This document shows, in pieces, positions 1 to 64,000 of a stretch of DNA of 64,000 nucleotides. The position numbers and the translations under genes were made by a program. The stretch is taken from positions 13,096 to 77,095 of the forward strand of contig CANQQR010000001.1 in assembly GCA_947626035.1 (NCBI GenBank). The letters run 5' to 3'. The stretch is from an uncultured Bacilli bacterium (lineage in GTDB: Bacteria > Bacillota_I > Bacilli_A > RF39 > UBA660). The number at the start of each line of letters is the position of its first letter. Position 1 is the first letter of the stretch. The notes beneath the pieces are model-generated. The model did no database searches. It was given only the letters and a program-made list of their open reading frames with translations, and was not told the DNA's origin.

Positions 1-179
1 GAACTTTATCAAGAAAGATACCCTGATATGTCAGTTGCCCATCTAGGACACGCAAAAGCAGTCCTGAGTTTTCTGGAAAAGATAGTTTAAAAATGACGAG
101 AGGCGGGCTTCCCGCCCTCTCTTTCTTATGCTCAGCGCGTCTTCAGTCCAGACGCGCCGCAACTCATTATTTAGTAATA

Positions 180-211
180 CTGCACAAAAATTCTGGATCA
201 ATTTTGTGCAA
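180..211. promoter_or_regulatory. Palindromic operator-like site TGCACAAAA-N12-TTTTGTGCA; variants at 1014-1051, 1789-1825, 2854-2890 and 4490-4520
   Basis: Perfect 9-bp inverted repeat; recurs upstream of early cassettes next to a GCCTATTG motif and a TATACT-like -10. Confidence 0.5.
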
Positions 212-423
212 TTTGCCTATTGTAGTCTATCCCAGAATCTGCTATACTATAATTATTCCAAGGGAGAACCCACTGAGCCACAGGTCGAGTGTGGGGCGGC
301 GGTTGGAAGTCGCAATAGACAGTACTACCTTAGGGTATCCGCAAGGACGGAACGCACGTGGAATTAAGATACGAGATTGCGCATAGTATCGAAAATCTTC
401 CTTGGAAAAATTTTAAAAAAGTA

Positions 424-452
424 TTGACAAACAAAAGAAAAAATGCTATAAT
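424..452 (+). promoter_or_regulatory. Consensus sigma70-type promoter (TTGACA-17-TGcTATAAT) driving family-A paralog 504-923; near-identical copy at 4612-4640
   Basis: TTGACA at 424-429, TATAAT at 447-452, 17-nt spacer, extended -10 TG; conserved leader caaggtaagaaaaacaaaaa then AAGGAGG RBS. Confidence 0.6.
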
Positions 453-503
453 GTATTTACAAGGTAAGAAAAACAAAAAACAAATTTTAAGGAGGGTTTT
501 ACA

Positions 504-923
504 ATGGCAGACAAGAAAGTTACTAAGAAGGATCGTTACAATGTACTGATTGAGATGGTGCAGGCGTCGGAACTGGAGAATAAGGACGAGTACGTCGAAT
601 TCCTGAAGCATGAAATCGAGCTTTTGAGCAACCGCTCTAGCAAGTCCGGCTCTACCCCGATCCAGAAAGCAAACAATCGTCTGATTGCTCTGTTAAAGGA
701 TATCCTGGGCGAGCAGGAAAGTCCGGTGACTATCACCAACCTGATGGCAGATCCGCGTCTTGCAACCTACACGGTAGAGAAAGCTGACGGCGTTGTCACC
801 GAGGTTATGACCAACCAGAAGCTGTCCAGTCTGATGAAGAAGCTGGTGGACGCGCACGAGGTTGACAAGACCATCATCAAGAAGGTCGCGTATTTCTCTC
901 TGACCGCGGAGCTGGATGACTAA
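504..923 (+). CDS. Early protein, paralog family A (copy 1 of 3), unknown function
   Basis: Strong promoter and RBS; GC3-rich codon usage unlike flanks; paralogs 4695-5084 and 15462-15866 share motifs QKAN, DPRLATYT.EK, MTNQKL. Confidence 0.6.
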   Translation: MADKKVTKKDRYNVLIEMVQASELENKDEYVEFLKHEIELLSNRSSKSGSTPIQKANNRLIALLKDILGEQESPVTITNLMADPRLATYTVEKADGVVTEVMTNQKLSSLMKKLVDAHEVDKTIIKKVAYFSLTAELDD

Positions 924-934
924 TCCCCACTACT

Positions 935-961
935 GAGAGGGCGCAAGCCCTCTCTTTTTTA
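935..961 (+). terminator. Rho-independent terminator after 504-923
   Basis: GC hairpin gagagggcgcaagccctctc followed by a T-run; a second GC hairpin follows at ~965-1000. Confidence 0.55.
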
Positions 962-1113
962 TTTGGCGGTTCGCCATGGGGCGCGGCGAACCGAGTTTCA
1001 GAACTTAGTAATATTGCACAATTTTCGTGGATCAAGTTTGTGCAGTATGCCTATTGTATTTTCTCCTGAAATAGTGTATACTTAGACTATCAAATGAAAG
1101 AGAGGCAATTAAT

Positions 1114-1326
1114 ATGAAAATTGAAAACAAAGTAAAAAACACTGTGGAATTTCAGAACTTACACATCGGCGATGTCTTTATGTTTAATGCAAAGTATCTC
1201 ATGGTGACAGATACTGACCGCCTTGTTGTTGACTTAAGGGATGGTGCTTGCTATTATCCAGAGGATTTAGGTATTGATGGCTATGATGAAGTGCCTAAAG
1301 TTGAATGTACCTTATTGGTAGAATAA
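1114..1326 (+). CDS. Hypothetical small protein
   Basis: ORF with upstream operator-type promoter. Confidence 0.4.
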   Translation: MKIENKVKNTVEFQNLHIGDVFMFNAKYLMVTDTDRLVVDLRDGACYYPEDLGIDGYDEVPKVECTLLVE

Positions 1327-1337
1327 GGAGGGATGAT

Positions 1338-1712
1338 ATGCTTGCTTTTTACAATGCTGAGTATATTACATACCATAATGATAAAGAATTAGGACGGGAG
1401 TGGGCGAAGGGTTGCTGTGAAGAAAATGAACTTGATAATGAAATTATTGATATTTCATGGGATAATTTGACAGAGATGTATCGCCGCTATGGACTGGCTT
1501 TATATTTTAATTATATGAATCTTAAAAAAGGACGCATTGTATGTCCATTTGATAGCTTTAAAACTATTAAAGAATGGAAAGAACCATTAAATATTAGACT
1601 TGTAGCAAAATATGAGACAGAAGAACCTAAAATAATTGATGTATTAAAATGGCACGACCAAAAGCAAGCAATTCAATATTTGCAGGAAAGAAGTTTAAGT
1701 ATTCGGGGCTAG
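1338..1712 (+). CDS. Hypothetical protein
   Basis: ATG at 1338 preceded by AAGGAGGG RBS; terminator hairpins at 1718-1770. Confidence 0.45.
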   Translation: MLAFYNAEYITYHNDKELGREWAKGCCEENELDNEIIDISWDNLTEMYRRYGLALYFNYMNLKKGRIVCPFDSFKTIKEWKEPLNIRLVAKYETEEPKIIDVLKWHDQKQAIQYLQERSLSIRG

Positions 1713-1889
1713 AGCAATCTAGCCCTCTCTTTCTATGCTCGGCTCGCGATGCACCACCGCGAGCCGCAATTCTCTTTTTAGTAATGTTGCACAAAAATCT
1801 TGTGGCATTTTTGTTACTTTTGCCTATTGAGCTTTTTCCTTAAATAGTTTATACTAGTATCATCAAGAGAGAGAAAGAGAGGTAATGAA

Positions 1890-2060
1890 ATGAGACACCA
1901 CCTGCTGTATTTTAAAACAATTAAAGAATGGATTGACCTGTGGGAATATTCATTCTGGTATGAACGAATTGGAATTGTTATAGGGATTATACTTGATATA
2001 ATCTTATATGTGTTATTTATTATATTCTTTGCTATCGTTATTAAGGAGGTAATGAAATGA
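1890..2060 (+). CDS. Small hydrophobic membrane protein (57 aa), not in supplied ORF track
   Basis: ATG at 1890 after GAGAGG RBS; one predicted TM helix; stop overlaps start of next gene (ATGAAATGA). Confidence 0.35.
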   Translation: MRHHLLYFKTIKEWIDLWEYSFWYERIGIVIGIILDIILYVLFIIFFAIVIKEVMK

Positions 2061-2512
2061 AGGTTTTAGTCTTTGATATGGACGGTACAATCGCTGACCT
2101 GTACGGCGTTGAAGGTTGGTTAGAAGCTCTCAGAAGTTTCGATGAATCGCCCTATACCGACGCCCGCCCGCTTTATGATATGGAAAATCTCAATATGATA
2201 TTGCAGGCTCTTAAAAATCAGGGATGGCACATAGTGGTAACAAGCTGGTTATCAAAATGTAGCAATAAGGAATATGATAACAAGGTGCGGAAAGCAAAAA
2301 AAGACTGGCTCGATAGATATGAGTTCCCATACAATGAAATACATTTCATTAAGTATGGAACGACAAAAGCAAATTGTACTAGGAAGCTTGGCGGTCGCCA
2401 GATTTTAGTGGATGATAATGAAAAAGTACGGGCGGGCTGGACTCTTGGTGAAACAATCGACGCTAATGAAGATATAATAAGAGAATTAATAAATTTAATA
2501 AAGGAGGACTAA
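2057..2512 (+). CDS. HAD-superfamily phosphatase, 5'(3')-deoxyribonucleotidase-like
   Basis: N-terminal motif VFDMDGTIADL (HAD motif I, DxDGT); size and layout fit NT5C-type nucleotidases. Confidence 0.5.
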   Translation: MKVLVFDMDGTIADLYGVEGWLEALRSFDESPYTDARPLYDMENLNMILQALKNQGWHIVVTSWLSKCSNKEYDNKVRKAKKDWLDRYEFPYNEIHFIKYGTTKANCTRKLGGRQILVDDNEKVRAGWTLGETIDANEDIIRELINLIKED

Positions 2513-2515
2513 GAA

Positions 2516-2743
2516 ATGAAAGTAGTAGTAAGATTTGAAGGTAAGAGAGAGGTTGATATTCCAGACGCATGGCTGGAATATGATGCAATGGGTGAGGGTC
2601 ATCCGTACTATGCACCCTACGACCTACGAGATGATGCACCAGTTGTTATGGGCTCACATTCCATTCTATTACCGCCAGAATACGCAAATTTGGAGGTATG
2701 CGCAATCGAAGACCCGGACGGTAAGACAATTGCAGAGTGGTAG
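2516..2743 (+). CDS. Hypothetical small protein
   Basis: ORF with AGGAGG RBS; terminator 2744-2767. Confidence 0.4.
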   Translation: MKVVVRFEGKREVDIPDAWLEYDAMGEGHPYYAPYDLRDDAPVVMGSHSILLPPEYANLEVCAIEDPDGKTIAEW

Positions 2744-2767
2744 GAGCGCGGTTTCCGCGCTCTTTTT
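2744..2767 (+). terminator. Rho-independent terminator
   Basis: Hairpin gagcgcggtttccgcgctc plus T-run. Confidence 0.55.
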
Positions 2768-2996
2768 ACTTGGCGGTGCGTTTTGGCACAAAACGCACCG
2801 AGTCTCTAAATCTTCTATTGTACCACATTTTTCGCTCCCTGTCAATAGGCAAATTGCACAAACCTGGAGATCCCGATTTGTGCAATATTTTTGAAAAAAG
2901 TTCTTGACCTTTTTGTAGGTGTGTGATAGAATATACTTGTAAGGAAGATAACACCTTACATAAATAAAAAACCTATATGAAAGAAGGAATGAAAAC

Positions 2997-3974
2997 ATGA
3001 AAAAGAAGTACTACTTAACACTGGACACTGAAACCGCAACTTTACCTTTTGCTAACTCTATGTGTAAAACCGCAAAAGAGAAGCAGAAAATCGCTATCGC
3101 GAAACCGCTTGTATATGATATTGGATGGACTATAACCGATAGGGCAGGGAATGTTATAAGGAATGAAAACTACCTGATTCAGGAAACATTCTTTGTACCC
3201 AACGTATTCAATACCGCATATTATAAAGACAAAAGACCTATTTACATGAAGTTACTGGAGGAAGGAAAGATTAAAACCGCTTGCTGGAATGACATTATAA
3301 AGGTACTAATTAAAGATTTAGATAGTTGCGATTTAACCACCGCCTATAATGCCTGTTTTGATTTTAAGAAAGCTATTCCCTTTACAGAGCGATATATTTA
3401 TCATCTGTATCGCGCAGACTATAACGAGTGGGAAACAATGCAAAAGAGAATGTGTAAGAAAATCCTTGCGGGGCAGGATGAAAGCGAAAACCCGGACTAC
3501 TTAACGCCAGTATTCAAAATCCGCGGGCGCGAATATCCGATAGCTGATTTGTGGGGTATCTCATGTGAAAGACTTATCAACGCTAACAAGTACCGCGATT
3601 ATTGCTTACAGAATAGACTTCTTACGGCAAGCGCGTTATACTTCAAGACAAGCGCGGAAACTAGCTTTCAGTACCTTATGAAAAATCATGAATTTGTGGA
3701 AGATCATACGGCATTGAGTGACGCGCAAATCGAAGCACAAATTCTTACAAAAGCACTCAAGAAGGGCAAGGTAGAACCGCAGATAAATGCGTTCCCATTC
3801 CGCGACCTGGGCACAACTTATGAATACGTATTAAAAAAGCCCAAATATAAACAAGTGGTGATTGACCTACTGAATGAATATTATGAAGCTTATTCACTTG
3901 AGCATGGTCAAAACGCATGGATAACAAAAATCGAAAATATCTTGCGAACGTTAGAACATGGGGACGAGGGTTGA
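2997..3974 (+). CDS. DEDDh-type 3'-5' exonuclease (DnaQ/RNase T-like)
   Basis: Exo I motif LTLDTETA near N-terminus and Exo III-like HTALSDAQ motif; 325 aa. Confidence 0.5.
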   Translation: MKKKYYLTLDTETATLPFANSMCKTAKEKQKIAIAKPLVYDIGWTITDRAGNVIRNENYLIQETFFVPNVFNTAYYKDKRPIYMKLLEEGKIKTACWNDIIKVLIKDLDSCDLTTAYNACFDFKKAIPFTERYIYHLYRADYNEWETMQKRMCKKILAGQDESENPDYLTPVFKIRGREYPIADLWGISCERLINANKYRDYCLQNRLLTASALYFKTSAETSFQYLMKNHEFVEDHTALSDAQIEAQILTKALKKGKVEPQINAFPFRDLGTTYEYVLKKPKYKQVVIDLLNEYYEAYSLEHGQNAWITKIENILRTLEHGDEG

Positions 3975-4000
3975 AACCCTCTCCCCAAAGGAGGAAAAAC

Positions 4001-4375
4001 ATGACAAGAGAACAAGAGATACAACACCACATGAAGCAATTGAAAATTTCAAGAGAAGAAGCAGAACAGCTTTACAAGGATGATCACAGCGATACCGTGC
4101 TTCCAGAGGTTGCGGAAATGGAAGTAAAAGCAAAGAAAATGAAACGTAGGTATGAGGGTGATACTAAAGCGCGGGTTCCCGCTCAACGCGAAAAGAAGCT
4201 AGACCCTGTCAAAGTTGAGGTAATCCAAACGATCGCTAAGAACTTGACCAGATGCGTACTAGATGACAAGCTGGGCGAACCGCACGACATTGATATCGTG
4301 AACCCACAGCGTGAAGTTAAATTCAAGATTGGGTCAGTAAACTACTCGGTCACTCTGACCCGACACAAGGGATAG
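4001..4375 (+). CDS. Hypothetical protein, paralog of 5186-5593
   Basis: ATG at 4001 after AAAGGAGGAAAAAC; shares ...R(E/D)EA.Q...D and ...FKIG..Y..L(T/I)R(H/K)K C-terminal motifs with 5186-5593. Confidence 0.45.
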   Translation: MTREQEIQHHMKQLKISREEAEQLYKDDHSDTVLPEVAEMEVKAKKMKRRYEGDTKARVPAQREKKLDPVKVEVIQTIAKNLTRCVLDDKLGEPHDIDIVNPQREVKFKIGSVNYSVTLTRHKG

Positions 4376-4611
4376 GCGTAAGCCTATCCCTTTAAGCATC
4401 GGCCGGCACGCGATGAACCGCCGCGTGCCGAATCTTCCATTATACCATACCTTGGCAACTTTGTCAAGCGAAATTTTCAACAACTTTGCCCAAACTTTTA
4501 TCCCAAAATTTGTGCATTTTTACTCTTGTGCTTTCCGCGCCTATGTGATATACTAGTATCATCAAGAGAGAGAAAGAGATTTAAAAAGCCAAATAAAAAA
4601 TTAAAAAACTC

Positions 4612-4640
4612 TTGACAAACAAAAGATAAAGTGATATAAT
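4612..4640 (+). promoter_or_regulatory. Consensus promoter for family-A paralog 2
   Basis: TTGACA 4612-4617, TATAAT 4635-4640, same leader as 424-500. Confidence 0.6.
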
Positions 4641-4694
4641 AAAGCTACAAGGTAAGAAAAAACAAAAATAAATTTTTAAAGGAGGAATTAAGTT

Positions 4695-5084
4695 ATGACA
4701 AAGAAGGAAATGTTTGAAAAGGTAATTGCACTGGTGGAGTCCGCAGAAGTTGAGAACAAGGATGAAATTCTGGAGAAGCTTAACCATGAGGTGGATATGC
4801 TGAACAGTAGAAAGAGTTCGTCCAAACCTACCGCGGTTCAGAAGGCGAATGACGTCCTTATGAAGCTTGTTAAGGAGATCCTGGCGGAACAGGAGAATCC
4901 TGTGTCTGTAACTGAACTCATGCAAGATCCGCGCCTTGCTACGTATACCATTGAAAAGGAAGATGGCCCCTCGGTTCAGTATATGACGAACCAGAAGCTT
5001 ACCTCTATCCTGGGTAAACTGTGTGACGTTAAGGAGGTTGTGAAAACGGTAGAGAAAAAGAAGTCCTACTTCTCTATTGCCTAA
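4695..5084 (+). CDS. Early protein, paralog family A (copy 2)
   Basis: See 504-923; same promoter and leader architecture. Confidence 0.6.
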   Translation: MTKKEMFEKVIALVESAEVENKDEILEKLNHEVDMLNSRKSSSKPTAVQKANDVLMKLVKEILAEQENPVSVTELMQDPRLATYTIEKEDGPSVQYMTNQKLTSILGKLCDVKEVVKTVEKKKSYFSIA

Positions 5085-5185
5085 TGGGTGGGTGGGGTAT
5101 ATCCCTACCCACCTAAAATCAAAAATTTGATTTTAAAAAATTTTTTTGATATAATTATTATATCAAAAGAAAAGAGGGAATTAGC

Positions 5186-5593
5186 ATGACATATAAGCTA
5201 GGGAAACGCACAATCAGGATTCCAGATTCAGATATTGCGCGGTCGGTGGAAAAGTTAGGCATAACCAGAGATGAAGCAATCCAGATGTGGTTAGAGGATG
5301 AGGGATACCTGGAGAATGAAGAGCAAGAAGCCTTGGAGCGGAAAGCTAAAGAAAATCGCATAACCGCAACTATTCATCAGGCAAGCGCAGTCGATGTTCA
5401 AAAGAAAACTCAAAAGGAGAGAGTGAGAAAAGAAGATCCAACAAAGGAGCTAATTATAGCAAAAACCGCGGAATTTCTTAAAGAATATGCGGAAAATGTT
5501 ACAATAATTAACGTTGGAAAGCTGATTTCATTCAAAATTGGCGATGATGATTATGAATTTAACCTAATTCGCAAGAGAAAACCTAAAAAATAG
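5186..5593 (+). CDS. Hypothetical protein, paralog of 4001-4375
   Basis: ORF with GAGGGAATTAGC RBS; paralogy by shared motifs. Confidence 0.45.
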   Translation: MTYKLGKRTIRIPDSDIARSVEKLGITRDEAIQMWLEDEGYLENEEQEALERKAKENRITATIHQASAVDVQKKTQKERVRKEDPTKELIIAKTAEFLKEYAENVTIINVGKLISFKIGDDDYEFNLIRKRKPKK

Positions 5594-5647
5594 CACGGGC
5601 GGGCGCTAAAAAGCGCCCAAAACCTCGCAAAATGGAGGAAAATAACA

Positions 5648-5872
5648 ATGTATCATGTATTTATTGATGCTGGCGGTGAAGTGTTATGTAAAACTGTGGA
5701 TGATGCTATTGACTATGTAAGAAATTGGGTTAGTGAAAGAGGAGCCTTAAATAGTCTGACTTTTGACTTCTCTAACTGGGATATGAAATATATTGTTTTT
5801 CACATAGATCATGATGGTTATTATTGGCTAGGATGTATTGAGCTTTTACCTATTTGGAATAAGGAGGAATGA
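5648..5872 (+). CDS. Hypothetical small protein
   Basis: ORF with GGAGG RBS. Confidence 0.35.
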   Translation: MYHVFIDAGGEVLCKTVDDAIDYVRNWVSERGALNSLTFDFSNWDMKYIVFHIDHDGYYWLGCIELLPIWNKEE

Positions 5873-5875
5873 TAC

Positions 5876-6100
5876 ATGGATTTTATTTGGTATCTTAACT
5901 GGGAGAATGAATCAGTAGCATTTTCTACTAAAAAGCAGGCTATTGAATATGTAACTAAGAGAAGCGAAGATGCAGATTGGGGCTTGCAGTGGGATGAATC
6001 ATTGGAAGATTACATTAGTTTTATTTCAACTTGGTACGATGGTGGAGAAGAAACTTATGTTATTAAAGCTGTGCCATTCAATCCAGACCCGGAGAGCTAG
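5876..6100 (+). CDS. Hypothetical small protein, weakly similar to 5648-5872
   Basis: ORF coupled to upstream gene; terminator hairpin 6108-6140. Confidence 0.35.
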   Translation: MDFIWYLNWENESVAFSTKKQAIEYVTKRSEDADWGLQWDESLEDYISFISTWYDGGEETYVIKAVPFNPDPES

Positions 6101-6276
6101 ATTCGCCGGGTCCTGATCTGGCATCAGGACCCGCTTTCCGCATTTTCACCTAGCATATGCAATTTTTCCCTGGAATTTTTGATCCTCCCCATAGCGCGAT
6201 TCATCCCGAATCAATCTCACCCCTCAACACCTCGCAAGATCCACCTTACCTACCTACCTCTTCCCAACCTGACCCC

Positions 6277-6740
6277 ATAACGCCACAGACCCACAACCGC
6301 CGCTCTTATAGCAAAAAATTGGTTCCTCCCGCCCCATTTTTTTATTGCTCTAACTGAGTTATTTTAACACCAAACTGCTACATTATTAAGTTTACGAGTA
6401 TTTCTCCACATTTTATATAACTTGCTTCAGAGAAGCTCGTATAACGCCACAGACCTACAACCGCCGCCTATAGCAAAAAATAGACCTCTCCGCTAACTCT
6501 TTTATTATAGTCTAACTAAGTTAGCGTAAGCCTAAACTGCTACATTATAACATTTCCGAGTCTTTCTCCATTCGAAAATCTTCTTGCCTCAGGCGGGGTC
6601 CCTCGCCCTATGACGGCCACATACCCGCAAACCGCGTTTTCTAAGTCCCTCCCGCGGCTCTTTTATTATAGTCTAACTAAGTTAATTTAACCCCATTTTG
6701 CTACAAATATACCCCGACGAAACTTTGTAAGTCCAAATTT
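6277..6740. repeat. Approximately three tandem direct repeats of ~164 bp (iteron-like), non-coding
   Basis: Unit ataacgccacagacc(c/t)acaaccgccgc...ctaactaagtt...aaactgctacatta... starts at 6277 and 6441; a partial third copy lies at ~6615-6735. Confidence 0.6.
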
Positions 6741-6874
6741 TTTCTCAGCTCAGATTGGCAGCTGAATTAAAATTTAAATACTTTATTGACTTTTGAAAAA
6801 AATTATGATATAATATATACATAAAAGATAGGAGATATTTTACTATTCACTTTTGTGTAAAGGAGAGCTGACTA

Positions 6875-7284
6875 TGGATATTAATAAGACTATTGCTGAG
6901 ATGATGAAAGATATGTCTGAGGATGACGTTAAGGCGGCGGTTAATAAAGCCATTGCCGCGGAGAGGATTCGCAGAGAAGCGGAGGCCGAAGCTAAAAAGA
7001 AAGCATCAGCTGCCTCAGAGCGGGATAATGTAGCTCAGTTACGGCGCATTGCCGCGAACACTATGTCTGGCTATATGAAGGCCGCGATGCCCAAGATTTT
7101 TGGTGATATTGACAATCTTGCGGACCAGATTGAGGAAGCGTTCATTGAGACCGAGGAGGAGTTTAACAGAACCAGAACTATGTTCGATATTATCATGGAC
7201 GCTCTTGAGGATGAGGACAAAGACAGTTCCAAAGAAACTGAAGATGATGATGTGATTGCAAACTTTTTAAGGCACCTCAGTTGA
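6875..7284 (+). CDS. Hypothetical acidic coiled-coil protein
   Basis: ATG 6875 after AAAGGAGAG RBS; consensus late-type promoter at ~6780-6815. Confidence 0.4.
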
Positions 7285-7675
7285 GAGGTGCCTTAGATGC
7301 AGTACATTGAAAAACGAATAAGGAGCTAGGGTAAGGGTAACGATGAACCTGCAAAGGATGAGGAAGACGGTGCCTGCCCACCACACTTCCTCAATCTTTA
7401 ATAATTTTAATTATTTCTGCTTTCACACTTCCTTAATCTTTACAATTTTAAGTAATCTTTATTCATCTTAAAAGATTTTTTTAACATCTTTTCAACCTTC
7501 CGCACCTTTTATCTACATTCATACGTATAATCTCTATATTCTTTTTAATAATTATGACACTCCTCCATGTTATAAATATTATACCCTATTCTTCTATTCT
7601 ACCTCTTTTATCAAAATAAAATTCAAAAACCAGTTTTGGAAATCATTTTTCAAATTTAAAAATGAAATTTTCAAA

Positions 7676-8074
7676 CTACCTCTGCCCATTTTCCACCTCC
7701 ATCAGTGGTTCAACACTTCCCATACCACTCAGCCTATCTGCTGCCCACTTCAAAATCTCCGTTATACTATGATCATCCCACATAGACTCATCAAACTCAG
7801 CAGATGCCTTCGCAACAACTTCCTTCTCCTTGTCACTCAAGGGCCTAATTTCACCATCTACATTATCTTCAACAACTTCATTTTCCTTATCCTTAAAACT
7901 CAAAAATACACTATCCTTCTGCTCTTGTGTTAATGGCTCAACCTTACCACCTAACACTTCACTAATCAAATCAGCAAAACGCGGCTTGCTTTCCGCAATT
8001 CCGCCAAAACTCTTCTTCTCTTCTGACATCCATAAACCTCCTAACAAAACTCCGCGGCTTGAGGTTACTTTCAA
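7676..8074 (-). CDS. Hypothetical protein
   Basis: ORF on minus strand; first gene of a minus-strand block. Confidence 0.35.
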   Translation of the reverse strand: MKVTSSRGVLLGGLWMSEEKKSFGGIAESKPRFADLISEVLGGKVEPLTQEQKDSVFLSFKDKENEVVEDNVDGEIRPLSDKEKEVVAKASAEFDESMWDDHSITEILKWAADRLSGMGSVEPLMEVENGQR

Positions 8075-8196
8075 ATCGAGGAATGAAAGCGCGAAGCGCT
8101 TGAATGACGAAGATTTGAAAGTAACCGAATGAGATATGAATTATATCGAGGAATGAAAGCGCGAAGCGCTTGAATGACGAAGATATAATTCATATC
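8063..8196. repeat. Twin long hairpins with an identical 34-nt loop-region motif (core shown in evidence) on different 15-bp stems
   Basis: Hairpin A 8063-8126 has stem ggttactttcaaatc/gatttgaaagtaacc; hairpin B 8133-8196 has stem gatatgaattatatc/gatataattcatatc; shared core aggaatgaaagcgcgaagcgcttgaatgacgaag. Confidence 0.6.
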
Positions 8197-8204
8197 GAAC
8201 TACT

Positions 8205-8280
8205 TAATAAAAGTTAAATATATAATATATATATTATATATATAATATATATTATAAGTTAAATAATAAAAGTTTTATAA
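8205..8280. repeat. Long AT-only palindrome (TA-repeat dyad)
   Basis: aaagttaaatatataatatatatattatatatataatatatattataagttaaataataaaagtt reads nearly the same on both strands. Confidence 0.55.
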
Positions 8281-8356
8281 TAGCGATTTAAAAGGTCTTC
8301 TATTTATATATTATCTAAATTTTTAACATCTGCTTGGAGAATCCATCAGAAAATTT

Positions 8357-8962
8357 TTAACACGCCGCTCTCTGAGGTCTATTAGTCACGCTCATAATCA
8401 CTATCTCTCTATGGTCAACATCAGTTTGAACCAACTTATACTCAATAAAATGCAATTCTTGAAGTACATATAAAATATTATTAATAACATGATTGTTACT
8501 TGTAGTGGTTGCCGCGATTCCAATAAAAGACTTCATTTGATTCATAGTAACAATAAAAGACTGTTCTTTATTAGCTATATATCTATTTAATAAATATACA
8601 TAAATACTAATAGTATATTGGCCTAAAGTATCTGTAAGCATTTCTAAAGTATCCAATGGTATCAATGCAGCATCTGCCTTATCAAGATAATTCAATCTGT
8701 AATACTTAGGTCTCACAGGATCTTCTTCAACCAAGCCAATCTTCAGCAAATCTTTAAACCTAGTAGAAGCAGTTTGTCTACTAATCTTCATCTTTTCACC
8801 AAGTGCTACATAATTAATTAATTTCTTTTCTACATACCTTCCGCCATCAAGTAATACTGACTCTTGCTGTAAAATTCCATAAAGTAAATCATTGTATTTC
8901 TTGTCAGCAGTATATTTTTTTGTATCAGGAATTTGTCTTGAATTACTCTGAATTGTTAGCAT
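8357..8962 (-). CDS. Putative DNA-binding protein (winged-helix-like)
   Basis: Segment ISRQTASTRFKDLLKIGLVEE resembles an HTH; function otherwise unknown. Confidence 0.35.
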   Translation of the reverse strand: MLTIQSNSRQIPDTKKYTADKKYNDLLYGILQQESVLLDGGRYVEKKLINYVALGEKMKISRQTASTRFKDLLKIGLVEEDPVRPKYYRLNYLDKADAALIPLDTLEMLTDTLGQYTISIYVYLLNRYIANKEQSFIVTMNQMKSFIGIAATTTSNNHVINNILYVLQELHFIEYKLVQTDVDHREIVIMSVTNRPQRAAC

Positions 8963-9164
8963 ATGTTTTCATCTCCTTTCTATTCTTTGATATTATACTT
9001 AAAAATTAAAATATAACGATTTAACTTTAACGCCCAACCATAAAAACTTTAACATATTTATTAAGAATAGAAAAAATTAAACATATTTGCTATCATCAGA
9101 AAAATTCTAACATATCTTGCATTTTAAGAAAAACCTTAACACGATTTTTTAACATTGACTAAAA

Positions 9165-9764
9165 TTAAATATTAATATTCCACTCTGGTCGGAAAAGCTG
9201 TCTATAGTACGCTTCTCTATCAAATCTATTTACTTTATCGCATTTTTCAAGAATAGTAAAGTTGTCTTCTGTAAGAAAAGGTCTCTTCTGACAGTGCTGC
9301 TGGATCCGCTTGTCTAAATGTTCAGTAGATCCAACATACATAATCTTATTATTATAAATAATAGCATAAACATAATTAGTAGAATCATATTTTTTTACGT
9401 CTTTCTTTATAGAGCATAAAGATGTCCTAGATACCCCAATTAATTTACATATTTCGCTATCCGATTTTGCAGGGAATCTATTCTTACATATATGATAAGC
9501 TATATACACAGAGGAATCTTTAAATATATGATCTCTAATAAACTGTAACTCTTCTGTTGTCAAATCAAAGGGATCATTTACTATAATATTTTCATTGGAA
9601 TCTTCAGATATTATTTCATCATCAACCAACTCTTTATAATATTTAGCTAACGATTGTCTACATTTACCAACTATTTTTGATAAACTACTATAATTAATTT
9701 TTTTCATTGTATGCTGATGTAATAACAAAAATAAATATACATCATTGGTTAGTAAATACCACAT
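9165..9764 (-). CDS. HTH plus GIY-YIG nuclease-domain protein (free-standing homing-endonuclease-like)
   Basis: C-terminal YVYAIIYNNKIMYVGSTEHLDKRIQQH... matches the GIY-YIG core; N-terminal HTH-like segments; strong RBS TAAGGAGA before ATG at 9764. Confidence 0.5.
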   Translation of the reverse strand: MWYLLTNDVYLFLLLHQHTMKKINYSSLSKIVGKCRQSLAKYYKELVDDEIISEDSNENIIVNDPFDLTTEELQFIRDHIFKDSSVYIAYHICKNRFPAKSDSEICKLIGVSRTSLCSIKKDVKKYDSTNYVYAIIYNNKIMYVGSTEHLDKRIQQHCQKRPFLTEDNFTILEKCDKVNRFDREAYYRQLFRPEWNINI

Positions 9765-9934
9765 TTGTTAAAATCTCCTTATCTACTTTTATAAGTTATA
9801 AAAAAATAGGTCAGAAAAATTTTAACATCTTGACCATCTTATAACTTTTCTTCCGACCCCAATCTCTTCATTCGATTTACTTATCATACTTTCGACATCT
9901 TTATATTTGTCCAAAAATTCCAACAAAACAAACT

Positions 9935-10255
9935 TTACCTAGGCATATCACTAAATGACCAATGCTCACCTTCACCATCAGTTAACATTAAGTAACCATA
10001 GTCAATTAACTCATCATAAAAACTCTCAAGTTCCTCCTCAGTCACATTACAGAACTTCATAATCTCTTCATTATCAAGCACATAATCATTATCATCTTCC
10101 AAAACGCCCAAACACATCCATACCTTAAAACCTTCTGTTGATAAAAGCTTCATAGCTATCTTAGTAGCCTGATCGTCAAATATTACTTCTCTCTTATCAT
10201 CACTGAACGCGGTTTGCAGGTTAATGGCGTCTTTGACCTTACTCTTTTTACCCAT
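9935..10255 (-). CDS. Hypothetical acidic protein
   Basis: ORF with GGAGGTGAAGATAG-type RBS on minus strand. Confidence 0.4.
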   Translation of the reverse strand: MGKKSKVKDAINLQTAFSDDKREVIFDDQATKIAMKLLSTEGFKVWMCLGVLEDDNDYVLDNEEIMKFCNVTEEELESFYDELIDYGYLMLTDGEGEHWSFSDMPR

Positions 10256-10271
10256 CTATCTTCACCTCCTC

Positions 10272-10562
10272 TTAATCCTGATACCCGCAGCAGTTATATC
10301 CCTTCTGCCACTCCTCAAAAGACAAAGGACTCTTCTCATATCCACTCTTCAGATACTTCAAATACTCCTTATACTCAGCATCTTCTGCGTCTTCCTTCTC
10401 CAACGCTTCTATCCTAGCCCTCAACATAGCAATCTGACCGTCAAGCCTACCAATCTTATCATCATAATCAACAGCTAAAGTACCAAGAATACCAGCTAAA
10501 CTAATCAAAGCCAAAATAATAAAAACATAAATCACACGGTTACCCTCCCTATAAGACGTCAC
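10272..10562 (-). CDS. Small membrane/coiled-coil protein
   Basis: N-terminal TM helix then a heptad-like segment LDGQIAMLRARIEALEKE. Confidence 0.4.
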   Translation of the reverse strand: MTSYREGNRVIYVFIILALISLAGILGTLAVDYDDKIGRLDGQIAMLRARIEALEKEDAEDAEYKEYLKYLKSGYEKSPLSFEEWQKGYNCCGYQD

Positions 10563-10566
10563 AGGT

Positions 10567-10722
10567 TCAGTTCAAGTCTTCATAACCACGAACCTGCATT
10601 ATTAAATATGTCACTTGGTTCTCAAGCTTTTCAACTCTACTATCCAACTGACCTAACTTCCAACCAATAAAATAACATAATCCAACTAAACAAACACCAC
10701 TAAAAATACCTAATACAATCAT
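10567..10722 (-). CDS. Small membrane/coiled-coil protein, possible paralog of 10272-10562 (not in ORF track)
   Basis: 52-aa ORF with the same TM-then-coiled-coil pattern; weak RBS. Confidence 0.25.
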   Translation of the reverse strand: MIVLGIFSGVCLVGLCYFIGWKLGQLDSRVEKLENQVTYLIMQVRGYEDLN

Positions 10723-10808
10723 CGCGGTTTCCGGGTCTATGGATGTCAGTGAGGCAACTATAAAACGCCACTAACCCACAGCCCGCGTCTCCTTTCTTTC
10801 TCTTGATG

Positions 10809-10873
10809 AGAGTGAATGCTTGCATTCACTCTTTCTATACTTATATTATAACAAAAATTCTCATCTTTGTCAA
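10809..10873 (-). promoter_or_regulatory. Minus-strand consensus promoter (TTGACA...TTATAATAT) plus leader hairpin agagtgaatgc-N3-gcattcactct
   Basis: Reverse complement of 10845-10873 gives TTGACAaagatgagaatttttgTTATAATATA; hairpin at 10809-10832. Confidence 0.5.
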
Positions 10874-10975
10874 CTCCTCACCCGCAAACCGCATACACTT
10901 GACAAATTTTAAAAATTTTGTTACAATTAAAATGTCCAAAGAAAAACAAAAGGAAAGAAAGGTGCTAGATCTATT

Positions 10976-11206
10976 ATGACAATACGAGAATTAATTAACA
11001 AATTAACAGTATTAAGTAATGTTCCTGATCTATCTCTTGATAGTGAAATATCTATCTTCAATAGTTCTATATACATAGGACAACCAAATAAATACTTTAT
11101 CATGATAGATCCATACGATGACAATACCGCATATGGCTATTTAGTACCATTAACACCAAAGGGAGAAAATGATGACATTAACACAAGAGCAAAAAGAAGC
11201 AATTAG
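10976..11206 (+). CDS. Hypothetical small protein
   Basis: ORF downstream of promoter at ~10895-10930. Confidence 0.35.
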   Translation: MTIRELINKLTVLSNVPDLSLDSEISIFNSSIYIGQPNKYFIMIDPYDDNTAYGYLVPLTPKGENDDINTRAKRSN

Positions 11207-11420
11207 TAAATTAACAGACGAGGAAAGAGAAGTTATTGCGGCCTTGGGCAAAATTGCTAAATATACGAAACATCGCAACCTATGTGACGGCCCAAATGGT
11301 ATGTGTATGTTCTGGAATCCTAACGACCGCATTTGTATATTAAGAACCTACGATTGCCCAGAAGCCTGGATTAAAATGTTAGGATTCTACGCAGCTATAT
11401 TAGAGGATGAAGATACATGA
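11169..11420 (+). CDS. Hypothetical small Cys-containing protein
   Basis: ORF overlapping the previous gene by 38 nt. Confidence 0.4.
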   Translation: MMTLTQEQKEAISKLTDEEREVIAALGKIAKYTKHRNLCDGPNGMCMFWNPNDRICILRTYDCPEAWIKMLGFYAAILEDEDT

Positions 11421-11477
11421 TTCATCCTTTATTTTTTAAAAAAATTTTGTTATAATATATATAGAAAGTTAAGGGAG

Positions 11478-11657
11478 ATGGTAAAAATGACAAATTATAA
11501 AGCAAGTGTTTGGGTCATTGATAAGCACGGCGAAGAAAGAGTTCTTGACGCCTGCACAGTCGCAGAAAACACAAGAGAAGCAATCAACAAAATGAAAAAT
11601 TTCTTAGCTAAGTATGATGACAAAGTTATCCAGATCACTATTTGGGAGGAGAGATGA
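11478..11657 (+). CDS. Hypothetical small protein (59 aa, below ORF-track cutoff)
   Basis: ATG 11478 after AAGGGAG RBS and a consensus promoter at ~11425-11462. Confidence 0.35.
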   Translation: MVKMTNYKASVWVIDKHGEERVLDACTVAENTREAINKMKNFLAKYDDKVIQITIWEER

Positions 11658-11660
11658 GCT

Positions 11661-11960
11661 ATGACGCACTGGGAATTAATTGATGAAGCGGTTGCCCTTG
11701 CCGCAGAAATTGAAGAAGCTATGGGAATTGAAGAGAACAACGCATCTATCAAAGCGCGGGTTCTCGATTGGTATAACCATACCGATGTATGTGACGCAGA
11801 GATGCTGGCCGCCGCATCAATGCATGGTTCATTTCAGTCTGTTGATTATAATACGCTTTGTATATGGCACGATGAATATTTCTTTCCTATGAACTGCCAT
11901 GCAAACATCTTCTCTATTGGAGAGATTGAAGATTCCTACCGTGATAAATTATGGAGGTGA
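11661..11960 (+). CDS. Hypothetical protein
   Basis: ORF coupled to upstream gene. Confidence 0.4.
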   Translation: MTHWELIDEAVALAAEIEEAMGIEENNASIKARVLDWYNHTDVCDAEMLAAASMHGSFQSVDYNTLCIWHDEYFFPMNCHANIFSIGEIEDSYRDKLWR

Positions 11961-11964
11961 GTAA

Positions 11965-12165
11965 ATGAAGTTCTTAACTAAGTTTGCAACAATTCTCGCG
12001 TTCTGCCTATGTATTTATATGAGCATATCAACATTTATGATGACTGGCATTATCCTTAATGCTATTTTTCCCTTCATCCCTTTATTGATGACATTCGTAG
12101 GTAGTACAATTGGACTTATTATAATTTCACTTATTATCTTCGCAGTTTTTATTAAGGAGGAATGA
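11965..12165 (+). CDS. Small membrane protein (two TM helices)
   Basis: Hydrophobic 66-aa ORF. Confidence 0.4.
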   Translation: MKFLTKFATILAFCLCIYMSISTFMMTGIILNAIFPFIPLLMTFVGSTIGLIIISLIIFAVFIKEE

Positions 12166-12168
12166 GTT

Positions 12169-12735
12169 ATGACAAAGAGTGAGTGGATGACTAAAAATGG
12201 TTTTGATGAAAATGGCCTCACATGGTGCGTCTTTGGAGATAATACCTACTCAATAAAAGACGAATTAAAGGCGCTTGGATGCAAGTATCATCCAATCCTT
12301 CAGTGGCACTCACCTGAACCACTCGATGTACCAACTGGTTATGGGATGTTTTCTCTTAGATTGACAGACGTCGCGGTATGGGATGAGATTAACCAAGCCT
12401 TTTTCTTTACTGAGGATGGTATTACCGCGATAGATGCTAAGTTCGCATCGTACAATGGAACCAGTCTATCACAATTTGTAGGCAAGATTGGTGAGCACCT
12501 TATAGCCACGACCGCGCTTCTCCGCAGTCATCAACTCTATAATTGTCAGTATGGACTTACTAATATTTACACTTTTTCTATTGGTGATGACATTCTTGTT
12601 TGGGTCACATCAACCTCGCCAGATATTTCAGTAGGTGATGTTGTAAGTCTATCTGGTACTATCGTCAAACATGAAGTCCGTAAGGGAACAAAGACAACCC
12701 GCATTTCAAGATGCAAAGTATGTGCAATAGGTTGA
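12169..12735 (+). CDS. Hypothetical protein
   Basis: ORF with AGGAGG RBS. Confidence 0.45.
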   Translation: MTKSEWMTKNGFDENGLTWCVFGDNTYSIKDELKALGCKYHPILQWHSPEPLDVPTGYGMFSLRLTDVAVWDEINQAFFFTEDGITAIDAKFASYNGTSLSQFVGKIGEHLIATTALLRSHQLYNCQYGLTNIYTFSIGDDILVWVTSTSPDISVGDVVSLSGTIVKHEVRKGTKTTRISRCKVCAIG

Positions 12736-12824
12736 GGTCATTCCTCAACCTTTATTTTTTATAAAAATTATGATATAATAATAGTATGATAAAAAAAGAA
12801 GACGAACGAAATAGGTGGTGCTTA

Positions 12825-13498
12825 TGACTGACAAAGAGATTTTAACATTATTTAAAGATTGTGATTTTGACGATTTAAATGAAGATAATTTTAATCAAAA
12901 TGTCTTAAGTCGCTTACCCGCGGGGTTCCGCTATGATTACTTCTATGGGGCAACTAAATTAGTCCTCATACCCGCAAACCGCGATTTTGTCATTAAGATG
13001 CCATATAAGGGGACTAACATGGAGTGCTGCGAGGGAGCTAATTTTGATATTTACGGTAACCCGCGCTCTCATAGCTACGATCATTGCGCGAGAGAATTAA
13101 TTCTCTACCATGAAGCTAAAAACTCTGGTGTTGCACCAATTCTCTTGAAAAACCACTATGTTGGAGAAGTCAACGACGAAGCTATTTATACACAAAAGAT
13201 AGCGCAGACTTTTGATGACTACTATGATACTCCATTCTTCTTCAATGAGTACTCAATTCACTCACCAAAAGAGATAGAAGCCATGAAAGATAGTTATCAA
13301 AGGAGTCCATACCGTTACAACCAGTATGCAGAGCGGTATAACGCTTGGCTAGTAGATGTACACATCTATTATGGTGAGAAAATGTTCGCGGCAATTCTTG
13401 ATTTTATTAATAACTACATCGAAGATCTGCACGCAAATAACATTGGTTATGCTAATGATAGACCAGTTATATTGGATTATGCGGGTCTCTTGATATAA
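12825..13498 (+). CDS. Hypothetical protein
   Basis: ATG 12825 downstream of consensus promoter ~12755-12790. Confidence 0.45.
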
Positions 13499-13537
13499 GA
13501 CGCCATGTACACAGCTAAATCAGAAAGGAGCGAGGTT

Positions 13538-14008
13538 ATGAGCATTGGAATTGACGAAGCATTACATGCTATTAAGAGCATCACAGAAGCACATGAAAAT
13601 AACATACAATACTTAGTAGAAGAAAATAAGAAGTTGCGGGATGAGCATTATAAAGACACGGAATTGGCAGATATGAAACGTCAATTAGACAGCCTTAAGG
13701 AAGCCTACTACCGCGGGTTTCCGCTTACAGAGCAAGAAAAAGCACAAATTGATCAATGGCAAAAGATCCATGACACTAATGAACATAATAATCCTACGGG
13801 ATACCATGGAGTGAGCGGCGGTGGTTTTGCTTATATGTTTTATCCTACTGCTATTGGTATTCTTACTAAGTGTCGTTGTAATATCTGTCATAAAAGAGCG
13901 TTGAATTATGCTGTTACCAATAGCATGGTAAAAAATGAATTTGATTTAGCTATGTATAATGAGTATATGCGTGATCACAATGCACTCATTGAATTTGAAG
14001 ATTACTAA
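13538..14008 (+). CDS. Hypothetical protein with C-terminal Cys cluster
   Basis: ATG 13538 after AAAGGAG; motif CRCNICHKRAL. Confidence 0.4.
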   Translation: MSIGIDEALHAIKSITEAHENNIQYLVEENKKLRDEHYKDTELADMKRQLDSLKEAYYRGFPLTEQEKAQIDQWQKIHDTNEHNNPTGYHGVSGGGFAYMFYPTAIGILTKCRCNICHKRALNYAVTNSMVKNEFDLAMYNEYMRDHNALIEFEDY

Positions 14009-14019
14009 GGAGGTGTACC

Positions 14020-14217
14020 ATGGCTAAAACACGCGAAATAGTTTGTAAATTTTATGTTTGCAAAGGTCAGTGTGAACGCGGTCGATTGGCGGATTTCTAT
14101 GGTCAATGCCAACATTGCAACCTCTATGAACCTCTCAAAGGCGCACGCCCGCGCAGAAAAAACCTCCGCCGCGAGAAGAAAGAGAAAATAGCTAACGACA
14201 GAAGGGAATGGGAATGA
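14020..14217 (+). CDS. Small zinc-ribbon-like protein
   Basis: CKFYVCKGQCERG...CQHCNLY has 7 Cys in 65 aa. Confidence 0.4.
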   Translation: MAKTREIVCKFYVCKGQCERGRLADFYGQCQHCNLYEPLKGARPRRKNLRREKKEKIANDRREWE

Positions 14218-14411
14218 AAATGTTTGAAGGACGCAAATGGCATAAGAAATGGAAAGAAATGAGTAAAATCATTGATGAATATATTGAAGAATACCAACTT
14301 TGGGCGGATACATTTGAAGAGAAGAAAAAAGAAGATATGTTGAATCCATATAATCAGGCAGTGTGCGCATTGATCGACATAAAGAACGAATTTGAATCGC
14401 TTGAAAAATAA
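14208..14411 (+). CDS. Hypothetical small protein
   Basis: ORF overlapping the upstream stop. Confidence 0.35.
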   Translation: MGMKMFEGRKWHKKWKEMSKIIDEYIEEYQLWADTFEEKKKEDMLNPYNQAVCALIDIKNEFESLEK

Positions 14412-14431
14412 AAAAGAAAGGAAACACACAC

Positions 14432-14677
14432 ATGGATCATTTATTAATTGTAATAGATATGCAAAATGATTTTATCACTGGCTCTCTTGGTTCACCAGAA
14501 GCTAGAGCTATTGTACCACACGTTCATAATTTAATTGAAGGTTGGGTTGGCCCAATTATCTACACAAAAGATACTCACGGTGATAATTACTTAGATACTC
14601 TTGAGGGCCAGAAGTTACCAGTCCCGCTATTAAAGCTAAGATTGATGTATTACATGAGATTAATCAGTTTAAGCTAA
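14432..14677 (+). pseudogene. Truncated isochorismatase/nicotinamidase-family fragment (N-terminal ~68 aa only)
   Basis: LLIVIDMQNDFITGSLGSPEA...IIYTKDTH is the classic cysteine-hydrolase N-terminus; the ORF stops after 81 aa, before the catalytic Cys region; a C-terminal-like remnant sits in another frame at 14680-14745. Confidence 0.5.
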
Positions 14678-14734
14678 AGTCTATGGAAGCATATAGTCCA
14701 GCTATTTATTTTAAATGTTCATGGGAGGAAGAAT

Positions 14735-14768
14735 AGAGCAGGGTACATACTCTGCTCTTTATTTTTTA
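14735..14768 (+). terminator. Rho-independent terminator
   Basis: Hairpin agagcagggtacatactctgctct followed by ttatttttt. Confidence 0.55.
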
Positions 14769-14824
14769 AAAAATTTTTGTTATAATATATGTATAAGAAA
14801 GAGTAAATGCAAAACATTTACTCT
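14769..14824 (+). promoter_or_regulatory. Consensus phage promoter (TTTTTAAAAAATTTTTGTTATAATATATGTATAAG) with leader hairpin agagtaaatgc-aaaa-catttactct (14800-14824)
   Basis: TATAAT at 14781-14786; the same promoter family has more than 25 copies in the window; hairpin conserved at 21176-21200, 27926-27951 and 10809-10832. Confidence 0.6.
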
Positions 14825-14843
14825 TAAATGAGAGAGGAGAGAT

Positions 14844-15041
14844 ATGAATATGTTTTATAAATATGTAGTAGAGTTTTATGATGAAGAAGAACTTGATGAT
14901 AATACTGCACATGGCTTGGTATATGGCGAAAATATGGCGGAGGCCGCGCAGAAAGTACTTAACTATTATGATACTGTGTTCCATATCGAAATAGAAGAAA
15001 GCGATTTTGATTTAGTATACGAGCTTGAAGAGGAGGACTAA
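14844..15041 (+). CDS. Hypothetical acidic protein
   Basis: ORF with GAGAGGAGAG RBS. Confidence 0.4.
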   Translation: MNMFYKYVVEFYDEEELDDNTAHGLVYGENMAEAAQKVLNYYDTVFHIEIEESDFDLVYELEEED

Positions 15042-15043
15042 TC

Positions 15044-15262
15044 ATGGCAATTAATCCATACTATCCTTACATGGCTGAAGCGGAAGGATATCTTGATACA
15101 AGAGAAAGTAAGATTAGACGAGTCATCGCTGATGTAAAACGCTATCCTGACCCCGTAATGTCTCAGTCTGCTTTTGAGACTGTGTGTAAACTTAATGGAC
15201 TTAATCCATACAGTCTCTCAGAGCGCGAGCTCCGCAGAATTAAAACCGCGGTTGGTGGCTGA
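15044..15262 (+). CDS. Hypothetical small protein
   Basis: ORF coupled to upstream gene. Confidence 0.4.
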   Translation: MAINPYYPYMAEAEGYLDTRESKIRRVIADVKRYPDPVMSQSAFETVCKLNGLNPYSLSERELRRIKTAVGG

Positions 15263-15461
15263 CTCTTGAAAACTTAAAAAATTTTTGTTATAATATACTT
15301 ATCAAAGGGAAAGAAAGGTAATGTTGGTATAGTGAGCTGGACCGAAGAGTTGTTTTAACTGGGTCGGTTAGACGCCACTTGAAAACTTAAAAAATTTTTG
15401 TTATAATATCTATGTAAACAAACAAACAATATTTATTTATTTATGAAAAGGAGAAATTATC

Positions 15462-15866
15462 ATGGCAGACGTAAAGATGACTAAGAAGGACTGGTTTATG
15501 GCGATTCGTGAGCAGATTGAGACTTCCGACTGGGAGATGGCCGATGCTGCTCTGGAGTGGATTGACAAGCAGGTTGAGTCTCTGAATAACAGAGCTACCA
15601 AGGCTGCTGAGAGAGCCGCTGATAAGAGGGCGGAAGGGGATGCTCTGCGTGAGATCGTTGCTAGTATGGTCACTGACGAGTGGCAGACTGGTGAGCAGAT
15701 TACCGCTGCGGTAGTCGCGACTGGTGAGGATGTAACCAAGGCTAAGGTCGTTGCAAGGCTGTCTCAGTTGGTTAAAAACCATACTGTGGAAAAGGGTTCC
15801 ATCAAGGATGATGGTCGTCGGATTATTGCTTACCGCAATTACACTGGCGAAGCTGAAGAGGAGTAA
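15462..15866 (+). CDS. Early protein, paralog family A (copy 3, most divergent)
   Basis: MADVKMTKKDWF... parallels MADKKVTKKDRY... of 504-923; preceded by two tandem consensus promoters (15270-15305 and 15385-15420). Confidence 0.55.
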   Translation: MADVKMTKKDWFMAIREQIETSDWEMADAALEWIDKQVESLNNRATKAAERAADKRAEGDALREIVASMVTDEWQTGEQITAAVVATGEDVTKAKVVARLSQLVKNHTVEKGSIKDDGRRIIAYRNYTGEAEEE

Positions 15867-15916
15867 TTAGATAAGGGTGGTATTAAACCACCCTTATTAT
15901 TTTAGGAGGAATATAA

Positions 15917-16738
15917 ATGAAGTATTGTGTCTACTATAAGCCAGGCTTCCGCTATGCGAAAGAGGTAGATGAACTTATTATTACATACAATAGACGTGAT
16001 ACTAGCTTACAGGACTTCCTTAGGGAGCATCCAGATCAGCGTATTTTAATCTACGTCGCGGATCCGCAAGATTTTTGGGATAATAAGTGTCAGAACTATT
16101 TTTTTGCTATGCAGAAACAAGGTAATTTTCCAAAATTTGCTTTAGTTTTTCCAAAATACGATGGTGGAATCACAAAAAAAATAATCGAGGCTCTAATTAC
16201 TGATGAAGTAAAAATTCCTTACTTTTTTGAACTTCCTGCAACAAGCTGGGATACGCTACAAGGCTATCTTGATTTAGGTGTTTCTGACGTTTATATCGCG
16301 GAAGAGTTGGGGTTTAGTATGGCGGCGGTCAGCAGAGTTTGTAAAGAACGCGGGTGCCAGGTTAGATGCTACCCAAACGTGGCCCAATCATCATGGACCG
16401 GGACCCCCGCGATGAAAAAATTCTTTATCCGCCCTGAAGATGTTAAAAGATATGAGGAATATGTAGATGTCTTAGAAATTTGGGGCAGATCCGAGTCTCT
16501 TGAGACTATGTACCGCATCTACGCTAAAGATCAAAGATGGGCAGGCCCGCTGAAAGAACTCATTACCTCTTTTGATCCATCTATTGATGTTAATAATGCT
16601 TGCATTGATCACTGGTTTGCTATGCGGCGAATGTCGTGTGATAAGCGATGCAACAAGGGCTATTACTGCGATACCTGCAATGCTATTGTTAAGTTAGCGA
16701 ATGTGTTGGAACAATACAACGTCATTGTGAAAGATTGA
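15917..16738 (+). CDS. Hypothetical protein with C-terminal 4-Cys cluster
   Basis: 273-aa ORF; motif CDKRCNKGYYCDTC; no confident family assignment. Confidence 0.45.
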   Translation: MKYCVYYKPGFRYAKEVDELIITYNRRDTSLQDFLREHPDQRILIYVADPQDFWDNKCQNYFFAMQKQGNFPKFALVFPKYDGGITKKIIEALITDEVKIPYFFELPATSWDTLQGYLDLGVSDVYIAEELGFSMAAVSRVCKERGCQVRCYPNVAQSSWTGTPAMKKFFIRPEDVKRYEEYVDVLEIWGRSESLETMYRIYAKDQRWAGPLKELITSFDPSIDVNNACIDHWFAMRRMSCDKRCNKGYYCDTCNAIVKLANVLEQYNVIVKD

Positions 16739-16902
16739 TTTTTAATAAAAATTTTGTTATAATATATTTATCAAAAGAAACAAAGGAGATAAGAGTAATG
16801 GCGGCTAAGAAAGGTTGGGCAACACCTTTTAATCGTTTTTAATGAAATTTTATATAAAGTATAAAGGAGGATGATATTATAAACTCAGAATATACTTTAT
16901 AT

Positions 16903-17640
16903 ATGCACAGGAATAAACGAAATGGTAAGGTATATATAGGAATAACAAGACAAAATCCACCAGAAAAAAGGTGGGCAAAAGGTAGAGGCTATCATCATAA
17001 TGAATATTTCCGTGCCGCTATTGAAAAAGATGGATGGGAAGAAGGTTTTGAACATATTATTTTAGAGGATCATTTATCTCAAGAAGAGGCTTGTAAAAAG
17101 GAAAAAGAATTAATTAAAGCATATGATGCGACGAATCCAGAAAAGGGTTACAACCTAGCAGATGGAGGCGTTCATCTCGGTCCCACATCTTTTGAAAAAC
17201 TGACAGAATGGCACAACACGCATAAGAAATTTGGTAAAGATAATGTGTCTTCAAAAAGAGTTAGATGTATTGAAACCAATGATGTTTTTGGATCAATATC
17301 TGAAGCTTGTAGATGGTGTGATTCAACAAAAGTTGGAGAGTGTTGTAGAGGACATAGAAAACATGCAGGTACCCATCCTAAAACTGGAATACAATTATCT
17401 TGGGAATACGTGGATGATGATACAGAAGTTACTATAATATGCAATGAACATCAAGATAATGAATACAGATGGAAACCAACAGATAAATACAAGAAAGTTA
17501 TGTGTATAGAGACAGAAGAAGTTTTTAGAACTGAAGCAGAAGCGTGTAAAAAGTATGGGGCAGCGCGAGGAACGATAGGACGTGCATGTTCGGGCAAAAG
17601 AAAAAGTGCTTTAGGAAAACATTGGAAATGGGTAGAATGA
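16903..17640 (+). CDS. GIY-YIG homing endonuclease (free-standing, I-TevI/Seg-like)
   Basis: N-terminal GKVYIGIT...R...GYN...E matches the GIY-YIG core; C-terminal repeated V.CIETN/E.VF.S..EAC.. NUMOD-like DNA-binding modules. Confidence 0.65.
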   Translation: MHRNKRNGKVYIGITRQNPPEKRWAKGRGYHHNEYFRAAIEKDGWEEGFEHIILEDHLSQEEACKKEKELIKAYDATNPEKGYNLADGGVHLGPTSFEKLTEWHNTHKKFGKDNVSSKRVRCIETNDVFGSISEACRWCDSTKVGECCRGHRKHAGTHPKTGIQLSWEYVDDDTEVTIICNEHQDNEYRWKPTDKYKKVMCIETEEVFRTEAEACKKYGAARGTIGRACSGKRKSALGKHWKWVE

Positions 17641-17653
17641 AAGGAGAATAATT

Positions 17654-17977
17654 ATGGTTAAGGGAGCGGTTAGTAAGGAAAAGATTAAGAACAAGATCCT
17701 TGAGGTATTTCCAGGTAGTTTTTTGTATGACGGCGGGAAAGAGATTCGTATTCCGATGATGGAGGATGGAATCCCCGTCCAAATCAAAGTAGGTCTGACT
17801 GCTGCAAAAACTAATGTAGAACCAGAAGGTTTAGGTCCTAGGTCAATGGCAGTAGTTGATTCAATTGGAGCATTTCCAAATATTGAAGCAGAACCGCCTA
17901 AGAATTTTATGAACGAACCCTCTGACGCAGAGAAGGCAACAGTGGCGGAGTTACTGAAGACATTAGGTTTAGCGTAA
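17654..17977 (+). CDS. Hypothetical protein
   Basis: ORF with GGAGA RBS. Confidence 0.4.
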   Translation: MVKGAVSKEKIKNKILEVFPGSFLYDGGKEIRIPMMEDGIPVQIKVGLTAAKTNVEPEGLGPRSMAVVDSIGAFPNIEAEPPKNFMNEPSDAEKATVAELLKTLGLA

Positions 17978-17995
17978 AATAAAGGAGGTTAAGTC

Positions 17996-18289
17996 ATGGC
18001 ACACATTTATCATTTATCTGAGTGGGAGAGCGGTTCCGGTCTTTGGTGGTATTGCGAGGATGTGTCTGACTTAACTGGACCCTCCGCAAAATGGTGGGCG
18101 CCCGCCCGCGTCTTAGGATTATCTCTTACAGACTTTATTCTCTTGTTGAAGGACACATACCACGCTACTATTGGTAAGTATAATCCAGAGACAGATTATC
18201 TTGATATTAAATGGAAGAAGTATAGCGACATGCACAAATATGTGCTTTATGTCAACAAGGTAGCAAGAAATAAAAACTTCTTGGTCTAA
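17996..18289 (+). CDS. Hypothetical protein
   Basis: ORF with AGGAGG RBS. Confidence 0.4.
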   Translation: MAHIYHLSEWESGSGLWWYCEDVSDLTGPSAKWWAPARVLGLSLTDFILLLKDTYHATIGKYNPETDYLDIKWKKYSDMHKYVLYVNKVARNKNFLV

Positions 18290-18375
18290 AGTATTAAATT
18301 GATTTATTCTCTTTTTCAAAAGACATAAAGAGACCAGAACTATAAGGTCTTTAATTTTGAAAGGAGAAAATAATT

Positions 18376-18990
18376 ATGGCATATACTGTTTTGAAAAAGG
18401 AAGGTCAGAAGGGTAATATTGTTCACTTCTTAGCTGACACAACCGCTGACTATGCCTTTATTGTAGATGAATGCGATCCAGGCAGCACTATCATGGTATT
18501 AGATGAGCCAGAAGCAAAAGGTCCAGATACTTATATGAAAGCTCCATCTGGTAAATGGATTCATATAGATGGCCAGGGCGATAAAGGGCTTCCAGTTAAT
18601 AATGCTGTCGTCAAGATTCCCGCAGCTGATGTAATGAGAGGTGGGCTAAAAGTTGGCGATATGCAGAGTAATGTACAGGTTTATGAGAGTGGTCTTGTAA
18701 CTGGCACTGTTCACGCGGTAACTGGTAATACCTTATATAAAGGTACTCCTAATGGACACTTCTTAAACCTTGATATTCCTACGCCAGAAGGTACAGATGT
18801 AAAATTAACCATTAAGACAAATGGTACTAGCGATACTGAAAAGAAGGATCAAACTCCTGATGGCTCTCTATCCATTCGTCTTGAAAACCTAGATGAAAAG
18901 AAAGCGGATACTGTAACTATTGAGTTTAAGGATAGTGAGACTTCAGTAGGCTCTTATACCTTTAACCTATCTCAAATTAAGAGAGACTAA
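18376..18990 (+). CDS. Tandem paralog 1 of 3 (~204 aa), unknown function
   Basis: MAYTVLKKEGQKGNIVHFLADT...CDPGSTI...KAPSGKW...; these motifs recur in the next two genes. Confidence 0.5.
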   Translation: MAYTVLKKEGQKGNIVHFLADTTADYAFIVDECDPGSTIMVLDEPEAKGPDTYMKAPSGKWIHIDGQGDKGLPVNNAVVKIPAADVMRGGLKVGDMQSNVQVYESGLVTGTVHAVTGNTLYKGTPNGHFLNLDIPTPEGTDVKLTIKTNGTSDTEKKDQTPDGSLSIRLENLDEKKADTVTIEFKDSETSVGSYTFNLSQIKRD

Positions 18991-19005
18991 TAGGAGGTAG
19001 ATGTT

Positions 19006-19617
19006 ATGGCTTATAGTATCTTAAAGAAAGATGGTAAGGCTGGGAATATTATTCATTTCCTAGCTGATTCCGCGGACGATTATCCTTTCATCATTGATGT
19101 CTGTGATCCAGGTAGTACAATTACTATTCCGCAGAAAGGCAGCAAGATTATTTATGTAAAAGCACCATCTGGTCAGTGGGTTTGCGTAGAAGGAGAAGGT
19201 GAAGCTTTCCCAGCCAATGACGCAGAAGTTATCGTTCCAGAAGATGACTTTGTTGTCAGCGGAACTGATAGACCTATCAGTGAGTTCCAATCTGATATAC
19301 GTGTATATCCGACAGGTTTAACAACTGGTACTTCTCACTACGCTAAGAATAACGCTCTTTATGGCACAGGCGATGAAGCAAATGGCCACTTTATTGCTTT
19401 TGTTCTTCCGAAGCCTGAAGGCGCGCAGAAAGTTAAGTTAGGATTATCTGGTGAAGGCGCAGCTATTGATATTCCAGATGATGATACTTATATGTTTAGA
19501 CTAGATGAAGCAAGAAAGAATGGTAAGCATACTGCAACAGTAACCTTCTCTGAGAATGGTGGAGATCCTGCTATTGCATCTTTTGCTTTCAATGTATCTA
19601 AGGTAGTTTTTGATTAA
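19006..19617 (+). CDS. Tandem paralog 2 of 3
   Basis: MAYSILKKDGKAGNIIHFLADS...CDPGSTI...KAPSGQW. Confidence 0.5.
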   Translation: MAYSILKKDGKAGNIIHFLADSADDYPFIIDVCDPGSTITIPQKGSKIIYVKAPSGQWVCVEGEGEAFPANDAEVIVPEDDFVVSGTDRPISEFQSDIRVYPTGLTTGTSHYAKNNALYGTGDEANGHFIAFVLPKPEGAQKVKLGLSGEGAAIDIPDDDTYMFRLDEARKNGKHTATVTFSENGGDPAIASFAFNVSKVVFD

Positions 19618-19634
19618 ACGCGGAGGTGACAATT

Positions 19635-20243
19635 ATGGCTTATAGCGTTTTATCAAAAGAAGGTCAGCAAGGAGGCATCATACACTTCCTTGCTGATACA
19701 GATAAAGATATTATATTTATAATTGATGACTGTAACGCAGGTAGCACCATTAGTGTTTTGAAAGAAAAGCCGCATACTTATATGAAAGCACCTAGCGGAA
19801 AGTGGATTTTAGTTAATGGCGATAGCGATTATCAAGTTCCATTCAATAACGCGGAGGTCGAAGTACCTAAAGCAGATGCTAAGTTTAGTGATAAGACCGC
19901 GGCGGACCTTCAAGAGAACATGGTCTTTTATAAAACTGGTTTGGTCACTGGTACACTTAAGAAATCTACCTATCCAGCTATTTATACAGAAGAAGATAAA
20001 AAGAACGAGCAAGATGGCGACACAGGTCACTTCTTCTGTGCTAACTTAAAGACTCCGCCAAAAGCTACAGAGTATAATATGGTTCTCAATGAAGAGACCA
20101 CTGTGAAGGTTAAGCCTGTTGATGACTGGGTTATGGTTTGTATGGAGCATATCCAAGTAAAGGATAAGACCAAGACTGTTAGAATTACATACGATAGCGG
20201 AGAGTCTTTTACTTTTAACTTAGATCATGTTGATTTAGAATGA
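19635..20243 (+). CDS. Tandem paralog 3 of 3
   Basis: MAYSVLSKEGQQGGIIHFLADT...CNAGSTI...KAPSGKW; ATG 19635 after GGAGGTG RBS. Confidence 0.5.
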   Translation: MAYSVLSKEGQQGGIIHFLADTDKDIIFIIDDCNAGSTISVLKEKPHTYMKAPSGKWILVNGDSDYQVPFNNAEVEVPKADAKFSDKTAADLQENMVFYKTGLVTGTLKKSTYPAIYTEEDKKNEQDGDTGHFFCANLKTPPKATEYNMVLNEETTVKVKPVDDWVMVCMEHIQVKDKTKTVRITYDSGESFTFNLDHVDLE

Positions 20244-20293
20244 CGCGGGAACGCGGATATATGACGTCACGGGGCTAGTTTACTAGCCCTTCA

Positions 20294-20367
20294 GGGACCT
20301 TGGCCTAATTGGTTAAGGCATCTGGCTCATAACCAGACGATTCTGGGTTCGAGTCCCAGGGGTCCCA
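20294..20367 (+). tRNA. tRNA-Met/Ile2 (anticodon CAT)
   Basis: Manual cloverleaf: acceptor gggacct/gggtccc, D stem gcct/aggc, anticodon stem tctgg/ccaga with loop ctCATaa, T arm ctgggTTCGAGTcccag. Confidence 0.7.
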
Positions 20368-20386
20368 CTCATAGGGAGGTGTTGAT

Positions 20387-20656
20387 ATGGGTAAATCTTA
20401 TAAAAAGAATCCTTATATCACCCAAGAAAAAGAAAATACTAAATTGCTTAACAGAAGAATAAGGTATGCGAAGCTCTATGAGTTTAATACTCCTGGGTCT
20501 TTTAAGCGTTTTTTCTCTAATTGGGGATACAAGAGTCTATGGACGAAAGAAGATGCAATTGCTTCGTATCTCAAACATCCTGAAAGATATGAAAAGAGTT
20601 TTCCCACGCTTGAAGATTGGCTTGAATACTGGCGGAGATGTGCTTATAGAAAATAG
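20387..20656 (+). CDS. Hypothetical basic protein
   Basis: ORF with GGGAGG RBS immediately after a tRNA. Confidence 0.4.
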   Translation: MGKSYKKNPYITQEKENTKLLNRRIRYAKLYEFNTPGSFKRFFSNWGYKSLWTKEDAIASYLKHPERYEKSFPTLEDWLEYWRRCAYRK

Positions 20657-20919
20657 CGTTTGGGCAAAGTTGATTAATTGATTTTAACAAAAATTTTTGA
20701 TATAATATTTATATGATAAGAAAGGAAAGATGAACAAACGGATCGTAGTAATCTTTCTGTAAATTTTTTCAGACCAGGATCCTCGTCCCTAGCGTGATAG
20801 CCTTGAGCTTCGCGCCAAGGCCGCCATGCGGAAAGGCTGTTAGGAAAAATACTTATCATTTGATTTTAAAAAAAATTTTTGTTATAATATATGTATAAGA
20901 AATAAAGAGGAGAAAACGT

Positions 20920-21120
20920 ATGAAGTCTTATTTTGTTGTGACTTTTGGTTGGGAAGGTCTTGCTAAAAGGCATAAGATGGTAGTCAAGTACTCCGATGAT
21001 TTAAAGCTTTGGTTCTGCTATGATGAAACAACCGAGACATACAGAGGTCCCATGTTTCACTCTTATAACGAACTGTATGACTGGATTAGTGACTATACAT
21101 TAATTCAAGAAGCTGGGTAA
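20920..21120 (+). CDS. Hypothetical small protein
   Basis: ORF behind consensus promoter 20860-20900. Confidence 0.35.
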   Translation: MKSYFVVTFGWEGLAKRHKMVVKYSDDLKLWFCYDETTETYRGPMFHSYNELYDWISDYTLIQEAG

Positions 21121-21452
21121 AAATGCTTCATTGATTTTTTAAAAATTTTATGATATAATATATTTATAAGATGAAAGAGTAAATAAAAAACATTTACTCT
21201 CATAGACACCTTTACAGCAAACACATTTTCACCCCTTTCAGAAAATGATGAATAATTAAGGAGGAAGTGGGATTCCCACATCCAGCAGGCGGTAGATTGA
21301 GTTGTTGAGTCACTTTGTATCCGCTGGTTTTACTTACTTACTAACTACTCACGGGTGTCTAGTGACTCCTGACCTGGCTATGGTGTAATGGCTACGAAGA
21401 AAAGTACAATGGGAGTAAGGAGGAATATACCAGTGAATACTCCTTAAAATCT

Positions 21453-21527
21453 TGGGATGTAGTTCAGTTGGTTGAGAATGTCGCTCTGATAAGGCGAAGA
21501 TCTTGGGTTCAAGTCCCGACGTCCCAA
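21453..21527 (+). tRNA. tRNA-Ile (anticodon GAT)
   Basis: Acceptor tgggatg/cgtccca, D stem gttc/gaat, anticodon stem tcgct/ggcga with loop ctGATaa, T arm ttgggTTCAAGTcccga. Confidence 0.65.
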
Positions 21528-21799
21528 CTAAGGAAGATGCGGTCCCTCTCATCCTATGGCAAAAACAGATGCGGGACATATTATATCAAACGGTAGTTTA
21601 ATAGGTTAGAACAACTTTGAGGTTGGTCCTGGTTCGATCCCAGGTCGTGCGATATAAAAACTTTCATTGACTTTTTAAAAAATTTTTGTTATAATATATA
21701 TGTAATCGGAAAAGCAAAGAATCATCTGAAGGTTCGGCGGTGACGTTCTGCCCTAAACGTAAAACCGAGAGTTCGCAGATCTTGATAAAACTGCGGTTT

Positions 21800-21873
21800 G
21801 GCTCCTTCCTCTAACTGGTTTAGGAGGTCTGCCCCTCACGCAGAGAATATGGGTCCGAGTCCCGTAGGAGTCA
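21800..21873 (+). tRNA. tRNA-Glu-like (anticodon CTC; loop cCCTCAc with C at position 33)
   Basis: Acceptor ggctcct/aggagtc, anticodon stem tctgc/gcaga, T arm atgggTCCGAGTcccgt. Confidence 0.5.
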
Positions 21874-22251
21874 CTAAGGCCCGATGGAGTCCTCACGAGT
21901 CCATCCGCACTAAGCAAAGCGTAAAAGTGCTAGAGGATGAGAAGAAAGATTGGAGGGTTCGATTCCCCCGCTGGCAAGTCTGCTGGTCCTGGGTGTGGTA
22001 ATCTGAAGAATCTCATGAGGTTTTGGATAAAGTAAACTTGGTTGCCGCCTTGTTGAAATTGGATGACCTAATCCTCGTTAGGAGCGGCGGCAACCGCTCT
22101 TAAGAGCCACTTCGACTACGTAGGTTAAGTCGCATCTCTCAATAGGAGAGGGATGAAAGTAAGGTGCAAGTCCTTACAGTGGTATTCGTGTCTTTTTAGA
22201 CACTTTGTCATACCTCTCTTAAAAAAATAAAGGCGGTCTTATGACCGTCAC

Positions 22252-22324
22252 GGTCCCTTCTTCTAAGTGGTCAGGAAGCTAGCCCTTCACGCTAGCAATG
22301 TGGGTCCGAACCCCGCAGGGATCA
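22252..22324 (+). tRNA. tRNA-Glu-like (anticodon TTC; loop cCTTCAc with C33)
   Basis: Acceptor ggtccct/agggatc, anticodon stem ctagc/gctag, T arm gtgggTCCGAACccccg; near-paralog of 21800-21873. Confidence 0.5.
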
Positions 22325-23603
22325 TTGAGTACTTATGTACTCATGAGGTGCGCTCTTGACACCTAAAACAGAGCTGCTTTGTTGGTTTATAAGCCAAAAT
22401 CAACCTCTAGCGGGAGTTCCGTAAGGTCTTTGGTCTTGTCACCGTTTAATTCCAAGACTGCGCTACTGGGTAATGGGATCCCGAAAACCGCGGGCGCTGC
22501 TAAAAACTGCGGAGATGTAGATACCAGTGCTACATAAACTTTGCTTGATATTCAGTTCACGTATCATAACAGATACGTAGGAATATTTGTCTTTCCCTCC
22601 GCTTTGCAGTTTTGGTAGTTTCTGTTTTCAAAAACTACCTATATTTTTCTCTATTGATTTTTAATAAAAATTTTGTTATAATATATACATAAGATAAAGA
22701 AAGAAAGATTTTGGCTGTGTCGTATATAGGTTAATACGTCAGATCATCTCTGAAGACTGAGGTTCAATTCCTCACATGGCTATTTACCGGTTTCGAGCAG
22801 GGTAGCTCCCCGTCAACCGGAAACCACTTACCATTCGGGATTTACGTTAGTAAGAATGGGAGTCCAAAGTACAAGGACTAAGCAAGAAGAATTTCTTGTG
22901 ATTTTCTATTAGAACGGTTTAACCATTTGGCTATCTGGGTTCAATTCCCAGAATAGCTACTCGTGGCTCGGCTGTATCCACGTAAAACATGAGCAGTTAT
23001 TGAGATCTCGACCGCGCACTCGGGCGGTATATAAGCTGACAGGGAGTTTTGATGGGTAAGAAAAATCTCGGAAAATATTGTAAAAATCCATTCGGGATTG
23101 TTGACAGAGGTAGCGACTGTCAGTGGCGTCTCGTGATAAAAGCCACGCGTGAAACTCCTTGGGGAAGTTGCAAATTCCTCATGTAGTCCTTGCTCACAAG
23201 GCGGTTATGCAACCGACTGAATGCTTCGGGACTGGCAGACTCCATGGTATGCTCGCTTGAGAGTGTCTGCTCGCTTAGTCAGAGCGTATAGGTGACAGCC
23301 ATATTGTAAGATGGTTATTTACTTACAACGTACTAGCAGATTTTAACTTCCTGTACGTTAAGCAGGTGGAGCATCAGAAGTATGTTTATAAGACTCCGTA
23401 GATACAGACCTACGTTAAAAAGGTGTCGCGCGGAACCCGACGCAAGTTCGAAATATCGGGCGGCTGTGATGGTAGCAATAGATAGTCGCGAATATCCCAC
23501 CCTTCGTACTGTGCGCGAGGTAAAACGAATCCACAGCGTAATAGTATAAACTTCTTAATACGTTAAGTTAAGTGAAGCCAGAAGTACGTTTTCAAGGCTA
23601 TAT

Positions 23604-23686
23604 GCACATGTGGTGGAATGGCATACACCTGGCACTTAAAATGCCACGGACTTTGGTCCATGCGAGTTCGAGTCTCGCCATGTGTA
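23604..23686 (+). tRNA. tRNA-Leu (anticodon TAA), type II with variable arm
   Basis: Acceptor gcacatg/catgtgt, anticodon stem tggca/tgcca with loop ctTAAaa, variable hairpin cggactttggtcc, T arm gcgagTTCGAGTctcgc. Confidence 0.65.
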
Positions 23687-23962
23687 TTGGGAGAGCATAG
23701 ACTCCTAGACATTCACAGGCTGATATACCCTGCAAAGTATACTCACTTGTCATGAACAGCGCGGTTGGTAGATGAAAATCCATGCAAGAGGAAAGAAGCG
23801 TCCCTATCAACTGCGCTCCTCTCTTTGAGCCTGTACCCGAATTGGCATAGGGACTTTTAAACTTAATAAATTCTTTAAAAATTTTGGGTACGATTAACAA
23901 ATCTTCTTCTTTTAATTTTTAAGTATTTATAGAAAATAAAACAATAAAGGAGAAGATTCGTT

Positions 23963-24706
23963 ATGGCTCAAAGATTAGATATATTAGATCGAAAAGAGGA
24001 CATTTTAAGATGGATTGAGGAAGGTCAACCTAAGACTTATATATGCAAGGAGTTGCAATGTAAGCAAAGTACCCTTAACAAGTATTTAGAAATTATGGGT
24101 ATTGAATATAAGGGTGTATCTGGATATAGAACTCCAGAAAGTAGAGAAAAATACAGTAACTATATTGATGCATTAACCTATATTCAAAGAGATAAAAGTG
24201 TTAAATCTAATACATTAAAGCAAAAATTATTTAGAGATGGTATAAAAGAATATAAATGTGAGTTATGTGGTTTAAATACATGGTTAGATGGGCCAATTCC
24301 TCTGGAACTTCATCATAAAGATGGAAATCACTATAATAATAATTTAGATAACTTACAAATTCTATGCCCTAACTGTCACGCATTACAACCTAATAATAGT
24401 GGCAAAGCGGTAAAGATTAAAGTTAAGGAAAAGGAAAAGAAAACAAAGCCTTGCCCTAATTGCGGAAAACCTATTGGGATAAAATCTAGGTTATGCACAG
24501 AATGTGTTCATAAAGAACAATATGTTTGCGATCATCCGTCAAGAGAAGAATTAAAGCAGATGATTAGAACTGTTCCTTTTGCCCAAATTGGTAGAAAATA
24601 TGGAGTAAGTGATAAAGCAATACCAAAATGGTGTATTAGTTATAATCTTCCAAGTAGAAAAAAAGATATAAATGGCATCTCAGACGAAGATTGGGAAAAA
24701 ATTTAA
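23963..24706 (+). CDS. HNH endonuclease with N-terminal HTH (homing-endonuclease-like, inside the tRNA array)
   Basis: ELHHKDGNHYNNNLDNLQILCPNCH HNH motif; additional CxxC pairs. Confidence 0.6.
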   Translation: MAQRLDILDRKEDILRWIEEGQPKTYICKELQCKQSTLNKYLEIMGIEYKGVSGYRTPESREKYSNYIDALTYIQRDKSVKSNTLKQKLFRDGIKEYKCELCGLNTWLDGPIPLELHHKDGNHYNNNLDNLQILCPNCHALQPNNSGKAVKIKVKEKEKKTKPCPNCGKPIGIKSRLCTECVHKEQYVCDHPSREELKQMIRTVPFAQIGRKYGVSDKAIPKWCISYNLPSRKKDINGISDEDWEKI

Positions 24707-24734
24707 TAGGTAGCTATGCTACCTACCTATCTAT

Positions 24735-24823
24735 GGAGCGGTATCCGAATTTGGCACAGGAGCGTGATTTAGGCTCACGTAGGCTGGATAGGCCGTCTAA
24801 GGGTTCGAATCCCTTCCGCTCTA
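24735..24823 (+). tRNA. tRNA-Leu (anticodon TAG), type II
   Basis: Acceptor ggagcgg/ccgctct, anticodon stem cgtga/tcacg with loop ttTAGgc, long variable arm, T arm aagggTTCGAATccctt. Confidence 0.65.
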
Positions 24824-24987
24824 CTGGTTTACTGAGGGTTCAAGTTCCTCTCGGCCTACTAAATGTGTGAGGTTTGGAATCCTCTTAACTCAACCGAGCA
24901 CCGCATTTAAGTACATTTTTCTTGCAAGAAAATTTATTATTAGATGTGTGGCCTTCTCACATACAGCATATAGGACTAGAAGGCATT

Positions 24988-25059
24988 TACGATATGGTGT
25001 AATAGGTAGCACGTTCTCATGTAGGGAGAAAAGTGAAGGTCCGAGTCCTTATATCGTAG
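24988..25059 (+). tRNA. tRNA-Tyr-like (anticodon GTA), short variable arm
   Basis: Acceptor tacgata/tatcgta (perfect), D stem gtgt/gcac, anticodon stem ttctc/gagaa with loop atGTAgg, T arm aaggTCCGAGTcctt. Confidence 0.5.
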
Positions 25060-25341
25060 TTTGGTGAAAAGATTTCTTGTCAGGGCCGGCTATTAAATTA
25101 GCATAACGACCCTGAGTCCTAGGGACAAGAGTTCTGACTAGCCATTTTAGGGCTGTAAGCTAACTTAGTAGAAGCGCATGCCTGAAGAGCAGGAGGACTT
25201 GGAGCGTAACCAAGATGGCCCATTAGGCGGACCCATGAACACATGAGCGTATATGTTCGCTAAGAAAGTCCTTATATCAGACAAAAGTAGAACAAAACTG
25301 ATAGGGTTTGACCTCAGAATCTACTAATGAGGTCAATATTT

Positions 25342-25427
25342 GACGGGATGGCAGAGCTGGTTTAATGCTCCACACTGCTAACGTGGCGATCCTCACGGGT
25401 CCGAAGGTTCGAATCCTTCTCCCGCCG
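25342..25427 (+). tRNA. tRNA-Ser-like (anticodon GCT), long variable arm
   Basis: Anticodon stem ccac/gtgg with loop ctGCTaa, T arm gaaggTTCGAATccttc; acceptor gacggga/tcccgcc has one A.C mismatch, so boundaries are tentative. Confidence 0.4.
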
Positions 25428-25468
25428 TCTGGACGTAACAGTCCAAGATTATAATAAGGAGCGGCGAA

Positions 25469-27361
25469 ATGAGAAAGAAACAAGTATGTGCGATGTTTCT
25501 CTCTACTAGCCTAACCATTATGCACGTTTGCGCGTGCCCTATGACAATTCTAGCTAATGAATGTTATGACGTTACAAGCTTTGAGGAGTTGCAAAATGCA
25601 ATAATGGAGGCTAATAATGGAGACATCATAAGAATTGTAACAAGAGAACCGCTAGAGATTTCAGATACAATAGATATAGATAAAGAATTAACTATCACTG
25701 GCGGAACTCTAACAAGAGCAGAAGACAAAACAATATTTAATGTAACTGGAGATTTAACCCTTGAAAGCATAAAGCTGCAAGGCACAAGAGAAGAGAAGAC
25801 TTGGACACATTCACCAGTAATTTGCGAAGGTAATCTAACATTGGAAGACAATGTTACGATTACTAATTTTATAGCAAGGCGCGGCGGTGGGTTATACGTC
25901 GCGGGCGGTGGTGATGTAGTTCTTAACCAAGGTTCAAGAATTATTAATAACGAGGTCCATGCAATCGATCGCTATAACATAAGCGATTCCGCGGTTGGTG
26001 GAGGTATTTTTATCGACTCAGGCGGCTCAGTGGAGTTAGAAGGCGGTATTATTGATGGTAATAAAGCTACTGTCGAGAATGCTTATGATCAGGTTGCGAT
26101 AGGCGGCGGTGTTGCTATCAAAGAAGGCGGACGCTTCGTTATGAATGGCGGCTATATTACAAACAATAGCGTCAGTGGATATTATGGAACTGCGGAAGGC
26201 GGCGGTATTGCCGCGGGAAGCGACCACTACTATCCATCATTCGAGGGTCTTGGTACTGTAAGTTCAGATGACTTACAACTTAACGCTGGAACCATAGCGT
26301 CTAATAGCGCAGTCCGCGGAGGTGGTATTTATTATCACTCTGGCGATACTTTATATCTTGCGGACGCCGCTATAACCGACAATGAAGCTAGGTTCGGCGG
26401 AGGTATCTGGTATTGCCAAGTAGGTTATGGGCAGCTGGGTACGTCGCTTCACTTAGGCGGCAACCGCGCGTCTCGATATGGTGATGACCTATACTCTGCC
26501 AATCCTTTTGGTATGTTTGATGGTTATGACTGTGCTTTTGAGATGTCGCTGCCAGATACGACAACGTGGTATGACGATTATACCAATAACAAAATAGAAG
26601 ACATAAATAGATATTTGTATGGCTACGCCATGATATGGTACTGGGGCGTAGCTGATGAAAACTTTACAACATGGCTTGATGAAAACTCTGATCTCAACTT
26701 TCCCCTTGATAGGGAATGGGAGGATCTAGCGCTGAAAGCTGAGAATGGCGTGGACAGTTGGTCACACGCGTTACAAATCAAGAACAATGTGGCGTCACAA
26801 GAAGGCGGTGGCATTGCTTGTAACGGTAGACTAGAAGCGCCAGATAAGGAAGTTCCGCCTCCTCCACCTCCGCCAGCTACTCCAAGTGAGCCTGAGAAGG
26901 AAACAGAGCCAGATATTCCAGTATCTACACCTAGTGAACCTGAAAGAGAAACAAGTACTGAAGAGACTACTGCACCTAGCACCGAGGAAACTACTGAAGA
27001 AGAAACTACTCCACCAACAGAAACAAGTAGTGAGGAATATACCGAACCTAGTATTGAGAAAGAAACCACACCTGCGGAGACAGTTCCTGAAGAGCCAGAG
27101 ACTCCGCCAGATGAGACAACGCCTGAACCTGTGACTCCCACAGAGCCGCAGCCCGCGCCTCCAATTGAGTATTTCCCAGATGAGCAAGTTCCATTAGGTA
27201 GTTTTGAAGCATTCGAGGATGAGGAAGTTCCACTCGCACCTTGGGAAGCACCTAGAACAAGTGATACTAATAAGGCTGCACAAGCTGGTTTCATAGCTTT
27301 GCTTGCTCTTGCTTCAATGACTCTGTTTGGTCATGAGATACGTAAACACAAAGATGATTAA
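25469..27361 (+). CDS. Secreted beta-helix repeat protein (polymorphic-membrane-protein-like GGG[IV] repeats) with Pro/Thr/Glu-rich linker and C-terminal hydrophobic anchor
   Basis: N-terminal signal-like segment; at least 7 repeats such as GGGLYVAGGG, GGGIFIDSGG, GGGVAIKEGG, GGGIYYHSG; PPPPPPATPSEPEKETEP... linker; C-terminal AGFIALLALASMTLFG plus KHKDD; higher GC than flanks. Confidence 0.55.
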   Translation: MRKKQVCAMFLSTSLTIMHVCACPMTILANECYDVTSFEELQNAIMEANNGDIIRIVTREPLEISDTIDIDKELTITGGTLTRAEDKTIFNVTGDLTLESIKLQGTREEKTWTHSPVICEGNLTLEDNVTITNFIARRGGGLYVAGGGDVVLNQGSRIINNEVHAIDRYNISDSAVGGGIFIDSGGSVELEGGIIDGNKATVENAYDQVAIGGGVAIKEGGRFVMNGGYITNNSVSGYYGTAEGGGIAAGSDHYYPSFEGLGTVSSDDLQLNAGTIASNSAVRGGGIYYHSGDTLYLADAAITDNEARFGGGIWYCQVGYGQLGTSLHLGGNRASRYGDDLYSANPFGMFDGYDCAFEMSLPDTTTWYDDYTNNKIEDINRYLYGYAMIWYWGVADENFTTWLDENSDLNFPLDREWEDLALKAENGVDSWSHALQIKNNVASQEGGGIACNGRLEAPDKEVPPPPPPPATPSEPEKETEPDIPVSTPSEPERETSTEETTAPSTEETTEEETTPPTETSSEEYTEPSIEKETTPAETVPEEPETPPDETTPEPVTPTEPQPAPPIEYFPDEQVPLGSFEAFEDEEVPLAPWEAPRTSDTNKAAQAGFIALLALASMTLFGHEIRKHKDD

Positions 27362-27431
27362 TTGATTTTTAATAAATTTTTTGTTATAATATATGTATAA
27401 GATAAAGAAAGAGTAAAAGGAGAAAAACAAA

Positions 27432-27746
27432 ATGTATAAATTCTACGTGACGGACAATAAGGTGATTTGTGTAACTACATATGCTGGCAAGACTGTGCGG
27501 GGCGTCGCTAAGTGTGATCCTAGAGATACTTTTGATGAAGAGTTTGGTAAGTCTCTTGCAAAGGCGAGAGCTGACTTTAAGGTAGCTAATAAGCGATATG
27601 ATAGAGCTATGGCTAAGCTGGATGAAGCTAGAGCCGCGAGTCGTAAAGCATATGATCGGGAAGAGGATATGTGGAACTATTTAGAAAGTGCGGAAGCGGA
27701 GTATAACAGAGCCTTAGAAATTATGGAAGCATATGATAATACTTAA
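27432..27746 (+). CDS. Hypothetical protein
   Basis: ORF behind consensus promoter 27362-27400; terminator hairpin gcggtcttatgaccgc 27746-27761. Confidence 0.45.
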   Translation: MYKFYVTDNKVICVTTYAGKTVRGVAKCDPRDTFDEEFGKSLAKARADFKVANKRYDRAMAKLDEARAASRKAYDREEDMWNYLESAEAEYNRALEIMEAYDNT

Positions 27747-27766
27747 GCGGTCTTATGACCGCGAGT

Positions 27767-27857
27767 GGAGGTGTAAGCCTAATTGGTAAGGCAGCGGTCT
27801 TGAAAACCGCTAGTAACCGCGATGAGCGGCGTCAGAGTTCAAGTCTCTGCGCCTCCG
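27767..27857 (+). tRNA. tRNA-Ser (anticodon TGA), type II
   Basis: Acceptor ggaggtg/cgcctcc, anticodon stem gcggt/accgc with loop ctTGAaa, variable arm ccgcgatgagcgg, T arm cagagTTCAAGTctctg. Confidence 0.7.
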
Positions 27858-28128
27858 TTCAACCAAAGAAAAATATTTGATTTTTAAAAAATTTTATGAT
27901 ATAATATATACATAAGATAAAGAGAGAGAGTAAATGCTTTGCATTTACTCTACAACGGGAGAGATGTGCGGAGTCACGTTTCTTAGGCACGTACAGCAAA
28001 TATACTTTAAGCTTATTAAAAGTATTTTGTCGTTGGTTCGATTCCAACTTTTTCTTAATTGAAAAGTAGCTCAGATGGGAGAGCAATACTCAAAGTTTTT
28101 TGTGCCTAGTAAATATTAAAAGGAGGAA

Positions 28129-28491
28129 ATGACTATGGAGCGTTATGCAATTTTGGCTTGTGAAGCAATGTACGGTGGTTCTAATGGTATTTACACAACT
28201 AGGATCTTTGAGGGATCTAGACATGATGCAGAAGAACTTGCAACGCAGCTAAGTTTAGATGTAATGGATAGTTATTTCTTCTTCTATGATGAATTTTCTG
28301 AAGCAGCAAGAGAACAGGGATATGAAGAGAACTCAGATGAGTTTGATGACTATGTCATAAGTTGCTATGAAGAGAATATTGAGTATCGCATTGGAAAGAT
28401 TAGAAGCGATGTTACCCTAACTTCTAATGAATTAGAAGAACTACTTGAAAATGATTGGGAAGAGTTCTTTGAAAAGTATTGTATATTATAA
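28129..28491 (+). CDS. Hypothetical acidic protein
   Basis: ORF with AAAGGAGG RBS. Confidence 0.45.
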   Translation: MTMERYAILACEAMYGGSNGIYTTRIFEGSRHDAEELATQLSLDVMDSYFFFYDEFSEAAREQGYEENSDEFDDYVISCYEENIEYRIGKIRSDVTLTSNELEELLENDWEEFFEKYCIL

Positions 28492-45227: not shown

Positions 45228-46696
45228 AACAAGAATATTTAGATATTTTAACTAACATTATTGGCGCGGTTGAGTCTGGCGGACAAATTTATGGAAACCG
45301 CGATTATAGTTGCTATGCAGGCAAGTTTAAAAATTCTGATAAAGAGTATACCTGCACATTAGGCTGGGCAGCTAATTATGGTAATGAAGCCAAAAAGCTC
45401 TGTAATATGATTTTCACGGCAGACCCTGTGGCGTTCAGACAGGCGGATTCCGCGAATATTGAGTCTAGATTAAATAGAGATTGGGTTGCAGAACAATGGG
45501 ACCCAAGCCCTGCAGAAAAGACCGCGCTTATTGCTATTATAACGACTCCCGCGGGTAAGCAATGTCAGGATAAGCTATTCCAGCAACTAATCGAAGGTTA
45601 TATTAAACACGCGGAAAACTATGGTGTGACATCCATCCAAGCACAGATGATGTGGTGCGAGATTGAACACCTTGGCGGATTGGGCCCAGTTAAGCGCATC
45701 TTTACGCGGGCCGCGCAGCCATATACTCCAGATTCTATCTTTGCTTCTTTACTCTTGGACCAGCAAGATACATCAAGTAGCAATCAAGTTGGAGATAAAA
45801 AATTCCAGACCCGCCATGAATGTTGCGTTAGATGGATTAAACAATACGTAACCGAAGAAAAGGAGGTCACTGTTAAAATGAGTAATCCTATAGAAAAGCT
45901 TTTAGCTACAGCCGCCGAGGAAGTTGGTTATCTTGAGAAAAAGTCTAATAAAGATCTAGATGACAAGACCGCGAATGCTGGTAGTAATAATTATACAAAA
46001 TACACAAGAGACATCAAACCTAGCTATCAGCCATGTGAATGGTGTGATATGTTTGTTGATTGGTGTTTCAATAAGACTTTTGGCACTGAGGTAGCCAAGA
46101 AGATGACATTCCAGACCGCGGGTTGGTCTTCTTATACACCAGACTCTTCTTCATATTATAAGAATAATGGTCATTGGCATACAACTCCGCAAGCTGGTGA
46201 TCAAGTATTTTTCCATAATAATGTGAGAATTAGACATACTGGTATTGTAGAGAGAGTTACTGATACTGGTTTCTATACCTACGAAGGAAACACAAGCGAT
46301 GGTAGTGCGATGATTCCTAATGGCGGTTCTGTATGTCATAAGTTCTACCCATTTAATCACGCTAGTATCGCGGGCTTCGGTAGACCCGACTGGAGTCTAG
46401 TCCAAGGAAACAAATATACTAAGGGCTGGAACCGCGATGATAAGGGCTGGTGGTACGTATATGATGATAATGATTCATATTACAAAAACCAGTGGGCTTT
46501 GATTGATCACTATTGGTATCTGTTCGATAAAGATGGCTATATGCTGACCGGCTGGCAGAAATGGGATAGTGAGAAGAAAGTCATAGGCGAAGGTGAATGG
46601 TATTATCTAAATGAGACAGATAGCTCTGATCAAGGACAGTGCTGGCACGAGACGAAAGAATTTAAAGGTGCTATGGAGCCTTGGTATGTAGCTTAA
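45224..46696 (+). CDS. Endolysin: N-terminal domain plus CHAP peptidase/amidase plus C-terminal cell-wall-binding repeats
   Basis: CHAP-like Cys...His (QPCEWCDMFVDWCF...GDQVFFHNN..HTGIV); repeats GWNRDDKGWWYVYDDN..., ALIDHYWYLFDKDGYMLTGWQKW, EWYYLNETD typical of CW_binding_1. Confidence 0.6.
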   Translation: MKQEYLDILTNIIGAVESGGQIYGNRDYSCYAGKFKNSDKEYTCTLGWAANYGNEAKKLCNMIFTADPVAFRQADSANIESRLNRDWVAEQWDPSPAEKTALIAIITTPAGKQCQDKLFQQLIEGYIKHAENYGVTSIQAQMMWCEIEHLGGLGPVKRIFTRAAQPYTPDSIFASLLLDQQDTSSSNQVGDKKFQTRHECCVRWIKQYVTEEKEVTVKMSNPIEKLLATAAEEVGYLEKKSNKDLDDKTANAGSNNYTKYTRDIKPSYQPCEWCDMFVDWCFNKTFGTEVAKKMTFQTAGWSSYTPDSSSYYKNNGHWHTTPQAGDQVFFHNNVRIRHTGIVERVTDTGFYTYEGNTSDGSAMIPNGGSVCHKFYPFNHASIAGFGRPDWSLVQGNKYTKGWNRDDKGWWYVYDDNDSYYKNQWALIDHYWYLFDKDGYMLTGWQKWDSEKKVIGEGEWYYLNETDSSDQGQCWHETKEFKGAMEPWYVA

Positions 46697-46835
46697 GTAT
46701 ATAGGCAAGTAGTTTTTTGCTACTTGCCTATTTTTTATTGCTGTAACTAAAGTTTTTAGTAGCGCATTTGACTTTCTTCGAAAATTATTATATAATATAG
46801 TTATAAAAGAAAATAACTTAGTTAGGAGCAATAAA

Positions 46836-47054
46836 ATGTATAAAAGAAATGATGTAATTTTGCCAGATGATATTAATGTATCAGAATATTATAGTCCGGA
46901 GCTTGAAGGTCTTTCTTTATATATAAAATATCCATTTCACAAGTATTCGAAAGATTTTATTGAATCTATTGTTAATGAGTTTATTAACAATGATCCAGAG
47001 GTTGCCGCAGTTTATGTAGATTATGATGGATATACGGAGGTTACTGAAAAATAA
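46836..47054 (+). CDS. Hypothetical small protein
   Basis: ORF behind promoter ~46770-46800. Confidence 0.35.
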   Translation: MYKRNDVILPDDINVSEYYSPELEGLSLYIKYPFHKYSKDFIESIVNEFINNDPEVAAVYVDYDGYTEVTEK

Positions 47055-47345
47055 ATGAAGAAAGAATTTGATGGATTAACTATTGATGTAGATGATTATT
47101 TAGTGACTGTTATATATGATAAAAATAAGCATTTTTCTGAGAACTTATTTAATACCGCAAGAAGATTGCTGCATATAGCATTTCCATTGCATGAAATTAG
47201 ATTTAAGGAAAGGAATAATGAAACAGATAAATAGTTCAGAATTATATATTTATAATAAAGATAACCAGTATTTAGGCTCTGCAGATTTCTCATGTATGTT
47301 AGATTGGCCTACTTCTGAGATAATCACATCTAAAAGGAGAAAACA

Positions 47346-47889
47346 AATGAATATTTATTGTGACGGCGGAGCGTCAATAAAAACGCGCAAGGGTGGCTTT
47401 GGAGTGGTAGTTTATGATGAAGAAAATAACTGTGTTATTAATTATCGTTATAAAATGTGCGATCAAACTACCAATAACCGCGAAGAGCTTAAAGCTATTT
47501 TAACAGGCTTAATTCTTGCACATGATACATATCCTAACGAAGAGTGCGTTCTTTACTCTGACTCTTCCTATTGTGTTAATATATGCAATGATTGGATTTA
47601 TCATTGGGCAAGGAATGAATGGAAACTTAAAGGAAAAGAGCAGCAAGTTGAAAATCTTGATTTAATACAACAGATTTATAAAATTCTTACTTCTGAGTTT
47701 TTCTTTGTAGATATTAGGAAAGTTAAAGGACATGCTGGTAATATTGGTAATGAGTTGGCAGATGCTCTTGCTCATGGAGAAGACCAATATAAGAAGATTT
47801 TAAATAAGTATAATGTTAATGAAGATTTTGAATTTGGACTCAAAACTTTGGAAGAAATACTGTCAGAACTTGACAACAATAAAAAATAA
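47346..47889 (+). CDS. rnh: Ribonuclease H (RNase HI family)
   Basis: IYCDGGAS, NNREELKA, YSDSSYC, VKGHAGNIGNELADALA motifs; ATG 47346 after AAAAGGAGAAAAC. Confidence 0.7.
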
Positions 47890-47941
47890 TGATATAATAT
47901 TTTAAGAGAAAAGATAAAACAAAAGGAAGGATAGGTCTAGG

Positions 47942-49225
47942 TTGAGTAATAATAATACTAATACTAATTTATATAATGATGATTCTATACAAAGCCTTGA
48001 TCCTCGTAGTTTCACAAGACTTAGAGCTGGTGTATATTGTGGATCTACAGAATATAGTACACAATTACTTATTGAAATAGTATCTAATGCTATTGATGAG
48101 TGGTCTATTGGTAATGGAAGTGTTATTAATGTTGATTATAAAGATGATGGAAGCTGTAGAGTAGAAGACTTTGGTCAGGGATTTCCCATTAATGTGATGA
48201 GAGATGATGGAGAAACCGTTCTACAAGCTTCTTTTGATGTATTGAATACTTCTGGTAAGTTTACAGATGATGGCGTTTATGAAGGGACAGCACTTGGTCT
48301 TAATGGTATAGGCGGAAAGCTTACTAATTTCTTATCACTTTGGTGTGATGTGTATACATATCGAGACGGTAAAAGTGAGCATATTTGCTTTAGAGATGGT
48401 ATCTTCCAAGCAAGAGAAGTAGGAGAGCAAGGTAAATTTCATACGGGTACTATTGTTGAGTGGAAACCAGATCCTCAGTTCTTTGACAATAGACAAATTG
48501 AGGTAGGTAGAATTAAGAAGTTATTCTACGAATGGACTTGTTTGTGTCCCGGGCTAGTAATTAATCTAACTCATAACGGATCGGATCAGGTTACATTCTC
48601 ATCTAAGCATGGCTTAAATGATCTTGTAGATGATATTGTGAAAGATAATGAGATTATTAAGAATAGGTTAGATATTAGTCATAAAGATGGAAAAAATAAA
48701 TTAAATTTTGTGTTGACTTATTCAAATAGTTACTCTCTTAATATAGTTCCATACGTGAATACTGGCGAAACAAGCGACGGCCCGCATATTAGGCAGGTTA
48801 AGACTATTATCACTAGAGAGTTTAATAAGTTTTATAGAGAGAAGAAGTGGCTGAAAGATAAAGACGCCAATCTTGAAGGTGGAGATATTCAAGAGGGTAT
48901 GGTTATTGTATTTAATATCACCGCTCCTGGAGTATCTTATGATGCACAAACAAAGTCAAGAGTAGTTAAACTTGATATGACTCCTTTCTCTAGTGTGATA
49001 GCCGACGGCGTCCAGACGTGGCTTAATAGTAATGAAAAAGATATCAAAGCTATATTTGATAAAGCTATTAATGCAAGGAAAGCGCGGGACGCGGCTAAGA
49101 AAGCTAGAGAGGCAGTCCGAGAGAATCAAAAGAAGAAGAAAGAAAAAGTTCTCAAGTTTGATAGTAAATTAGCAGATTGTTATAGCAAAGATAGAGCTAA
49201 ATGTGAGATATATATAACTGAGGGT
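47942..49225 (+). CDS. Type II topoisomerase ATPase/B-like subunit, exon 1 (GHKL ATPase plus transducer, ends ...CEIYITEG)
   Basis: RLRAGVYCGST (as in GyrB GLDAVRKRPGMYIGDT), IEIVSNAIDE (as in HLVWEIVDNAVDE); TTG start; the ORF is cut inside the Toprim EGDSAGG motif. Confidence 0.65.
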
Positions 49226-50293
49226 AAGTAACTATTGCCCTAATCCTTTTTACCATTTATCAGTGGGGTCACAGTAATGTGGCTAACGGGGAAGCCTGAC
49301 CGTTACACATGAATGTCAAAACATGTTTAGGCGAAGGTAATCCCGTGGCAAGATTTTATATCTTTGGACAAACTTCGTAAATTCATATTGAGCCTCCTTC
49401 ATATTTCTTTGAAAGGAGATAGTGTATATGATAGGAATTTATAAGTATACAAACAATATAAATCATAAAGTTTATATTGGACAAAGTATTAATTTAGAAC
49501 AAAGAAAAGCGGTCATAAAAGTGCAGCTTTTAATCCAAATGCTAGCGACTACAATTCTCAATTTCATCAAGCAGTAAGAAAATATAGCTGGGAAAATTTT
49601 TCATATGAAGTTATTGCAGAAATTTCTAATGAAGAATATTCACAAAAAATGCTAGATGATTTGGAAAAATATTTTATCAACTATTATGATTCATATAAAA
49701 ACGGCTATAATGCTACTAAAGGTGGAAACGAGGTGGGCAATAGTGTCCACAAAGGAGAAACAAATGGTAGAGCATTGCTAAATAAAGAAGATGTGGAATA
49801 TATTAGAGAATGTTACAATGAACATATTCCATTTAAAATAATATATGAGCAATATAAAGATAAAATATCTAAAAGAGGATTGCAAAAAATTTGGTGGTTT
49901 GAAACTTGGAAGGATATTCATCCAGAATATCATACAGAAGAAAATAAATATTGGCACTCTCATCAAGCTAAAGCAAATGCACCAGAAGTTGCTGCAAATA
50001 ACAAAAGAAAATTCTCTGCTGAAGAAGTAAGACAAATGAGAGAAGAATATGATAATGGATTAACTCCAAAAGAAGTTTGGTTAAAATATGCTCCTGAATT
50101 AGCATGGGGTACTGTATATAATGCTATTACTAGAAAGACATATAAAGATATAAAATAAGCTGTATCGACTATGTGGGGTGAGACCCACAGTACAACTATT
50201 ATTGATACATAGTTGGAAACAGAGGACGTGTTGATGGCCCGACAAGCCGGAGCGAAGAGTTAGTCAGTGCTTATGGAAACATAAGAGTGCACG
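49226..50293 (+). mobile_element. Group I intron (putative) carrying a GIY-YIG homing-endonuclease ORF, inserted in the topo B-like gene
   Basis: Exon 1 ends in U (49225) and the insert ends in G (50293); the exons rejoin in frame to give ...EIYITEG|DSAAGNLKTARDNEFQAVMPVRGKILN, matching the conserved GyrB Toprim motif. Confidence 0.6.
49428..50158 (+). pseudogene. GIY-YIG homing endonuclease, frameshifted (two ORFs 49428-49580 and 49649-50158 in adjacent frames)
   Basis: MIGIYKYTNNINHKVYIGQS... then a +1 shift in the A-run near 49500 continues ...SGHKSAAFNPNASDYNSQFHQAVRKYSWENFSYEVIAE..GYNATKGG, the expected GIY-YIG continuation. Confidence 0.55.
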
Positions 50294-50935
50294 GATAGTG
50301 CCGCAGGTAATTTAAAGACTGCGAGAGATAATGAATTTCAGGCAGTTATGCCTGTTCGAGGTAAGATACTTAACTGTCAGAAAGCAACAATAGCACAGAT
50401 TCAGAAAAATGCTGAAATTATGACTATGATTGACGCTTTTGGTTTGACGATTGACTTAAAAACAATGAAGGTTACATACGAGCCAGAAGATTTGCGGTAT
50501 GACAAAATTATAATCATGAGTGACGCGGATGTTGATGGCGCTCATATCAAGAATTTATTCTATACTTTTGTTTGGAACTTCTGTCCGCAACTTATCATTG
50601 ATGGTCATGTGTATGCAGGAGTCCCCCCGCTGTATAAGCTGACTATTGGTAAAGAATATAAATATATTAAAAATGATGAAGCTCTCGCTGAATGGAAGGC
50701 TGCGAACCCTGGCAAAAAGTTCTCAGTAAAAAGACTGAAGGGCCTAGGTGAAATGTCTGTGGAGGAGACCGAAGAAACATTGACCGATCCCCGCGAGAGA
50801 ATTATTAAGCAAATAACTGTCGATGACGTAAAAGGTACAGATATATTATTTGATCAGCTAATGGGGACAGGCGTAACAGCAAGAAAAGAATATATTAAAG
50901 AACATTCTAGGGAGGCTACTTATAATGCAGAATGA
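50294..50935 (+). CDS. Type II topoisomerase B-like subunit, exon 2 (Toprim domain)
   Basis: DSAAG...MPVRGKILN...IIIMSDADVDGAHIKNLFYTF...VYAGVPPLYKL parallels the GyrB Toprim. Confidence 0.65.
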   Translation, partial: DSAAGNLKTARDNEFQAVMPVRGKILNCQKATIAQIQKNAEIMTMIDAFGLTIDLKTMKVTYEPEDLRYDKIIIMSDADVDGAHIKNLFYTFVWNFCPQLIIDGHVYAGVPPLYKLTIGKEYKYIKNDEALAEWKAANPGKKFSVKRLKGLGEMSVEETEETLTDPRERIIKQITVDDVKGTDILFDQLMGTGVTARKEYIKEHSREATYNAE

Positions 50936-53258
50936 TATCAAAAATGAATTAGGTACAAACTTTATAGAGTATGCTGTCGCTGTTAATACTGATAGATCTA
51001 TTCCTGACGCAAAATGTGGTCTTAAACCAGTAGCAAAGAGAATCTTGTGGTCATCCTTTGAAGAGGGTAGAACTTTTAATAAACCGCATGTAAAATCAGC
51101 GAGAATCGTTGGAGATGTCATGGGTAAATATCATCCGCATGGTGACTCATCTATCTATGGAGCTATGGTAAGATTATCTCAATCTTGGATAATGCGATAT
51201 CCATTAATAGATTGGCATGGTAATAATGGAAATATTGCGGGAGATGGGCCCGCAGCGTCTAGATACACAGAATCTAGGCTTGCAAAGATTTCAGAAGATG
51301 GATTATTAGCTGGAATCAAAAAGCGTAATGTAGATTTTATACCAAACTACTCAGAAGATGCTGAAGAGCCAGTCACACTTCCGTCAATTTTTCCTAATCT
51401 TTTATGCAATCCAAATAGTGGAATTGGTGTCGCTATGGCATGTAATTGGCTGCCACATAATCTCTCTGAGGTGGCCACCGCAATTTTTGACTATATGGAT
51501 AATAAAGAACCTATTTTACCTGGTCCTGATTTTCCAACGGGTGGAATTGTTATCAATAAGAACGATATTCCTAATATTATGAAAACTGGCCATGGTAGCG
51601 TAAAAGTTAGAGGAAAATATAAAATAGAGAAACAGAATATTGTTTTTTATGAGATACCTTATGGTACTACAATTGAAGACTTACTTGATGAAATAGGCGA
51701 AGTATGTGGTGGAGAAAAGAAAGAGATTGATGGAGTCACAGAAGTAAGAGATGAAAGTAATAAGAAAGGTTTGCGTATTGTTATTCAATGTTCAAAAGAT
51801 GCAAATCTTGAATCAATAGCAAATCAATTATTTATGAAAACTAGTTTACAAACATCTATCTCTTATAATCAGGTAGCGTTAATTGATAAGACGCCAACTG
51901 AGTTAAATCTATCTGATTGTATTAAAATTTATATAGAACATAATAAAGATTGTCTAATACGAGAGACTCAGTTTGATCTTGACAAAGCCGAAGCCCGCAA
52001 AGAGATTGTTGACGGATTGCTTAGAGCACTATTGTCTATTGATGAAATAATTGCTTTTATTAAAGCTAGTGAATCATCAGCAGTAGCTAAAGATGGTTTA
52101 ATTAAGACATATGGTTTTACAGAGAACCAAGTTAAAGCAATCTTGGCTATGAGATTGTCAAGTCTTGCCAAACTTGAAAGCGTTGAATTAAATCAAGAGA
52201 GAGCAGAACTTGAAAACAATATTGAGGAATGGCATAAAATTATTAGAGATCAAGATAGACAAATCCAAATTATTAGGGAAAGACTTTCTGCTCTTGTAAA
52301 GAAATATGGAGATGTGCGTAGAACAGAATTAGCGCAGATTGAAACGCCAAAAGAAGAGAAGATTGTAGAGGAAATAATCCCAGAAGATGTAGTAGTTATC
52401 TTCTCTCAGAGCAGTGACATTAAGCGGGTACCGCGTAAAAGTTTCAAGGTCCAGCGTAAGAATGGTAAAGGCATCAAAAGCGAGGACGATGCAATCTTAG
52501 CTACAATCTCTACTAACACTGTTGATACATTAATGTTATTTACATCAAAAGGAAGAATGCTTAGACTATATGTAGACAATGTTCCTGCTGGTACAAATAC
52601 ATCAAAAGGAGCGAAAGTAAGCACATTAATTAGCTTAGATGCGGACGAGCGTGTAATTGCGATAACCTCGCTTTATAGAGATAGTAATGCTAAGTATGTA
52701 GTATTCTTCACTAAGAACGGCATGATTAAAAAGACCAAGCTTGAGGAATATATGCAGCTGAAGAAGAATACTGGTATTATTGCAATAAAGTTAAAAGAGG
52801 GAGATTCTTTAGCCAATGTAACTTTCTTAAATGAAGAAGAAGTTATTGTTATAACAAAGAAGGGTATGGCTATTCATTTTCCAACAGATGATATATCTCC
52901 AATAGGAAGAGTAACCGCGGGAGTTCGGTCAATGAAGCTTGGGCCTGAGGACGAAGTGCTTATAGGTTTACCTATCCATAAGAAGACCGACAACCTTGCA
53001 ATATTCACAGAGCGAGGATCTGGAAAGAAAATTTCACTTGAAGAAGTTCCATTCCAGTTACGAGGCGGAAAGGGAGTCGCGGTATCTAGCACTTCTATAG
53101 CGGGCGCCGCGATGATAGATAATAATGATGATATATTGTTAGTTGGTTTGCCTAACTCAATATGTGTGTCTGCTACTGATATTCCTCTAATGAGCAGGGT
53201 TAGTAGCGGAAATGCAATGATTAAAAATAGTAAGATCATGTCAGTCGTCAAATTATAA
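50925..53258 (+). CDS. Type II topoisomerase A subunit (GyrA/ParC/gp52-like)
   Basis: CGLKPVAKRILWS (as in GLKPVHRRILYAM); active-site region AASRYTESRLA; 777 aa. Confidence 0.7.
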   Translation: MQNDIKNELGTNFIEYAVAVNTDRSIPDAKCGLKPVAKRILWSSFEEGRTFNKPHVKSARIVGDVMGKYHPHGDSSIYGAMVRLSQSWIMRYPLIDWHGNNGNIAGDGPAASRYTESRLAKISEDGLLAGIKKRNVDFIPNYSEDAEEPVTLPSIFPNLLCNPNSGIGVAMACNWLPHNLSEVATAIFDYMDNKEPILPGPDFPTGGIVINKNDIPNIMKTGHGSVKVRGKYKIEKQNIVFYEIPYGTTIEDLLDEIGEVCGGEKKEIDGVTEVRDESNKKGLRIVIQCSKDANLESIANQLFMKTSLQTSISYNQVALIDKTPTELNLSDCIKIYIEHNKDCLIRETQFDLDKAEARKEIVDGLLRALLSIDEIIAFIKASESSAVAKDGLIKTYGFTENQVKAILAMRLSSLAKLESVELNQERAELENNIEEWHKIIRDQDRQIQIIRERLSALVKKYGDVRRTELAQIETPKEEKIVEEIIPEDVVVIFSQSSDIKRVPRKSFKVQRKNGKGIKSEDDAILATISTNTVDTLMLFTSKGRMLRLYVDNVPAGTNTSKGAKVSTLISLDADERVIAITSLYRDSNAKYVVFFTKNGMIKKTKLEEYMQLKKNTGIIAIKLKEGDSLANVTFLNEEEVIVITKKGMAIHFPTDDISPIGRVTAGVRSMKLGPEDEVLIGLPIHKKTDNLAIFTERGSGKKISLEEVPFQLRGGKGVAVSSTSIAGAAMIDNNDDILLVGLPNSICVSATDIPLMSRVSSGNAMIKNSKIMSVVKL

Positions 53259-53296
53259 TATTTGACGACTGATAAAATATATGTTATAATATTATT

Positions 53297-53695
53297 ATGA
53301 ATAAAAAAGAATATAATCAATATTTAGTTACAGGCGTAGAAGATGGCTGGATAGAGGTCGGAAGAGATATTTGGGATAAATATTTAAAAGCAAAGAAGGA
53401 GTTAGAAATGACTGTTACAATTCCTTTTGAATTAGGCGAACCAGTTTATGTGCTTGAAAGGCGTGAAGTGGTAGATGAAAGAAAATGGATTAAACCTGAT
53501 TGTAGTCTAGGTGGGGATGTTGATGGTCCATTTGATCGTGGTCATTATGAATATACCTATAAGACAATTACAGAAATTAGGAAAGTGAAGTTTCATTTTG
53601 GATTATTAGATAAATATAAAATAACTGAGATATATAGAACACGAGAAAGAGCTGAGGAGGCTAGAGATGGATACTGCTTCGATGAAGAAATATAA
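53297..53695 (+). CDS. Hypothetical protein
   Basis: ORF behind promoter ~53265-53295. Confidence 0.4.
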   Translation: MNKKEYNQYLVTGVEDGWIEVGRDIWDKYLKAKKELEMTVTIPFELGEPVYVLERREVVDERKWIKPDCSLGGDVDGPFDRGHYEYTYKTITEIRKVKFHFGLLDKYKITEIYRTRERAEEARDGYCFDEEI

Positions 53696-53915
53696 AGTAA
53701 ATGTACCAGTTGGTTGGATAGTGGGTTATTTAAGGTATGGTCATTTTGAAGGTATTGTAGAATTAACTGATAAACAATTAGAAGAAATAAATAGTGGTGG
53801 CGTAAATCGTAGAGATTTTTGCAGAGAATATTTAGATTTGGTTGTTGATAGCTACAGAGTAGATGACTATGGTAATATAGGGGATATAGAATTAGAAGAG
53901 GTAAAAGATGTTTGA
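53667..53915 (+). CDS. Hypothetical small protein
   Basis: ORF overlapping upstream gene. Confidence 0.35.
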   Translation: MDTASMKKYKVNVPVGWIVGYLRYGHFEGIVELTDKQLEEINSGGVNRRDFCREYLDLVVDSYRVDDYGNIGDIELEEVKDV

Positions 53916-55032
53916 TAAAGCGAAAATTGAAGAGTTATATCCTGAAGCGGTAATGATTCCAGCTATGAAGATCCACGCAAGCACAGATAGCCAGTTAAGG
54001 GCGGCGTGTGATAGTGGGGATTATTTTGGCCAGCTTAAAAAGGATGGATACTGGTATCAGTATGAAAAACACGAATATCATTCATATCTATTCTCTCGCA
54101 GCACAAGTAAAAAGACTGGTCTACAGGCGGAAAAATTAGCTAATGTTCCTCATATTGCGGAGGCTTTAGCAGTTTTGCCCAAAGACACAATTTTAGTTGG
54201 TGAAATCTATTATCCTGGCGGTAGTTCAAAAACAGTCACTGAGATCATGGGATGCCTACCAGCTAAGGCGGTAGAGCGTCAAGCGGGCTCCCGCGGTTTA
54301 ATTCATTATTATATTCATGATATTTTAATGTATGATGGTGTTAATTTGGTTAATATGGGTAATGAATTGCGATATAAAGTTCTTGAGAAGATCTTTCATC
54401 TTTACTCTCTTGATAAATATGACTTCTTAGAGTTAGCAGAGGTCTGGTATGATAACCTTTATTCCAGAGTGGGGGATGCTCTTGCTTCTGGAGAAGAGGG
54501 TATGGTAATTAAGAAAAAAGACGGATTGTATATACCTGACGGTAGACCTATGTGGAACCTTAAGGCTAAACGAGTAGATTTTGCAGATGTTGTTATTATT
54601 GGCTTTGAAGAACCAACAAGAGAGTATTATGGTAAGGAAATAGAAAACTGGCAGTACTGGATATGGGAAATGCCAAGTGAAGAAATGTTCCTTGAATATT
54701 TACCTATTGGAGCGCATTATGGAGAAGAGTGTATTAGCGGTCGTAATGTAGCTGTAACAAAACCATACTATATGGGTTGGCATAACTCACGCATTAAAAT
54801 TGGTGCATATGATGATGAAGGTAATATGCACGAGATTGGAGTAATTCATTCTGGCATTTCTGACGAAATGAAGAAAGATATGACAGAAAATCCAGATAAA
54901 TATCTTAATCATGTATGTGCGATTCAGTGTATGCAGAAGGACTCGGTTGCTAAAACTATACGTCACGGCTTCCTAAAATTTATGCGTGACGATAAAGACG
55001 CTAGAGAGTGTAAACTAAGTGAAATTTTTTGA
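53908..55032 (+). CDS. ATP-dependent DNA ligase
   Basis: Motif I LKKDGYW (KxDG); motif IV-V EGMVIKKKDGLYIPDGRPMWNLKAKR. Confidence 0.6.
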   Translation: MFDKAKIEELYPEAVMIPAMKIHASTDSQLRAACDSGDYFGQLKKDGYWYQYEKHEYHSYLFSRSTSKKTGLQAEKLANVPHIAEALAVLPKDTILVGEIYYPGGSSKTVTEIMGCLPAKAVERQAGSRGLIHYYIHDILMYDGVNLVNMGNELRYKVLEKIFHLYSLDKYDFLELAEVWYDNLYSRVGDALASGEEGMVIKKKDGLYIPDGRPMWNLKAKRVDFADVVIIGFEEPTREYYGKEIENWQYWIWEMPSEEMFLEYLPIGAHYGEECISGRNVAVTKPYYMGWHNSRIKIGAYDDEGNMHEIGVIHSGISDEMKKDMTENPDKYLNHVCAIQCMQKDSVAKTIRHGFLKFMRDDKDARECKLSEIF

Positions 55033-55063
55033 CTATTTTGAAAATTTTTGATATAATAGTTAT

Positions 55064-55255
55064 ATGAATAATAAACATAGATCTTACATAAGAAGAAAGG
55101 CTCTGGAAATTATAGAGTTAGAGCAAGAGATAAATTTGGGCAATAATGTTCAAGAGAATCAAAAGAAAATTCAATATATTATGTCTGCTCTCCCAATGAA
55201 TGATATAATGCTTATAGATGATTATATCATAAGAAGCAAATTATTGACTAAGTAA
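55064..55255 (+). CDS. Hypothetical small protein
   Basis: ORF behind promoter ~55035-55065. Confidence 0.35.
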   Translation: MNNKHRSYIRRKALEIIELEQEINLGNNVQENQKKIQYIMSALPMNDIMLIDDYIIRSKLLTK

Positions 55256-55346
55256 AAAATTTATGATATAATATATGTATAAATGGATGATAAATTCATC
55301 TTTTAATATAATAAATATAGTTGAATAAAAAGGAGAAAATTTAGAA

Positions 55347-55622
55347 ATGGCTGCATTAAAAGAAAATAGTTTAAAGGTTTTTAATTACATGAAGAGTCTG
55401 GCTCCAAGTGAAAATGTCACTGCTGCTGATATTGCAGAAGCTACTGGTCTTCCTGTTAAGAGCGTAAATGGTATTGTTACTTCTGCATTCCAGAAGAAAG
55501 GCTTGATGGAGAGAATCCCAGCAGAGATTGAGTTGCCTGATGGATCACATAAGGGGATCAAGCTAATTAAATTAACTGAAGCTGGTCAGGCTTTCGACCC
55601 AACAGCCGAAGCTGAGGAATAA
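55347..55622 (+). CDS. Small winged-helix DNA-binding protein (paralogous fold to 57563-57934)
   Basis: AADIAEATGLPVKSVNGIVTSAFQKKGLMER is an HTH plus wing pattern. Confidence 0.45.
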   Translation: MAALKENSLKVFNYMKSLAPSENVTAADIAEATGLPVKSVNGIVTSAFQKKGLMERIPAEIELPDGSHKGIKLIKLTEAGQAFDPTAEAEE

Positions 55623-55685
55623 AATACGTGGGCTAAGTCATAACTAGATGGCTTAACCCATTTTCTTTAGCTGGAGGGTAGACAT

Positions 55686-56660
55686 ATGATAGTCAATATT
55701 TGTTTTTTAATTATAGGATTTATAGGGATAATACTACTATATATTGGTCTGAAGAAATTTAACGAAGCGTCACTTATGGTTGACGCCAAACAAGAAAATA
55801 TACAAAAAGAACAAGAGGAAATAAAAAAGCTTAATCGAGATAAACAAAATCTGCAATGGGAGATTAATCAATTAACAATTAGTTTAGATAATTATATCAA
55901 AGGGCAAGAGAAGGAGTATAAGGAACAAAAAGAACGTCTCGATGAACAGCTAGATTTATATAAACAAAAGACAGACCATGCTAGAAGTATTTATGTTGAT
56001 AATATAGAAAAAGAATATGATCTTGTTGAAGCTACTTATAAGAGGAAGACTCAAGAGTTAAAAGACAAACAAGAGAAAATAGAAAAAGACATTAAAGACG
56101 CGGGTTCCCGCTTTGAGGCGCTTAAGAGCGAGATTAATGCTGCCACTGAGGCGCAACTCCGCGAGCAACAAATGCAATTAAATCAAGATTTTTATAAATT
56201 AAATCCATCTAAAGAAGATTTAGATGACATATTAAAACTTGAATCTGTTAAACCAATGCTTCATAATCCTGTTATATTAAGTAAGTTAATTTGGTCTACT
56301 TATTTTTTAAAGCAGGCAAATGCTTTATGTAGTAGAGTATGCGGAGAAGAACCTGTGACAGGTATTTATAAGATTACAAATCTGGATACGAAACAAGTGT
56401 ATGTAGGCCAAAGCGTATCGATCCAGGATCGTATCAAACAACATTTGAAGGCGGGTCTAGGAATCGATGCCTCTTCAACAAATAAATTATATAAAGCTAT
56501 GTCACAATATGGCATCTGGAACTTTACTTTTGAAGTATTGGAGCAGTGTCCGCGAGAAAAATTAAATGAAGCTGAGAAGCGTTGGATTGAAATATATAGA
56601 GCAAATGAACTTGGATATAATAGTAACTGCGGGATAGGTAAGAAGGAGATAAAAGGATGA
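55686..56660 (+). CDS. Membrane-anchored coiled-coil protein with C-terminal GIY-YIG nuclease domain
   Basis: N-terminal TM ICFLIIGFIGIILLYIGL; ~170 aa heptad-rich K/E/Q region; C-terminal TGIYKITNLDTKQVYVGQSVSIQDRIKQH...YG..NFTFEVLE...EKRWIEIYRANELGYNS is a complete GIY-YIG core. Confidence 0.55.
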   Translation: MIVNICFLIIGFIGIILLYIGLKKFNEASLMVDAKQENIQKEQEEIKKLNRDKQNLQWEINQLTISLDNYIKGQEKEYKEQKERLDEQLDLYKQKTDHARSIYVDNIEKEYDLVEATYKRKTQELKDKQEKIEKDIKDAGSRFEALKSEINAATEAQLREQQMQLNQDFYKLNPSKEDLDDILKLESVKPMLHNPVILSKLIWSTYFLKQANALCSRVCGEEPVTGIYKITNLDTKQVYVGQSVSIQDRIKQHLKAGLGIDASSTNKLYKAMSQYGIWNFTFEVLEQCPREKLNEAEKRWIEIYRANELGYNSNCGIGKKEIKG

Positions 56661-57487
56661 AGTTTGAACATACTAAGGTATTTAACTTTGAAGGTGCTTT
56701 CAGGGGACTTAGAAATCCTCTTAATAGCTGGAATAAATCTGATAGTTATTTTGGTTTAATTAGTACAGAATATGATATAGAAGATGATTGGACAGTCGCT
56801 TGTGATTGGTTACATAAAAAATATCCAGATGAAAATTATGCAGATTTATATGAGAACCACGAAGAAGAGTTAGAGGAAAAAGATGAATGGCTACTTAAAA
56901 ATGGTGTATTAGAAGATGATGTGAATAAAGATATTGCTAATGTAGCATTTATCGGTCCAGCTGATATGGAACTTGCGCAACGTCTAGTGCGCTCAGGACC
57001 TGAACACCGCAAATTTCTTCGTCAGATTATGGTGTCTGTTGATATAACCGCACCCCAATACATCTGGGCCGAGCTTGATACTTACAAAGTAGGCACAACC
57101 GCGAATAGCACATCTAAGATGCACAAACTAGCCTCTACTCCTATTACTATTGATTGTTTCGAAACAGGAGATATGCAAGATGTAATTATTGAAGATAGTC
57201 CAGAACCTACTTTTGTCGTAACGTCTGGCTATATGGCTAACACAATGATTACTTGGCTTGAAGAATTACGTCAAAAGTATAATGAAACAAAAGATAAGAA
57301 ATATTGGAAAGAGCTAATTCGTTGGCTTCCAGAATCTTGGCTACAGACTCGTACAGTTACAATGAATTATGAAAATATCCTATCTATCTGCAAGCAACGT
57401 AAAGGACATAAGCTATCAGAGTGGAGTGCGTTTATTGATTGGGCTAAGGGGCTGCCCTACGCTTCAGAGCTATTGTTTTTAGACTAA
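56657..57487 (+). CDS. Hypothetical protein (possible nucleotide-metabolism enzyme; no diagnostic motif found)
   Basis: 276-aa ORF translationally coupled to upstream gene. Confidence 0.4.
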   Translation: MKFEHTKVFNFEGAFRGLRNPLNSWNKSDSYFGLISTEYDIEDDWTVACDWLHKKYPDENYADLYENHEEELEEKDEWLLKNGVLEDDVNKDIANVAFIGPADMELAQRLVRSGPEHRKFLRQIMVSVDITAPQYIWAELDTYKVGTTANSTSKMHKLASTPITIDCFETGDMQDVIIEDSPEPTFVVTSGYMANTMITWLEELRQKYNETKDKKYWKELIRWLPESWLQTRTVTMNYENILSICKQRKGHKLSEWSAFIDWAKGLPYASELLFLD

Positions 57488-57562
57488 TAGACACTTATTT
57501 GATTTTACTAAATAATTATGATATAATATTAATATAATAATAAAGGATGGTTAGTAAAATTA

Positions 57563-57934
57563 ATGACAAATAAAGAAGTGTTTATTAAGATTGTAGAAGA
57601 AGAAATTTTTAATCATGATGATATTTATGTAGAGCAGTATGAGGAAGAGTTTAATCAAGCTTTAAGTTATTTTAATGAATTAAAGAATAGTAAAACTAAA
57701 GAACTTCCCCTAATTACAGAAAAAGGTAAGCAAATATTAACCTTTATGATAGAAAATCAAGATAAATATAATAACATCTTCAAAGCAAAAGATATTGCAG
57801 AAGGACTATTCATTTCTGGACACTCAGTATCTGGCTCCATGCGGAAACTGATCTCCGCAGGTTTTGTGGAAAAAATTGGTCAATCACCTGTTACCTATTC
57901 TCTTACTGAGAAGGGTGAGATAGTATCATTTTGA
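57563..57934 (+). CDS. Winged-helix DNA-binding protein
   Basis: KAKDIAEGLFISGHSVSGSMRKLISAGFVEKIG is HTH-like. Confidence 0.45.
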   Translation: MTNKEVFIKIVEEEIFNHDDIYVEQYEEEFNQALSYFNELKNSKTKELPLITEKGKQILTFMIENQDKYNNIFKAKDIAEGLFISGHSVSGSMRKLISAGFVEKIGQSPVTYSLTEKGEIVSF

Positions 57935-58006
57935 CAAGATTAAAAATTTATGATATAATATTAATATAATAAAATTAGAGATTAATTATAAGGAGAAAAT
58001 AAGTAA

Positions 58007-58975
58007 ATGAAGAAATGTGTAAACACAGAAAGAATTTGTGGTAGAGTTTATGAACATAATTTAGCTATTAAGACAGTACAGAATCAGACTTCTACGAATT
58101 ATGGGAAAGAGTTTATTTCTGGCACTCTTGATGTTGCAACTGACGATGAAGGACTCAATGTTCTTCAGATTCATTATACGTATGTGACTCCAACAACTAA
58201 AAGCGGAGGAATTAATAATACTTATACTGCATTAAAGAAGATTATTACAGAAGGAAAAACTTGGGTTGCGGATGGTAAAGATGCGGCGACCAAGGTTAGA
58301 ATTGATACAAGTCTGGATTTAAATGACTTTTATGCGCAGGATGGATCATTGGTATCCGCAAAGCGTAATGAGGGTGGATTTGTAACTATTATTAATGATT
58401 TGGATGATGAAACTGATAGAAACAAGTTTACTGTAGATATGCTTATTACCAATGTTACTAGAGTTGAAGCTAACGCGGAAAAGCATATTGATAAAGATTA
58501 TCTATCAATTAGAGGAGCCGTATTTAATTTTAGAGGAGATTTACTTCCTGTTGAATTGGTTGTACATAACGAAATGGGTATGAAATATTTTGAAAATCTT
58601 GACGCTTCTCCATCTAATCCTATTTTTACCAAGGTGTGGGGAAGAATTATGTGTACAACTATTAAAACATCAATCGAAGAAGAATCTGCTTTTGGTGAGA
58701 GCGCGGTTCGTATTTCTACAAGAACTACTAAAGAATGGGTAATCACTGGTGCAGCGAAAGTTCCTTATGAATTTGGAGAGGAAAAAGTACTGACAGCGGA
58801 TGAACTTACTAAAGCAATGCAGAATAGAGAGGTTCATTTAGCTGAGATCAAGAAAAATAATGAAGAATACAAGGCTGCTAAAGCTGCAAAGGTAGATAAT
58901 GCTTTCGCGGCTGGCGGTGTGATGAATATGCCTGGGGCAACGGTTGCAGCTCCGACCGGAACTTGGAACTTCTAA
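58007..58975 (+). CDS. Hypothetical protein (possible ssDNA-binding protein)
   Basis: 322-aa ORF in the replication block; Ala/Gly-rich tail ending in aromatic F; terminator hairpin 58976-58997. Confidence 0.35.
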   Translation: MKKCVNTERICGRVYEHNLAIKTVQNQTSTNYGKEFISGTLDVATDDEGLNVLQIHYTYVTPTTKSGGINNTYTALKKIITEGKTWVADGKDAATKVRIDTSLDLNDFYAQDGSLVSAKRNEGGFVTIINDLDDETDRNKFTVDMLITNVTRVEANAEKHIDKDYLSIRGAVFNFRGDLLPVELVVHNEMGMKYFENLDASPSNPIFTKVWGRIMCTTIKTSIEEESAFGESAVRISTRTTKEWVITGAAKVPYEFGEEKVLTADELTKAMQNREVHLAEIKKNNEEYKAAKAAKVDNAFAAGGVMNMPGATVAAPTGTWNF

Positions 58976-59015
58976 GAGAAGGGCATCTGCCCTTCTCCTT
59001 GGTTTATTGAGTGAG

Positions 59016-59046
59016 AATAATAAATAATAAATAATAAATAATAAAT
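59016..59046. repeat. Short tandem repeat (AATAAAT) x ~4.4
   Basis: aataaataataaataataaataataaataag. Confidence 0.7.
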
Positions 59047-59066
59047 AAGGAGATAGATAGATATAT

Positions 59067-59160
59067 GAGTGAATTAAGTTTGTTAGATATTCAACCACAT
59101 CAAGTTAGTAGGGATTTAAGAGGTTACTCAGTGTTCTTCTATGGCGAGGCCAAAAGCGGT
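59067..59160 (+). CDS. AAA_24/Sak4-like RecA-fold ATPase, exon 1 (ends inside the Walker A motif: ...FFYGEAKSG)
   Basis: ATG 59067 after AAGGAGATAGATAGAT; exon 2 supplies KTTTATKF to complete GEAKSGKTT. Confidence 0.5.
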
Positions 59161-60152
59161 TCCCGGTCAAAGTGACGTTAGCCGCAATTATATGGGGAAA
59201 ATGCGGGAATGCGTAATAGATAATAGATACTAAATTATAATAGTAATATTATAATGGCAAAGGGTAATGCCTAAGGTATAGTAACAAGTCTATTATTATG
59301 CGAGAATCCGCAGCTAAAGTCCTAGAAAGTAGGATAAAAGTTCAACGACTAGATTTTATAATCGTAGATTTTATAATCGAAACACCCGTAGGTGTTTAGT
59401 TAAGGAGAGTTAAAATGCTTGAAAGACAGTGGAAAAAAATTATTATAGACGGTAAAGAAACCTTTTATAGTGTATCTAATTATGGAGAAGTTAGAAATGA
59501 TTCTACAAGAACCCTATTAGGTGGTCATGTTAATAACAATGGTTATAGAATGGTCCATCTAAGACAACGTATGAACAAAATGTGTTCCGTTCATAGGCTT
59601 GTTATGAAAGCCTTTAAGCCTTGTGATAATATGGATGATCTGCAAATAAATCATATTGATGGAAATAAATTAAATAACTATATTGAAAATCTTGAATGGT
59701 CAACAGCTTTGGAAAATATGCGACATAGTTATATAAATGGTTTACAACCTAGAAAAATGAGAACATGCTATCAATATGATTTAGATGGAAATTTTATAGC
59801 TGAGTATATTAATGGTAATGAAGCGGCAAAACAACTGAATCTTGATTATACAACTATTAATCATTGTATGAATGGAGAGTTGCAACATTATCGTCAATTT
59901 CAATTTAAAGATTATAAGGCTGATAAAATTAAACCATGGAGTAATCCAAGAAATCAAATGGTTTATGTTTATACCGATAATGGAGAGTTTGTAGAAACAT
60001 ATGAAAATCAAAATAAATGCGCAGAGGCTTTTGGAGTGGCAGCTTCTTCAATGAGTAGATACATTTCTGGGACTAGAAAATTAAAAGGTTTCGTATTTTC
60101 AAGAAAACCTCTTTAATTAAATATTTGAAGATATAGTCTAAACGAAAGTTTG
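59161..60152 (+). mobile_element. Group I intron (putative) carrying an HNH homing endonuclease, inserted in the Walker A codons of the ATPase gene
   Basis: 5' exon ends in U (59160) and the insert ends in G (60152); in-frame rejoining gives GEAKSG|KTTTATKFPRH; the supplied ORF 60150-61097 has no ATG and no RBS. Confidence 0.55.
59415..60116 (+). CDS. HNH homing endonuclease (NUMOD4 N-terminus, HNH core, C-terminal IENR/HTH-like repeats)
   Basis: FYSVSNYGEVRN; VHRLVMKAF...INHIDGNKLNNYIENLEWST; repeated ...NGNEAAKQLNLDYTTINHCMNGE / ...NQNKCAEAFGVAASSMSRYISG. Confidence 0.65.
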   Translation: MLERQWKKIIIDGKETFYSVSNYGEVRNDSTRTLLGGHVNNNGYRMVHLRQRMNKMCSVHRLVMKAFKPCDNMDDLQINHIDGNKLNNYIENLEWSTALENMRHSYINGLQPRKMRTCYQYDLDGNFIAEYINGNEAAKQLNLDYTTINHCMNGELQHYRQFQFKDYKADKIKPWSNPRNQMVYVYTDNGEFVETYENQNKCAEAFGVAASSMSRYISGTRKLKGFVFSRKPL

Positions 60153-61097
60153 AAAACGACAACAGCGACCAAGTTTCCTCGCCACCTTCTGCTAGCCGCA
60201 GAAAAAGGTTATAATGCGATTCCTGGCGCAATGGCGATGCCAATTAATTCATGGGGTGACTTCCGAAAAGTATTAAAGCAACTGAAAGATCCGCGAGTGA
60301 AGGAGCGTTATGAAACCGTAATCCTAGATACTATAGATATATTCTATGACTATTGCGAATCATACATCTGTGCAAACGCTAAAAGGGCGGATGGAGGATA
60401 CGGAGTCGATGCCATAGGTGACCTAGGGTACGGGAAGGGGTATACAATGGCCGCGAAAGAATTTGACGAGTGCCTGAGAAGTATTGTGCAGATGGACTAC
60501 GGTTTAGTTCTTATTAGTCACGCTGTAGATAAAACTTTTACAGATGAACAAGGGCATGAGTTTAATCAGATTGTTCCAACATTGAGTGGAAAAGCGCGTA
60601 ATATTGTACTAAGAATGTGTGATCTGATTGGCTATTCAAGAGCAGTTCAAAATGCAGATGGAACCACAACTACTAAACTCTTTATGCGAGGCACTCCGCG
60701 CTATATAGCCGGCAGCCGCTTTAAATATACGCCAGATGTTATTGATTTTACTTATGATAATCTTGTAAAAGCTATTTGTGATGCTATTGATAAACAGATG
60801 GCGGAAGATGGCGCACAGTATTTTACAGATGAGTATCAAAATCTACATTCCGCGCCGGTCGAATTAGATTTTGATGAATTATTAAATGAATTTAATAGTC
60901 TAGTTTCTGAAGTTACTTCTAAGGTTGATGATGCGACGTTCAAAGAGTTCTGGTCTCCGCGCATCACGCAGATTATTGAGCGATATTTAGGTAAGGGACA
61001 AAAAGTAAACAATATTTCTAGAGAGCAGACAGAAGCTCTAGATCTAATTATTACAGATTTTAAAGAATTAATTAAAAATAATAAGTTAGGGGCGTGA
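60153..61097 (+). CDS. AAA_24/Sak4-like ATPase, exon 2
   Basis: KTTTATKF (Walker A completion), VILDTIDIF (Walker B-like), RecA-fold length. Confidence 0.5.
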   Translation, partial: KTTTATKFPRHLLLAAEKGYNAIPGAMAMPINSWGDFRKVLKQLKDPRVKERYETVILDTIDIFYDYCESYICANAKRADGGYGVDAIGDLGYGKGYTMAAKEFDECLRSIVQMDYGLVLISHAVDKTFTDEQGHEFNQIVPTLSGKARNIVLRMCDLIGYSRAVQNADGTTTTKLFMRGTPRYIAGSRFKYTPDVIDFTYDNLVKAICDAIDKQMAEDGAQYFTDEYQNLHSAPVELDFDELLNEFNSLVSEVTSKVDDATFKEFWSPRITQIIERYLGKGQKVNNISREQTEALDLIITDFKELIKNNKLGA

Positions 61098-61174
61098 CAT
61101 TAGTCACGTCCTTTCTTGATTTTATATAAAAAATATGGTATAATATTAATATAAATATTATAGGAGTTATAGCT

Positions 61175-61690
61175 ATGGCTCATATTATGAAGTGCAAAGT
61201 ATGCGGGGAATCATTTGATAGAGATAAGATAACTTGCATACATGTTGGTAATAGATACGCGCATGTTGAATGTGCACAGAAAGCAGAGTTAAAGGGTGAA
61301 TTGATCGAGCCTCCGCAAAAAGATCCAGATTTAATCGCTCTTGAAGAATACGTAATGAAGTTATTTAATCAAACATATGTAAGCCCCGGAATAAGAAAGC
61401 AAATTAATCAGTATCATGATGAATATAAATTCACTTACAAAGGGATATTGCAAAGTTTGATTTATTTCTTTGAATTAAGAGGCAATCCAATAGATAAAGC
61501 TAATGGACATATTGGAATTGTACCATATATATATAAAGAAGCAACAACTTATTATTATAATCTATATTTAGCTAAAATAGTAAATAATCAAAAAAACATT
61601 AATGATTATAAACCAAAAATAAAACATATTGAAATCACTCCTCCAAAGGCGGAGACTAAAAAAATTAAATTATTCAACTTAGATGAATAG
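61175..61690 (+). CDS. Zinc-finger protein upstream of the helicase
   Basis: MKCKVCGESF...CIHVGNRYAHVECAQ has CxxC...HxxC. Confidence 0.4.
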   Translation: MAHIMKCKVCGESFDRDKITCIHVGNRYAHVECAQKAELKGELIEPPQKDPDLIALEEYVMKLFNQTYVSPGIRKQINQYHDEYKFTYKGILQSLIYFFELRGNPIDKANGHIGIVPYIYKEATTYYYNLYLAKIVNNQKNINDYKPKIKHIEITPPKAETKKIKLFNLDE

Positions 61691-63242
61691 GGGTTTTAAT
61701 ATGAATAAATATATAGATAAATCTGCCATTATCCAGGTAATAGGGAATATTTATAATAATCCTGGTCTACTTGATATGGAAGATAAATATAACTTTAATG
61801 AAGAAGACTTTCCAGAAGAGTTCCATAAGATACTCTTTGGATCGATATATAATTTACACGCGCTCGGTGCTAAAAAAATAGATATTAATACAATAGAAGA
61901 TTATTTACAACAAAGACCTAAAAAGTTCGCGGTATATCAATCAAATAAAGGGTCTGAGTATATAACTAGAATTAGTAATGGTGTTCAGTATGCAGCTTTT
62001 GATTATTATTATCAGCGGATGAAAAAAATGACTCTGTTAAGAATGTATAATCAATTAGCTGGGTTAGATTTATCATGGCTGTATGATATAGATAATATCT
62101 TTGATATTAAAAAGCGTCAAGCGCAAGAGGATTGGTTAGATAATACACCAATAGATGAAATAGCAAACGCTATCGATCAAAAAATAACAGATATAAGAAT
62201 AAAATATATTAACAATAGCGAAGCAGACATAATAAACGCGGGAACCGGAGCTATGGAGTTACTAGAGCAGCTTCGGCAGCATCCAGAAGTTGGCTATCCG
62301 ATGTATGGACCTTTGATTAATACAATCACACGCGGCGCCCGCCTTAAAAAGTTTTATCTGCGGTCCGCGGCTACTGGTGTTGGTAAGACAAGATCAATGA
62401 TTGCAGATGCTTGCTTTATTGCTTGTGATGAACTATTTGACAAAGAACAAGGATTATGGATAAGTAATGGCACTAAAGAACCAACGTTGTTTATAGCTAC
62501 AGAACAAGAATTAGATGAAGTACAGACAATGATGATAGCGTTTTTGGCTAATGTAAATGAGGAACATATCGTTAAAGGTACTTATTTAGCGGGTGAGTGG
62601 GAGCGAGCAACCTACGCCGCGCAATTATTACAAAGATGTCCTATATATACAATTAGATTAAAAGATTTTTCGTTACAAGATATAGAGAACACCATTAAGT
62701 CGAGTGTGAGAGAACATAAGACTCATTATATTTTCTTTGACTATCTTCACTCTAGTATGAAAATTCTTGAAGAAGTATCATCAAAAGCAAAGGTAAAGGG
62801 ATTAAGGGAGGACAATATCCTCTTTATGATTTCTACAAAGCTGAAAGATTTATGTAATGATTATGGTGTTTTTATTATGACAGCCACTCAGTTAAATGCT
62901 GAATATAAGACTGCGCAGCAGTACGATCAAAATTTACTCCGTGGTGCGAAGAGTATCGCTGATAAAATAGACTTAGGTTTAATTATGCTTGAAGTAAGTC
63001 AAGATGATAGAGCTGCGCTAGAAGATGTTGTCAGTAAAGGCTTTGATATGCCTTCAATTAAGATCTCTGTGTATAAAAATAGACGAGGTCGATATAAAGA
63101 TATTTTAATGTGGTGTAGAGAAGACCGTGGAACTTGTAGAATAGAACCAATGTTTGTGACAGATTACCAATATCAGTTAATTGAAATAGAAGACTTAAGA
63201 GTAACAGTGAAAGAAGAATCAGCATTTGATGAAGAAGTATAA
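61683..63242 (+). CDS. Replicative DNA helicase (DnaB/gp41-like)
   Basis: Walker A SAATGVGKTRSM; C-terminal RecA-like segment ...LFMISTKLKDLCNDYGVFIMTATQLNAEY; 519 aa. Confidence 0.65.
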   Translation: MNRGFNMNKYIDKSAIIQVIGNIYNNPGLLDMEDKYNFNEEDFPEEFHKILFGSIYNLHALGAKKIDINTIEDYLQQRPKKFAVYQSNKGSEYITRISNGVQYAAFDYYYQRMKKMTLLRMYNQLAGLDLSWLYDIDNIFDIKKRQAQEDWLDNTPIDEIANAIDQKITDIRIKYINNSEADIINAGTGAMELLEQLRQHPEVGYPMYGPLINTITRGARLKKFYLRSAATGVGKTRSMIADACFIACDELFDKEQGLWISNGTKEPTLFIATEQELDEVQTMMIAFLANVNEEHIVKGTYLAGEWERATYAAQLLQRCPIYTIRLKDFSLQDIENTIKSSVREHKTHYIFFDYLHSSMKILEEVSSKAKVKGLREDNILFMISTKLKDLCNDYGVFIMTATQLNAEYKTAQQYDQNLLRGAKSIADKIDLGLIMLEVSQDDRAALEDVVSKGFDMPSIKISVYKNRRGRYKDILMWCREDRGTCRIEPMFVTDYQYQLIEIEDLRVTVKEESAFDEEV

Positions 63243-63399
63243 AGAGTTAAAAGAGCTATGGGATTGGCTTGATTTTTGTGCTTGGGTTGGTAATTGGAAG
63301 AAAGCAAATGAGACTTCTAATAAAATAGATGAAATTGCAAAGGTCATAAAATTGCTAATTTCTTTGCCAGTATATTTTATCCATTTTAGGTGTGCTATC

Positions 63400-63999
63400 A
63401 TGTATGATAAAGATGAATTAAAGAACTCTTTGACTATTGAACAAATATTCGATTTAGTTACAGATCTAGGTGGTGAGCCTATTATGAAAGATGGTTATTT
63501 TGTATCACGAACCATCTGCCATAATCCGCCTGGCACCGGATCATATAAATTGTATTATTACGATAATACAAAACTATTTAAGTGTTTTACAGAATGTTCT
63601 GATACTTTTGATGTTTACGAACTAGTATGTAAGATAAATAACCTTAGAAATGATGATAATAGCTATCAGTTGTTTAAAGCAATATTATACATACTTAAAT
63701 ACTTCAACATAGCTAATGAAAACTTTGATTTTTCAGACCAACAAGAATTATTAGGCGATTGGAATATTCTTAATAAATATGATGAAAATAACTCAATTAG
63801 ACTACAACAAATTGTTGATTTAAAAGTTTATGATGAATCAATTTTAAAAAATCTTCCACATCCTATAATTGAACCTTGGGAGGCGGAAGGTATCGATAGA
63901 AACGTCATGAGCAGGCACAAAATTGCCTATGACCCAGCCGCGCAAGGAATAGTAATTCCGCATTATGATATGTCTGGAAACCTTATAGGAATTAGAGAG
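63400..63999 (+). CDS. DNA primase (DnaG-like, zinc-binding N-terminus), 5' partial at window end
   Basis: CHNPPGTGSYKLYYY...CFTECSD Zn-ribbon pattern; later ...AQGIVIPHYDMSGNLIGIR (Toprim beginning). Confidence 0.5.
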   Translation, partial: MYDKDELKNSLTIEQIFDLVTDLGGEPIMKDGYFVSRTICHNPPGTGSYKLYYYDNTKLFKCFTECSDTFDVYELVCKINNLRNDDNSYQLFKAILYILKYFNIANENFDFSDQQELLGDWNILNKYDENNSIRLQQIVDLKVYDESILKNLPHPIIEPWEAEGIDRNVMSRHKIAYDPAAQGIVIPHYDMSGNLIGIRE

Positions 64000-64000
64000 C

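Follow-up and report, generated by a model that had tools for sequence, protein, structure and literature searches.

A 30-bp dyad at early phage promoters as a putative operator shared with Clostridial chromosomes

Introduction

What is the role of a palindrome that recurs in front of the early genes of a large phage, and which protein reads it? In the window (the whole 64-kb stretch of DNA analysed here), the initial annotation had reported five copies of an inverted repeat (9-bp arms, N12 spacer) and proposed that they bind a dimeric regulator of an early regulon. Next to nothing is known about how transcription is controlled in large uncultured phages of gut Clostridia, among them the "code 15" clade. 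The site provides a concrete, sequence-defined handle on early transcription control. A single 42-bp probe could suffice to capture the regulator, and in hundreds of metagenomic phage genomes the early regulon can be recognised by this site. The 30-bp dyad may be a protein-binding operator at early promoters, with a conserved host factor of gut Clostridia as its most likely binder, a reading to which we give about an even chance of being correct.

Dyads and gene units of the early region

The palindrome is real, although the same object is better described as two 8-bp arms separated by 14 bp. The pattern TGCACAAA-N14-TTTGTGCA has five matches in the 64-kb window (at most three mismatches), compared with 0.03 expected from shuffled sequences, and together with its flanks the 30-bp dyad reads approximately GnCAAAT-TGCACAAA-N14-TTTGTGCA-ATTTGnC. 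A 42-bp PWM, derived from relatives collected independently of the motif and scanned over the window, upheld the same five sites (23.5–42.1 bits); the sixth-best position scored −0.4 bits and shuffled sequences reached 10.8 bits at most, leaving a gap of more than 23 bits between the five sites and the rest of the window. All five sites fall in ORF-free gaps (Table 1). The box previously noticed beside the sites in both orientations, GCCTATTG, has four copies adjoining sites 1–4, one of them inverted, and an unrelated copy at 41046; it is composed of the 9-nt linker and the TTG of the −35 hexamer. Seven further sites lie immediately upstream of the window on a contig of the same phage (L324), giving 12 in 8.6 kb.

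The duplicated promoter-leader was also confirmed, its two copies (1850–1885 and 4549–4584) being 94 % identical. A second duplication (407–488 and 4595–4676) is 83 % identical, and modules 1–3 are 68–74 % identical over 85 nt. With cassette duplication thus evident (D2, D3), the repeats might be paralogous copies of one duplicated promoter module in which the palindrome has no function by itself. This explanation is already disfavoured, and we assign it hardly any probability, as the arms and their spacing are fixed while the spacer, linkers and neighbouring genes diverge among relatives, unrelated phages and chromosomes.

The 13 genes in 1–6.1 kb form approximately six promoter-to-terminator units of one to three genes each, so that the earlier assignment of a separate promoter and terminator to every gene was overstated. 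Nor does the term "moron-like" suit these units, which are tandem, syntenic across relatives and situated at the end of the 136-kb phAss-1 genome; a moron is an autonomous promoter–gene–terminator unit that is inserted in a prophage and expressed in the lysogen, and no integrase was seen in the early region. The units are tandem early-gene cassettes at the genome end of a large lytic-type phage. The genome is related to the TAG-recoding "code 15" clade. Cassette arrays of other large Firmicute phages, such as the terminal-redundancy module of SPO1, are similar by description: there, too, the end of the genome holds many small genes in short units, and every unit has a strong sigma-A promoter and its terminator; to our knowledge, neither a shared dyad operator nor a convergent hairpin-RNA promoter has been described for them.

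In phAss-1, a complete relative, all five sites are located within one terminal block (126.7–134.9 kb). The window contains 16 near-consensus promoters, including strong sigma-A promoters outside the early region, yet the operator is restricted to those in the first 4.5 kb. Genome-wide intergenic enrichment, on which the initial annotation had staked its hypothesis, is therefore an unsuitable test for a site confined to one region.

Table 1. Positions of operators, promoters, hairpins and related features in the window
Feature	Position	Strand	Details
Operator site 1	181-210	.	Perfect dyad, 0 mismatches; PWM 42.1 bits; extended site ~175-216
Operator site 2	1015-1044	.	PWM 34.8 bits
Operator site 3	1788-1817	.	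Right arm degenerate; PWM 23.5 bits
Operator site 4	2855-2884	.	Divergent promoters either side; PWM 35.0 bits
Operator site 5	4487-4516	.	Divergent promoters either side; left arm degenerate; PWM 29.5 bits
Promoter 9 bp from site 1	220-248	+	TTGTAG-17-TATACT, from sequence; in register within repeat family D1; predicted to drive ORF-free structured RNA and read toward gene 504-923
Promoter 9 bp from site 2	1054-1082	+	TTGTAT-17-TATACT; predicted to drive 1114-1326 and 1338-1712
Promoter 9 bp from site 3	1827-1855	+	TTGAGC-17-TATACT; predicted to drive 1890-2060, 2057-2512 (HAD) and 2516-2743
Leftward promoter 9 bp from site 4	2817-2845	-	TTGACA-17-TACAAT, 11/12 match; reads into hairpin 2 and upstream terminator, antisense to gene 2516-2743; predicted RNA fold z -5.6
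Rightward promoter 19 bp from site 4	2904-2932	+	TTGACC-17-TAGAAT; predicted to drive 2997-3974 and 4001-4375
Leftward consensus promoter 19 bp from site 5	4439-4467	-	TTGACA-17-TATAAT, 12/12 match; reads into hairpin 2 and hairpin 1; predicted RNA fold z -5.3
Rightward promoter 9 bp from site 5	4526-4554	+	TTGTGC-17-TATACT; followed by duplicated leader 4549-4584 (D3)
Consensus promoter of 504-923	424-452	+	12/12; repeat D2
Paralogous promoter driving 4695-5084	4612-4640		12/12; repeat D2
p139, early winged-helix protein, candidate binder	504-923	+	AF2 pLDDT 86; wHTH fold matches
Terminator (hairpin 1) of upstream cassette	102-116	+	
Hairpin 1 equivalents	935-954, 1705-1726, 2742-2764, 4367-4392		4367-4392 read from sequence; second helix in predicted RNA fold
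Hairpin 2, module 1	135-157	.	-13.4 kcal/mol, z -3.7; GC-rich, without T-run, between upstream terminator and operator
Hairpin 2, module 2	967-993	.	-17.1 kcal/mol, z -2.6
Hairpin 2, module 3	1740-1766	.	-17.8 kcal/mol, z -3.7
Hairpin 2, module 4	2774-2800	.	-18.7 kcal/mol, z -4.5
Hairpin 2, module 5	4404-4430	.	-18.2 kcal/mol, z -2.7
ORF-free structured RNA from site-1 promoter	253-412	+	z -3.1

Conservation of the dyad and its position relative to promoters

The site was present at 61 of 80 relative loci, which had been fetched via a HAD-phosphatase profile without use of the motif. A spacer scan of these relatives (at most two mismatches) returned 183 sites with N14, 44 with N13 and 1–14 with any other spacer; as the sites share ancestry, these counts do not represent independent events. 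The unselected flanks are conserved as well, with A at −3 in 93 % and also C at −4, G at −6 and T at 0.

The position of the dyad relative to promoters, which in the window and relatives are consensus calls from which the site centres were reckoned, is similarly constrained. The best outward promoters of the relatives start 9–10 bp (n=98), 19–20 bp (n=77) or 30–31 bp (n=10) from the dyad and elsewhere in 22 cases, the three classes comprising 185 of 207 promoters, all of the sigma-A type. The operator centres are thus near −59.5/−60.5, −69.5/−70.5 or −80.5/−81.5, in steps of one helical turn, and the operator is upstream of the core promoters, never overlapping them. The linkers are fixed in length and only 47–51 % identical in sequence. 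Constrained arm spacing (N14) and a fixed place relative to promoter elements (185/207) are both characteristics of a generic transcription-factor operator, and the strict 14-bp spacing, the conserved flanks and the helical phasing to the −35 hexamer together argue for a site bound by a symmetric (dimeric or larger) protein. The proposed dimeric-regulator site for an early regulon is consequently retained as a putative symmetric-protein site at early promoters, while most of the regulators nominated for it are not supported.

The −35 hexamers of the 9–10-bp class are weaker (4.7/6), and SD-ORFs follow 58 of its 98 promoters. In the 19–20-bp class, TTGACA is found in 65 and TATAAT in 64 of 77 promoters, and 50 of the 77 run directly into a GC hairpin that begins a median of 8 nt past the −10 element. 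Promoters are located on both sides of the dyad at 53 of 180 relative sites. In the proposed mechanism, a symmetric protein would contact a pair of major grooves that lie on the same DNA face at a distance of two helical turns, and would act on RNA polymerase like a class-I upstream activator or modulator. Its main effect would be exerted on the promoters of the 9–10-bp class, whose −35 hexamers are weak and which presumably drive early genes, although a protein bound at −60 could repress instead of activating. A single operator copy is often common to two divergent promoters; the opposite promoter, usually 19–20 bp off and provided with consensus −35/−10 elements and an A/T-rich, UP-like linker, would launch an RNA with a 5′ GC hairpin, mostly antisense into the preceding cassette.

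The same geometry might arise without a dedicated regulator if RNA polymerase itself recognised the dyad as an element upstream of the promoter, either UP-element-like or consisting of intrinsically bent DNA; its symmetry would then reflect its use by divergent promoters. The surroundings of the arms are A/T-rich, the site fills the zone in which an UP element of the 9-bp-class promoters would lie, the 19–20-bp linkers are A/T tracts and the spacing to −35 is helically phased, all of which is consistent with this explanation. However, UP elements have neither an invariant G/C-containing core (GCAC) nor strict 14-bp arm spacing, at 26 of 180 relative sites a promoter could be recognised on neither side, and chromosomal sites are found at variable promoter distances, so that direct reading by polymerase appears improbable. 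We consider it even more improbable that the dyads are non-transcriptional sites (centromere-like partition, replication iterons, nucleoid structuring or silencing), intergenic merely because non-coding DNA is located there. The 12 copies in 8.6 kb near the genome end and the similar clustering in phAss-1 would fit such a role, since a higher-order complex could assemble on several identical sites, but one-turn phasing to −35 with two promoter classes would not be expected of partition or replication sites, and single copies are also present at ordinary chromosomal promoters.

Occurrence in unrelated phages and Clostridial chromosomes

Only exact cores were accepted in the scans of genomes and viruses, and the counts below refer to the matches listed, from biased samples. 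The 18-nt pattern was found at at least 119 genome loci; 71 of the 80 listed belong to Clostridia. Chromosomal sites are present, for example, in Ruminococcus bromii ATCC 27255 and Hungatella hathewayi DSM 13479. Among the listed genome loci, early genes of the window phage were encountered at only two, and a p139 or p135 homologue at one (L241). The flanks of the chromosomal sites are biased in the same way (T −8, G −6, C −4, A −3), while their promoter distance is variable and the strict 9–10/19–20 geometry is not kept. In approximately 14 species, the dyad is located 6–7 bp from the consensus promoter of an ORF of 42–49 aa, representing a conserved chromosomal promoter; this ORF is beside ylmC-like genes at several loci and, at one locus (L269), just upstream of spoIIGA-like genes. 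A further 79 sites, in viral loci without the family genes of the window phage, agree with the phage sites in their flanks (A at −3 in 80 %) as well as in the 9–10/19–20/30 geometry.

As the same site is present both in unrelated phages and in chromosomes of Clostridia, a host protein becomes the likelier binder. Many phages may have linked their early promoters to this protein, which would then not be a regulator peculiar to the window phage. In a more far-reaching version, which we advance tentatively and regard as somewhat less probable than not, the constant arms are bound by an uncharacterised protein with a global role in gut Clostridia (Oscillospirales/Lachnospirales), which also controls chromosomal promoters, including that of the conserved small ORF that at one locus directly precedes spoIIGA-like genes. 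Many unrelated phages, both lytic and temperate, would have wired the site into early promoters or switches, some nesting phage-specific elements in the 14-bp spacer. If the binder is a host protein, early phage expression would be tied to host physiology across many phage families, and under the global version the site would be a host-state sensor gating that expression.

At 12 chromosomal sites, a TetR gene is located 20 nt away and the flank is different (TTTGTAnnnT); these sites may belong to the TetR protein. The window, the complete phAss-1 genome and 204 viral loci contained no TetR-like ORF, which argues against a TetR-family operator with a cognate gene in the phage DNA scanned.

Candidate phage-encoded binders

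The main alternative, which we rate as rather unlikely, is that the phage encodes the binder itself. Members of an early winged-helix family (p139, p129 and a distant paralogue at 57563–57934) would be made from consensus immediate-early promoters and, as dimers, bind the dyads, either turning on the weaker 9-bp-class promoters in a delayed-early cascade or shutting the early region off. Of the 80 relatives, 72 contain the family, with about two copies per early region, and so does phAss-1; the phage has two or three copies, predicted to be strongly expressed, and both early copies in the window, p139 and p129 (4695–5084), come after operator sites 1 and 5 and are preceded by tandem promoters. 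The AF2 model of p139 contains three helices and a winged helix that matches ArsR/SmtB, HxlR, MarR and MecI regulators, although only weakly (E-values 0.02–0.2). Invariant residues in the family are found in the recognition helix (N104, Q105) and a basic segment (T51, Q54, N57), and its more than 5,400 proteins occur only in metagenomic phage-like contigs.

Nevertheless, among the matches listed, the operator is found at 85 viral and 117 genome loci without a p139-family gene in the fetched DNA, and a phage protein cannot be the normal ligand at conserved chromosomal promoters. The recognition-helix motif NQ[KR] is weakly enriched at operator-positive loci (66/123 vs 3/12). Among the regulators suggested by the initial annotation, 57563–57934 survives as a lead because it is a paralogue of the early winged-helix proteins, whereas 8357–8962 is not conserved in operator-bearing relatives.

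Comparison with characterised regulatory sites

In Bacillus phage phi29, the small dimeric protein p4 acts on RNA polymerase at the A2c/A2b/A3 early–late switch. The present dyads resemble its sites in their short inverted repeats, about two helical turns apart, between divergent promoters and upstream of a poor −35 element, and window sites 4 and 5 have this p4-type arrangement (about 22 bp centre-to-centre). However, the arm sequence differs, there are 12 copies per genome instead of one switch, and the site never overlaps a core promoter and is also present in unrelated phages and host chromosomes. Pfam and PHROG scans of the early proteins returned no p4-family match, and p139 is a winged-helix protein.

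Class I activation by E. coli CRP operates from −61.5, −71.5 and −82.5, comparable to the centres near −60, −70 and −81 observed here, which also follow one-turn steps, with the weakest −35 hexamers in the −60 class. The CRP site, TGTGA-N6-TCACA, has other half-sites and no 14-bp spacer; moreover, the host here is Gram-positive, and activation at the phage promoters is presumed.

Host regulator boxes are known in phages, namely Spo0A boxes in phi29-like phages and LexA boxes in prophage switches. The dyad would be analogous as a putative host-factor site within early or switch promoters, with one chromosomal copy near spoIIGA-like genes. The half-site TTTGTGCAA nevertheless differs from the 0A box TTTGTCGAA in two central bases, the arms reading TGTGCAA instead of the TGTCGAA core of the Spo0A consensus, and the arms are unlike the Firmicute LexA box GAAC-N4-GTTC.

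Widely spaced single-site dyad operators are bound by AimR of arbitrium phages and by BirA (bioO), both with distant DNA-binding domains. The likeness consists in arms of 6–9 bp more than one helical turn apart, which imply a large dimer or a dimer of dimers; the sequences are different, and neither a TPR/HTH nor a BirA-like protein turned up here.

Predicted hairpin RNAs of the early region

The paired consensus promoters, which would launch 5′-hairpin antisense RNAs, may constitute a second layer beside the operator. Rfam covariance models assigned no family to these hairpin RNAs or to the structured RNA at 253–412, the only matches, ctRNA_pND324 at 5085–5165 (36.5 bits vs 45) and BSnc120, being sub-threshold. 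The RNA at 253–412 is kept in three phages, with compensatory pairs.

Architecture of the operator-bearing modules

The recurring palindrome described in the initial annotation is real. The pattern TGCACAAA-N14-TTTGTGCA, at up to three mismatches, occurs five times in the window against 0.03 matches expected from shuffled sequences, and the exact half-site is present ten times in the 64 kb, seven of these within the first 4.5 kb. With a 42-bp position weight matrix (PWM) built from relatives that had not been selected by the motif, the five sites score 23.5–42.1 bits, while the next best position reaches −0.4 bits and shuffled sequences 10.8 bits at most. The GCCTATTG box said to accompany the palindrome was found after four sites (one inverted) and is simply the 9-nt linker together with the first three bases, TTG, of the −35 element.

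The modules share an order: the preceding cassette's terminator (hairpin 1) comes first, then another hairpin (hairpin 2) and the dyad, followed by a linker of 9 nt, a −35 element that retains little beyond TTG, a 17-nt spacer and TATACT. Sites 1–3 are oriented rightward and drive genes, and sites 4 and 5 are placed between divergent promoters. The leftward promoters of these two sites read through hairpin 2 and the reversed upstream terminator and enter the preceding gene from its 3′ end, and the predicted RNAs have fold z-scores of −5.6 and −5.3, respectively. The duplicated leader was recovered together with a larger duplicate. The view that each small gene has its own promoter and terminator was overstated, as the 13 genes form about six promoter-to-terminator units. 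A 17.75-kb ENA contig of the same phage (L324, one mismatch in 7.5 kb) extends past the left edge of the window by 9.5 kb and carries seven more sites there, giving 12 in 8.6 kb; most sites on this contig have a promoter at 9 bp. The window cuts through the operator-bearing region.

Features of the window and groups of loci carrying the dyad
Feature	Position or loci	Strand	Details
Dyads, sites 1–5	181, 1015, 1788, 2855, 4487		
Hairpin 2 (GC)	135–157, 967–993, 1740–1766, 2774–2800, 4404–4430		without T-run; −13 to −19 kcal/mol, z −2.6 to −4.5
Site 4, left promoter	2817–2845	−	TTGACA-17-TACAAT, 9 bp from dyad
Site 4, right promoter		+	TTGACC-17-TAGAAT, 19 bp from dyad
Site 5, left promoter	4439–4467	−	TTGACA-17-TATAAT, 19 bp from dyad
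Site 5, right promoter		+	TTGTGC-17-TATACT, 9 bp from dyad
Duplicated leader	1850–1885, 4549–4584		94 % identical
Larger duplicate	407–488, 4595–4676		
Leaders with purine-rich motif (examples)	453–480, 1856–1885, 2933–2960, 4555–4584, 4641–4670		
Candidate structured RNA	253–412	+	ORF-free, 160-nt predicted transcript
Sub-threshold ctRNA_pND324 match	5085–5165	+	36.5 bits (gathering score 45), E 0.009
Direct repeats	6270–6710		three, ~162 nt each
GIY-YIG ORF	9165–9764	−	Pfam E 2e-8
tRNAs	20294–30701		16 by ARAGORN, 17 Rfam hits
Odd tRNA	30630–30701		two-base anticodon call by ARAGORN
Chromosomal small-ORF group	L206, L218, L232, L250, L258, L267, L269, L277, L286, L289, L291, L304, L309		
TetR-adjacent chromosomal loci	L219, L221, L253, L254, L263, L299, L302, L303 and others		
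Constant arms, variable centre	IMG/VR L009, L010, L020, L022, L024, L034, L041, L057, L086; genome loci L207, L287		

Confinement of the sites to one end of a large phage genome

The gene content of the window includes gyrase A and B, DnaB, PhoH, a radical-SAM enzyme and a CHAP/choline-binding lysin, as well as a tRNA array. Only one relative has a name, phage phAss-1, a 136-kb human-gut phage placed in the 'Caudoviricetes code 15 clade'. Its host was predicted by its authors to be Clostridia, and its description makes no mention of promoters or palindromes; Megablast of positions 1–6300 against GenBank phages gave no match. No CTA suppressor tRNA was called in the window, although this nearest named relative belongs to a TAG-recoding clade. 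In the complete phAss-1 genome all PWM hits of at least 12 bits fall within 126.7–134.9 kb, a block of small genes at one end, and the site therefore marks one region rather than all intergenic DNA. Likewise, among the 16 window promoters matching the consensus at 11 or more of 12 positions, the site is limited to promoters of the first 4.5 kb. The anticipated genome-wide intergenic enrichment is thus absent, and 'moron-like' is the wrong frame for what is a tandem early-gene array of a large phage.

Conservation and promoter geometry

An exact-pattern scan of IMG/VR yielded at least 120 loci, which contain the motif by construction, and single-protein searches of the same resource with the 325-aa and 139-aa proteins gave no match; relatives were therefore collected with a profile built on A2, a HAD phosphatase encoded nearby, resulting in 80 loci (1.21 Mb). 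At up to two mismatches, these loci contain 183 dyads with a spacer of 14 nt and 44 with a spacer of 13 nt, compared with 1–14 at each of the other spacer lengths between 6 and 22 nt, and 61 of the 80 carry at least one dyad. An alternative palindrome was sought for co-variation in the 19 operator-negative relatives, and none recurs. Conservation extends to flanks outside the scored core (A at −3 in 93 %, C or A at −4, G at −6, T at 0), and each half-site therefore reaches about 14 bp.

The best outward sigma-A-like promoter on either side of 180 sites was found to occupy preferred positions, the −35 element starting 9–10 bp (n=98), 19–20 bp (n=77) or 30–31 bp (n=10) from the dyad, and elsewhere in 22 instances. 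Combined with a 17-bp promoter spacer, these distances place the dyad centre near −60, −70 or −81. The linkers are fixed in length and only 47–51 % identical in sequence, which argues for constraint and not mere common descent. Promoters of the 9–10 class have weaker −35 elements (TTGCAA, TTGACT, TTGTAT; mean 4.7/6), and ORFs with Shine–Dalgarno sequences follow 58 of the 98. The 19–20 class is close to consensus (TTGACA in 65/77, TATAAT in 64/77), with an A/T-rich, UP-like linker and a GC hairpin directly ahead in 50/77. At the 32 sites flanked on one side by the 9–10 class and on the other by the 19–20 class, the spacer has an orientation, aaTTTTCCCnaAA being read toward the gene-driving promoter. 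The dyad is very probably a protein operator, and its upstream, helically phased placement suggests that a bound protein would act on the recruitment of RNA polymerase rather than occlude the promoter.

The hairpin of the 19–20-class RNAs starts a median of 8 nt past the −10 element (IQR 7–9) in the relatives (L121–L200), which corresponds to the transcription start. Only 15 of 69 hairpin-starting RNAs have a T-rich tail, so most would be 5′-hairpin RNAs antisense to the preceding cassette. The back-pointing consensus promoters, namely the leftward ones of sites 4 and 5 and those of the relatives, probably produce such antisense RNAs in abundance.

Occurrence in unrelated phages and clostridial chromosomes

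Among the matches listed, 85 of 120 motif-selected IMG/VR loci lack the genes of this phage family, and their neighbours include Xre-type and RHH-like regulators, integrases and terminases. The 79 sites in these loci have A at −3, an unselected flank position, in 80 % and keep the 9–10, 19–20 and 30 geometry. The central 10 nt of the spacer recur in the flanks of 17 of 115 viral sites versus 5 in shuffled controls, and the centre thus resembles an element particular to the phage, set between arms that stay constant. Within its 14-bp spacer, a subset of unrelated phages holds such a phage-specific 10–12-mer, with 2–4 recurrences in the flanks.

A single scan of a genome collection with an 18-nt pattern returned at least 119 loci, whereas an estimated ~9 chance matches would be expected in 596 Gb at equal base frequencies and a few-fold more in AT-rich DNA. 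Clostridia account for 71 of 80 among the matches listed (Oscillospiraceae, Acutalibacteraceae, Ruminococcus, Lachnospiraceae), with R. bromii ATCC 27255, H. hathewayi DSM 13479 and A. neopropionicum among the carriers. The early genes of this phage are present at only two of the at least 119 loci, and the phage flank bias is also seen at chromosomal sites, in weaker form. Chromosomal sites recur in conserved contexts. In ~14 species, the dyad lies 6–7 bp from the consensus promoter (TTGAC[AT]-17-TATAAT) of a 42–49-aa ORF, which is conserved in most loci of the group (none called in L267 and L286), adjoins ylmC-like genes in L206, L304 and L309 and is located just upstream of spoIIGA-like genes in L269. 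These small ORFs match no Pfam family, and a Spo0E-like identity is unsupported. At 12 further loci, the distance between the dyad and the start of a TetR-family gene is 11–20 nt, mostly 20 nt; in eight of them, this gene is divergent from a 494-aa aminotransferase-like gene. The flank differs here, the palindrome being extended outward (TTTGTAnnnTTGCACAAA...), and may reflect that TetR's own operator; TetR was rejected as the binder in phages because no viral DNA examined encodes one. In smaller groups, the dyad is found upstream of ECF-sigma-like and ABC-transporter genes.

Candidate binding proteins

Since the site is common to many phages and clostridial chromosomes, the binder is most simply a host protein, and a host clostridial factor is predicted with about evenly balanced confidence; the chromosomal sites, however, do not keep the strict promoter spacing. 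Compared by eye, DnaA boxes, CIRCE, Rex and LexA sites do not fit the dyad consensus, nor do a CodY box in the spacer or sigma-B or sigma-I promoter elements. Literature searches by motif sequence retrieved primers and unrelated matches only, and those on early or divergent promoters in Clostridia only pLS20 conjugation papers; no account of the site turned up in the searchable literature, which is weak evidence of novelty.

Phage-encoded proteins were considered as well. In the 80 loci, three families recur beside the sites, those of the 325-aa protein (76), the p139/p129 pair (proteins of 504–923 and 4695–5084; 72, about two copies each) and the p124b/p135 pair (4001–4375 and 5186–5593; 66). 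Operator presence is tracked best by the p135 family (56/61 versus 9/19 operator-negative loci). However, profiles of the p135/p124b family against PDB and Pfam gave a UBA-like N-terminal match alone and no DNA-binding signature. In this paralogous family, the UBA-like N-terminus is accompanied by a conserved segment, KERKxDxEK, and by a beta region at the C-terminus. The p139 family, with more than 5400 unnamed metagenomic members, gives weak winged-helix hits, and its model (pLDDT 86) comprises three helices and a winged helix in a fold resembling the ArsR/SmtB, HxlR, MarR and MecI regulators, at weak E-values. Its position beside the sites and this model speak for p139 as the binder; however, its recognition-helix motif NQ[KR] shows only weak enrichment at operator-bearing loci, and a p139 homologue was found at just one locus of the genome-collection scan, among the matches listed. 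The p139 family is a less likely candidate than the host factor. The rest of the probability falls to other options. Among the regulators put forward by the initial annotation, 57563–57934 proved to be a distant paralogue of p139, 8357–8962 is not conserved among relatives and 55347–55622 has a phAss-1 homologue.

Other features in and beyond the early region

Leaders share a purine-rich motif after the −10 element (ACAAGGTAAGAAAAA / CAAGAGAGAGAAAGAG / TGTAAGGAAGATAACA; gtatttacaaggtaaggaaagagagg in relatives). The transcript predicted 3′ of the site-1 promoter (fold z −3.1) has no match in Rfam. An invariant core, CUGAGCCACA...GUGUGGGGC..CGGUUGGAAGU.GCAAUAGAC...GGAACGCACG, is common to its homologues in L179/L180/L184 and L189/L190, and compensatory changes occur in 8 of 37 pairs. 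The transcript is a candidate new structured RNA. The ctRNA_pND324 match covers the terminator–promoter gap after gene 4695–5084 and is probably an artefact of a hairpin plus AT-rich sequence. Directly after the early cassettes, the direct repeats, with conserved blocks ATAACGCCACAGACC.ACAACCGCCGC and CTCTTTTATTATAGTCTAACTAAGTTA, occupy 700 nt of C-rich sequence free of ORFs, which may represent an origin, small RNA genes or a repeat boundary. Just past the early region, the opposite strand carries an ORF that resembles homing-endonuclease-type genes and has a GIY-YIG nuclease domain at its C-terminus.

Follow-up and report, generated by a model that had tools for sequence, protein, structure and literature searches.

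The window (the whole stretch of DNA analyzed, 64,000 nucleotides from a gut phage genome of ~140 kb) encodes three members of a large phage protein family, P1, P2 and P3, which may be abundant early DNA-binding proteins with an architectural or regulatory role. We give this function about an even chance. To judge by the sequence, the strongest expression signals of the region are those of these three genes.

504..923, + strand: P1, a 139 amino acid protein of the predicted winged-helix family, P1-type
4695..5084, + strand: P2, a 129 amino acid P1-type paralogue
15462..15866, + strand: P3, a 134 amino acid protein of a distinct conserved subfamily, with the predicted recognition helix DVTKAKVVARLSQLVK

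The three ORFs of the initial annotation are present where it placed them, and the paralogy it proposed is borne out by pairwise alignment and HMM tests. P1 and P2 share 53% identity (E 2e-49), and P1 and P3 share 26% over their full length (E 2e-11). The HMM tests are non-circular, with the target copy left out of the profile. P3 reaches E 4e-15 with a P1-type HMM from which it was left out (the next window ORF is at E 1.9), and the P3-type HMM made without the window copy gives 1e-11 for P1 and 1e-9 for P2. No fourth copy of the family was found within the window. The motifs QKAN, DPRLATYT(V/I)EK and MTNQKL, described earlier as common to all three, are shared by P1 and P2, but P3 has none of them. 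DPRLATYT is part of a beta-hairpin insertion specific to the P1/P2 lineage.

Expression signals

P1, P2 and P3 each form their own unit, with a consensus or near-consensus promoter, an A-rich leader, a strong ribosome-binding site (RBS) and a terminator.

424..452, + strand: P1 promoter, TTGACA-17-TGcTATAAT (12/12, extended -10)
453..503, + strand: P1 leader, A-rich, with an AAGGAGG RBS at 489-495
935..960, + strand: P1 intrinsic terminator, GAGAGGGCGCAAGCCCTCTC then a T-run
4612..4640, + strand: P2 promoter, TTGACA-17-TGaTATAAT (12/12)
4641..4694, + strand: P2 leader, A-rich, with an AAGGAGG RBS at 4679-4685
5086..5113, + strand: GC-rich, terminator-like hairpin after P2 (the 55 nt downstream fold at -28.9 kcal/mol)
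15266..15407, + strand: two tandem P3 promoters, TTGAAA-17-TGtTATAAT (11/12), at 15266-15294 and 15379-15407
15448..15453, + strand: P3 RBS, AAGGAG
15873..15895, + strand: P3 terminator hairpin, AAGGGTGG-tattaaa-CCACCCTT then a T-rich tail

The perfect TTGACA-17-TATAAT promoters with TG that had been noted for P1 and P2 are there, as are the AAGGAGG sites of both genes. Their leaders had been called identical, but promoter and leader together are only 83% identical over 82 nt.

Related phages carry one to five copies of the family per 20-kb locus, in the same promoter/terminator layout. Across 70 related loci, 55% of family genes have a perfect TTGACA-17-TGnTATAAT in the 200 nt upstream, versus 12.7% of other ORFs (p 7e-25), and 68% versus 16% are followed by a hairpin at least as stable as -15 kcal/mol (p 2e-32); these p-values are inflated because the counts take in closely related phages. 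A-rich leaders of 45-55 nt with AAGAAAGAGG at the end are also common in these loci. The proposal of a highly expressed early family is thus well supported at the level of sequence signals kept in relatives (consensus sigma-A-type promoters, A-rich leaders, terminators and codon choice).

Each gene may be a self-contained high-output cassette, in which a consensus sigma-A promoter with extended -10 is combined with an A-rich, unstructured leader, a strong RBS, a terminator and codons preferred by the host. Host RNA polymerase would most likely make P1, P2 and P3 in very large amounts straight after infection.

Codon usage

The reported bias toward G and C at third codon positions is real. GC3 is 0.69 in P1, 0.57 in P2 and 0.55 in P3, the three highest values among plausible window genes (background mean 0.33, sd 0.09, for window ORFs of ~100 amino acids or more). 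CTG makes up 67% of Leu codons versus 9% in the background (odds ratio 20, p 5e-15), with AAG at 82% versus 43% and CAG at 93% versus 43%. Phe, Tyr, Ile and Asn codons favor C over T (odds ratio 3.4, p 2.5e-5), as do those of the two remote homologues in Enterococcus phage H1 (odds ratio 3.3, p 0.001). P1, P2 and P3 avoid A-ending codons that the phage's own tRNAs can read; with the same seven amino acids counted on both sides, codons read by the phage's U34 tRNAs account for 14% in the family versus 47% elsewhere (p 2e-22).

Among family genes in the related loci, 38% rank first in GC3 within their locus and 62% are in the top three. Very AT-rich relatives have the family without a GC3 excess, so the codon signal is host-dependent. 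The shift was measured inside the phage genome, against its other genes, and is repeated in relatives.

Recent horizontal acquisition from a GC-richer genome, with no selection on expression, would also place GC3 far above the phage mean, but we consider this origin very improbable. GC2 is low and the deviation is confined to third positions, and the same relative excess occurs in orthologues of dozens of divergent phages and is gone in some AT-rich lineages. The bias takes in a general choice of C over T at two-fold codons, also in phage H1, the codons that are avoided match the phage's own tRNAs, and the family is phage-restricted. Codon use suggests a division of labor, in which putative immediate-early genes would use host-type codons and the remaining genome codons served by phage tRNAs.

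Predicted fold and conserved residues

In AlphaFold models, a winged helix with the topology H1-S1-H2-H3-S2-wing-S3 comes after two N-terminal helices. The second helix of P3 is modeled as a continuous 43-residue helix running into the winged helix. This layout suggests that the proteins may form dimers or oligomers.

Conservation of polar residues is highest in two elements, the recognition helix and the wing. (Nearly) invariant positions in the family include Q105, where the recognition helix starts, and the wing residue K126; the consensus motifs SNQK and KK(K)AYF next to them span the two elements. The recognition helix carries (S/T)NQ(K/R) in P1-type members and TKAKVxARL in P3-type members, in which T92, V96, A98, R99 and L100 do not vary and K93 and K95 hardly vary; the wing is Lys-rich. 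The proteins are not basic (pI 4.9-5.6 for the three window proteins, family median 6.6), and many members have acidic C-terminal tails.

Winged helices can also bind other proteins or RNA, and domains of this kind are among the matches (RPA32 C-terminal, TFIIF RAP74 C-terminal, cullin and ESCRT-II domains). The proteins could be host-takeover inhibitors whose winged helix titrates an abundant host target, such as RNA polymerase/sigma-A, a nucleoid protein or a replication/repair factor. Very-high-expression signals would suit stoichiometric inhibition, the neutral to acidic proteins with acidic tails are consistent with it, and conservation over divergent phages would suit a conserved host target. 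We regard this role as rather unlikely, as the matches to protein-binding winged helices are all insignificant (TFIIF RAP74 C-terminal, E 0.02) and the top conserved residues (N, Q, K, S/T and the KK wing) are typical of nucleic-acid contacts.

Among the three roles offered by the initial annotation (host takeover, nucleoid binding, anti-defense), nucleoid or DNA binding fits best with the predicted winged-helix fold and the conserved recognition helix and wing. We infer DNA binding from fold and conservation; the DNA would be contacted via the recognition helix and the Lys-rich wing. The proteins may then act stoichiometrically in early infection, as architectural or regulatory DNA-binding proteins.

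Distribution of the family

The family is very large, with E<=1e-3 for 4,432 clusters at 50% identity. It was seen in phages only, and is near-universal and highly conserved in a group of large phages (130-200 kb) attributed to gut Clostridia and Enterococcus. Remote homologues, H1_103 and H1_91, are found in the cultured Enterococcus phage H1. The window phage is distantly SPbeta-like, with a DnaB 39% identical to YorI and a YonG_N domain nearby; an HMM scan of SPbeta at 60-110 kb found no homologue of the family.

The window proteins have no match in Pfam-A, NCBIfam, PADLOC (noise only) or PDB. The best Pfam match, HTH_52, scores 16 bits, below the 26.6 cut-off, and there is no consistent Pfam-A match across 69 relatives. 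Three profiles searched against PDB sequences had no significant match, no Foldseek match in PDB reached E<1e-3, and structure matches in BFVD are unnamed viral proteins only. P1 matches phrog_19455 weakly (E 0.0044) and P2 and P3 do not, while 26 of the 69 relatives do (best 1.5e-8). The window proteins are probably divergent members of phrog_19455, on which a literature search found no papers. Domain fusions were considered in longer members, which have only acidic tails or mis-called starts.

Window positions 1-16000 have no megablast match among GenBank phages. The tblastn queries were P1, P3, the family consensus and an AT-rich relative; their sole match among 50,697 phages is MT835855, an unannotated fecal contig. 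There was no tblastn match among plasmids. The family consensus matched seven short MAG contigs of gut Clostridia among genome contigs; these are probably mis-binned phage fragments. Rfam gave nothing apart from tRNAs.

A phage-restricted family with no plasmid match and only short MAG contigs among genomes might also be an anti-defense factor, made first and in bulk, that coats incoming DNA against restriction/CRISPR or inhibits a defense protein. The putatively first-expressed, multi-copy, monocistronic layout resembles that of T7 Ocr. We find this quite unlikely: PADLOC and known anti-defense families give no match, the predicted fold is unlike a DNA mimic, and the family is near-universal and highly conserved, whereas anti-defense genes are typically patchy and fast-evolving.

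Neighboring genes

Family genes have conserved neighbors.

2057..2512, + strand: HAD-type phosphatase, with weak matches to deoxyribonucleotidase and PNKP-phosphatase families
2997..3974, + strand: DnaQ/DEDD-like exonuclease, matching phrog_20187
4001..4375, + strand: B135-like paralogue upstream of P2 (longest ORF start 3917)
5186..5593, + strand: B135, a conserved 135 amino acid partner gene directly downstream of P2

B135 is the next gene after 41 of the 134 family genes in related loci, and has no match in Pfam, PHROG, NCBIfam or PDB. Conserved gene orders are family gene then B135, exonuclease then family gene, and family gene then phosphatase. The counterpart of the exonuclease in Enterococcus phage H1 is annotated as exodeoxyribonuclease. 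The genes of the exonuclease and the HAD phosphatase belong to the same module as the winged-helix genes, and the adjacent B135 protein is a probable co-actor with the winged-helix proteins.

A more specific version, which we think unlikely, is that the winged-helix paralogues and B135 form a chromatin-like coat that polymerizes on the phage genome as it enters or replicates, or on the host nucleoid. If true, the coat would be a general early genome-protection or host-silencing device of the whole 130-200-kb phage clade, and a protein-based DNA shielding unlike nucleus-forming jumbo phages and DNA modification.

Palindromes upstream of weaker promoters

A 30-bp palindrome, TGCACAA-N15-17-TTGTGCA, lies upstream of weaker TTGnnn-17-TATACT promoters in intergenic modules. 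In the window it occurs in modules at 181, 1015 and 2855 and, in degenerate form, near 1790 and 4500, with TATACT promoters downstream; P1 and P2 are directly downstream of palindrome modules. The proteins may be sequence-specific transcription switch factors, like phi29 p4 or T4 MotA, that bind the palindrome and switch delayed-early genes on or off. In related phages the palindrome heptamer is seen 531 times versus 192 expected; at least 25 of the 70 related loci have a perfect palindrome, and ~50 of 71 sequences (the 70 loci and the window) have a site with at most two mismatches. The recognition helix of the family is conserved much like the palindrome.

We consider a switch factor improbable all the same. 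About 30% of family-bearing loci have no palindrome within 20 kb (for example L013 with five copies, L042 with four, L018, L031 and L056), although the recognition helix is the same. The helix does not covary with the palindrome half-site and is unchanged in palindrome-free loci. Two to five copies with consensus promoters and optimized codons are rarely needed by a specific regulator, and there are other HTH candidates (window 8357-8962, minus strand, cluster c23; and cluster c9).

Comparison with known systems

An abundant architectural or regulatory DNA-binding protein would have parallels in phi29 p6/p4, SPO1 TF1 and T5 A2, to none of which the family is homologous. SPO1 TF1 is an HU-type abundant phage DNA-binding protein and SPbeta YonN is HU-like. 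As abundant DNA-binding proteins of large Bacillus phages they resemble what is proposed for the window family, but they have an HU fold rather than the winged helix predicted here. HU/IHF homology was rejected, with no Pfam match. Rok/sRok and H-NS-like silencers share the layout of an N-terminal helical (oligomerization-type) segment, a linker and a C-terminal DNA-binding domain, which in Rok is a winged helix. Rok homology (WH_Rok, PF23159) was also rejected: the window proteins have no match, one of 69 relatives matches at E 8.9e-4, and PDB sequence and fold searches found none.

The long helix of Sso10a is C-terminal. Sso10a proteins are archaeal winged-helix chromatin proteins whose paralogues differ in DNA-binding modes; like the putatively abundant and dimerizing proteins here, they are small and abundant, with a long dimerization helix and several paralogues (PMC4941522). 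They differ in being archaeal and cellular, and no sequence relationship was detected.

In phi29, p6 is an abundant histone-like early protein and p4 an early dimeric regulator that binds an inverted repeat, and they act on phage DNA architecture and the early-to-late promoter switch (PMC3100819, PMC4974454). Like the putatively early window proteins, they are small early proteins of a Firmicutes phage with strong sigma-A promoters (PMC3100819, PMC4974454), and the inverted repeat of p4 upstream of a promoter parallels the 30-bp palindromes. The window family differs in having no sequence or family match to them, a predicted winged helix, multiple copies, and phages of 130-200 kb.

T5 A2 is a ~135 amino acid DNA-binding protein of a first-expressed module with very strong promoters, and the T5 pre-early module also has the A1 phosphoesterase and the Dmp dNMP phosphatase (bioRxiv 10.64898/2026.04.02.716235). 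A nuclease-type enzyme with a nucleotide phosphatase parallels the winged-helix, DEDD exonuclease and HAD genes here. The T5 enzymes are from other families, and two-step DNA transfer is a T5 feature without a known counterpart in this phage group. Homology to A2 was rejected (hhalign of the family profile, probability 0.3%, E 0.19). T4 MotB, also an early phage protein, is a tight non-specific DNA binder that interacts with host nucleoid proteins (PMC7827196), but it is unrelated in sequence, single copy, and from a phage of Gram-negative bacteria.

Significance of the family

The family is open to direct testing because remote homologues (H1_103 and H1_91) exist in cultured Enterococcus phages. 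It is very large and absent from Pfam and all characterized phage protein sets, and in every related phage that was examined its genes rank with those of the strongest expression signals. In a widespread group of large phages, a central early step is therefore probably the work of this family, which would mark a major early infection step rather than a new kind of system.

Three paralogous winged-helix genes

The initial annotation proposed a family of three small divergent paralogs, and both the ORFs and their relationship are borne out:

504-923, P1, 139 aa
4695-5084, P2, 129 aa
15462-15866, P3, 134 aa

P1 and P2 share 53% identity (E 2e-49). P1 aligns with P3 over its full length at 26% identity (E 2e-11), and the P2-P3 alignment is confined to the N-terminus (E 2e-7). 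Homology is confirmed by non-circular profile tests: an HMM of the P1-type subfamily made without P3 recovers P3 (E 4e-15; next window ORF, E 1.9), and a P3-type HMM made without the window copy recovers P1 (1e-11) and P2 (1e-9). Profile comparison by hhalign gives 99.7% probability for P1-type versus P3-type, with window P3 included in the P1-type profile. No fourth copy was found in the window, including by an HMM scan of its ORFs. The QKAN, DPRLATYT, and MTNQKL motifs, said to be shared by all three proteins, occur in P1 and P2; P3 lacks them all. It belongs to a separate, well-conserved subfamily (mean column identity 53%) with the recognition helix DVTKAKVVARLTQLVK and its own syntenic place, downstream of the gene at 12815-13498.

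P1, P2, and P3 match no family in Pfam, NCBIfam, or PADLOC; the sole PHROG family matched is phrog_19455 (annotated as unknown function), to which P1 matches weakly and which 26 of 69 relatives also match. For P1, AF2 (pLDDT 81) predicts two helices (residues 8-20 and 27-44) and, after a basic linker modeled with low confidence, a winged helix (52-133) carrying a beta-hairpin insert at 88-101. In the P3 model (pLDDT 88), a helix at 8-21 is followed by an unbroken helix (27-69) running into the winged helix. An exhaustive profile search yields 4,432 representatives at 50% identity (E<=1e-3), 2,283 of which reach E<=1e-10. Most members have 113-150 aa; longer ones are extended only by an acidic tail or a mis-called start. 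Both alignments show T7 and K8 as invariant; near-invariant positions include E37, L40, and L41 (HEIELL motif), L68, Q105 (recognition-helix start), and K126 (wing). The pI is 4.9-5.6 in the window copies, with a family median of 6.6.

Relatives and conserved neighbors

Relatives were analyzed at 70 IMG/VR loci, chiefly from contigs of 80-200 kb, with 1-5 family genes in each 20 kb. Protein clustering identifies three conserved neighbors: B135, a 135-aa partner protein (59 loci), a DEDD-type exonuclease (65), and a HAD phosphatase (58). Recurring gene orders are winged-helix gene then B135 (41/134), exonuclease then winged-helix gene (19), and winged-helix gene then phosphatase (13). B135 usually lies directly downstream of the winged-helix gene in relatives, and no family or structure match was found for it. 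In the window it forms a second paralogous family flanking P2, at 3917-4375 and 5186-5593. Separately, an ORF at 6786-7284 encodes a 143-aa acidic protein, likewise rich in GC3 (0.50), preceded by an 11/12 extended promoter; from its sequence, it may be another highly expressed early gene. Similar acidic ORFs of ~140 aa occupy the equivalent post-B135 position in 45 loci (cluster c5), and the window ORF falls outside this cluster.

The family was not found in plasmids, and matches in genomes are limited to short MAG contigs of gut Clostridia. phAss-1 gives a weak HMM match, and no homologue was found at 60-110 kb of SPbeta. HMM search detects remote homologues in the cultured Enterococcus phage H1 (locus L082), both annotated as hypothetical:

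11232-11902, H1_103 (E 3e-9)
5300-5713, H1_91 (E 1e-7)

H1_103 is located between the HAD and exonuclease genes; it is preceded by three tandem near-consensus promoters, TTGCAA-17-TATA(A/C)T, and also has a terminator.

Codon use and expression signals

The atypical codon usage initially described is evident in all three genes. GC3 is 0.69, 0.57, and 0.55 in P1, P2, and P3; the average across ORFs of at least ~100 aa is 0.33 (sd 0.09), and the ORFs that rank between the three all overlap tRNAs or other genes. The reported preference for CTG and AAG is likewise present (67% of Leu codons versus 9% in the background, and 82% versus 43%), CAG reaches 93% versus 43%, and GGA, ATA, CTA, CCA, and TCA are never used. 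For Phe, Tyr, Ile, and Asn, codons ending in C are favored over those ending in T (odds ratio 3.4, p 2.5e-5, log ratio 1.2), reportedly the signature of translational selection used by Sharp et al. (2005). H1_103 and H1_91 also favor NNC over NNT (odds ratio 3.3, p 0.001).

The phage tRNAs have mostly U34 anticodons (Leu-TAA, Leu-TAG, Ser-TGA, Pro-TGG, Lys-TTT, Gln-TTG, Thr-TGT, Glu-TTC), and their cognate A-ending codons make up 14% of relevant codons in the family versus 47% in other genes (p 2e-22). We infer that codon choice in the three genes is adapted to the tRNAs of the host and that the bulk of phage genes depend on phage tRNAs. In related loci, 38% of family genes have the highest GC3 of their locus and 62% are among its three highest. 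The bias appears to follow the host and not the gene, since one very AT-rich set of phages shows no excess; horizontal transfer is an unlikely source.

The promoters of P1 and P2 (424-452 and 4612-4640) are perfect TTGACA-17-TGnTATAAT, as initially annotated, and P3 has two tandem TTGAAA-17-TGtTATAAT promoters. The P1 and P2 leaders were thought to be identical; the promoter-leader regions are 83% identical across 82 nt. Each of the three is a monocistronic cassette, because each has its own promoter, an AAGGAG(G) ribosome-binding site, and a downstream hairpin. Among related loci, which are partly non-independent, 55% of family genes versus 12.7% of other ORFs have a perfect extended-consensus promoter in the 200 nt upstream (p 7e-25), and 68% versus 16% are followed by a strong hairpin (p 2e-32). 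The typical leader in relatives is 45-55 nt long, rich in A, and has AAGAAAGAGG at its end.

Intergenic modules

Five repeated intergenic modules are present:

90-262, module
925-1096, module
1695-1870, module
2735-2935, module
4372-4570, module

They contain a terminator hairpin, a second GC-rich hairpin (CGGCNCG...CGNGCCG), a 30-bp palindrome, and a TTGnnn-17-TATACT promoter. The palindrome, TGCACAA-N15-17-TTGTGCA, occurs in the modules around P1 and P2, upstream of the TATACT promoters. Its conservation extends to many related phages (531 heptamers observed versus 192 expected), and both it and the CGGCNCG hairpin arms recur in dozens of related loci. By these sequence features, the module looks like a conserved regulatory unit. 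The winged-helix proteins could be dedicated to the palindrome, but this is probably not the case, because ~30% of loci with family genes of the same recognition helix lack the site.

Other elements were observed nearby. A GC-rich non-coding stretch (255-420) separates the P1 promoter from the module promoter whose TATACT lies at 243-248. The stretch has a predicted fold closed by a 12-bp stem (MFE -49.8 kcal/mol, z -2.8); it has no Rfam match and may be a small RNA. Two sigma-70-type promoters lie inside insertions in two modules, oriented back toward the hairpins and the upstream-gene 3′ ends, and may drive short antisense transcripts:

4467-4439, minus strand, perfect 12/12 plus TG
2845-2817, minus strand, 11/12

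A 162-nt tandem repeat (~2-3 copies, 6277-6705) occupies the gap between rightward and leftward gene blocks, and a perfect 40-nt direct repeat (8075-8184) has copies at 8075 and 8145, 70 nt apart. These repeats may represent iterons or a region resembling an origin.

The phage carrying the genes

The window comes from a ~140-kb phage genome; identical P1 proteins are recorded on contigs as long as 139,594 bp (NCBI, ENA, Logan). GC content is ~38%, and 16 tRNA genes lie at 20.3-30.7 kb. Other products include GyrA, a DnaB helicase (nearest to SPbeta YorI, 39% identity) with a YonG_N protein encoded upstream, and RNA-ligase-like, radical-SAM, DUF2828, and CHAP/choline-binding lysin proteins. The exonuclease gene ties the phage to ~140-kb Enterococcus phages and phAss-1, and a search with window positions 1-16000 found no near-identical relative among GenBank phages. 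Eubacteriales are the predicted hosts of the phAss-1 group, and phAss-1, a distant relative, recodes TAG via suppressor tRNAs (PMC10607447).

A tRNA-like gene at 30630-30701 (Rfam tRNA, 48.6 bits; no ARAGORN assignment) has an anticodon stem TCAAT/ATTGA closing a 6-nt loop, CTAAGA, that contains CTA. Immediately following the tRNA array is a 498-aa DUF2828/DUF7788 protein (30770-32266) with a GC3 of 0.49, fairly high for this phage. An isochorismatase-like N-terminus (DMQNDF...) at 14432-14677 stops after 81 aa and may reflect recoding, a frameshift, or a split gene.

Relationship to known proteins and predicted role

The nearest functional analogues are phi29 p6/p4, SPO1 TF1, T4 MotB, and T5 A2 with A1 and Dmp; Rok and Sso10a resemble the family in architecture. 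Membership in these groups is supported for none: the window proteins have no Pfam match and their relatives no consistent one. The predicted fold is not that of an HU-type protein such as SPO1 TF1, hhalign gives T5 A2 homology a probability of 0.3%, and the WH_Rok match is weak and found in just 1 of 69 relatives. Judged by Pfam, predicted fold, and hhalign, the family is new because no such membership is supported: it is non-homologous to known abundant early phage DNA-binding proteins and probably of the same general kind.

Both the predicted fold and conservation at N, Q, K, and KK positions point to nucleic-acid contact; a protein target is a possible alternative, as is an anti-defence role. 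The best-supported reading from sequence and models is that P1, P2, and P3 are abundant early DNA-binding proteins that would act stoichiometrically. Consensus promoters, optimized codons, and 2-5 gene copies would provide a very high dosage, and the helices at the N-terminus, together with P3's long helix, may mediate oligomerization. Fixed synteny with B135, the nuclease, and the phosphatase suggests that the proteins may be part of an early DNA-handling or host-takeover module.

What the first reader, a model, noticed from the sequence alone, without database searches (positions are those of the whole stretch)
6277..6740. Iteron-like ~164-bp tandem repeats in a gene-free 700-bp region
Two full repeats and one partial repeat share blocks ataacgccacagacc, aaccgccgc, ctaactaagtt and aaactgctacatta. 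They lie between the early cassette region and the next promoter. Non-coding direct repeats of this length are characteristic of replication origins, of packaging (pac) sites or of regulatory RNA clusters.
Basis: seen in the sequence. Interest (0 to 1): 0.5.

Follow-up and report, generated by a model that had tools for sequence, protein, structure and literature searches.

The report
Tandem non-coding repeats with palindromic core
Three real ~165-bp non-coding repeats, each built around the same short palindrome, lie in an untranslated spacer at the end of a gut phage's early-gene cassette; they look more like repeated protein-binding sites than a replication origin, packaging site or RNA genes, and close relatives do without them.

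Summary
Window 6277-6770 holds three head-to-tail non-coding units of 164, 170 and about 160 bp. They sit in a 773-bp gene-free gap (6101-6873) and are identical in at least four independent assemblies.

The origin, pac and RNA-cluster readings found no positive support:
- The period is 162-170 bp, not about 20.
- There is no AT-rich unwinding element, no DnaA-box excess and no Rfam hit.
- No unit carries one of the phage's canonical promoters, and the units share no secondary structure on either strand.
- Copy number among close relatives is 3, 2, 1 or 0, so the units are dispensable.

What is conserved is a length-fixed core of about 60 bp: CTCYCSGC, 17-18 nt, CTAACTNAGTTA, 14 nt, TGCT. Its 5+5-bp inverted repeat is invariant in all 12 unit copies from two phage lineages. 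One more copy lies between a promoter and the ribosome-binding site at 46.8 kb.

The best reading, at about 0.35, is an array of operator-like binding sites that expands and contracts by unequal recombination. The surrounding spacer is conserved across relatives as a long, C-rich, untranslated stretch. Function is inferred, not shown. Interest is modest.

The parts
6108..6132 (+). Hairpin (GGGTCCTGAT / ATCAGGACCC) directly after the stop of the 74-aa gene 5876-6100. It is a terminator-like end of the last multi-gene unit of the early cassette, with a poor U tract.
   Evidence: Sequence and RNAfold. It is conserved in L167 and L009 with a compensatory change on both arms in L009 (CCAGAT/ATCTGG).
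6133..6276 (+). Very C-rich, G-poor leader of the gap (C 40%, G 10%).
   Evidence: Composition. It is partly alignable to L167 and L009.
6277..6440 (.). Repeat unit 1 (164 bp).
6441..6610 (.). Repeat unit 2 (170 bp). It carries an extra direct half-site CTAACT at 6493-6498.
6611..6770 (.). Repeat unit 3 (about 160 bp). It is the most diverged copy and lacks the AGCAAAAAAT block.
   Evidence: nhmmer E = 5e-34 for the third copy.
6350..6362 (.). Palindromic core of unit 1, CTAACTGAGTTAT.
6512..6524 (.). Palindromic core of unit 2, CTAACTAAGTTAG (perfect 6+1+6).
6673..6685 (.). Palindromic core of unit 3, CTAACTAAGTTAA.
6786..6814 (+). Strong sigma-70-type promoter (TTGACT-17-TGATATAAT) of the next gene. 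It is not part of the repeat, and it is the only canonical phage promoter in the gap.
   Evidence: 11 of 12 matches, TG present. PWM score 51.2 against 1.5 or less for anything inside the units.
6874..7284 (+). 136-aa acidic, fast-evolving protein. It is the gene served by the gap's promoter and the last rightward gene before the convergent strand switch.
   Evidence: no k-mer-detectable homologue; 29% identity to the L009 counterpart. An iterated HMM finds it in 32 distinct related loci.
46813..46825. Fourth copy of the palindrome (ATAACTTAGTTAG). It lies between a canonical promoter (-35 at 46769, -10 TATAAT ending about 46797, my reading) and the SD/ATG (46836) of a 72-aa gene. About 30 nt here resemble the minus strand of unit 1.

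Best explanation
The three units are a lineage-specific tandem array of cis-acting DNA modules. Each module keeps a core of about 60 bp with fixed spacing: CTCYCSGC, 17-18 nt, CTAACTNAGTTA, 14 nt, TGCT. The invariant part is a 5+5-bp inverted repeat, TAACT-N-AGTTA.

The most likely working is that a sequence-specific dimeric DNA-binding protein, from the phage or the host, occupies one site per unit. It would also occupy the site between promoter and ribosome-binding site at 46.8 kb. Bound at the end of the rightward early cassette, 113-436 bp upstream of the strong promoter at 6786, the array would act as a regulatory or titrating element. It could block read-through from the early operon, modulate the 6786 promoter, or both.

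The array grows and shrinks by unequal recombination, giving 0-3 copies in close relatives. It therefore tunes rather than provides an essential function.

Shown: the repeats, their non-coding nature, the conserved core and its fixed spacing, the copy-number variation, the absence of a shared RNA fold and of canonical promoters, and the fourth site.

Inferred: that a protein binds, which protein it is, and what binding does.
For: 1. The palindrome TAACTNAGTTA occurs 5 times in the window against 0.22 expected. Three are in register in the units, and one sits between a promoter and the SD at 46.8 kb.
2. It is invariant in all 12 unit copies of the window phage and the L167-like phages. Overall identity between the two lineages' units is only 48-58%, yet the core aligns with a single 1-nt indel (in the B-type copies).
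3. In 1.9 Mb of related loci, leaving aside the seven contigs (L171-L177) that were fetched by searching for this very motif, it occurs nowhere except in these units.
4. No position of the 5+5 arms ever varies. This points to sequence recognition rather than mere pairing.
5. Unit 2 and the B-type units carry a third half-site (C[T/C]AACT) 12 nt upstream.
6. RNA readings fail. RNAalifold finds no shared structure on either strand beyond the palindrome. The L167 array folds no better than shuffles (z = +0.6 and +1.0). There is no Rfam hit.
7. A winged-helix protein gene lies 1.6 kb away, at 8357-8962.
Against: - No binding protein is identified.
- The half-site hexamer is not enriched genome-wide.
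- Spacings of 162, 161 and 171 bp are not whole numbers of helical turns.
- The units are 113-436 bp from the nearest promoter, which is far for a classical operator.
- The fourth site rests on one 13-nt match plus about 30 nt of flanking similarity (E about 0.02).
- One close lineage lacks the units (L009/L010), so any function is dispensable.
- Only two lineages carry the motif, and within each the copies are closely related. The number of independent observations is therefore small.
Confidence: 0.35

Rival explanations
1. Functionless by-product. The gap is a recombination-prone spacer in which ~160-190-bp segments duplicate and then decay. These segments could be former promoter, 5'-UTR and RBS cassettes. 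The conserved core would then reflect recent common descent or gene conversion rather than selection.
For: - Copy number is 3, 2, 1 or 0 among close relatives.
- Independent tandem duplications occur in the same gap in other clades: L044 has 162 bp x 2.4 at 100% identity, and L018 has 186 bp x 1.9 with the promoter inside the unit.
- Paralogues within the window are more alike (59-68%) than copies across lineages (48-58%), as gene conversion would give.
- The minus strand of unit 1 resembles the 5'-UTR/SD/ATG of the gene at 46836.
Against: - The 10 palindrome positions and the spacing of the core are unchanged in all 12 copies, while the flanks have dropped to about 50% identity.
- Unit 1 shares its right flank with the A-type units and unit 2 its left flank with the B-type units. 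At least two copies therefore seem older than the split of the two lineages, and both kept the core.
Confidence: 0.2
2. Small RNA genes (a regulatory RNA cluster). Each unit would be a minus-strand transcription unit running from a -10-like box (TGTTATAATG in unit 2) through the palindrome hairpin to a U tract.
For: - The minus strand of the window array folds better than shuffles (z = -3.4, against -0.7 for the plus strand).
- Unit 2 has an extended -10 box and a long hairpin followed by AUUUUUUGC.
- L167 has a good minus-strand intrinsic terminator at the A/B unit boundary.
- The gap has the GC skew of minus-strand sense sequence in 16 of 16 relatives.
Against: - No unit element scores as one of this phage's canonical promoters on either strand. 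The best is 1.5, against 15-51 for the 32 real-looking sites.
- No terminator is predicted at 6100-6800.
- The long hairpin exists only in unit 2.
- RNAalifold finds no consensus structure.
- The L167 array has z = +0.6.
- The second candidate terminator is destroyed in L178 and L181.
- There is no Rfam match.
Confidence: 0.15
3. Unstructured C-rich plus-strand RNA. The gap would be a Rho-utilisation or termination zone, or a long 3'-UTR, that insulates the early operon from the next promoter. The repeats would merely multiply C-rich segments.
For: - Plus-strand C exceeds G throughout. The skew is -0.41 over 6133-6785, and 6133-6276 is 40% C and 10% G.
- The skew is negative in the syntenic gap of all 16 relatives, but not in the other untranslated gaps of the cassette.
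- The plus strand is no more structured than shuffles.
- The upstream hairpin has a poor U tract.
Against: - It does not explain an invariant palindrome with fixed spacing.
- Some relatives have strong promoters firing into the gap (L036).
- Others hold a minus-strand gene in the gap (L136, L104), which could explain the skew instead.
- The Rho dependence of the unknown host is untested.
Confidence: 0.12
4. Replication origin or accessory replication site. An initiator would bind the repeated motif, as in origins with long repeats that each carry short binding sites.
For: - The repeated binding-type motif itself.
- A 106-aa protein at 9935-10255 has weak DnaD-like / replication-initiator PHROG hits (E = 5e-4 and 5e-3).
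- The DnaB-like helicase and topoisomerase genes show the phage replicates its own DNA.
Against: - The period is 162-170 bp and the core is palindromic, not a phased direct iteron.
- The units are 36-54% GC per 100-nt window (42% overall), against a genome at about 38%, and contain no AT-rich unwinding stretch.
- DnaA boxes are not enriched: 27 against 19.8 +/- 4.8.
- The units are absent or present in a single copy in close relatives.
- Much more iteron-like arrays exist elsewhere in the same phage: GTTAAAGTG arrays in L006 and the 8-13-nt T-rich arrays just right of the 136-aa gene.
- GC-skew turns follow gene orientation only.
Confidence: 0.1
5. Packaging (pac) signal or landmark of a genome end.
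For: - Short contigs of the same phage begin at 6255-6275 and at 6459.
- 13 of 32 related contigs end close by.
- The layout recalls the untranslated repeat regions of the phage T5 terminal repeat (10.1101/866236).
Against: - The related contigs end 40-320 nt beyond the next gene. In the 62% clade, the only one aligned, they end in a perfect 10-nt tandem array, an ordinary cause of assembly breaks.
- The same-phage contig starts are at 3-5x coverage and fall on the repeat itself, as expected from repeat-induced breaks.
- No terminase gene is in the window.
- The units are dispensable in relatives.
Confidence: 0.05

Closest known systems
Untranslated repeat regions of the phage T5 left terminal repeat, including the injection stop signal region (Davison, bioRxiv 10.1101/866236)
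   Same: Both have several gene-free repeat regions interspersed in a ~10-16-kb cassette of small early genes driven by sigma-70 promoters. In both, the last region is a long non-coding stretch at the end of the cassette that contains long direct repeats, palindromes and an array of short repeats. A block of the last region recurs inverted in an upstream region (here L006 6680-6712). The non-coding gap persists while the neighbouring genes turn over.
   Different: There is no sequence or protein similarity to T5. There is no set of DnaA boxes. The repeat content is not conserved in order or sequence across relatives, whereas the T5 regions are. Terminal repeats and two-step injection are unknown for this phage.
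Phage P4 crr (cis replication region): two direct 120-bp repeats, each carrying short initiator-binding sites (recalled from the literature, not checked here)
   Same: Long direct repeats (over 100 bp) whose functional part is a short protein-binding motif. Further copies of the motif lie at a distant second locus.
   Different: The P4 motif is a direct octamer bound by the alpha primase-helicase at ori. Here the motif is a palindrome and the distant copy sits in a promoter leader. No origin is identified, and the copies are dispensable in relatives.
Centromere or operator arrays built from tandem units that each hold one palindrome, such as F-plasmid sopC (43-bp units) and KorB operators on RK2 (recalled knowledge)
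   Same: One short inverted repeat per tandem unit, plus additional single sites at promoters elsewhere.
   Different: The units here are about four times longer. No ParA/ParB-type genes were seen in the parts of the window that were annotated. The palindrome sequence is unrelated to those systems.
Promoter-early stem-loop (PeSL) regulatory cassettes of T4-type phages (recalled knowledge)
   Same: Regulatory modules are duplicated and shuffled in hyperplastic early regions. In relative L018 the duplicated unit does contain the early promoter.
   Different: The window units contain no canonical promoter on either strand, and their boundary hairpins are not followed by U tracts.

Membership tests
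Iteron-type replication origin | Several short (about 17-22 bp) direct repeats, usually in helical phase | tested here: not met
   The period is 162, 161-164 and 170 bp. The conserved core is an inverted repeat with one site per unit.
Iteron-type replication origin | Adjacent AT-rich DNA-unwinding element and/or DnaA boxes | tested here: not met
   The units are 36-54% GC per 100-nt window (42% overall), above the genome mean. TTATCCACA with up to 1 mismatch occurs 27 times against 19.8 +/- 4.8 expected, and once in the units.
Iteron-type replication origin | Cognate initiator gene next to or overlapping the repeats | tested here: inconclusive
   The only candidates are a weak DnaD-like / initiator PHROG hit for the 106-aa protein at 9935-10255 (E = 5e-4) and a winged-helix protein at 8357-8962.
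Iteron-type replication origin | Conservation in close relatives | tested here: not met
   There are 3 copies in the window phage, 2 in L167, L178/L179 (the same sequence in two contigs), L181 and L182, 1 in L183 and 0 in L009/L010. The units are unalignable in more distant relatives.
pac / cos packaging site or genome terminus | Coincides with molecule ends (read-start pile-up, coverage step) | not testable with these tools
   No reads are available. Contig ends are only a proxy for molecule ends.
pac / cos packaging site or genome terminus | Independent contigs end at the element | tested here: not met
   13 of 32 related contigs end 40-320 nt beyond the next gene; in the 62% clade, the only one aligned, at a perfect 10-nt tandem array. 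Only low-coverage contigs of the same phage start at the units.
Regulatory RNA / sRNA gene cluster | Match to a described RNA family | tested here: not met
   Rfam 15 at gathering thresholds and at E up to 10 gives nothing in 6100-6870 on either strand.
Regulatory RNA / sRNA gene cluster | Own promoter and terminator per unit | tested here: not met
   The PWM of the phage's 28 promoters gives 51.2 at 6776-6830 and 1.5 or less inside the units. No terminator-like site lies in 6100-6800. Weak -10-like boxes on the minus strand remain possible.
Regulatory RNA / sRNA gene cluster | Conserved secondary structure with covariation | tested here: not met
   RNAalifold on 5 units gives 0 pairs on the plus strand and only the 5-bp palindrome on the minus strand, with no compensatory change. 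The L167 array has z = +0.6 and +1.0.
Operator-type protein-binding site array | Two-fold symmetric site, invariant in sequence, over-represented | tested here: met
   TAACTNAGTTA occurs 5 times against 0.22 expected. It is invariant in 12 unit copies of two lineages.
Operator-type protein-binding site array | Sites overlap or closely flank regulated promoters | tested here: inconclusive
   The 46.8-kb site lies between the -10 box and the SD of a canonical promoter. The three unit sites lie 113-436 bp upstream of the 6786 promoter.
Operator-type protein-binding site array | Identified cognate DNA-binding protein | not testable with these tools
   The candidate winged-helix gene at 8357-8962 is only a neighbour. 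Co-occurrence could not be tested because the related contigs are too short.
T5-type untranslated repeat region / injection stop signal | Conserved ordered set of repeats and 8 DnaA boxes at the end of the first-step-transfer DNA | tested here: not met
   There is no DnaA-box set, and the repeats are not conserved in order or sequence among relatives. Position relative to a terminal repeat is unknown.

The most novel reading that the evidence does not exclude
The whole conserved gap would be the cis-acting control region of a staged DNA entry, or of an early-to-middle switch, analogous to the phage T5 injection-stop region. The gap is long, C-rich and untranslated, sits at the end of the early cassette, holds expandable ~160-bp modules, and is followed by an array of 8-13-nt repeats at the convergent junction. 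The phages concerned are a very large, uncultivated group of ~120-190-kb phages of gut Clostridia. In this reading the palindrome-bearing units are the lineage-specific docking sites of the protein that stops or restarts the process.
Probability: 0.07. Interest if true: 0.7.

Novelty: new variant of a known kind. Interest (0 to 1): 0.3.

Why it matters
The exonuclease-like gene that marks this early cassette has about 2,500 distinct (90%-identity) relatives in gut and rumen metagenomes, so the phage group is abundant but uncharacterised. A conserved long untranslated spacer at the end of its early cassette is a candidate control point of the infection programme. That spacer repeatedly spawns ~160-190-bp tandem modules. 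The palindrome gives a concrete, testable handle: one defined 13-bp site, four copies, and a nearby winged-helix candidate.

If the modules are only recombination debris, the result is still useful. It warns against calling long intergenic tandem repeats 'iterons' or origins in phage annotation. It also explains why assemblies of these phages break here.

Tried and rejected
1. Known phage DNA. blastn and megablast of the region and of 20 kb against 50,697 phage records gave no match. tblastn of the 136-aa protein also gave none.
2. Exact-motif scans of IMG/VR with two unit patterns gave nothing. A looser palindrome+GCSGRGAG pattern gave 7 hits, all unrelated chance matches. A scan of GTDB genomes for the core gave 0.
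3. The homologue search with the 136-aa protein found only itself. It was recovered later with an iterated HMM on fetched loci.
4. A plus-strand promoter in each unit (TAGACC-16-TATTAT) is not conserved in the L167 units and scores nothing with the phage promoter PWM.
5. A minus-strand promoter-hairpin-U-tract cassette holds only for unit 2. It was rejected as a general model.
6. Hidden small ORFs or decayed minus-strand genes. No conserved ORF exists. There is no tblastn similarity to the minus-strand genes that occupy the gap in L136 and L104.
7. A lambda-type boxA (CGCTCTTA) is present in unit 1 only.
8. Diversity-generating retroelement TR/VR. No reverse transcriptase was noticed in the annotated part of the neighbourhood, and by eye the differences between units are not adenine-specific.
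9. CRISPR-repeat or tracrRNA mimicry. No similarity held up on inspection.
10. Orthology of unit 1 with the A-type units and of unit 2 with the B-type units. Only flank signatures support it. Whole-unit identities are ambiguous (58 against 51%, and 54 against 55%), so the history is described as mosaic.
11. The exonuclease-like protein profile against PDB sequences gave nothing useful.

Full report
**What the window is.** The 64-kb window is part of a large uncultivated phage.
- It encodes a type II topoisomerase, a DnaB-like helicase, a Ro60-like protein, a radical-SAM enzyme and an endolysin-like protein.
- It carries 16-17 tRNA genes at 20-31 kb.
- It has about 30 copies of one long sigma-70-type promoter consensus.
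- Nothing in 50,697 deposited phage records is close. There is no DNA match, and the topoisomerase is at most 40% identical.
- The same phage occurs in several ENA and Logan assemblies. One of them, L006, extends 9.5 kb to the left of the window.
- Relatives binned in MAGs are labelled mainly Oscillospiraceae, Acutalibacteraceae, Lachnospiraceae and Eubacteriales, with two Muribaculaceae bins. Together with the strong Shine-Dalgarno sites, this suggests a Clostridia host. That is a weak inference.

**The observation.** The repeat is real.
- TRF reports 6277-6570 with period 162 and score 386.
- The repeat finder places three in-register copies of a 48-nt block and a 27-nt block.
- The self-BLAST has E = 3.7e-26.
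- A composite motif occurs 3 times against 0.00 expected.
- The units are 6277-6440, 6441-6610 and 6611-~6770. The third is full length but more diverged and lacks 11 nt.
- They lie in a 773-bp stretch (6101-6873) without a credible ORF.
- On the left is the hairpin that ends the 74-aa gene (6108-6132).
- On the right is a strong promoter (6786-6814) that serves a 136-aa acidic protein (6874-7284).
- The sequence is identical in independent assemblies. Four short contigs start at or in the array, as repeats at 3-5x coverage would cause.

**Relatives.** The 136-aa protein has no k-mer-detectable homologue. The 325-aa exonuclease-like protein 2.3 kb upstream (2997-3974) has 2,499 homologues, and the 135-aa protein (5186-5593) has 976. 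Using them I fetched about 170 related loci.
- An iterated HMM finds the counterpart of the 136-aa gene in 32 distinct loci.
- In almost all of them it is preceded by a long gene-free gap. The gap is 350-2,229 nt, and about 742 nt in the best-sampled clade.
- The gap has C > G on the plus strand in all 16 relatives examined. The skew runs from -0.09 to -0.41, and the window is the most extreme. The plus-strand genes have +0.13.
- The other untranslated gaps of the same cassette are not skewed.
- The gap itself is therefore an old, conserved feature. Its sequence is not.

**The units in relatives.**
- A profile of the units finds them only in the window phage and in one related lineage, whose neighbouring proteins are 81-85% identical. 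In that lineage L167, L178/L179 (the same sequence in two contigs), L181 and L182 have two units (A and B, 171 bp apart), and L183 has one.
- The equally close L009/L010 lineage keeps the upstream hairpin and the downstream promoter but has no units. It has only a single 30-nt block resembling the start of a unit.
- More distant clades have unrelated sequence in the gap, with their own tandem duplications of similar size. L044 has 162 bp x 2.4 at 100% identity. L018 has 186 bp x 1.9, and that unit contains the promoter. L036 has a degenerate pair 161 bp apart.
- Some relatives hold a minus-strand gene of unknown family in the gap.
- The units are thus dispensable, variable in number and lineage-specific, in a spacer that is prone to ~160-190-bp duplications.

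**What is conserved inside the units.** I aligned 12 unit copies from the two lineages.
- Overall identity between lineages is 48-58%.
- A stretch of about 60 bp aligns with a single 1-nt indel (in the B-type copies) and contains the fixed blocks CTCYCSGC, 17-18 nt, CTAACTNAGTTA, 14 nt, TGCT.
- The 5+5-bp inverted repeat TAACT-N-AGTTA never varies.
- It occurs 5 times in the window against 0.22 expected.
- It occurs nowhere else in 1.9 Mb of related loci, apart from seven unrelated contigs that were fetched by searching for this motif.
- Unit 2 and the B-type units carry an extra direct half-site 12 nt upstream.
- One further copy, at 46813-46825, lies between a canonical promoter and the SD/ATG of a 72-aa gene. 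About 30 nt there resemble the minus strand of unit 1.
- Unit 1 shares its right flank with the A-type units and unit 2 its left flank with the B-type units. Whole-unit identities are ambiguous, so the history looks mosaic: an old duplication followed by exchange between copies. This is an inference.

**Tests of the RNA reading.**
- Rfam gives nothing at gathering thresholds or at E up to 10.
- A weight matrix built from 28 of the phage's own promoters scores 51.2 at the real promoter and at most 1.5 inside the units, on either strand.
- No terminator-like site is predicted in 6100-6800.
- The minus strand of the window array folds better than shuffles (z = -3.4, against -0.7 for the plus strand). 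This comes from one long hairpin peculiar to unit 2.
- RNAalifold on five units finds no shared pairs beyond the palindrome and no compensatory change.
- The orthologous L167 array folds no better than shuffles on either strand.
- L167 does have one good minus-strand terminator at the A/B boundary and a bidirectional one before the promoter. A second candidate is destroyed in L178 and L181.
- A cluster of structured RNAs, or of sRNA genes with their own signals, is therefore not supported. It is not excluded for weak promoters.

**Tests of the origin and packaging readings.**
- The period, the palindromic rather than direct core and the above-average GC content all depart from the defining features of iteron origins. 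So does the lack of DnaA-box enrichment.
- GC-skew turning points simply follow gene orientation.
- A weak DnaD-like hit 3.2 kb away and a winged-helix gene 1.6 kb away keep a replication link possible but thin.
- The same phage has far more iteron-like arrays elsewhere: dense GTTAAAGTG / CACTTTAA arrays in three untranslated gaps left of the window.
- Thirteen of 32 related contigs end 40-320 nt beyond the 136-aa gene. In the 62% clade, the only one aligned, the break is at a perfect 10-nt array (TTCACTTAAT x 12), which is enough to break assemblies. Other clades have 8-13-nt T-rich arrays at the same place. The window has a degenerate version at 7376-7470. None of these ends falls in the units.

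**Conclusion.** The most economical reading is this. The spacer is a conserved, C-rich, untranslated boundary element of the early cassette. In this lineage it has acquired and amplified a module whose selected part is a short two-fold symmetric site with fixed flanking blocks. That is the signature of a sequence-specific DNA-binding protein site rather than of an RNA fold, an iteron origin or a pac site.
- I put this at about 0.35.
- Functionless duplication is at about 0.2, minus-strand sRNAs at 0.15 and a C-rich termination zone at 0.12.
- An origin is at 0.1 and a pac site or terminus at 0.05.
- The overall layout resembles the untranslated repeat regions of the phage T5 terminal repeat (10.1101/866236). 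There is no homology, and the defining T5 features were not met.
- The element is a new variant of a familiar kind of thing, of modest interest in itself. The conserved spacer, and the short-repeat arrays around it in this very abundant phage group, deserve a proper look with reads and transcript data.

Noticed in passing
window 8057-8200: Two adjacent long hairpins share an identical ~38-nt insert (TCGAGGAATGAAAGCGCGAAGCGCTTGAATGACGAAGA) but have completely different 15-bp outer stems. The folding z-score is about -11 on both strands. They lie just upstream of the minus-strand gene 7676-8029, next to a pure A/T stretch at 8215-8260. There is no Rfam match.
   Followed up: partly
window 30630-32266: A Ro60/TROVE-like gene (30770-32266, phrog_850, E = 4.5e-116) is directly preceded by an odd tRNA-like element (30630-30701). 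ARAGORN calls it 'tRNA-???' with a 2-base anticodon, and Rfam scores it as tRNA at 48.6 bits. It could be a Y-RNA-like partner of Ro.
   Followed up: no
L006 2897-3610, 4625-5576 and 6185-6879 (same phage, left of the window): Three untranslated gaps inside the early cassette are packed with short repeats, including GTTAAAGTG / CACTTTAA and TTTCGAAAC (for example period 40 x 5.3 at 3154-3365). Relatives carry AACTAAC / AAGTTAG arrays upstream of the exonuclease-like gene. These arrays are much more iteron-like than the finding.
   Followed up: partly
window 7376-7470; L036 12309-12430; L014, L012, L143 and L105 downstream of the 136-aa gene homologue: A conserved GC-rich motif (GTGCC..CACCAC) is followed by an array of 8-13-nt T-rich direct repeats at the convergent gene junction. 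The array is perfect (TTCACTTAAT x 12) in one clade, where many large contigs end. It is degenerate in the window.
   Followed up: partly
window, about 30 sites (e.g. 6786, 11428, 16734, 21121, 27877, 46768, 55241, 61111): One extended early-promoter consensus (TTGAyTTTTnAAAAAAnTTTTGnTATAATATATA, about 50 nt) is repeated about 30 times. Of the 28 sites used to build the matrix, 25 are on the plus strand and 3 on the minus strand.
   Followed up: partly
L006 6680-6712 (same phage, 2.8 kb left of the window start): An inverted copy of the 27-nt block that starts each unit (ATAACGCCA..GACCC..AACC.GCG) lies in an upstream untranslated gap. A weaker one lies at L006 1316-1344, just downstream of a promoter.
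   Followed up: partly
window 2997-3974: A 325-aa protein with an LDTETAT motif, which reads like a DEDD-type exonuclease motif by eye. It is the one well-conserved gene of the early cassette, with 2,499 homologues in gut and rumen metagenomes. It has no Pfam or PDB sequence match.
   Followed up: partly
window 9165-9764 and 9935-10255 (minus strand): A GIY-YIG endonuclease gene (probably a mobile homing endonuclease) sits next to a 106-aa protein that has weak DnaD-like / replication-initiator hits.
   Followed up: no

What the first reader, a model, noticed from the sequence alone, without database searches (positions are those of the whole stretch)
14769..27951. Conserved leader hairpin AGAGT(A/G)AATGC-loop-GCATT(T/C)ACTCT directly after four promoters
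Copies are at 14800-14824, 21176-21200 and 27926-27951 on the plus strand. A fourth is at 10809-10832, serving a minus-strand promoter. Stems are 11 bp with compensatory changes (A/G paired with T/C) and different loops (aaaa, aaaaaa, ttt, ttg). Conservation of the stem with variable loops points to an RNA structural element at the 5' end of a subset of transcripts. It could be a binding site for a phage regulator, an RNase protection cap or an attenuator.
Basis: seen in the sequence. Interest (0 to 1): 0.5.

Follow-up and report, generated by a model that had tools for sequence, protein, structure and literature searches.

The report
Repeated leader hairpin in phage transcripts
An uncultured large gut phage carries five copies of one 24-25-base palindrome, four just after strong early promoters and three beside small Y-RNA-like genes; it most likely folds as a hairpin in the RNA leader, an ordinary kind of element whose exact job is untested.

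Summary
The four palindromes are real and far beyond chance. Each starts 12-21 nt after the -10 box of a highly conserved sigma-A-type promoter, so it would fold about 6-15 nt from the RNA 5' end (dG -8 to -14 kcal/mol).

- Only two copies fit the 11-bp consensus.
- The "different loops" are point variants of one 7-nt centre, GCAAAGC.
- The four copies show only one compensatory pair.

I found a fifth, diverged copy at 29445-29468. It is not next to a promoter. It lies flush against a small RNA gene, and four outer stem pairs are changed on both sides.

Three of the five copies sit just upstream of members of a covarying small-RNA family (AGRC..ACAGCAA...GYCU). One member resembles Rfam YrlA, and a Ro-like protein gene lies nearby.

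The element is specific to this phage. The nearest relative has the same promoter-to-sRNA junction without the hairpin. Other relatives have unrelated hairpins at that place.

Best reading (about 0.45): a cis-acting RNA leader stem-loop that protects or punctuates the 5' end of the downstream RNA. The main rival (about 0.2) is a CIRCE-like DNA operator. There is no Rfam match, no terminator tail and no host regulon. Interest is modest.

The parts
10809..10832 (-). Palindrome copy 1. The RNA reads AGAGUGAAUGC-aa-GCAUUCACUCU. It starts 12 nt after the -10 box, about +7 of the transcript.
   Evidence: dG -13.1, z -3.3
10845..10873 (-). Perfect-consensus promoter TTGACA-17-TGtTATAAT driving the leftward operon (small ORFs 10722-10567, 10562-10272 and onward).
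   Evidence: 12 of 12 matches, TG present
14800..14824 (+). Palindrome copy 2, AGAGTAAATG-caaaa-CATTTACTCT, plus an A-T pair at 14799/14825. It lies 13 nt after the -10 box (14781-14786). The SD GAGAGGAGAG and the ATG at 14844 follow.
   Evidence: dG -11.9, z -5.7
21176..21200 (+). Palindrome copy 3, AGAGTAAAT-aaaaaac-ATTTACTCT. It lies 16 nt after the -10 box. With ATGA/TCAT flanking pairs the hairpin spans 21171-21203, flush with the small RNA that starts at 21204.
   Evidence: (dG -8.1, z -3.7)
21131..21159 (+). Promoter TTGATT-17-TGaTATAAT for copy 3.
27927..27951 (+). Palindrome copy 4, AGAGTAAATGC-ttt-GCATTTACTCT. It lies 21 nt after the -10 box, about +16 of the transcript.
   Evidence: dG -13.7, z -4.8
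27877..27905 (+). Promoter TTGATT-17-TGaTATAAT for copy 4.
27959..27984 (+). Second leader hairpin of unrelated sequence (GAGAGAUGUG-cggagu-CACGUUUCUU, three G.U pairs), flush with the small RNA that starts at 27985.
   Evidence: dG -10.5, z -1.9
29445..29468 (+). Fifth, diverged copy, TTGGAAAATGC-tt-GCATTTTCCAA. Its inner 14 nt are shared with the family, and four outer pairs are changed on both sides. It lies about 150 nt after the promoter at 29290, flush with the small RNA at 29469.
   Evidence: dG -10.9, z -3.5
21204..21360 (+). Downstream cargo: a small RNA of the AGRC..ACAGCAA..GYCU family (closing stem AGACACCT/GGGTGTCT), followed by tRNA-Ile at 21453.
27985..28107 (+). Downstream cargo: a Y-RNA-like small RNA (closing stem AGGCAC/GTGCCT). 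Its interior gives a sub-threshold Rfam YrlA match with T-arm and D-arm mimics.
   Evidence: (34.9 bits, E 3.8e-6, gathering score 69)
29469..29535 (+). Downstream cargo: a 67-nt small RNA of the same family (AGACTCAT...ATGAGTCT), followed by tRNA-Gln.

Best explanation
The palindrome acts after transcription, as a stem-loop of 9-11 bp in the 5' leader of five RNAs of this phage.

In four cases host sigma-A RNA polymerase starts about 7 nt after the -10 box, so the hairpin forms 6-15 nt from the 5' end. In three cases it, or a partner hairpin, abuts the closing helix of a Y-RNA-like small RNA.

My proposal is that it works in cis as a 5' protective or punctuating structure. The single-stranded purine tail can be trimmed. 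The base-paired end then denies access to 5'-end-dependent decay enzymes (RppH and RNase J1-type 5'-to-3' exonuclease, which apply if the host is a Firmicute, as the promoters suggest). This gives the downstream mRNA or untranslated sRNA/tRNA precursor a defined, longer-lived 5' end.

Shown: the palindromes, their positions, the predicted folds, the kept pairing in a diverged copy, and absence from the nearest relative. Inferred: the transcription start sites, the host type, that the RNA and not the DNA is the active form, and the stabilising effect.
For: - All copies lie in transcribed, non-coding leaders in the sense orientation of the local genes.
- The hairpins are stable relative to shuffles.
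- The fifth copy (29445-29468) keeps 11 pairs although four outer positions changed on both arms. Five pairs change on both sides, 94.5% of cells are paired, and 0 of 500 shuffles do as well. It lies about 150 nt from its promoter, a poor place for a promoter operator, but exactly at the 5' edge of a small RNA.
- The hairpins at 21171-21203 and 27959-27984 are likewise flush with small RNAs.
- In relatives, small-RNA genes preceded within 110 nt by this promoter class were examined. Every family-type small RNA with a leader of 36 nt or more has a stable hairpin of unrelated sequence (L070; L131 has two different ones). Leaders of 29 nt or less have none.
- The one change among the four original copies is A-U to G-C, the classical route through G.U.
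- The offset from the -10 box varies from 12 to 21 nt.
- Published background (PMC3997798): RppH and 5'-end-dependent RNases need unpaired 5' ends, and 5' structures stabilise RNA.
- Mapped start sites in a Listeria phage with the same promoter type place the -10 motif at -16 to -5 (PMC12282133).
Against: - No transcript data exist. The start sites are inferred.
- A 6-15 nt single-stranded tail is longer than classical 5'-terminal stabilisers tolerate. This rests on my own knowledge of the E. coli and B. subtilis work.
- Four copies keep near-identical 9-nt arms while their centre varies. This looks like sequence-specific recognition, typical of operators.
- The covariation depends on accepting the fifth copy as homologous, and it was noticed because it is a palindrome.
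- Self-complementarity can also be kept at the DNA level by templated quasi-palindrome correction.
- Only 4 of about 25 class promoters carry the element, with no obvious common need.
- Leaders of this promoter class are not generally structured.
Confidence: 0.45

Rival explanations
1. DNA operator. A dimeric regulator, phage-encoded or host, binds the 9-N6/7-9 inverted repeat on double-stranded DNA at +7 to +40. There it blocks promoter clearance or elongation, so the four promoters form one regulon that can be shut off or timed together.
For: - Four copies have almost identical arms, a freely varying centre of nearly fixed length (6-7 bp), sharp borders and unrelated flanks.
- All four lie next to promoters.
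- The architecture matches known start-site-proximal operators: CIRCE TTAGCACTC-N9-GAGTGCTAA and HAIR CTTGAGT-N7-ACTCAAG. HrcA covers the start site (PMC7464140).
- The leftward operon behind copy 1 encodes a protein with weak winged-helix matches (8357-8962), a possible autoregulator.
Against: - The fifth copy differs at 4 of 11 arm positions, symmetrically, and lies about 150 nt from a promoter.
- The 21176 copy lacks the inner GC pairs.
- Spacing differs between copies (6 vs 7 bp), and the offset from the -10 box varies by 9 nt.
- The symmetric double change in copy 1 is not expected for a contacted base.
- No binding protein has been identified.
Confidence: 0.2
2. Sequence-specific RNA tag. 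The hairpin in the nascent or mature RNA is bound by a dedicated protein, such as an antiterminator of the lambda N/boxB kind, a processing nuclease or the phage Ro-like protein. Binding marks a set of transcripts for a common fate.
For: - The stem sequence is conserved in four copies.
- Location in the leader, as for nut sites.
- Three of the five copies lie beside Y-RNA-like genes.
- A Ro-like protein gene lies at 30770-32266.
- RNA-repair-type genes are nearby.
Against: - Loops differ in sequence and size (2-7 nt), whereas hairpin-binding proteins usually read the loop.
- The fifth copy changes the outer stem sequence.
- There is no boxA-like single-stranded partner motif.
- The hairpin lacks the AGRC..ACAGCAA..GYCU-(A/U)G features of the small RNA family.
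Confidence: 0.15
3. Functionally neutral or selfish palindrome. A recent inverted duplication of the purine-rich leader (AAGAGTAAAT is leader-like) spread among look-alike promoter cassettes by recombination or gene conversion, and stays symmetric through DNA-level template switching.
For: - The left arm resembles ordinary leaders. AGAGTAA occurs without a partner in five other leaders of the family, e.g. window 27390 and 16763, and L321.
- The nearest relative lacks the hairpin at the orthologous junction.
- The element is confined to this phage.
- Promoter cassettes offer about 60 bp of homology, as in the PeSL cassettes of T4-type phages (PMC4122927).
Against: - The centre has diverged (about 5 changes and 1 indel in 28 nt) while the arms kept pairing, which suggests selection on the stem.
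- Unrelated hairpins recur at the same place in other phages.
Confidence: 0.1
4. Terminator for antisense transcription. Read on the opposite strand, the stem is followed by the pyrimidine complement of the purine leader (UUCUUAU..). This would protect the promoters from convergent polymerases.
For: - The scan scores 27951-27927 on the minus strand as terminator-like.
- Family terminators often have AGAG...CTCT stems, e.g. L080 and window 14735.
Against: - Only one of the copies passes the scan.
- The stems are A+U-rich and the T runs are broken.
- No convergent promoters or genes are evident on the opposite strand in 11-31 kb.
Confidence: 0.03

Closest known systems
5'-terminal stabiliser stem-loops of bacterial mRNAs (E. 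coli ompA and papA leaders; B. subtilis ermC/aprE-type 5' structures)
   Same: A short stable hairpin near the 5' end of a transcript, upstream of the SD, with no U-tail. It acts in cis by blocking 5'-end-dependent decay (review PMC3997798).
   Different: Here the hairpin is predicted 6-15 nt from the 5' end rather than at it. It is repeated with the same sequence on several transcripts, and it precedes untranslated small RNAs and tRNAs as well as mRNAs. No stabilising effect has been measured.
CIRCE/HrcA and HAIR/HspR operators
   Same: Inverted repeats of 7-9 bp with a 7-9 nt spacer, several copies per genome, lying at or just after the start site of sigma-A promoters (PMC7464140).
   Different: The sequences are unrelated (AGAGTAAAT-N7-ATTTACTCT against TTAGCACTC-N9-GAGTGCTAA and CTTGAGT-N7-ACTCAAG). 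The element is in a phage, not in chaperone operons. One copy is far from a promoter and has altered arms. No repressor is known.
PeSL promoter-early/stem-loop cassettes of T4-type phages
   Same: Small conserved regulatory cassettes that combine an early promoter and a stem-loop, repeated through a region of small variable genes (PMC4122927 and PMC2839356).
   Different: In a PeSL the stem-loop is a terminator upstream of the promoter. The window has such terminator-promoter fusions (14735-14786, 12729-12779), but the hairpin studied here lies downstream of the promoter and has no T run.
Lambda nut boxB hairpins
   Same: Near-identical hairpins in the leaders of a few early transcripts of one phage.
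   Different: boxB is read through its conserved loop and works with a boxA motif and the N protein. Here the loops vary and no boxA-like motif or N-like protein is evident. This comparison rests on my own knowledge.

Membership tests
Intrinsic terminator / attenuator | G+C-rich stem followed directly by a U-tract on the transcribed strand | tested here: not met
   The stems are followed by UAAAUG, CAUAGA, ACAACG and CAUCAA. The scan lists none on the sense strand.
CIRCE (HrcA) or HAIR (HspR) operator | Match to TTAGCACTC-N9-GAGTGCTAA or CTTGAGT-N7-ACTCAAG | tested here: not met
   Arm sequence and spacer differ (consensus from PMC7464140).
Generic dimer-bound DNA operator | Conserved half-sites at fixed spacing | tested here: inconclusive
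   The arms are identical in three copies, but spacing is 6 or 7 bp and a fifth copy has 4 of 11 arm positions changed.
Generic dimer-bound DNA operator | A cognate DNA-binding protein | not testable with these tools
   There are only weak winged-helix candidates (8357-8962, 9935-10255). Binding cannot be tested here.
5'-terminal stabiliser stem-loop | Stem-loop at or within a few nt of the RNA 5' end | tested here: inconclusive
   The predicted 5' tail is 6, 6, 5-10 and 15 nt if the start lies 7 nt after the -10 box. The start sites are not mapped.
5'-terminal stabiliser stem-loop | Lengthens the half-life of the downstream RNA | not testable with these tools
   Needs decay measurements with and without the stem.
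RNase III processing site (T7 / SP82 early RNA type) | About two helical turns (about 20 bp) of double-stranded RNA | tested here: not met
   The stems are 9-11 bp. The length requirement rests on my own knowledge.
Lambda-type nut site | Conserved loop plus a boxA-like single-stranded motif nearby | tested here: not met
   Loops are tt, ttt, caaaa and aaaaaac. The flanks share no motif beyond the purine leader.
PeSL cassette | Terminator stem-loop immediately upstream of, and fused to, an early promoter | tested here: not met
   The hairpin lies downstream of the -10 box. True terminator-promoter fusions exist elsewhere in the window (14735-14758, 12729-12751).
AGRC..ACAGCAA..GYCU small RNA family (Y-RNA-like) of this phage group | 5' AGRC-N4-6-ACAGCAA box, complementary 3' closing strand ending GYCU, then (A/U)G | tested here: not met
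   The hairpins start AGAG or TTGG, have no ACAGCAA box and are followed by UAA, CAU, ACA or AGA.
Any Rfam family | Score at or above the gathering threshold | tested here: not met
   Only tRNAs pass in the window. Permissive scans around all four copies give nothing relevant.

The most novel reading that the evidence does not exclude
The hairpin is a phage-specific RNA 'address tag'. A trans-acting phage factor would recognise it, for example the Ro-like protein or an RNA-repair or processing enzyme encoded nearby. That factor would couple a chosen set of early transcripts, including the Y-RNA-like small RNAs, to a common processing or quality-control pathway.
Probability: 0.1. Interest if true: 0.6.

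Novelty: new member of a known kind. Interest (0 to 1): 0.33.

Why it matters
If the hairpin is a 5' protective or punctuating structure, it shows how a large gut phage tunes the output of otherwise near-identical strong promoters. It would also show how the phage sets the ends of untranslated RNAs inside a tRNA and small-RNA array. Such an element could serve as a portable RNA-stability part for Firmicute hosts.

If it is an operator, it defines a small early regulon in an uncultured phage lineage. Either way the element is lineage-specific and of a familiar type.

The more valuable by-product is the surrounding set of covarying Y-RNA-like genes next to a Ro-like protein.

Tried and rejected
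- **Same element elsewhere.** Exact-motif scans of IMG/VR and of GTDB genomes gave only single, unrelated hits: terminators, coding DNA and diverse taxa. There is therefore no sign of a host regulon or a dispersed mobile element.
- **Covariance models.** Models built from four and from five copies found no homologue in about 1.5 Mb of related phage loci. The best hits were terminators in front of promoters.
- **Closer relatives for covariation.**
  - INPHARED megablast and tblastn found none.
  - IMG/VR and JGI loci are at most 70% identical in the Ro-like protein.
  - In the 5.8-billion-protein search, the next protein after the identical one is 65% identical.
  - The two ENA contigs are the same phage at 99.9-100% identity.
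- **Leader peptide.** An ATG lies in the stem of three copies but not in the 21176 copy, and the reading frames are inconsistent. Rejected.
- **Site-specific recombination site** (lox/dif-like arms plus spacer). The spacers differ between copies and no recombinase domain was found among the window proteins scanned. Rejected.
- **Known host operators** (LexA, Rex, CcpA, TnrA and others, recalled from memory). No match.
- **A general trait of this promoter class.** Leaders are on the whole unstructured (mean -3.5 kcal/mol against -2.8 for shuffles; 17 of 349 at or below -10). Hairpins are therefore a minority feature.
- **Repeated palindromes in other loci**. These turned out to be coding repeats or belong to unrelated phages.
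- **The palindromic core at 16595.** It lies inside a gene and does not fold.

Full report
**Setting**

The window is part of a large uncultured phage. It has 17 tRNA genes between 20.3 and 30.7 kb. It also encodes topoisomerase II subunits, a DnaB-like helicase, PhoH, an RNA-ligase-like OB-fold protein (PHA02142 family), a kinase-like AAA_33 protein and a Ro-like RNA-binding protein.

Nothing close exists in INPHARED. Two short ENA contigs are the same phage. The nearest other relative is only 65% identical in a neighbouring protein. Distant relatives (30-70% amino-acid identity) occur in rumen, deer and human gut metagenomes.

The genome is peppered with one promoter type: TTGAtt, a 17-bp A/T spacer, TGnTATAAT and then ATATryATAAGA. 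About 25 copies lie in the window, 13 of them between 10 and 31 kb. Relatives share this promoter type. Several of these promoters are fused to an upstream terminator.

**Checking the observation**

The four palindromes exist at 10809-10832, 14800-14824, 21176-21200 and 27927-27951.
- AGAGTRAAT-N-ATTYACTCT matches only these four sites, against none in shuffles.
- Allowing three mismatches adds nothing.
- Each starts 12-21 nt after a -10 hexamer, and the 10809 copy serves the single leftward promoter.
- All four fold well as RNA: -8.1 to -13.7 kcal/mol, z -3.3 to -5.7.

Several details in the finding are overstated.
- Only two copies fit the 11-bp consensus.
- The centres are variants of one heptamer, inverted in the 27927 copy.
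- One compensatory pair among four sequences is not significant.
- Similarity ends at the borders of the palindrome. Apart from the promoter itself, the flanks are unrelated.

**A fifth copy and the small-RNA context**

Sequence downstream of two copies shares a box, GGCACnnACAGCAA. Following this up showed a family of small RNA genes with the form 5'-AGRC-N-ACAGCAA ... GYCU-(A/U)G-3'.
- There are 74 distinct instances in the window and related loci.
- 61 of them have an exact 6-nt closing complement within 35-250 nt. A control using the stem of another instance gives a mean of 4.
- Seventeen different closing-stem sequences occur, which is strong covariation.
- The median length is 75 nt.
- Some members carry T-arm and D-arm mimics and give sub-threshold Rfam YrlA hits.

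The window has members at 21204-21360, 27985-28107, 28503-28572 and 29469-29535. The Ro-like gene at 30770-32266 follows the array. The Listeria phage List-36 shows the same layout, with ACAGCAA boxes just upstream of its Ro-like gene. A published transcriptome of a related Listeria phage reported abundant unexplained RNAs at that position (PMC12282133).

Immediately 5' of the 29469 small RNA lies TTGGAAAATGC-tt-GCATTTTCCAA (29445-29468).
- It has the size and loop of the 10809 copy and the inner 14 nt of the family.
- Four outer pairs are replaced on both arms.
- With it, five of the eleven pairs show double changes and no shuffle does as well.
- One caveat applies: I noticed this copy because it is a palindrome.

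This copy is about 150 nt from its promoter. The extended 21171-21203 hairpin is also flush with its small RNA. So is a second, unrelated hairpin at 27959-27984.

**Comparison with relatives**

The AGAGTAAAT palindrome occurs in no relative.

In the nearest relative (L320) the orthologous promoter runs into the orthologous Y-like RNA through a 20-nt unstructured purine leader. The hairpin is therefore a recent insertion in this lineage.

Small-RNA genes preceded within 110 nt by this promoter class were then compared across the group. Among the family-type small RNAs, every leader of 36 nt or more contains a stable hairpin, and leaders of 29 nt or less contain none. The hairpin sequences are unrelated between phages, and L131 has two different ones.

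Leaders of this promoter class are otherwise unstructured.

**Interpretation**

Four observations point to a structure that matters in the RNA:
- pairing is kept in a diverged copy;
- that copy lies away from a promoter;
- several hairpins abut small-RNA helices;
- unrelated hairpins recur at the same place in other phages.

A terminator or attenuator is excluded because there is no U-tract. RNase III sites, nut sites and all Rfam families do not fit. The most economical function is a 5' barrier. RppH and 5'-dependent nucleases need unpaired ends, and 5' structures stabilise RNA (PMC3997798). This would suit both the two mRNA leaders and the untranslated small RNA/tRNA precursors. I put this at about 0.45.

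The main rival is a DNA operator, at about 0.2.
- For it: near-identical arms with a free centre, close to start sites, are exactly how CIRCE and HAIR look (PMC7464140). A weak winged-helix protein is encoded in the operon behind copy 1.
- Against it: the fifth copy, the 6/7-bp spacing, the variable offset and the lack of any multi-copy host genome.

A sequence-specific RNA-binding partner (0.15) and a neutral, recently spread palindrome (0.1) remain open. For the latter, the left arm resembles ordinary leader sequence. Homologous promoter cassettes could also spread such an insert, as proposed for PeSLs (PMC4122927).

**Verdict**

The repeat is real and lineage-specific, and most likely a leader stem-loop of a familiar kind. 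The choice between RNA and DNA action needs an arm-swap experiment and 5'-end mapping. Interest is modest. The neighbouring small-RNA family is the more notable result.

Noticed in passing
window 21204-21360, 27985-28107, 28503-28572, 29469-29535; also L046, L070, L131, L150, L158, L320 and others: A multi-copy small RNA family, 5'-AGRC-N4-6-ACAGCAA ... GYCU-(A/U)G-3', interspersed with tRNA genes and often directly behind the strong promoters. Of 74 instances, 61 have an exact closing complement (control mean 4), with 17 different stem sequences. Some members carry tRNA-like arms and give sub-threshold Rfam YrlA hits; the short ones match no Rfam family.
   Followed up: partly
window 30770-32266 (+): A 498-aa protein (phrog_850, Pfam DUF2828 plus DUF7788) that is 34-36% identical to proteins annotated 'Ro-like RNA binding protein' in mycobacteriophages. 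It also has homologues in Listeria, Enterococcus and Felix-O1-like phages. It ends the tRNA/small-RNA array, as in Listeria phage List-36, where three ACAGCAA boxes lie just upstream of the gene (L319 4171, 4260, 4329).
   Followed up: partly
window 14735-14786, 12729-12779, 11410-11456, about 41240-41284: Terminator hairpins whose T run doubles as the A/T-rich upstream and -35 part of the next promoter. These are compact terminator-promoter cassettes, reminiscent of the PeSLs of T4-type phages.
   Followed up: partly
all class promoters, e.g. window 14787-14799, 27906-27917: The first 12 nt after the -10 box are conserved (ATATryATAAGA) across the whole phage group. They contain a second -10-like hexamer (TATAAG) around the predicted start. 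This could be a preferred initial transcribed sequence or a sigma-dependent pause signal. Not examined.
   Followed up: no
window 4447 and 2825 (- strand promoters); also 444 and 4632 (+): A different promoter type (TTGACA..TGGTAyAAT) followed at once by G+C-rich hairpins (CGGCACGCG..CGCGTGCCG). There are also two near-identical plus-strand promoter-leader units. These may be further small RNA genes.
   Followed up: no
window 10787-10800 (- strand), after copy 1: A strong SD-like run (GAAAGGAGA) about 10 nt after the hairpin has no usable start codon behind it (GTG GGT TAG). The first ORF starts about 65 nt further on with a weak SD. This resembles the STAB-SD/polypurine 5' stabilisers of Bacillus, a comparison from my own knowledge.
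   Followed up: no
window 8001-10000: G+C content drops to 0.29, against about 0.39 around it. The stretch carries a GIY-YIG endonuclease gene (9165-9764). Further homing-endonuclease-type genes lie at 16903-17640 (GIY-YIG) and 23963-24706 (HNH) inside the early and tRNA regions.
   Followed up: no
L046 5852-6477 (-): A distant relative carries a full-length ROOL RNA (RF03087, 323 bits) inside its tRNA/small-RNA array, directly after one of the ACAGCAA small RNAs. The window itself has no ROOL match.
   Followed up: no
window 37775-42481: A cluster of RNA-repair-type genes: a nucleotidyltransferase, a metallophosphatase, a PHA02142 OB-fold protein that may be an RNA ligase (my reading; the domain hit does not name it), and an AAA_33 kinase-like protein. 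It lies downstream of the tRNA/Ro-like region.
   Followed up: no

Follow-up and report, generated by a model that had tools for sequence, protein, structure and literature searches.

Here we describe an open reading frame, carried in the tRNA array of a gut bacteriophage, that is probably a host-derived accessory gene encoding a shortened Gram-positive surface protein, whose non-enzymatic binding head would be shown on the infected cell. Under this model the signal peptide, beta-helix head and doubled-motif LPXTG signal of the host protein have been retained, with a Pro/Thr/Glu linker of ~110 residues replacing the Cna-B stalk. The gene would share a transcript with the tRNAs, initiated at a host-type sigma-A promoter ~2.8 kb upstream, and be translated from its own strong Shine-Dalgarno sequence; the product would then be exported by Sec, cleaved after ILA29 and retained by its C-terminal helix and charged tail. 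Sortase would move the protein to the wall at APRT/S, or the protein would stay tethered to the membrane if the serine blocks cleavage; with either anchoring, the linker, extended up to ~30-35 nm as estimated from its residue count, would take the head through the wall. As a trimmed host adhesin with a predicted export signal and an anchor, the protein implies that the infected cell probably displays a surface protein of the phage's choosing, which may benefit the phage by changing the adhesion or aggregation of infected cells, or by masking surface receptors.

The gene lies inside the tRNA array, as the first-pass annotation had it and as the ORF list and ARAGORN/Rfam searches of the window (the whole 64-kb stretch of DNA analysed) bear out (Table 1). 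Candidate roles put forward in that annotation were surface remodelling, exclusion and biofilm interaction. The array around it comprises 16 tRNA genes called by ARAGORN and two extra Rfam tRNA matches, one of them barely above threshold, and the gene is flanked by genes for tRNAs, nucleases and RNA repair and not by structural genes. The encoded protein is identical to P0001, encoded on a 139,594-bp NCBI contig. A second copy, whose protein is 75% identical (71% at the nucleotide level), sits on another contig from an independent sample (L001); these are the only two phage copies known. Between the two, the Ka/Ks of the whole gene is 0.15 (Ks ~1.4) and that of the head 0.11, values that place the gene under purifying selection. 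Its GC content does exceed that of its neighbours, as first noticed (44.9% vs 38.2 +/- 5.1% in 50 other ORFs), but only at z = 1.3, and its GC3 of 34.5% is that of the phage (33.3 +/- 10.8% in the other ORFs). The excess comes from Gly, Pro, Ala and Thr codons and is no signature of foreign DNA; the high GC was accordingly rejected as evidence of recent transfer.

Table 1. Features of the surface-protein gene and its surroundings (window coordinates).
Feature	Position	Strand	Remarks
Extended -10 promoter, TTGATT-N14-TGnTATAAT	22654..22682	+	Nearest upstream copy, 2.8 kb; consensus match
tRNA-Ser(GCT)	25341..25429	+	Ends 39 nt ahead of the ATG; also precedes the L001 homologue
Shine-Dalgarno, AAGGAG	25456..25461	+	7 nt 5' of the ATG; from sequence
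Coding sequence	25469..27361	+	630 aa + stop; ATG start; ORF list of the window
Putative Sec signal peptide, residues 1-29	25469..25555	+	n-region MRKKQ, core 6-25, c-region ILA/NE (slash: cleavage point); hydropathy
Head domain, residues 30-458	25556..26842	+	Predicted right-handed parallel beta-helix; GGG[ILV] turns, Asn ladder, end EGGGIACNG
Pro/Glu/Thr-rich low-complexity stalk, residues 459-568	26843..27172	+	Occupies the position of the homologues' Cna-B/DUF5979/DUF7601 repeats
Doubled motif DEQVPLGS ... DEEVPLAP, then APRTS-D	27173..27265	+	Homologues have xPxTG-D at the same position
C-terminal transmembrane helix (603-621) and charged tail HEIRKHKDD	27275..27358	+	Hydropathy; very C-terminus
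Next promoter copy	27362..27390	+	Begins 1 nt past the stop; precedes ORF 27432-27746 and tRNA-Ser(TGA)
tRNA-Ser(TGA)	27766..27858		Far side of the gene from tRNA-Ser(GCT)

The layout first proposed for the protein, a signal followed by a head, a Pro/Thr/Glu stalk and a C-terminal anchor, is recovered by hydropathy and composition. Hydropathy finds only two hydrophobic segments, at residues 5-29 and 602-625. The former has the basic n-region and the h-region of ~20 aa of a predicted signal peptide, the ILA/VLA ahead of NE is kept in P0002, and the signal peptides of the homologues are canonical; from hydropathy and homologues together we infer export by Sec. A lipoprotein was considered and rejected, as the "VCAC" is not conserved and P0002 reads ICAD, without the second Cys. 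Within the head, GGG occurs eight times (GGGL139, GGGD146, GGGI177, GGGV212, GGGI244, GGGI284, GGGI310 and GGGI446), against 1.0 +/- 1.0 expected from composition-preserving shuffles of the domain. The repeats reported earlier are thus real, although the count of at least seven GGG[IV] holds only for the wider GGG[ILV]; six are GGG[IV]. Similarly, the stalk had been placed at 26860-27180, close to its measured extent, whereas the eight prolines described there are a run of seven (residues 463-469, nt 26855-26875). Over residues 459-575 the linker composition is 26% P, 26% E and 20% T, and a search of its coding stretch for a DNA tandem repeat found none. An antisense ORF at 26623-27294 (223 aa, G/S/V-rich) mirrors this low-complexity linker and was rejected as a gene. 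The hydrophobic C-terminal segment and short tail anticipated by the first-pass annotation are present; the KHKDD of the tail is kept in P0002, with a divergent helix sequence.

The relatives of this protein are 830-2500-aa surface proteins of gut Lachnospiraceae and Oscillospiraceae and not phage proteins, in agreement with its initial classification as a bacterial surface protein rather than a virion component. The head is common to P0024, P0035, P0026, P0028, P0037 and L003-L008, all from rabbit or mouse gut metagenome-assembled genomes of Lachnospiraceae, Oscillospiraceae, Dysosmobacter and Clostridia. Pfam detects Cna_B/SpaA/DUF5979/DUF7601 repeats in P0003, P0024, P0035, P0026, P0028, P0037 and P0013, and none in the phage protein. 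Where the C-terminus of a relative is complete, it closes with EEVPL..xPxTGD, then a transmembrane helix and finally a basic tail. In BLASTP against P0024 (2523 aa), the head aligns with an E of 1e-72 (490 columns, 35% identity), and further along residues 529-604 align to 2410-2492 (E = 1e-4); with both ends aligning, this is the pattern expected of a stalk deletion. Identity of the head to those of L003p and P0025 is 36-43%. From these alignments the phage copy looks like such a surface protein minus its Cna-B stalk. With the Clostridia family it shares the head (35-43% identity) and the predicted signal peptide, along with the EGGGIACNG that ends the head, as well as the P/T-rich pre-anchor, the doubled EEVPL, the pentapeptide position, the transmembrane helix and the charged tail. 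It differs in having a 110-aa P/E/T linker without Cna-B-type repeats, in reading APRTS where the family has xPxTG, and in being encoded among phage tRNA genes instead of on a bacterial chromosome. We found no characterised member of this beta-helix/Cna-B-stalk family, and inspection by eye of the gene lists around the bacterial homologues revealed no common operon partner.

The beta-helix suspected at the outset was recovered as the predicted fold, a right-handed parallel, pectin-lyase-like helix of stacked three-strand coils, with Pfam PF13229 (Beta_helix) matching below threshold (23.4 bits, E = 5.1e-5; gathering cut-off 25.9); the identical P0001 comes with a precomputed PF13229 label. The fold matches are equally strong to epimerases, lyases, hydrolases and tailspikes, and may thus be compatible with an enzymatic head. 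Searches of the full protein against NCBIfam (at E <= 1) and PHROGs gave no match, and the sole phmmer match among PDB sequences, to PRMT7 (E = 0.26), is attributable to chance. Across 17 family members, the columns conserved in at least 80% are Gly, Asn and hydrophobics, together with Y288, W314, C316, D340, W367, Y368, C451, D459 and K468, the D459 and K468 falling just beyond the head. Because family-wide conservation is limited to structural residues, the sequences favour binding, and the likeliest role of the head is to bind a ligand, not to cleave one.

Alternatively, the protein could be a surface-anchored polysaccharide-active enzyme (a lyase, hydrolase or epimerase) that modifies host capsule, exopolysaccharide or wall glycopolymer from outside, a reading to which the shared fold lends some plausibility but which we regard as unlikely. 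Such an enzyme may act by destroying receptors, thereby excluding superinfection and sparing progeny from adsorbing to debris, or by loosening the matrix for release. However, Pfam, NCBIfam and PHROGs contain no carbohydrate-active-enzyme family that matches the protein. Moreover, what is conserved amounts to Gly/Asn turns plus aromatic residues and two residues each of Cys and Asp (the latter D340 and D459), and the alignment of the 17 sequences, read without 3-D inspection, contains no cluster of Asp, Glu, Lys, Arg or His of the kind expected at a catalytic site. Finally, the bacterial homologues put the head atop very long Cna-B stalks, an adhesin-type layout.

Returning to display of a binding head, the means of anchoring deserves closer attention. 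Homology identifies the C-terminus as a sorting signal of the doubled-motif LPXTG type that has diverged. On NF033073 (LPXTG_double) the scores are 20.3 and 18.3 bits, covering positions 6-64 of 66 (59/66; E = 4e-4), against a curated cut-off of 48 and 39-55 bits for the bacterial homologues; the TIGR01167 profile did not match the protein. The pentapeptide in both phage copies is APRTS, which departs from the canonical xPxTG: of 32 detected homologue tails, 27 have Gly at the final position and three have Ser. Covalent wall anchoring is therefore uncertain, given the absence of the canonical Gly, a score far below the cut-off and the lack of a TIGR01167 match. No sortase gene was found within the window, where a TLxTC motif scan for a phage-encoded sortase returned a single match, at 41933-42481, rejected as an AAA_33 kinase.

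It is conceivable, though improbable, that this departure from the canonical signal is itself the function, and that the protein serves as a decoy for sortase or jams it, or acts as an exclusion factor tethered solely in the membrane, with a T-S that makes the signal uncleavable or slowly resolved. The outcome may be a type-I anchored membrane shield, or an occupied sortase with fewer host surface proteins, phage receptors among them, reaching the surface. A Gly-to-Ser change that is adaptive in this way, keeping the head at the membrane or stalling sortase so that shielding or receptor stripping excludes superinfection, is accordingly a proposal in which we place little confidence. Consistent with it, DEEVPL(A/V)PWEAPRTSD differs between the phage copies only at the A/V position, with PWEAPRTSD exact despite a Ks of ~2; Gly prevails at that position among homologue tails, and the HMM score is strongly lowered. 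Phage surface lipoproteins that block superinfection also exist, namely Llp of T5 and Ltp of the Streptococcus thermophilus phage TP-J34. The likeness to these is in concept only, an exported product tethered outside the infected or lysogenic cell: both are small and carry a lipobox, whereas the phage protein has no conserved lipobox and has a 430-aa beta-helix head. We know of no superinfection exclusion targeted at sortase. Against a decoy, the Ka/Ks of the head reflects purifying selection that a mere decoy would not need. Furthermore, P1' Ser need not stop a sortase, as SrtA of S. pneumoniae cuts LPATG, LPATA and LPATS (PMC8361268), and the bacterial homologue P0066 likewise has a TS tail, NPKTSD followed by a transmembrane helix.

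The genomic setting bears on how a displayed binding protein would be expressed and on whether the gene belongs to the phage at all. The window contains 20 copies of the extended -10 promoter, all on the + strand, against 0.23 expected, and none lies between 22682 and 27362; the copy at 22654..22682 is the probable start of a transcription unit of which the beta-helix gene is the last member. The copy directly behind the gene is predicted to drive the ORF at 27432-27746 and tRNA-Ser(TGA), and delimits the inserted gene on its 3' side. In L001, the gene also directly follows tRNA-Ser(GCT), with the same promoter element 3' of its stop. In a related locus (L015), by comparison, tRNA-Ser(GCT) is followed by a homologue of ORF104 and then tRNA-Ser(TGA), leaving no space for the gene, which is also missing from the covered parts of the array in nine further related loci (L012-L021 besides L015). 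By synteny, then, the surface-protein gene is an accessory gene of the phage tRNA array. The term moron used for it earlier fits this presence and absence among syntenic related phages, but not the expectation of its own promoter and terminator, neither of which turned up in consensus scans, including one for a terminator after the stop codon.

The carrier itself is probably a ~140-kb tRNA-rich phage of gut Clostridia, Lachnospiraceae- or Oscillospiraceae-like. The lysin in the window combines CHAP with choline-binding repeats, an architecture that indicates a Gram-positive host, and its best match among isolated phages is the endolysin of Blautia phage Montmirail. Neither tblastn of the protein nor megablast of window positions 20000-32000 matched any of 50,697 phage records, and in IMG/VR no relative was recovered, whether the query was the head alignment or the single protein. 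Of two scans of JGI metagenomes, the first gave no match and the second only distant relatives at 25-36% identity.

These results leave very little room for the protein being a tailspike or a receptor-binding depolymerase of the virion whose gene lies by chance in the tRNA region. A protein with a predicted Sec signal and a C-terminal transmembrane anchor could not be assembled in the cytoplasm into a tailed virion, an N-terminal particle-binding domain is absent, and the protein has no match in PHROGs, by tblastn in the phage records or in IMG/VR. In addition, all real homologues are bacterial wall-anchored proteins, and the gene has no structural genes around it, only those for tRNAs, nucleases and RNA repair, and is lacking in other related phages. 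Equally remote is an inert passenger or assembly artefact, be it chance host DNA or a chimeric contig without a phage role: only two copies are known and the closest relatives are bacterial, but the same site is occupied in an independent sample (after tRNA-Ser(GCT), before the promoter element) at 71% nucleotide identity, with Ka/Ks of 0.15, GC3 ameliorated to the phage value, an intact ORF and a strong Shine-Dalgarno.

For most phages of gut Clostridia metagenomes are the only source, and the bulk of the accessory genes they carry cannot be interpreted. The present gene can: it encodes the head of a host surface protein in trimmed form, at least two related phages maintain it under selection, and its position suits co-transcription with phage tRNAs. 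If displayed, the protein would be a concrete and testable example of how a phage changes the surface of a commensal Gram-positive gut bacterium while infecting it. The finding also flags a widespread and so far uncharacterised family of Lachnospiraceae and Oscillospiraceae surface proteins with a beta-helix head and a Cna-B stalk, and the sorting motif in its conserved PxTS form poses a small but sharp biochemical question, namely whether or not sortase cleaves it.

Display of a surface protein chosen by a phage is interesting but not without precedent. SasX/SesI, an LPXTG surface protein on a phiSPbeta-like prophage of S. aureus and S. epidermidis, alters colonisation and aggregation (PMC7047976, PMC10232760), and in both cases a sortase-type surface-protein gene is phage-borne. 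The two are unrelated in sequence and fold, however; SasX has a canonical LPXTG and is expressed from a resident prophage, as lysogenic conversion, whereas the present carrier is a ~140-kb tRNA-rich phage.

Among wall-anchored beta-helix adhesins, PfbA of S. pneumoniae and the binding region of the L. reuteri SRRP show a fold-level likeness at 10-14% identity; both are encoded by chromosomal genes, and neither has the GGG-turn repeat or a doubled motif at its anchor. A beta-helix bearing Gly-rich turn repeats is shared as well with the chlamydial Pmps (GGA[ILV]/FxxN repeats) and with Rhombotarget A of Acinetobacter (RbtA; 9cdu/9cdv). RbtA carries a GlyGly-CTERM/rhombosortase signal, unlike the phage protein, and the Pmps are Gram-negative autotransporters with a beta-barrel, in contrast to the Gram-positive sortase-type signal found here. 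The autotransporter-like character once suggested for the protein is accordingly not upheld, given the single C-terminal transmembrane helix without a beta-barrel, the lack of a Pfam autotransporter match, the sortase-type anchor and the Gram-positive lysin. The comparison with Pmps survives as a resemblance of Gly-rich turns but not as membership, for the Pmp repeat models (PF02415 and TIGR01376) found no match in Pfam/NCBIfam scans at E <= 1, which returned only the sub-threshold Beta_helix. Some distant sequence matches do carry PF02415 or the name "polymorphic outer membrane protein".

The 630-aa phage protein appears to be a host surface protein, captured, shortened and kept by a large phage that probably infects gut Clostridia, and its sorting motif has a conserved PxTS form. 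Its gene is real and well defined. By hydropathy, residues 5-29 and 602-625 are its only hydrophobic stretches. Between them lie eight GGG motifs, of which seven fit GGG[ILV] (1.0 +/- 1.0 in the shuffled domain), and a linker (residues 459-568) rich in Pro, Glu and Thr (26% P, 26% E and 20% T over 459-575); the final 62 residues read FPDEQVPLGSFEAFEDEEVPLAPWEAPRTSD-TNK-AAQAGFIALLALASMTLFG-HEIRKHKDD. This agrees with the ORF and layout described in the first-pass annotation, from signal-like N-terminus to hydrophobic C-terminus and basic tail, except that six GGG motifs, slightly fewer than it counted, are GGG[IV] and the proline run has seven residues, not eight. The GC content, which it reported as elevated, is numerically higher (44.9% versus 38.2 +/- 5.1% in 50 other window ORFs), but the excess stems from amino-acid composition and gives no sign of recent import, GC3 being 34.5% versus 33.3 +/- 10.8%. 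An antisense Gly/Ser/Val-rich ORF is the reverse complement of the linker P/E/T codons and almost certainly no gene.

The window comes from a large phage whose host is a Gram-positive gut bacterium, probably one of the Clostridia. Phage families account for its large ORFs (two topoisomerase II subunits, a DnaB-like helicase, RNA ligase, a PhoH-like protein, DNA ligase, a radical-SAM protein and phrog_850, labelled RNA-binding protein), and an identical copy of the phage protein is on record on a 139,594-bp NCBI contig. The same reading is supported by a probable endolysin with CHAP and choline-binding-type wall repeats, whose best isolated-phage match is the Blautia phage Montmirail endolysin (46% identity); further matches lie on phage contigs from human faeces. 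This probable endolysin, a useful host indicator, carries an additional N-terminal region of ~200 aa.

Coordinates of features in the window and in related loci
Sequence	Feature	Position	Strand	Remark
Window	Phage protein ORF	25469-27361	+	630 aa
Window	Shine-Dalgarno AAGGAG			7 nt upstream of ATG of phage protein ORF
Window	tRNA-Ser(GCT)	25341-25429		Phage protein ORF begins 39 nt beyond
Window	tRNA array	20294-30701		16 tRNA genes (ARAGORN)
Window	tRNAs noted with Rfam extras and atypical last tRNA	22713-22782, 25150-25222, 30630-30701
Window	Antisense ORF	26623-27294	-	223 aa
Window	HNH ORF	23963-24706	+	Inside tRNA array
Window	GIY-YIG ORFs (n=3)	16903-17640 (+), 55686-56660 (+), 9165-9764 (-)
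Window	Small downstream ORF	27432-27746
Window	Conserved marker protein	30770-32266
Window	Promoter copies, ~29 nt each	5127, 6786, 11428, 12751, 14758, 16735, 20678, 20860, 21131, 21667, 22654, 27362, 27877, 29270, 37716, 41256, 55029, 55244, 57499, 61116	+
Window	RNA-repair-like set	37775-38797, 40000-41241, 41933-42481, 42488-43027, 30770-32266
Window	Probable endolysin	45224-46696		490 aa
Window	Topoisomerase II subunits	47942-49231, 50925-53258		~1.7 kb apart
Window	Small ORFs between these subunits	49649-50158, 50348-50935
L015	tRNA-Ser(GCT)	5918-6004
L015	Homologue of small downstream ORF	6216-6437
L015	tRNA-Ser(TGA)	6525-6612
L008	Tandem paralogues	3879-7373, 8424-11177		CAJTFK010000008.1
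L036	Signal-peptide-like ORF	1803-2555		250 aa
L017	CTA-anticodon tRNA	2518-2610
L032	CTA-anticodon tRNA	6424-6512
L032	tmRNA gene	4732-5031		Within tRNA array
L034	CTA-anticodon tRNA	629-716
L035	CTA-anticodon tRNA	6776-6851

For the phage protein, no match was found in phage collections or PHROGs, and the sole close relative in a 5.8-billion-protein index is P0002 (75% identity), from a 3.6-kb contig (L001) of an independent sample, where the gene also comes after tRNA-Ser(GCT), within a five-tRNA run. Every further relative of the head domain is a bacterial protein. An exhaustive HMMER search with the head gave 720 matches, topped by the 2523-aa P0024 (41% identity over residues 32-460), and a GTDB scan placed the head in MAGs of Lachnospiraceae, Oscillospiraceae, Dysosmobacter and unclassified Clostridia from rabbit and mouse gut. 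The best-matching bacterial relatives share a signal peptide, sometimes an acidic spacer, then the head, ending in ...EGGGIACNGxLIMGEDKD..LTVKKxW and followed by Cna_B, SpaA, DUF5979 or DUF7601 repeats; those with a complete C-terminus close with a Pro/Thr-rich segment, (D/E)EVPL...xP[KEQM]TGD, a hydrophobic helix and a basic-then-acidic tail. BLASTP aligns the phage protein with P0024 at both ends (head, E = 1e-72; residues 529-604 to 2410-2492, E = 1e-4), so that it resembles such a wall-anchored Clostridia surface protein minus a stalk of ~1900 aa. These uncharacterised proteins are its closest true relatives, to which it belongs by head and diverged anchor, though both their stalk and the canonical Gly are missing from it. 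In one Oscillospiraceae MAG (L008) the homologue occurs as two tandem paralogues with near-identical N-termini, which suggests local duplication and variation within this family.

The head adopts a beta-helix fold. A model of residues 30-470, built from an alignment of 15 family-member rows, reached a pLDDT of 81.5 and a pTM of 0.85 and is nearly all beta up to two helices around residues 380-405. Its fold neighbours include the mannuronan epimerase AlgE4 (25.5), Rhombotarget A (24.1; top rank in Foldseek), Pel9A (23.5), several tailspikes (about 23), Vag8 (22.7), PfbA (21.7), L. reuteri SRRP (19.9) and pertactin (18.8), and the fold on its own does not tell enzymes from adhesins. We favour a binding module, since the 17-member family alignment has no charged-residue cluster of the kind conserved in lyases, hydrolases and epimerases, no carbohydrate-active family was detected in the phage protein, and in the bacterial proteins a long stalk carries the head at its far end. 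Columns at least 80% conserved in that alignment are Gly, Asn and hydrophobics, plus Y288, W314, C316, D340, W367, Y368, C451, D459 and K468, the D459 and K468 positions lying just beyond the head. The best neighbour in the viral structure set (BFVD) is A0A8S5MNL7 from an uncultured gut siphovirus, Siphoviridae sp. ctZZK17 (603 aa, E = 2.6e-8, 20% identity to the head), whose annotation includes an S-layer homology domain. It thereby gives a second case, independent of the first, of a phage-labelled gut contig encoding a wall-tethered beta-helix protein.

At the other end, the last 60 residues match NCBIfam NF033073, 'doubled motif LPXTG anchor domain' (profile positions 6-64 of 66), at 20.3 bits, with 18.3 for P0002, against a cut-off of 48; four bacterial homologue tails score 39-55 bits, three of them above it. 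The main difference lies at the pentapeptide, APRTS in the phage protein versus xPxTG. Tails ending in a hydrophobic segment were detected in 32 homologues; the last pentapeptide position is Gly in 27 of these and Ser in three, namely both phage proteins and bacterial P0066 (NPKTSD). Apart from the A/V difference, the two phage copies agree fully in DEEVPL(A/V)PWEAPRTSD and in the tail KHKDD, while the intervening helix has diverged, with synonymous sites near saturation, the pattern expected of a machine-read signal. After the Thr, any of Gly, Ala and Ser is accepted by wild-type S. pneumoniae SrtA (PMC8361268). No sortase gene was found within the window.

Among related phages, the gene is polymorphic for presence and absence. 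Ten related loci were fetched via the conserved marker protein; all but one, which starts too near the marker gene, have upstream tRNA arrays, and none has the head domain in the stretch covered. The clearest case is L015, from a 139,648-bp IMG/VR contig (marker protein 70% identity): its interval between tRNA-Ser(GCT) and the small ORF cannot accommodate 1.9 kb, which makes this the site where the gene was gained or lost. Ka/Ks between the two phage copies is low (0.15 overall, 0.11 in the head; Ks ~1.4), so purifying selection maintains the gene. An extended -10 promoter, TTGATT-N14-TGnTATAAT (N14 A/T-rich), occurs 20 times in the window, all on the + strand (0.23 expected by chance), and also in L001, where a copy comes next downstream of the P0002 gene; in this phage family the element probably defines transcription units of the early or middle class. 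Upstream of the gene, the closest copy is at 22654; the following one lies at 27362, 1 nt past the stop codon, and no terminator-like site was found after the gene. From these consensus matches, host sigma-A polymerase probably makes a tRNA-HNH-tRNA transcript that has the gene as its last cistron. The proposed moron stands as an accessory gene in a tRNA array, but not as a classical moron, as consensus scans gave it no promoter or terminator of its own.

In the mechanism we propose, the phage protein would be exported by Sec, cut after Ala29 and retained by its C-terminal helix and charged tail, followed by sortase transfer to the wall, or by lasting membrane tethering if the Ser prevents cleavage. 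The ~110-residue Pro/Thr/Glu-rich linker would cross the wall (up to ~30-35 nm extended, by our estimate) and present the head at the surface for ligand binding. The most plausible benefits to the phage, which we do not rank, are adhesion or aggregation of infected cells and masking of surface receptors. The nearest functional precedent, without sequence relation, is SasX, a phage-borne sortase-type surface protein of a phiSPbeta-like staphylococcal prophage (PMC7047976, PMC10232760); among adhesins, the known wall-anchored beta-helix examples are PfbA and the SRRP binding region (PMC3718772, PMC5866549). While the structural reading of the first-pass annotation was largely right, its family labels were partly wrong: Pmp models give no match, leaving only a resemblance in Gly-rich turns, and the autotransporter likeness fails for a protein without a barrel in a Gram-positive host. 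Phage-encoded surface proteins are an established concept, of which this is a clean, testable case; it directs attention to a family of adhesins in gut commensals that is still unstudied, and the altered site raises the small question of T|S cleavage by sortase.

In the tRNA array, Rfam adds two tRNA-like genes missed by ARAGORN (47.5 and 31.7 bits, one barely above threshold), and the last tRNA has an abnormal 2-nt 'aa' anticodon in the ARAGORN call. Homing-endonuclease-like genes (HNH, GIY-YIG) are dispersed across the window, and the tRNA arrays of related phages repeatedly hold pieces that resemble the HNH protein's C-terminal end. Four relatives encode CTA-anticodon tRNAs (amber suppressors, labelled tRNA-Pyl by ARAGORN), which may point to TAG recoding, and one of them a tmRNA; no CTA tRNA was found in the window. 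In another relative (L036, IMGVR_UViG_3300045988_169876), an ORF in the array has a clear signal-peptide-like N-terminus (MLKKKAILTGLILSLSLLLFKADATAANK...), and genes for exported proteins may land in tRNA arrays repeatedly. Near the window's array, an RNA-repair-like set (nucleotidyltransferase, RNA ligase, AAA_33 polynucleotide-kinase-like kinase, metallophosphatase and the DUF2828/DUF7788 protein, phrog_850, 'RNA-binding') may counter host tRNA-cleaving defences. Farther along, two small ORFs separate the topoisomerase II subunit genes.
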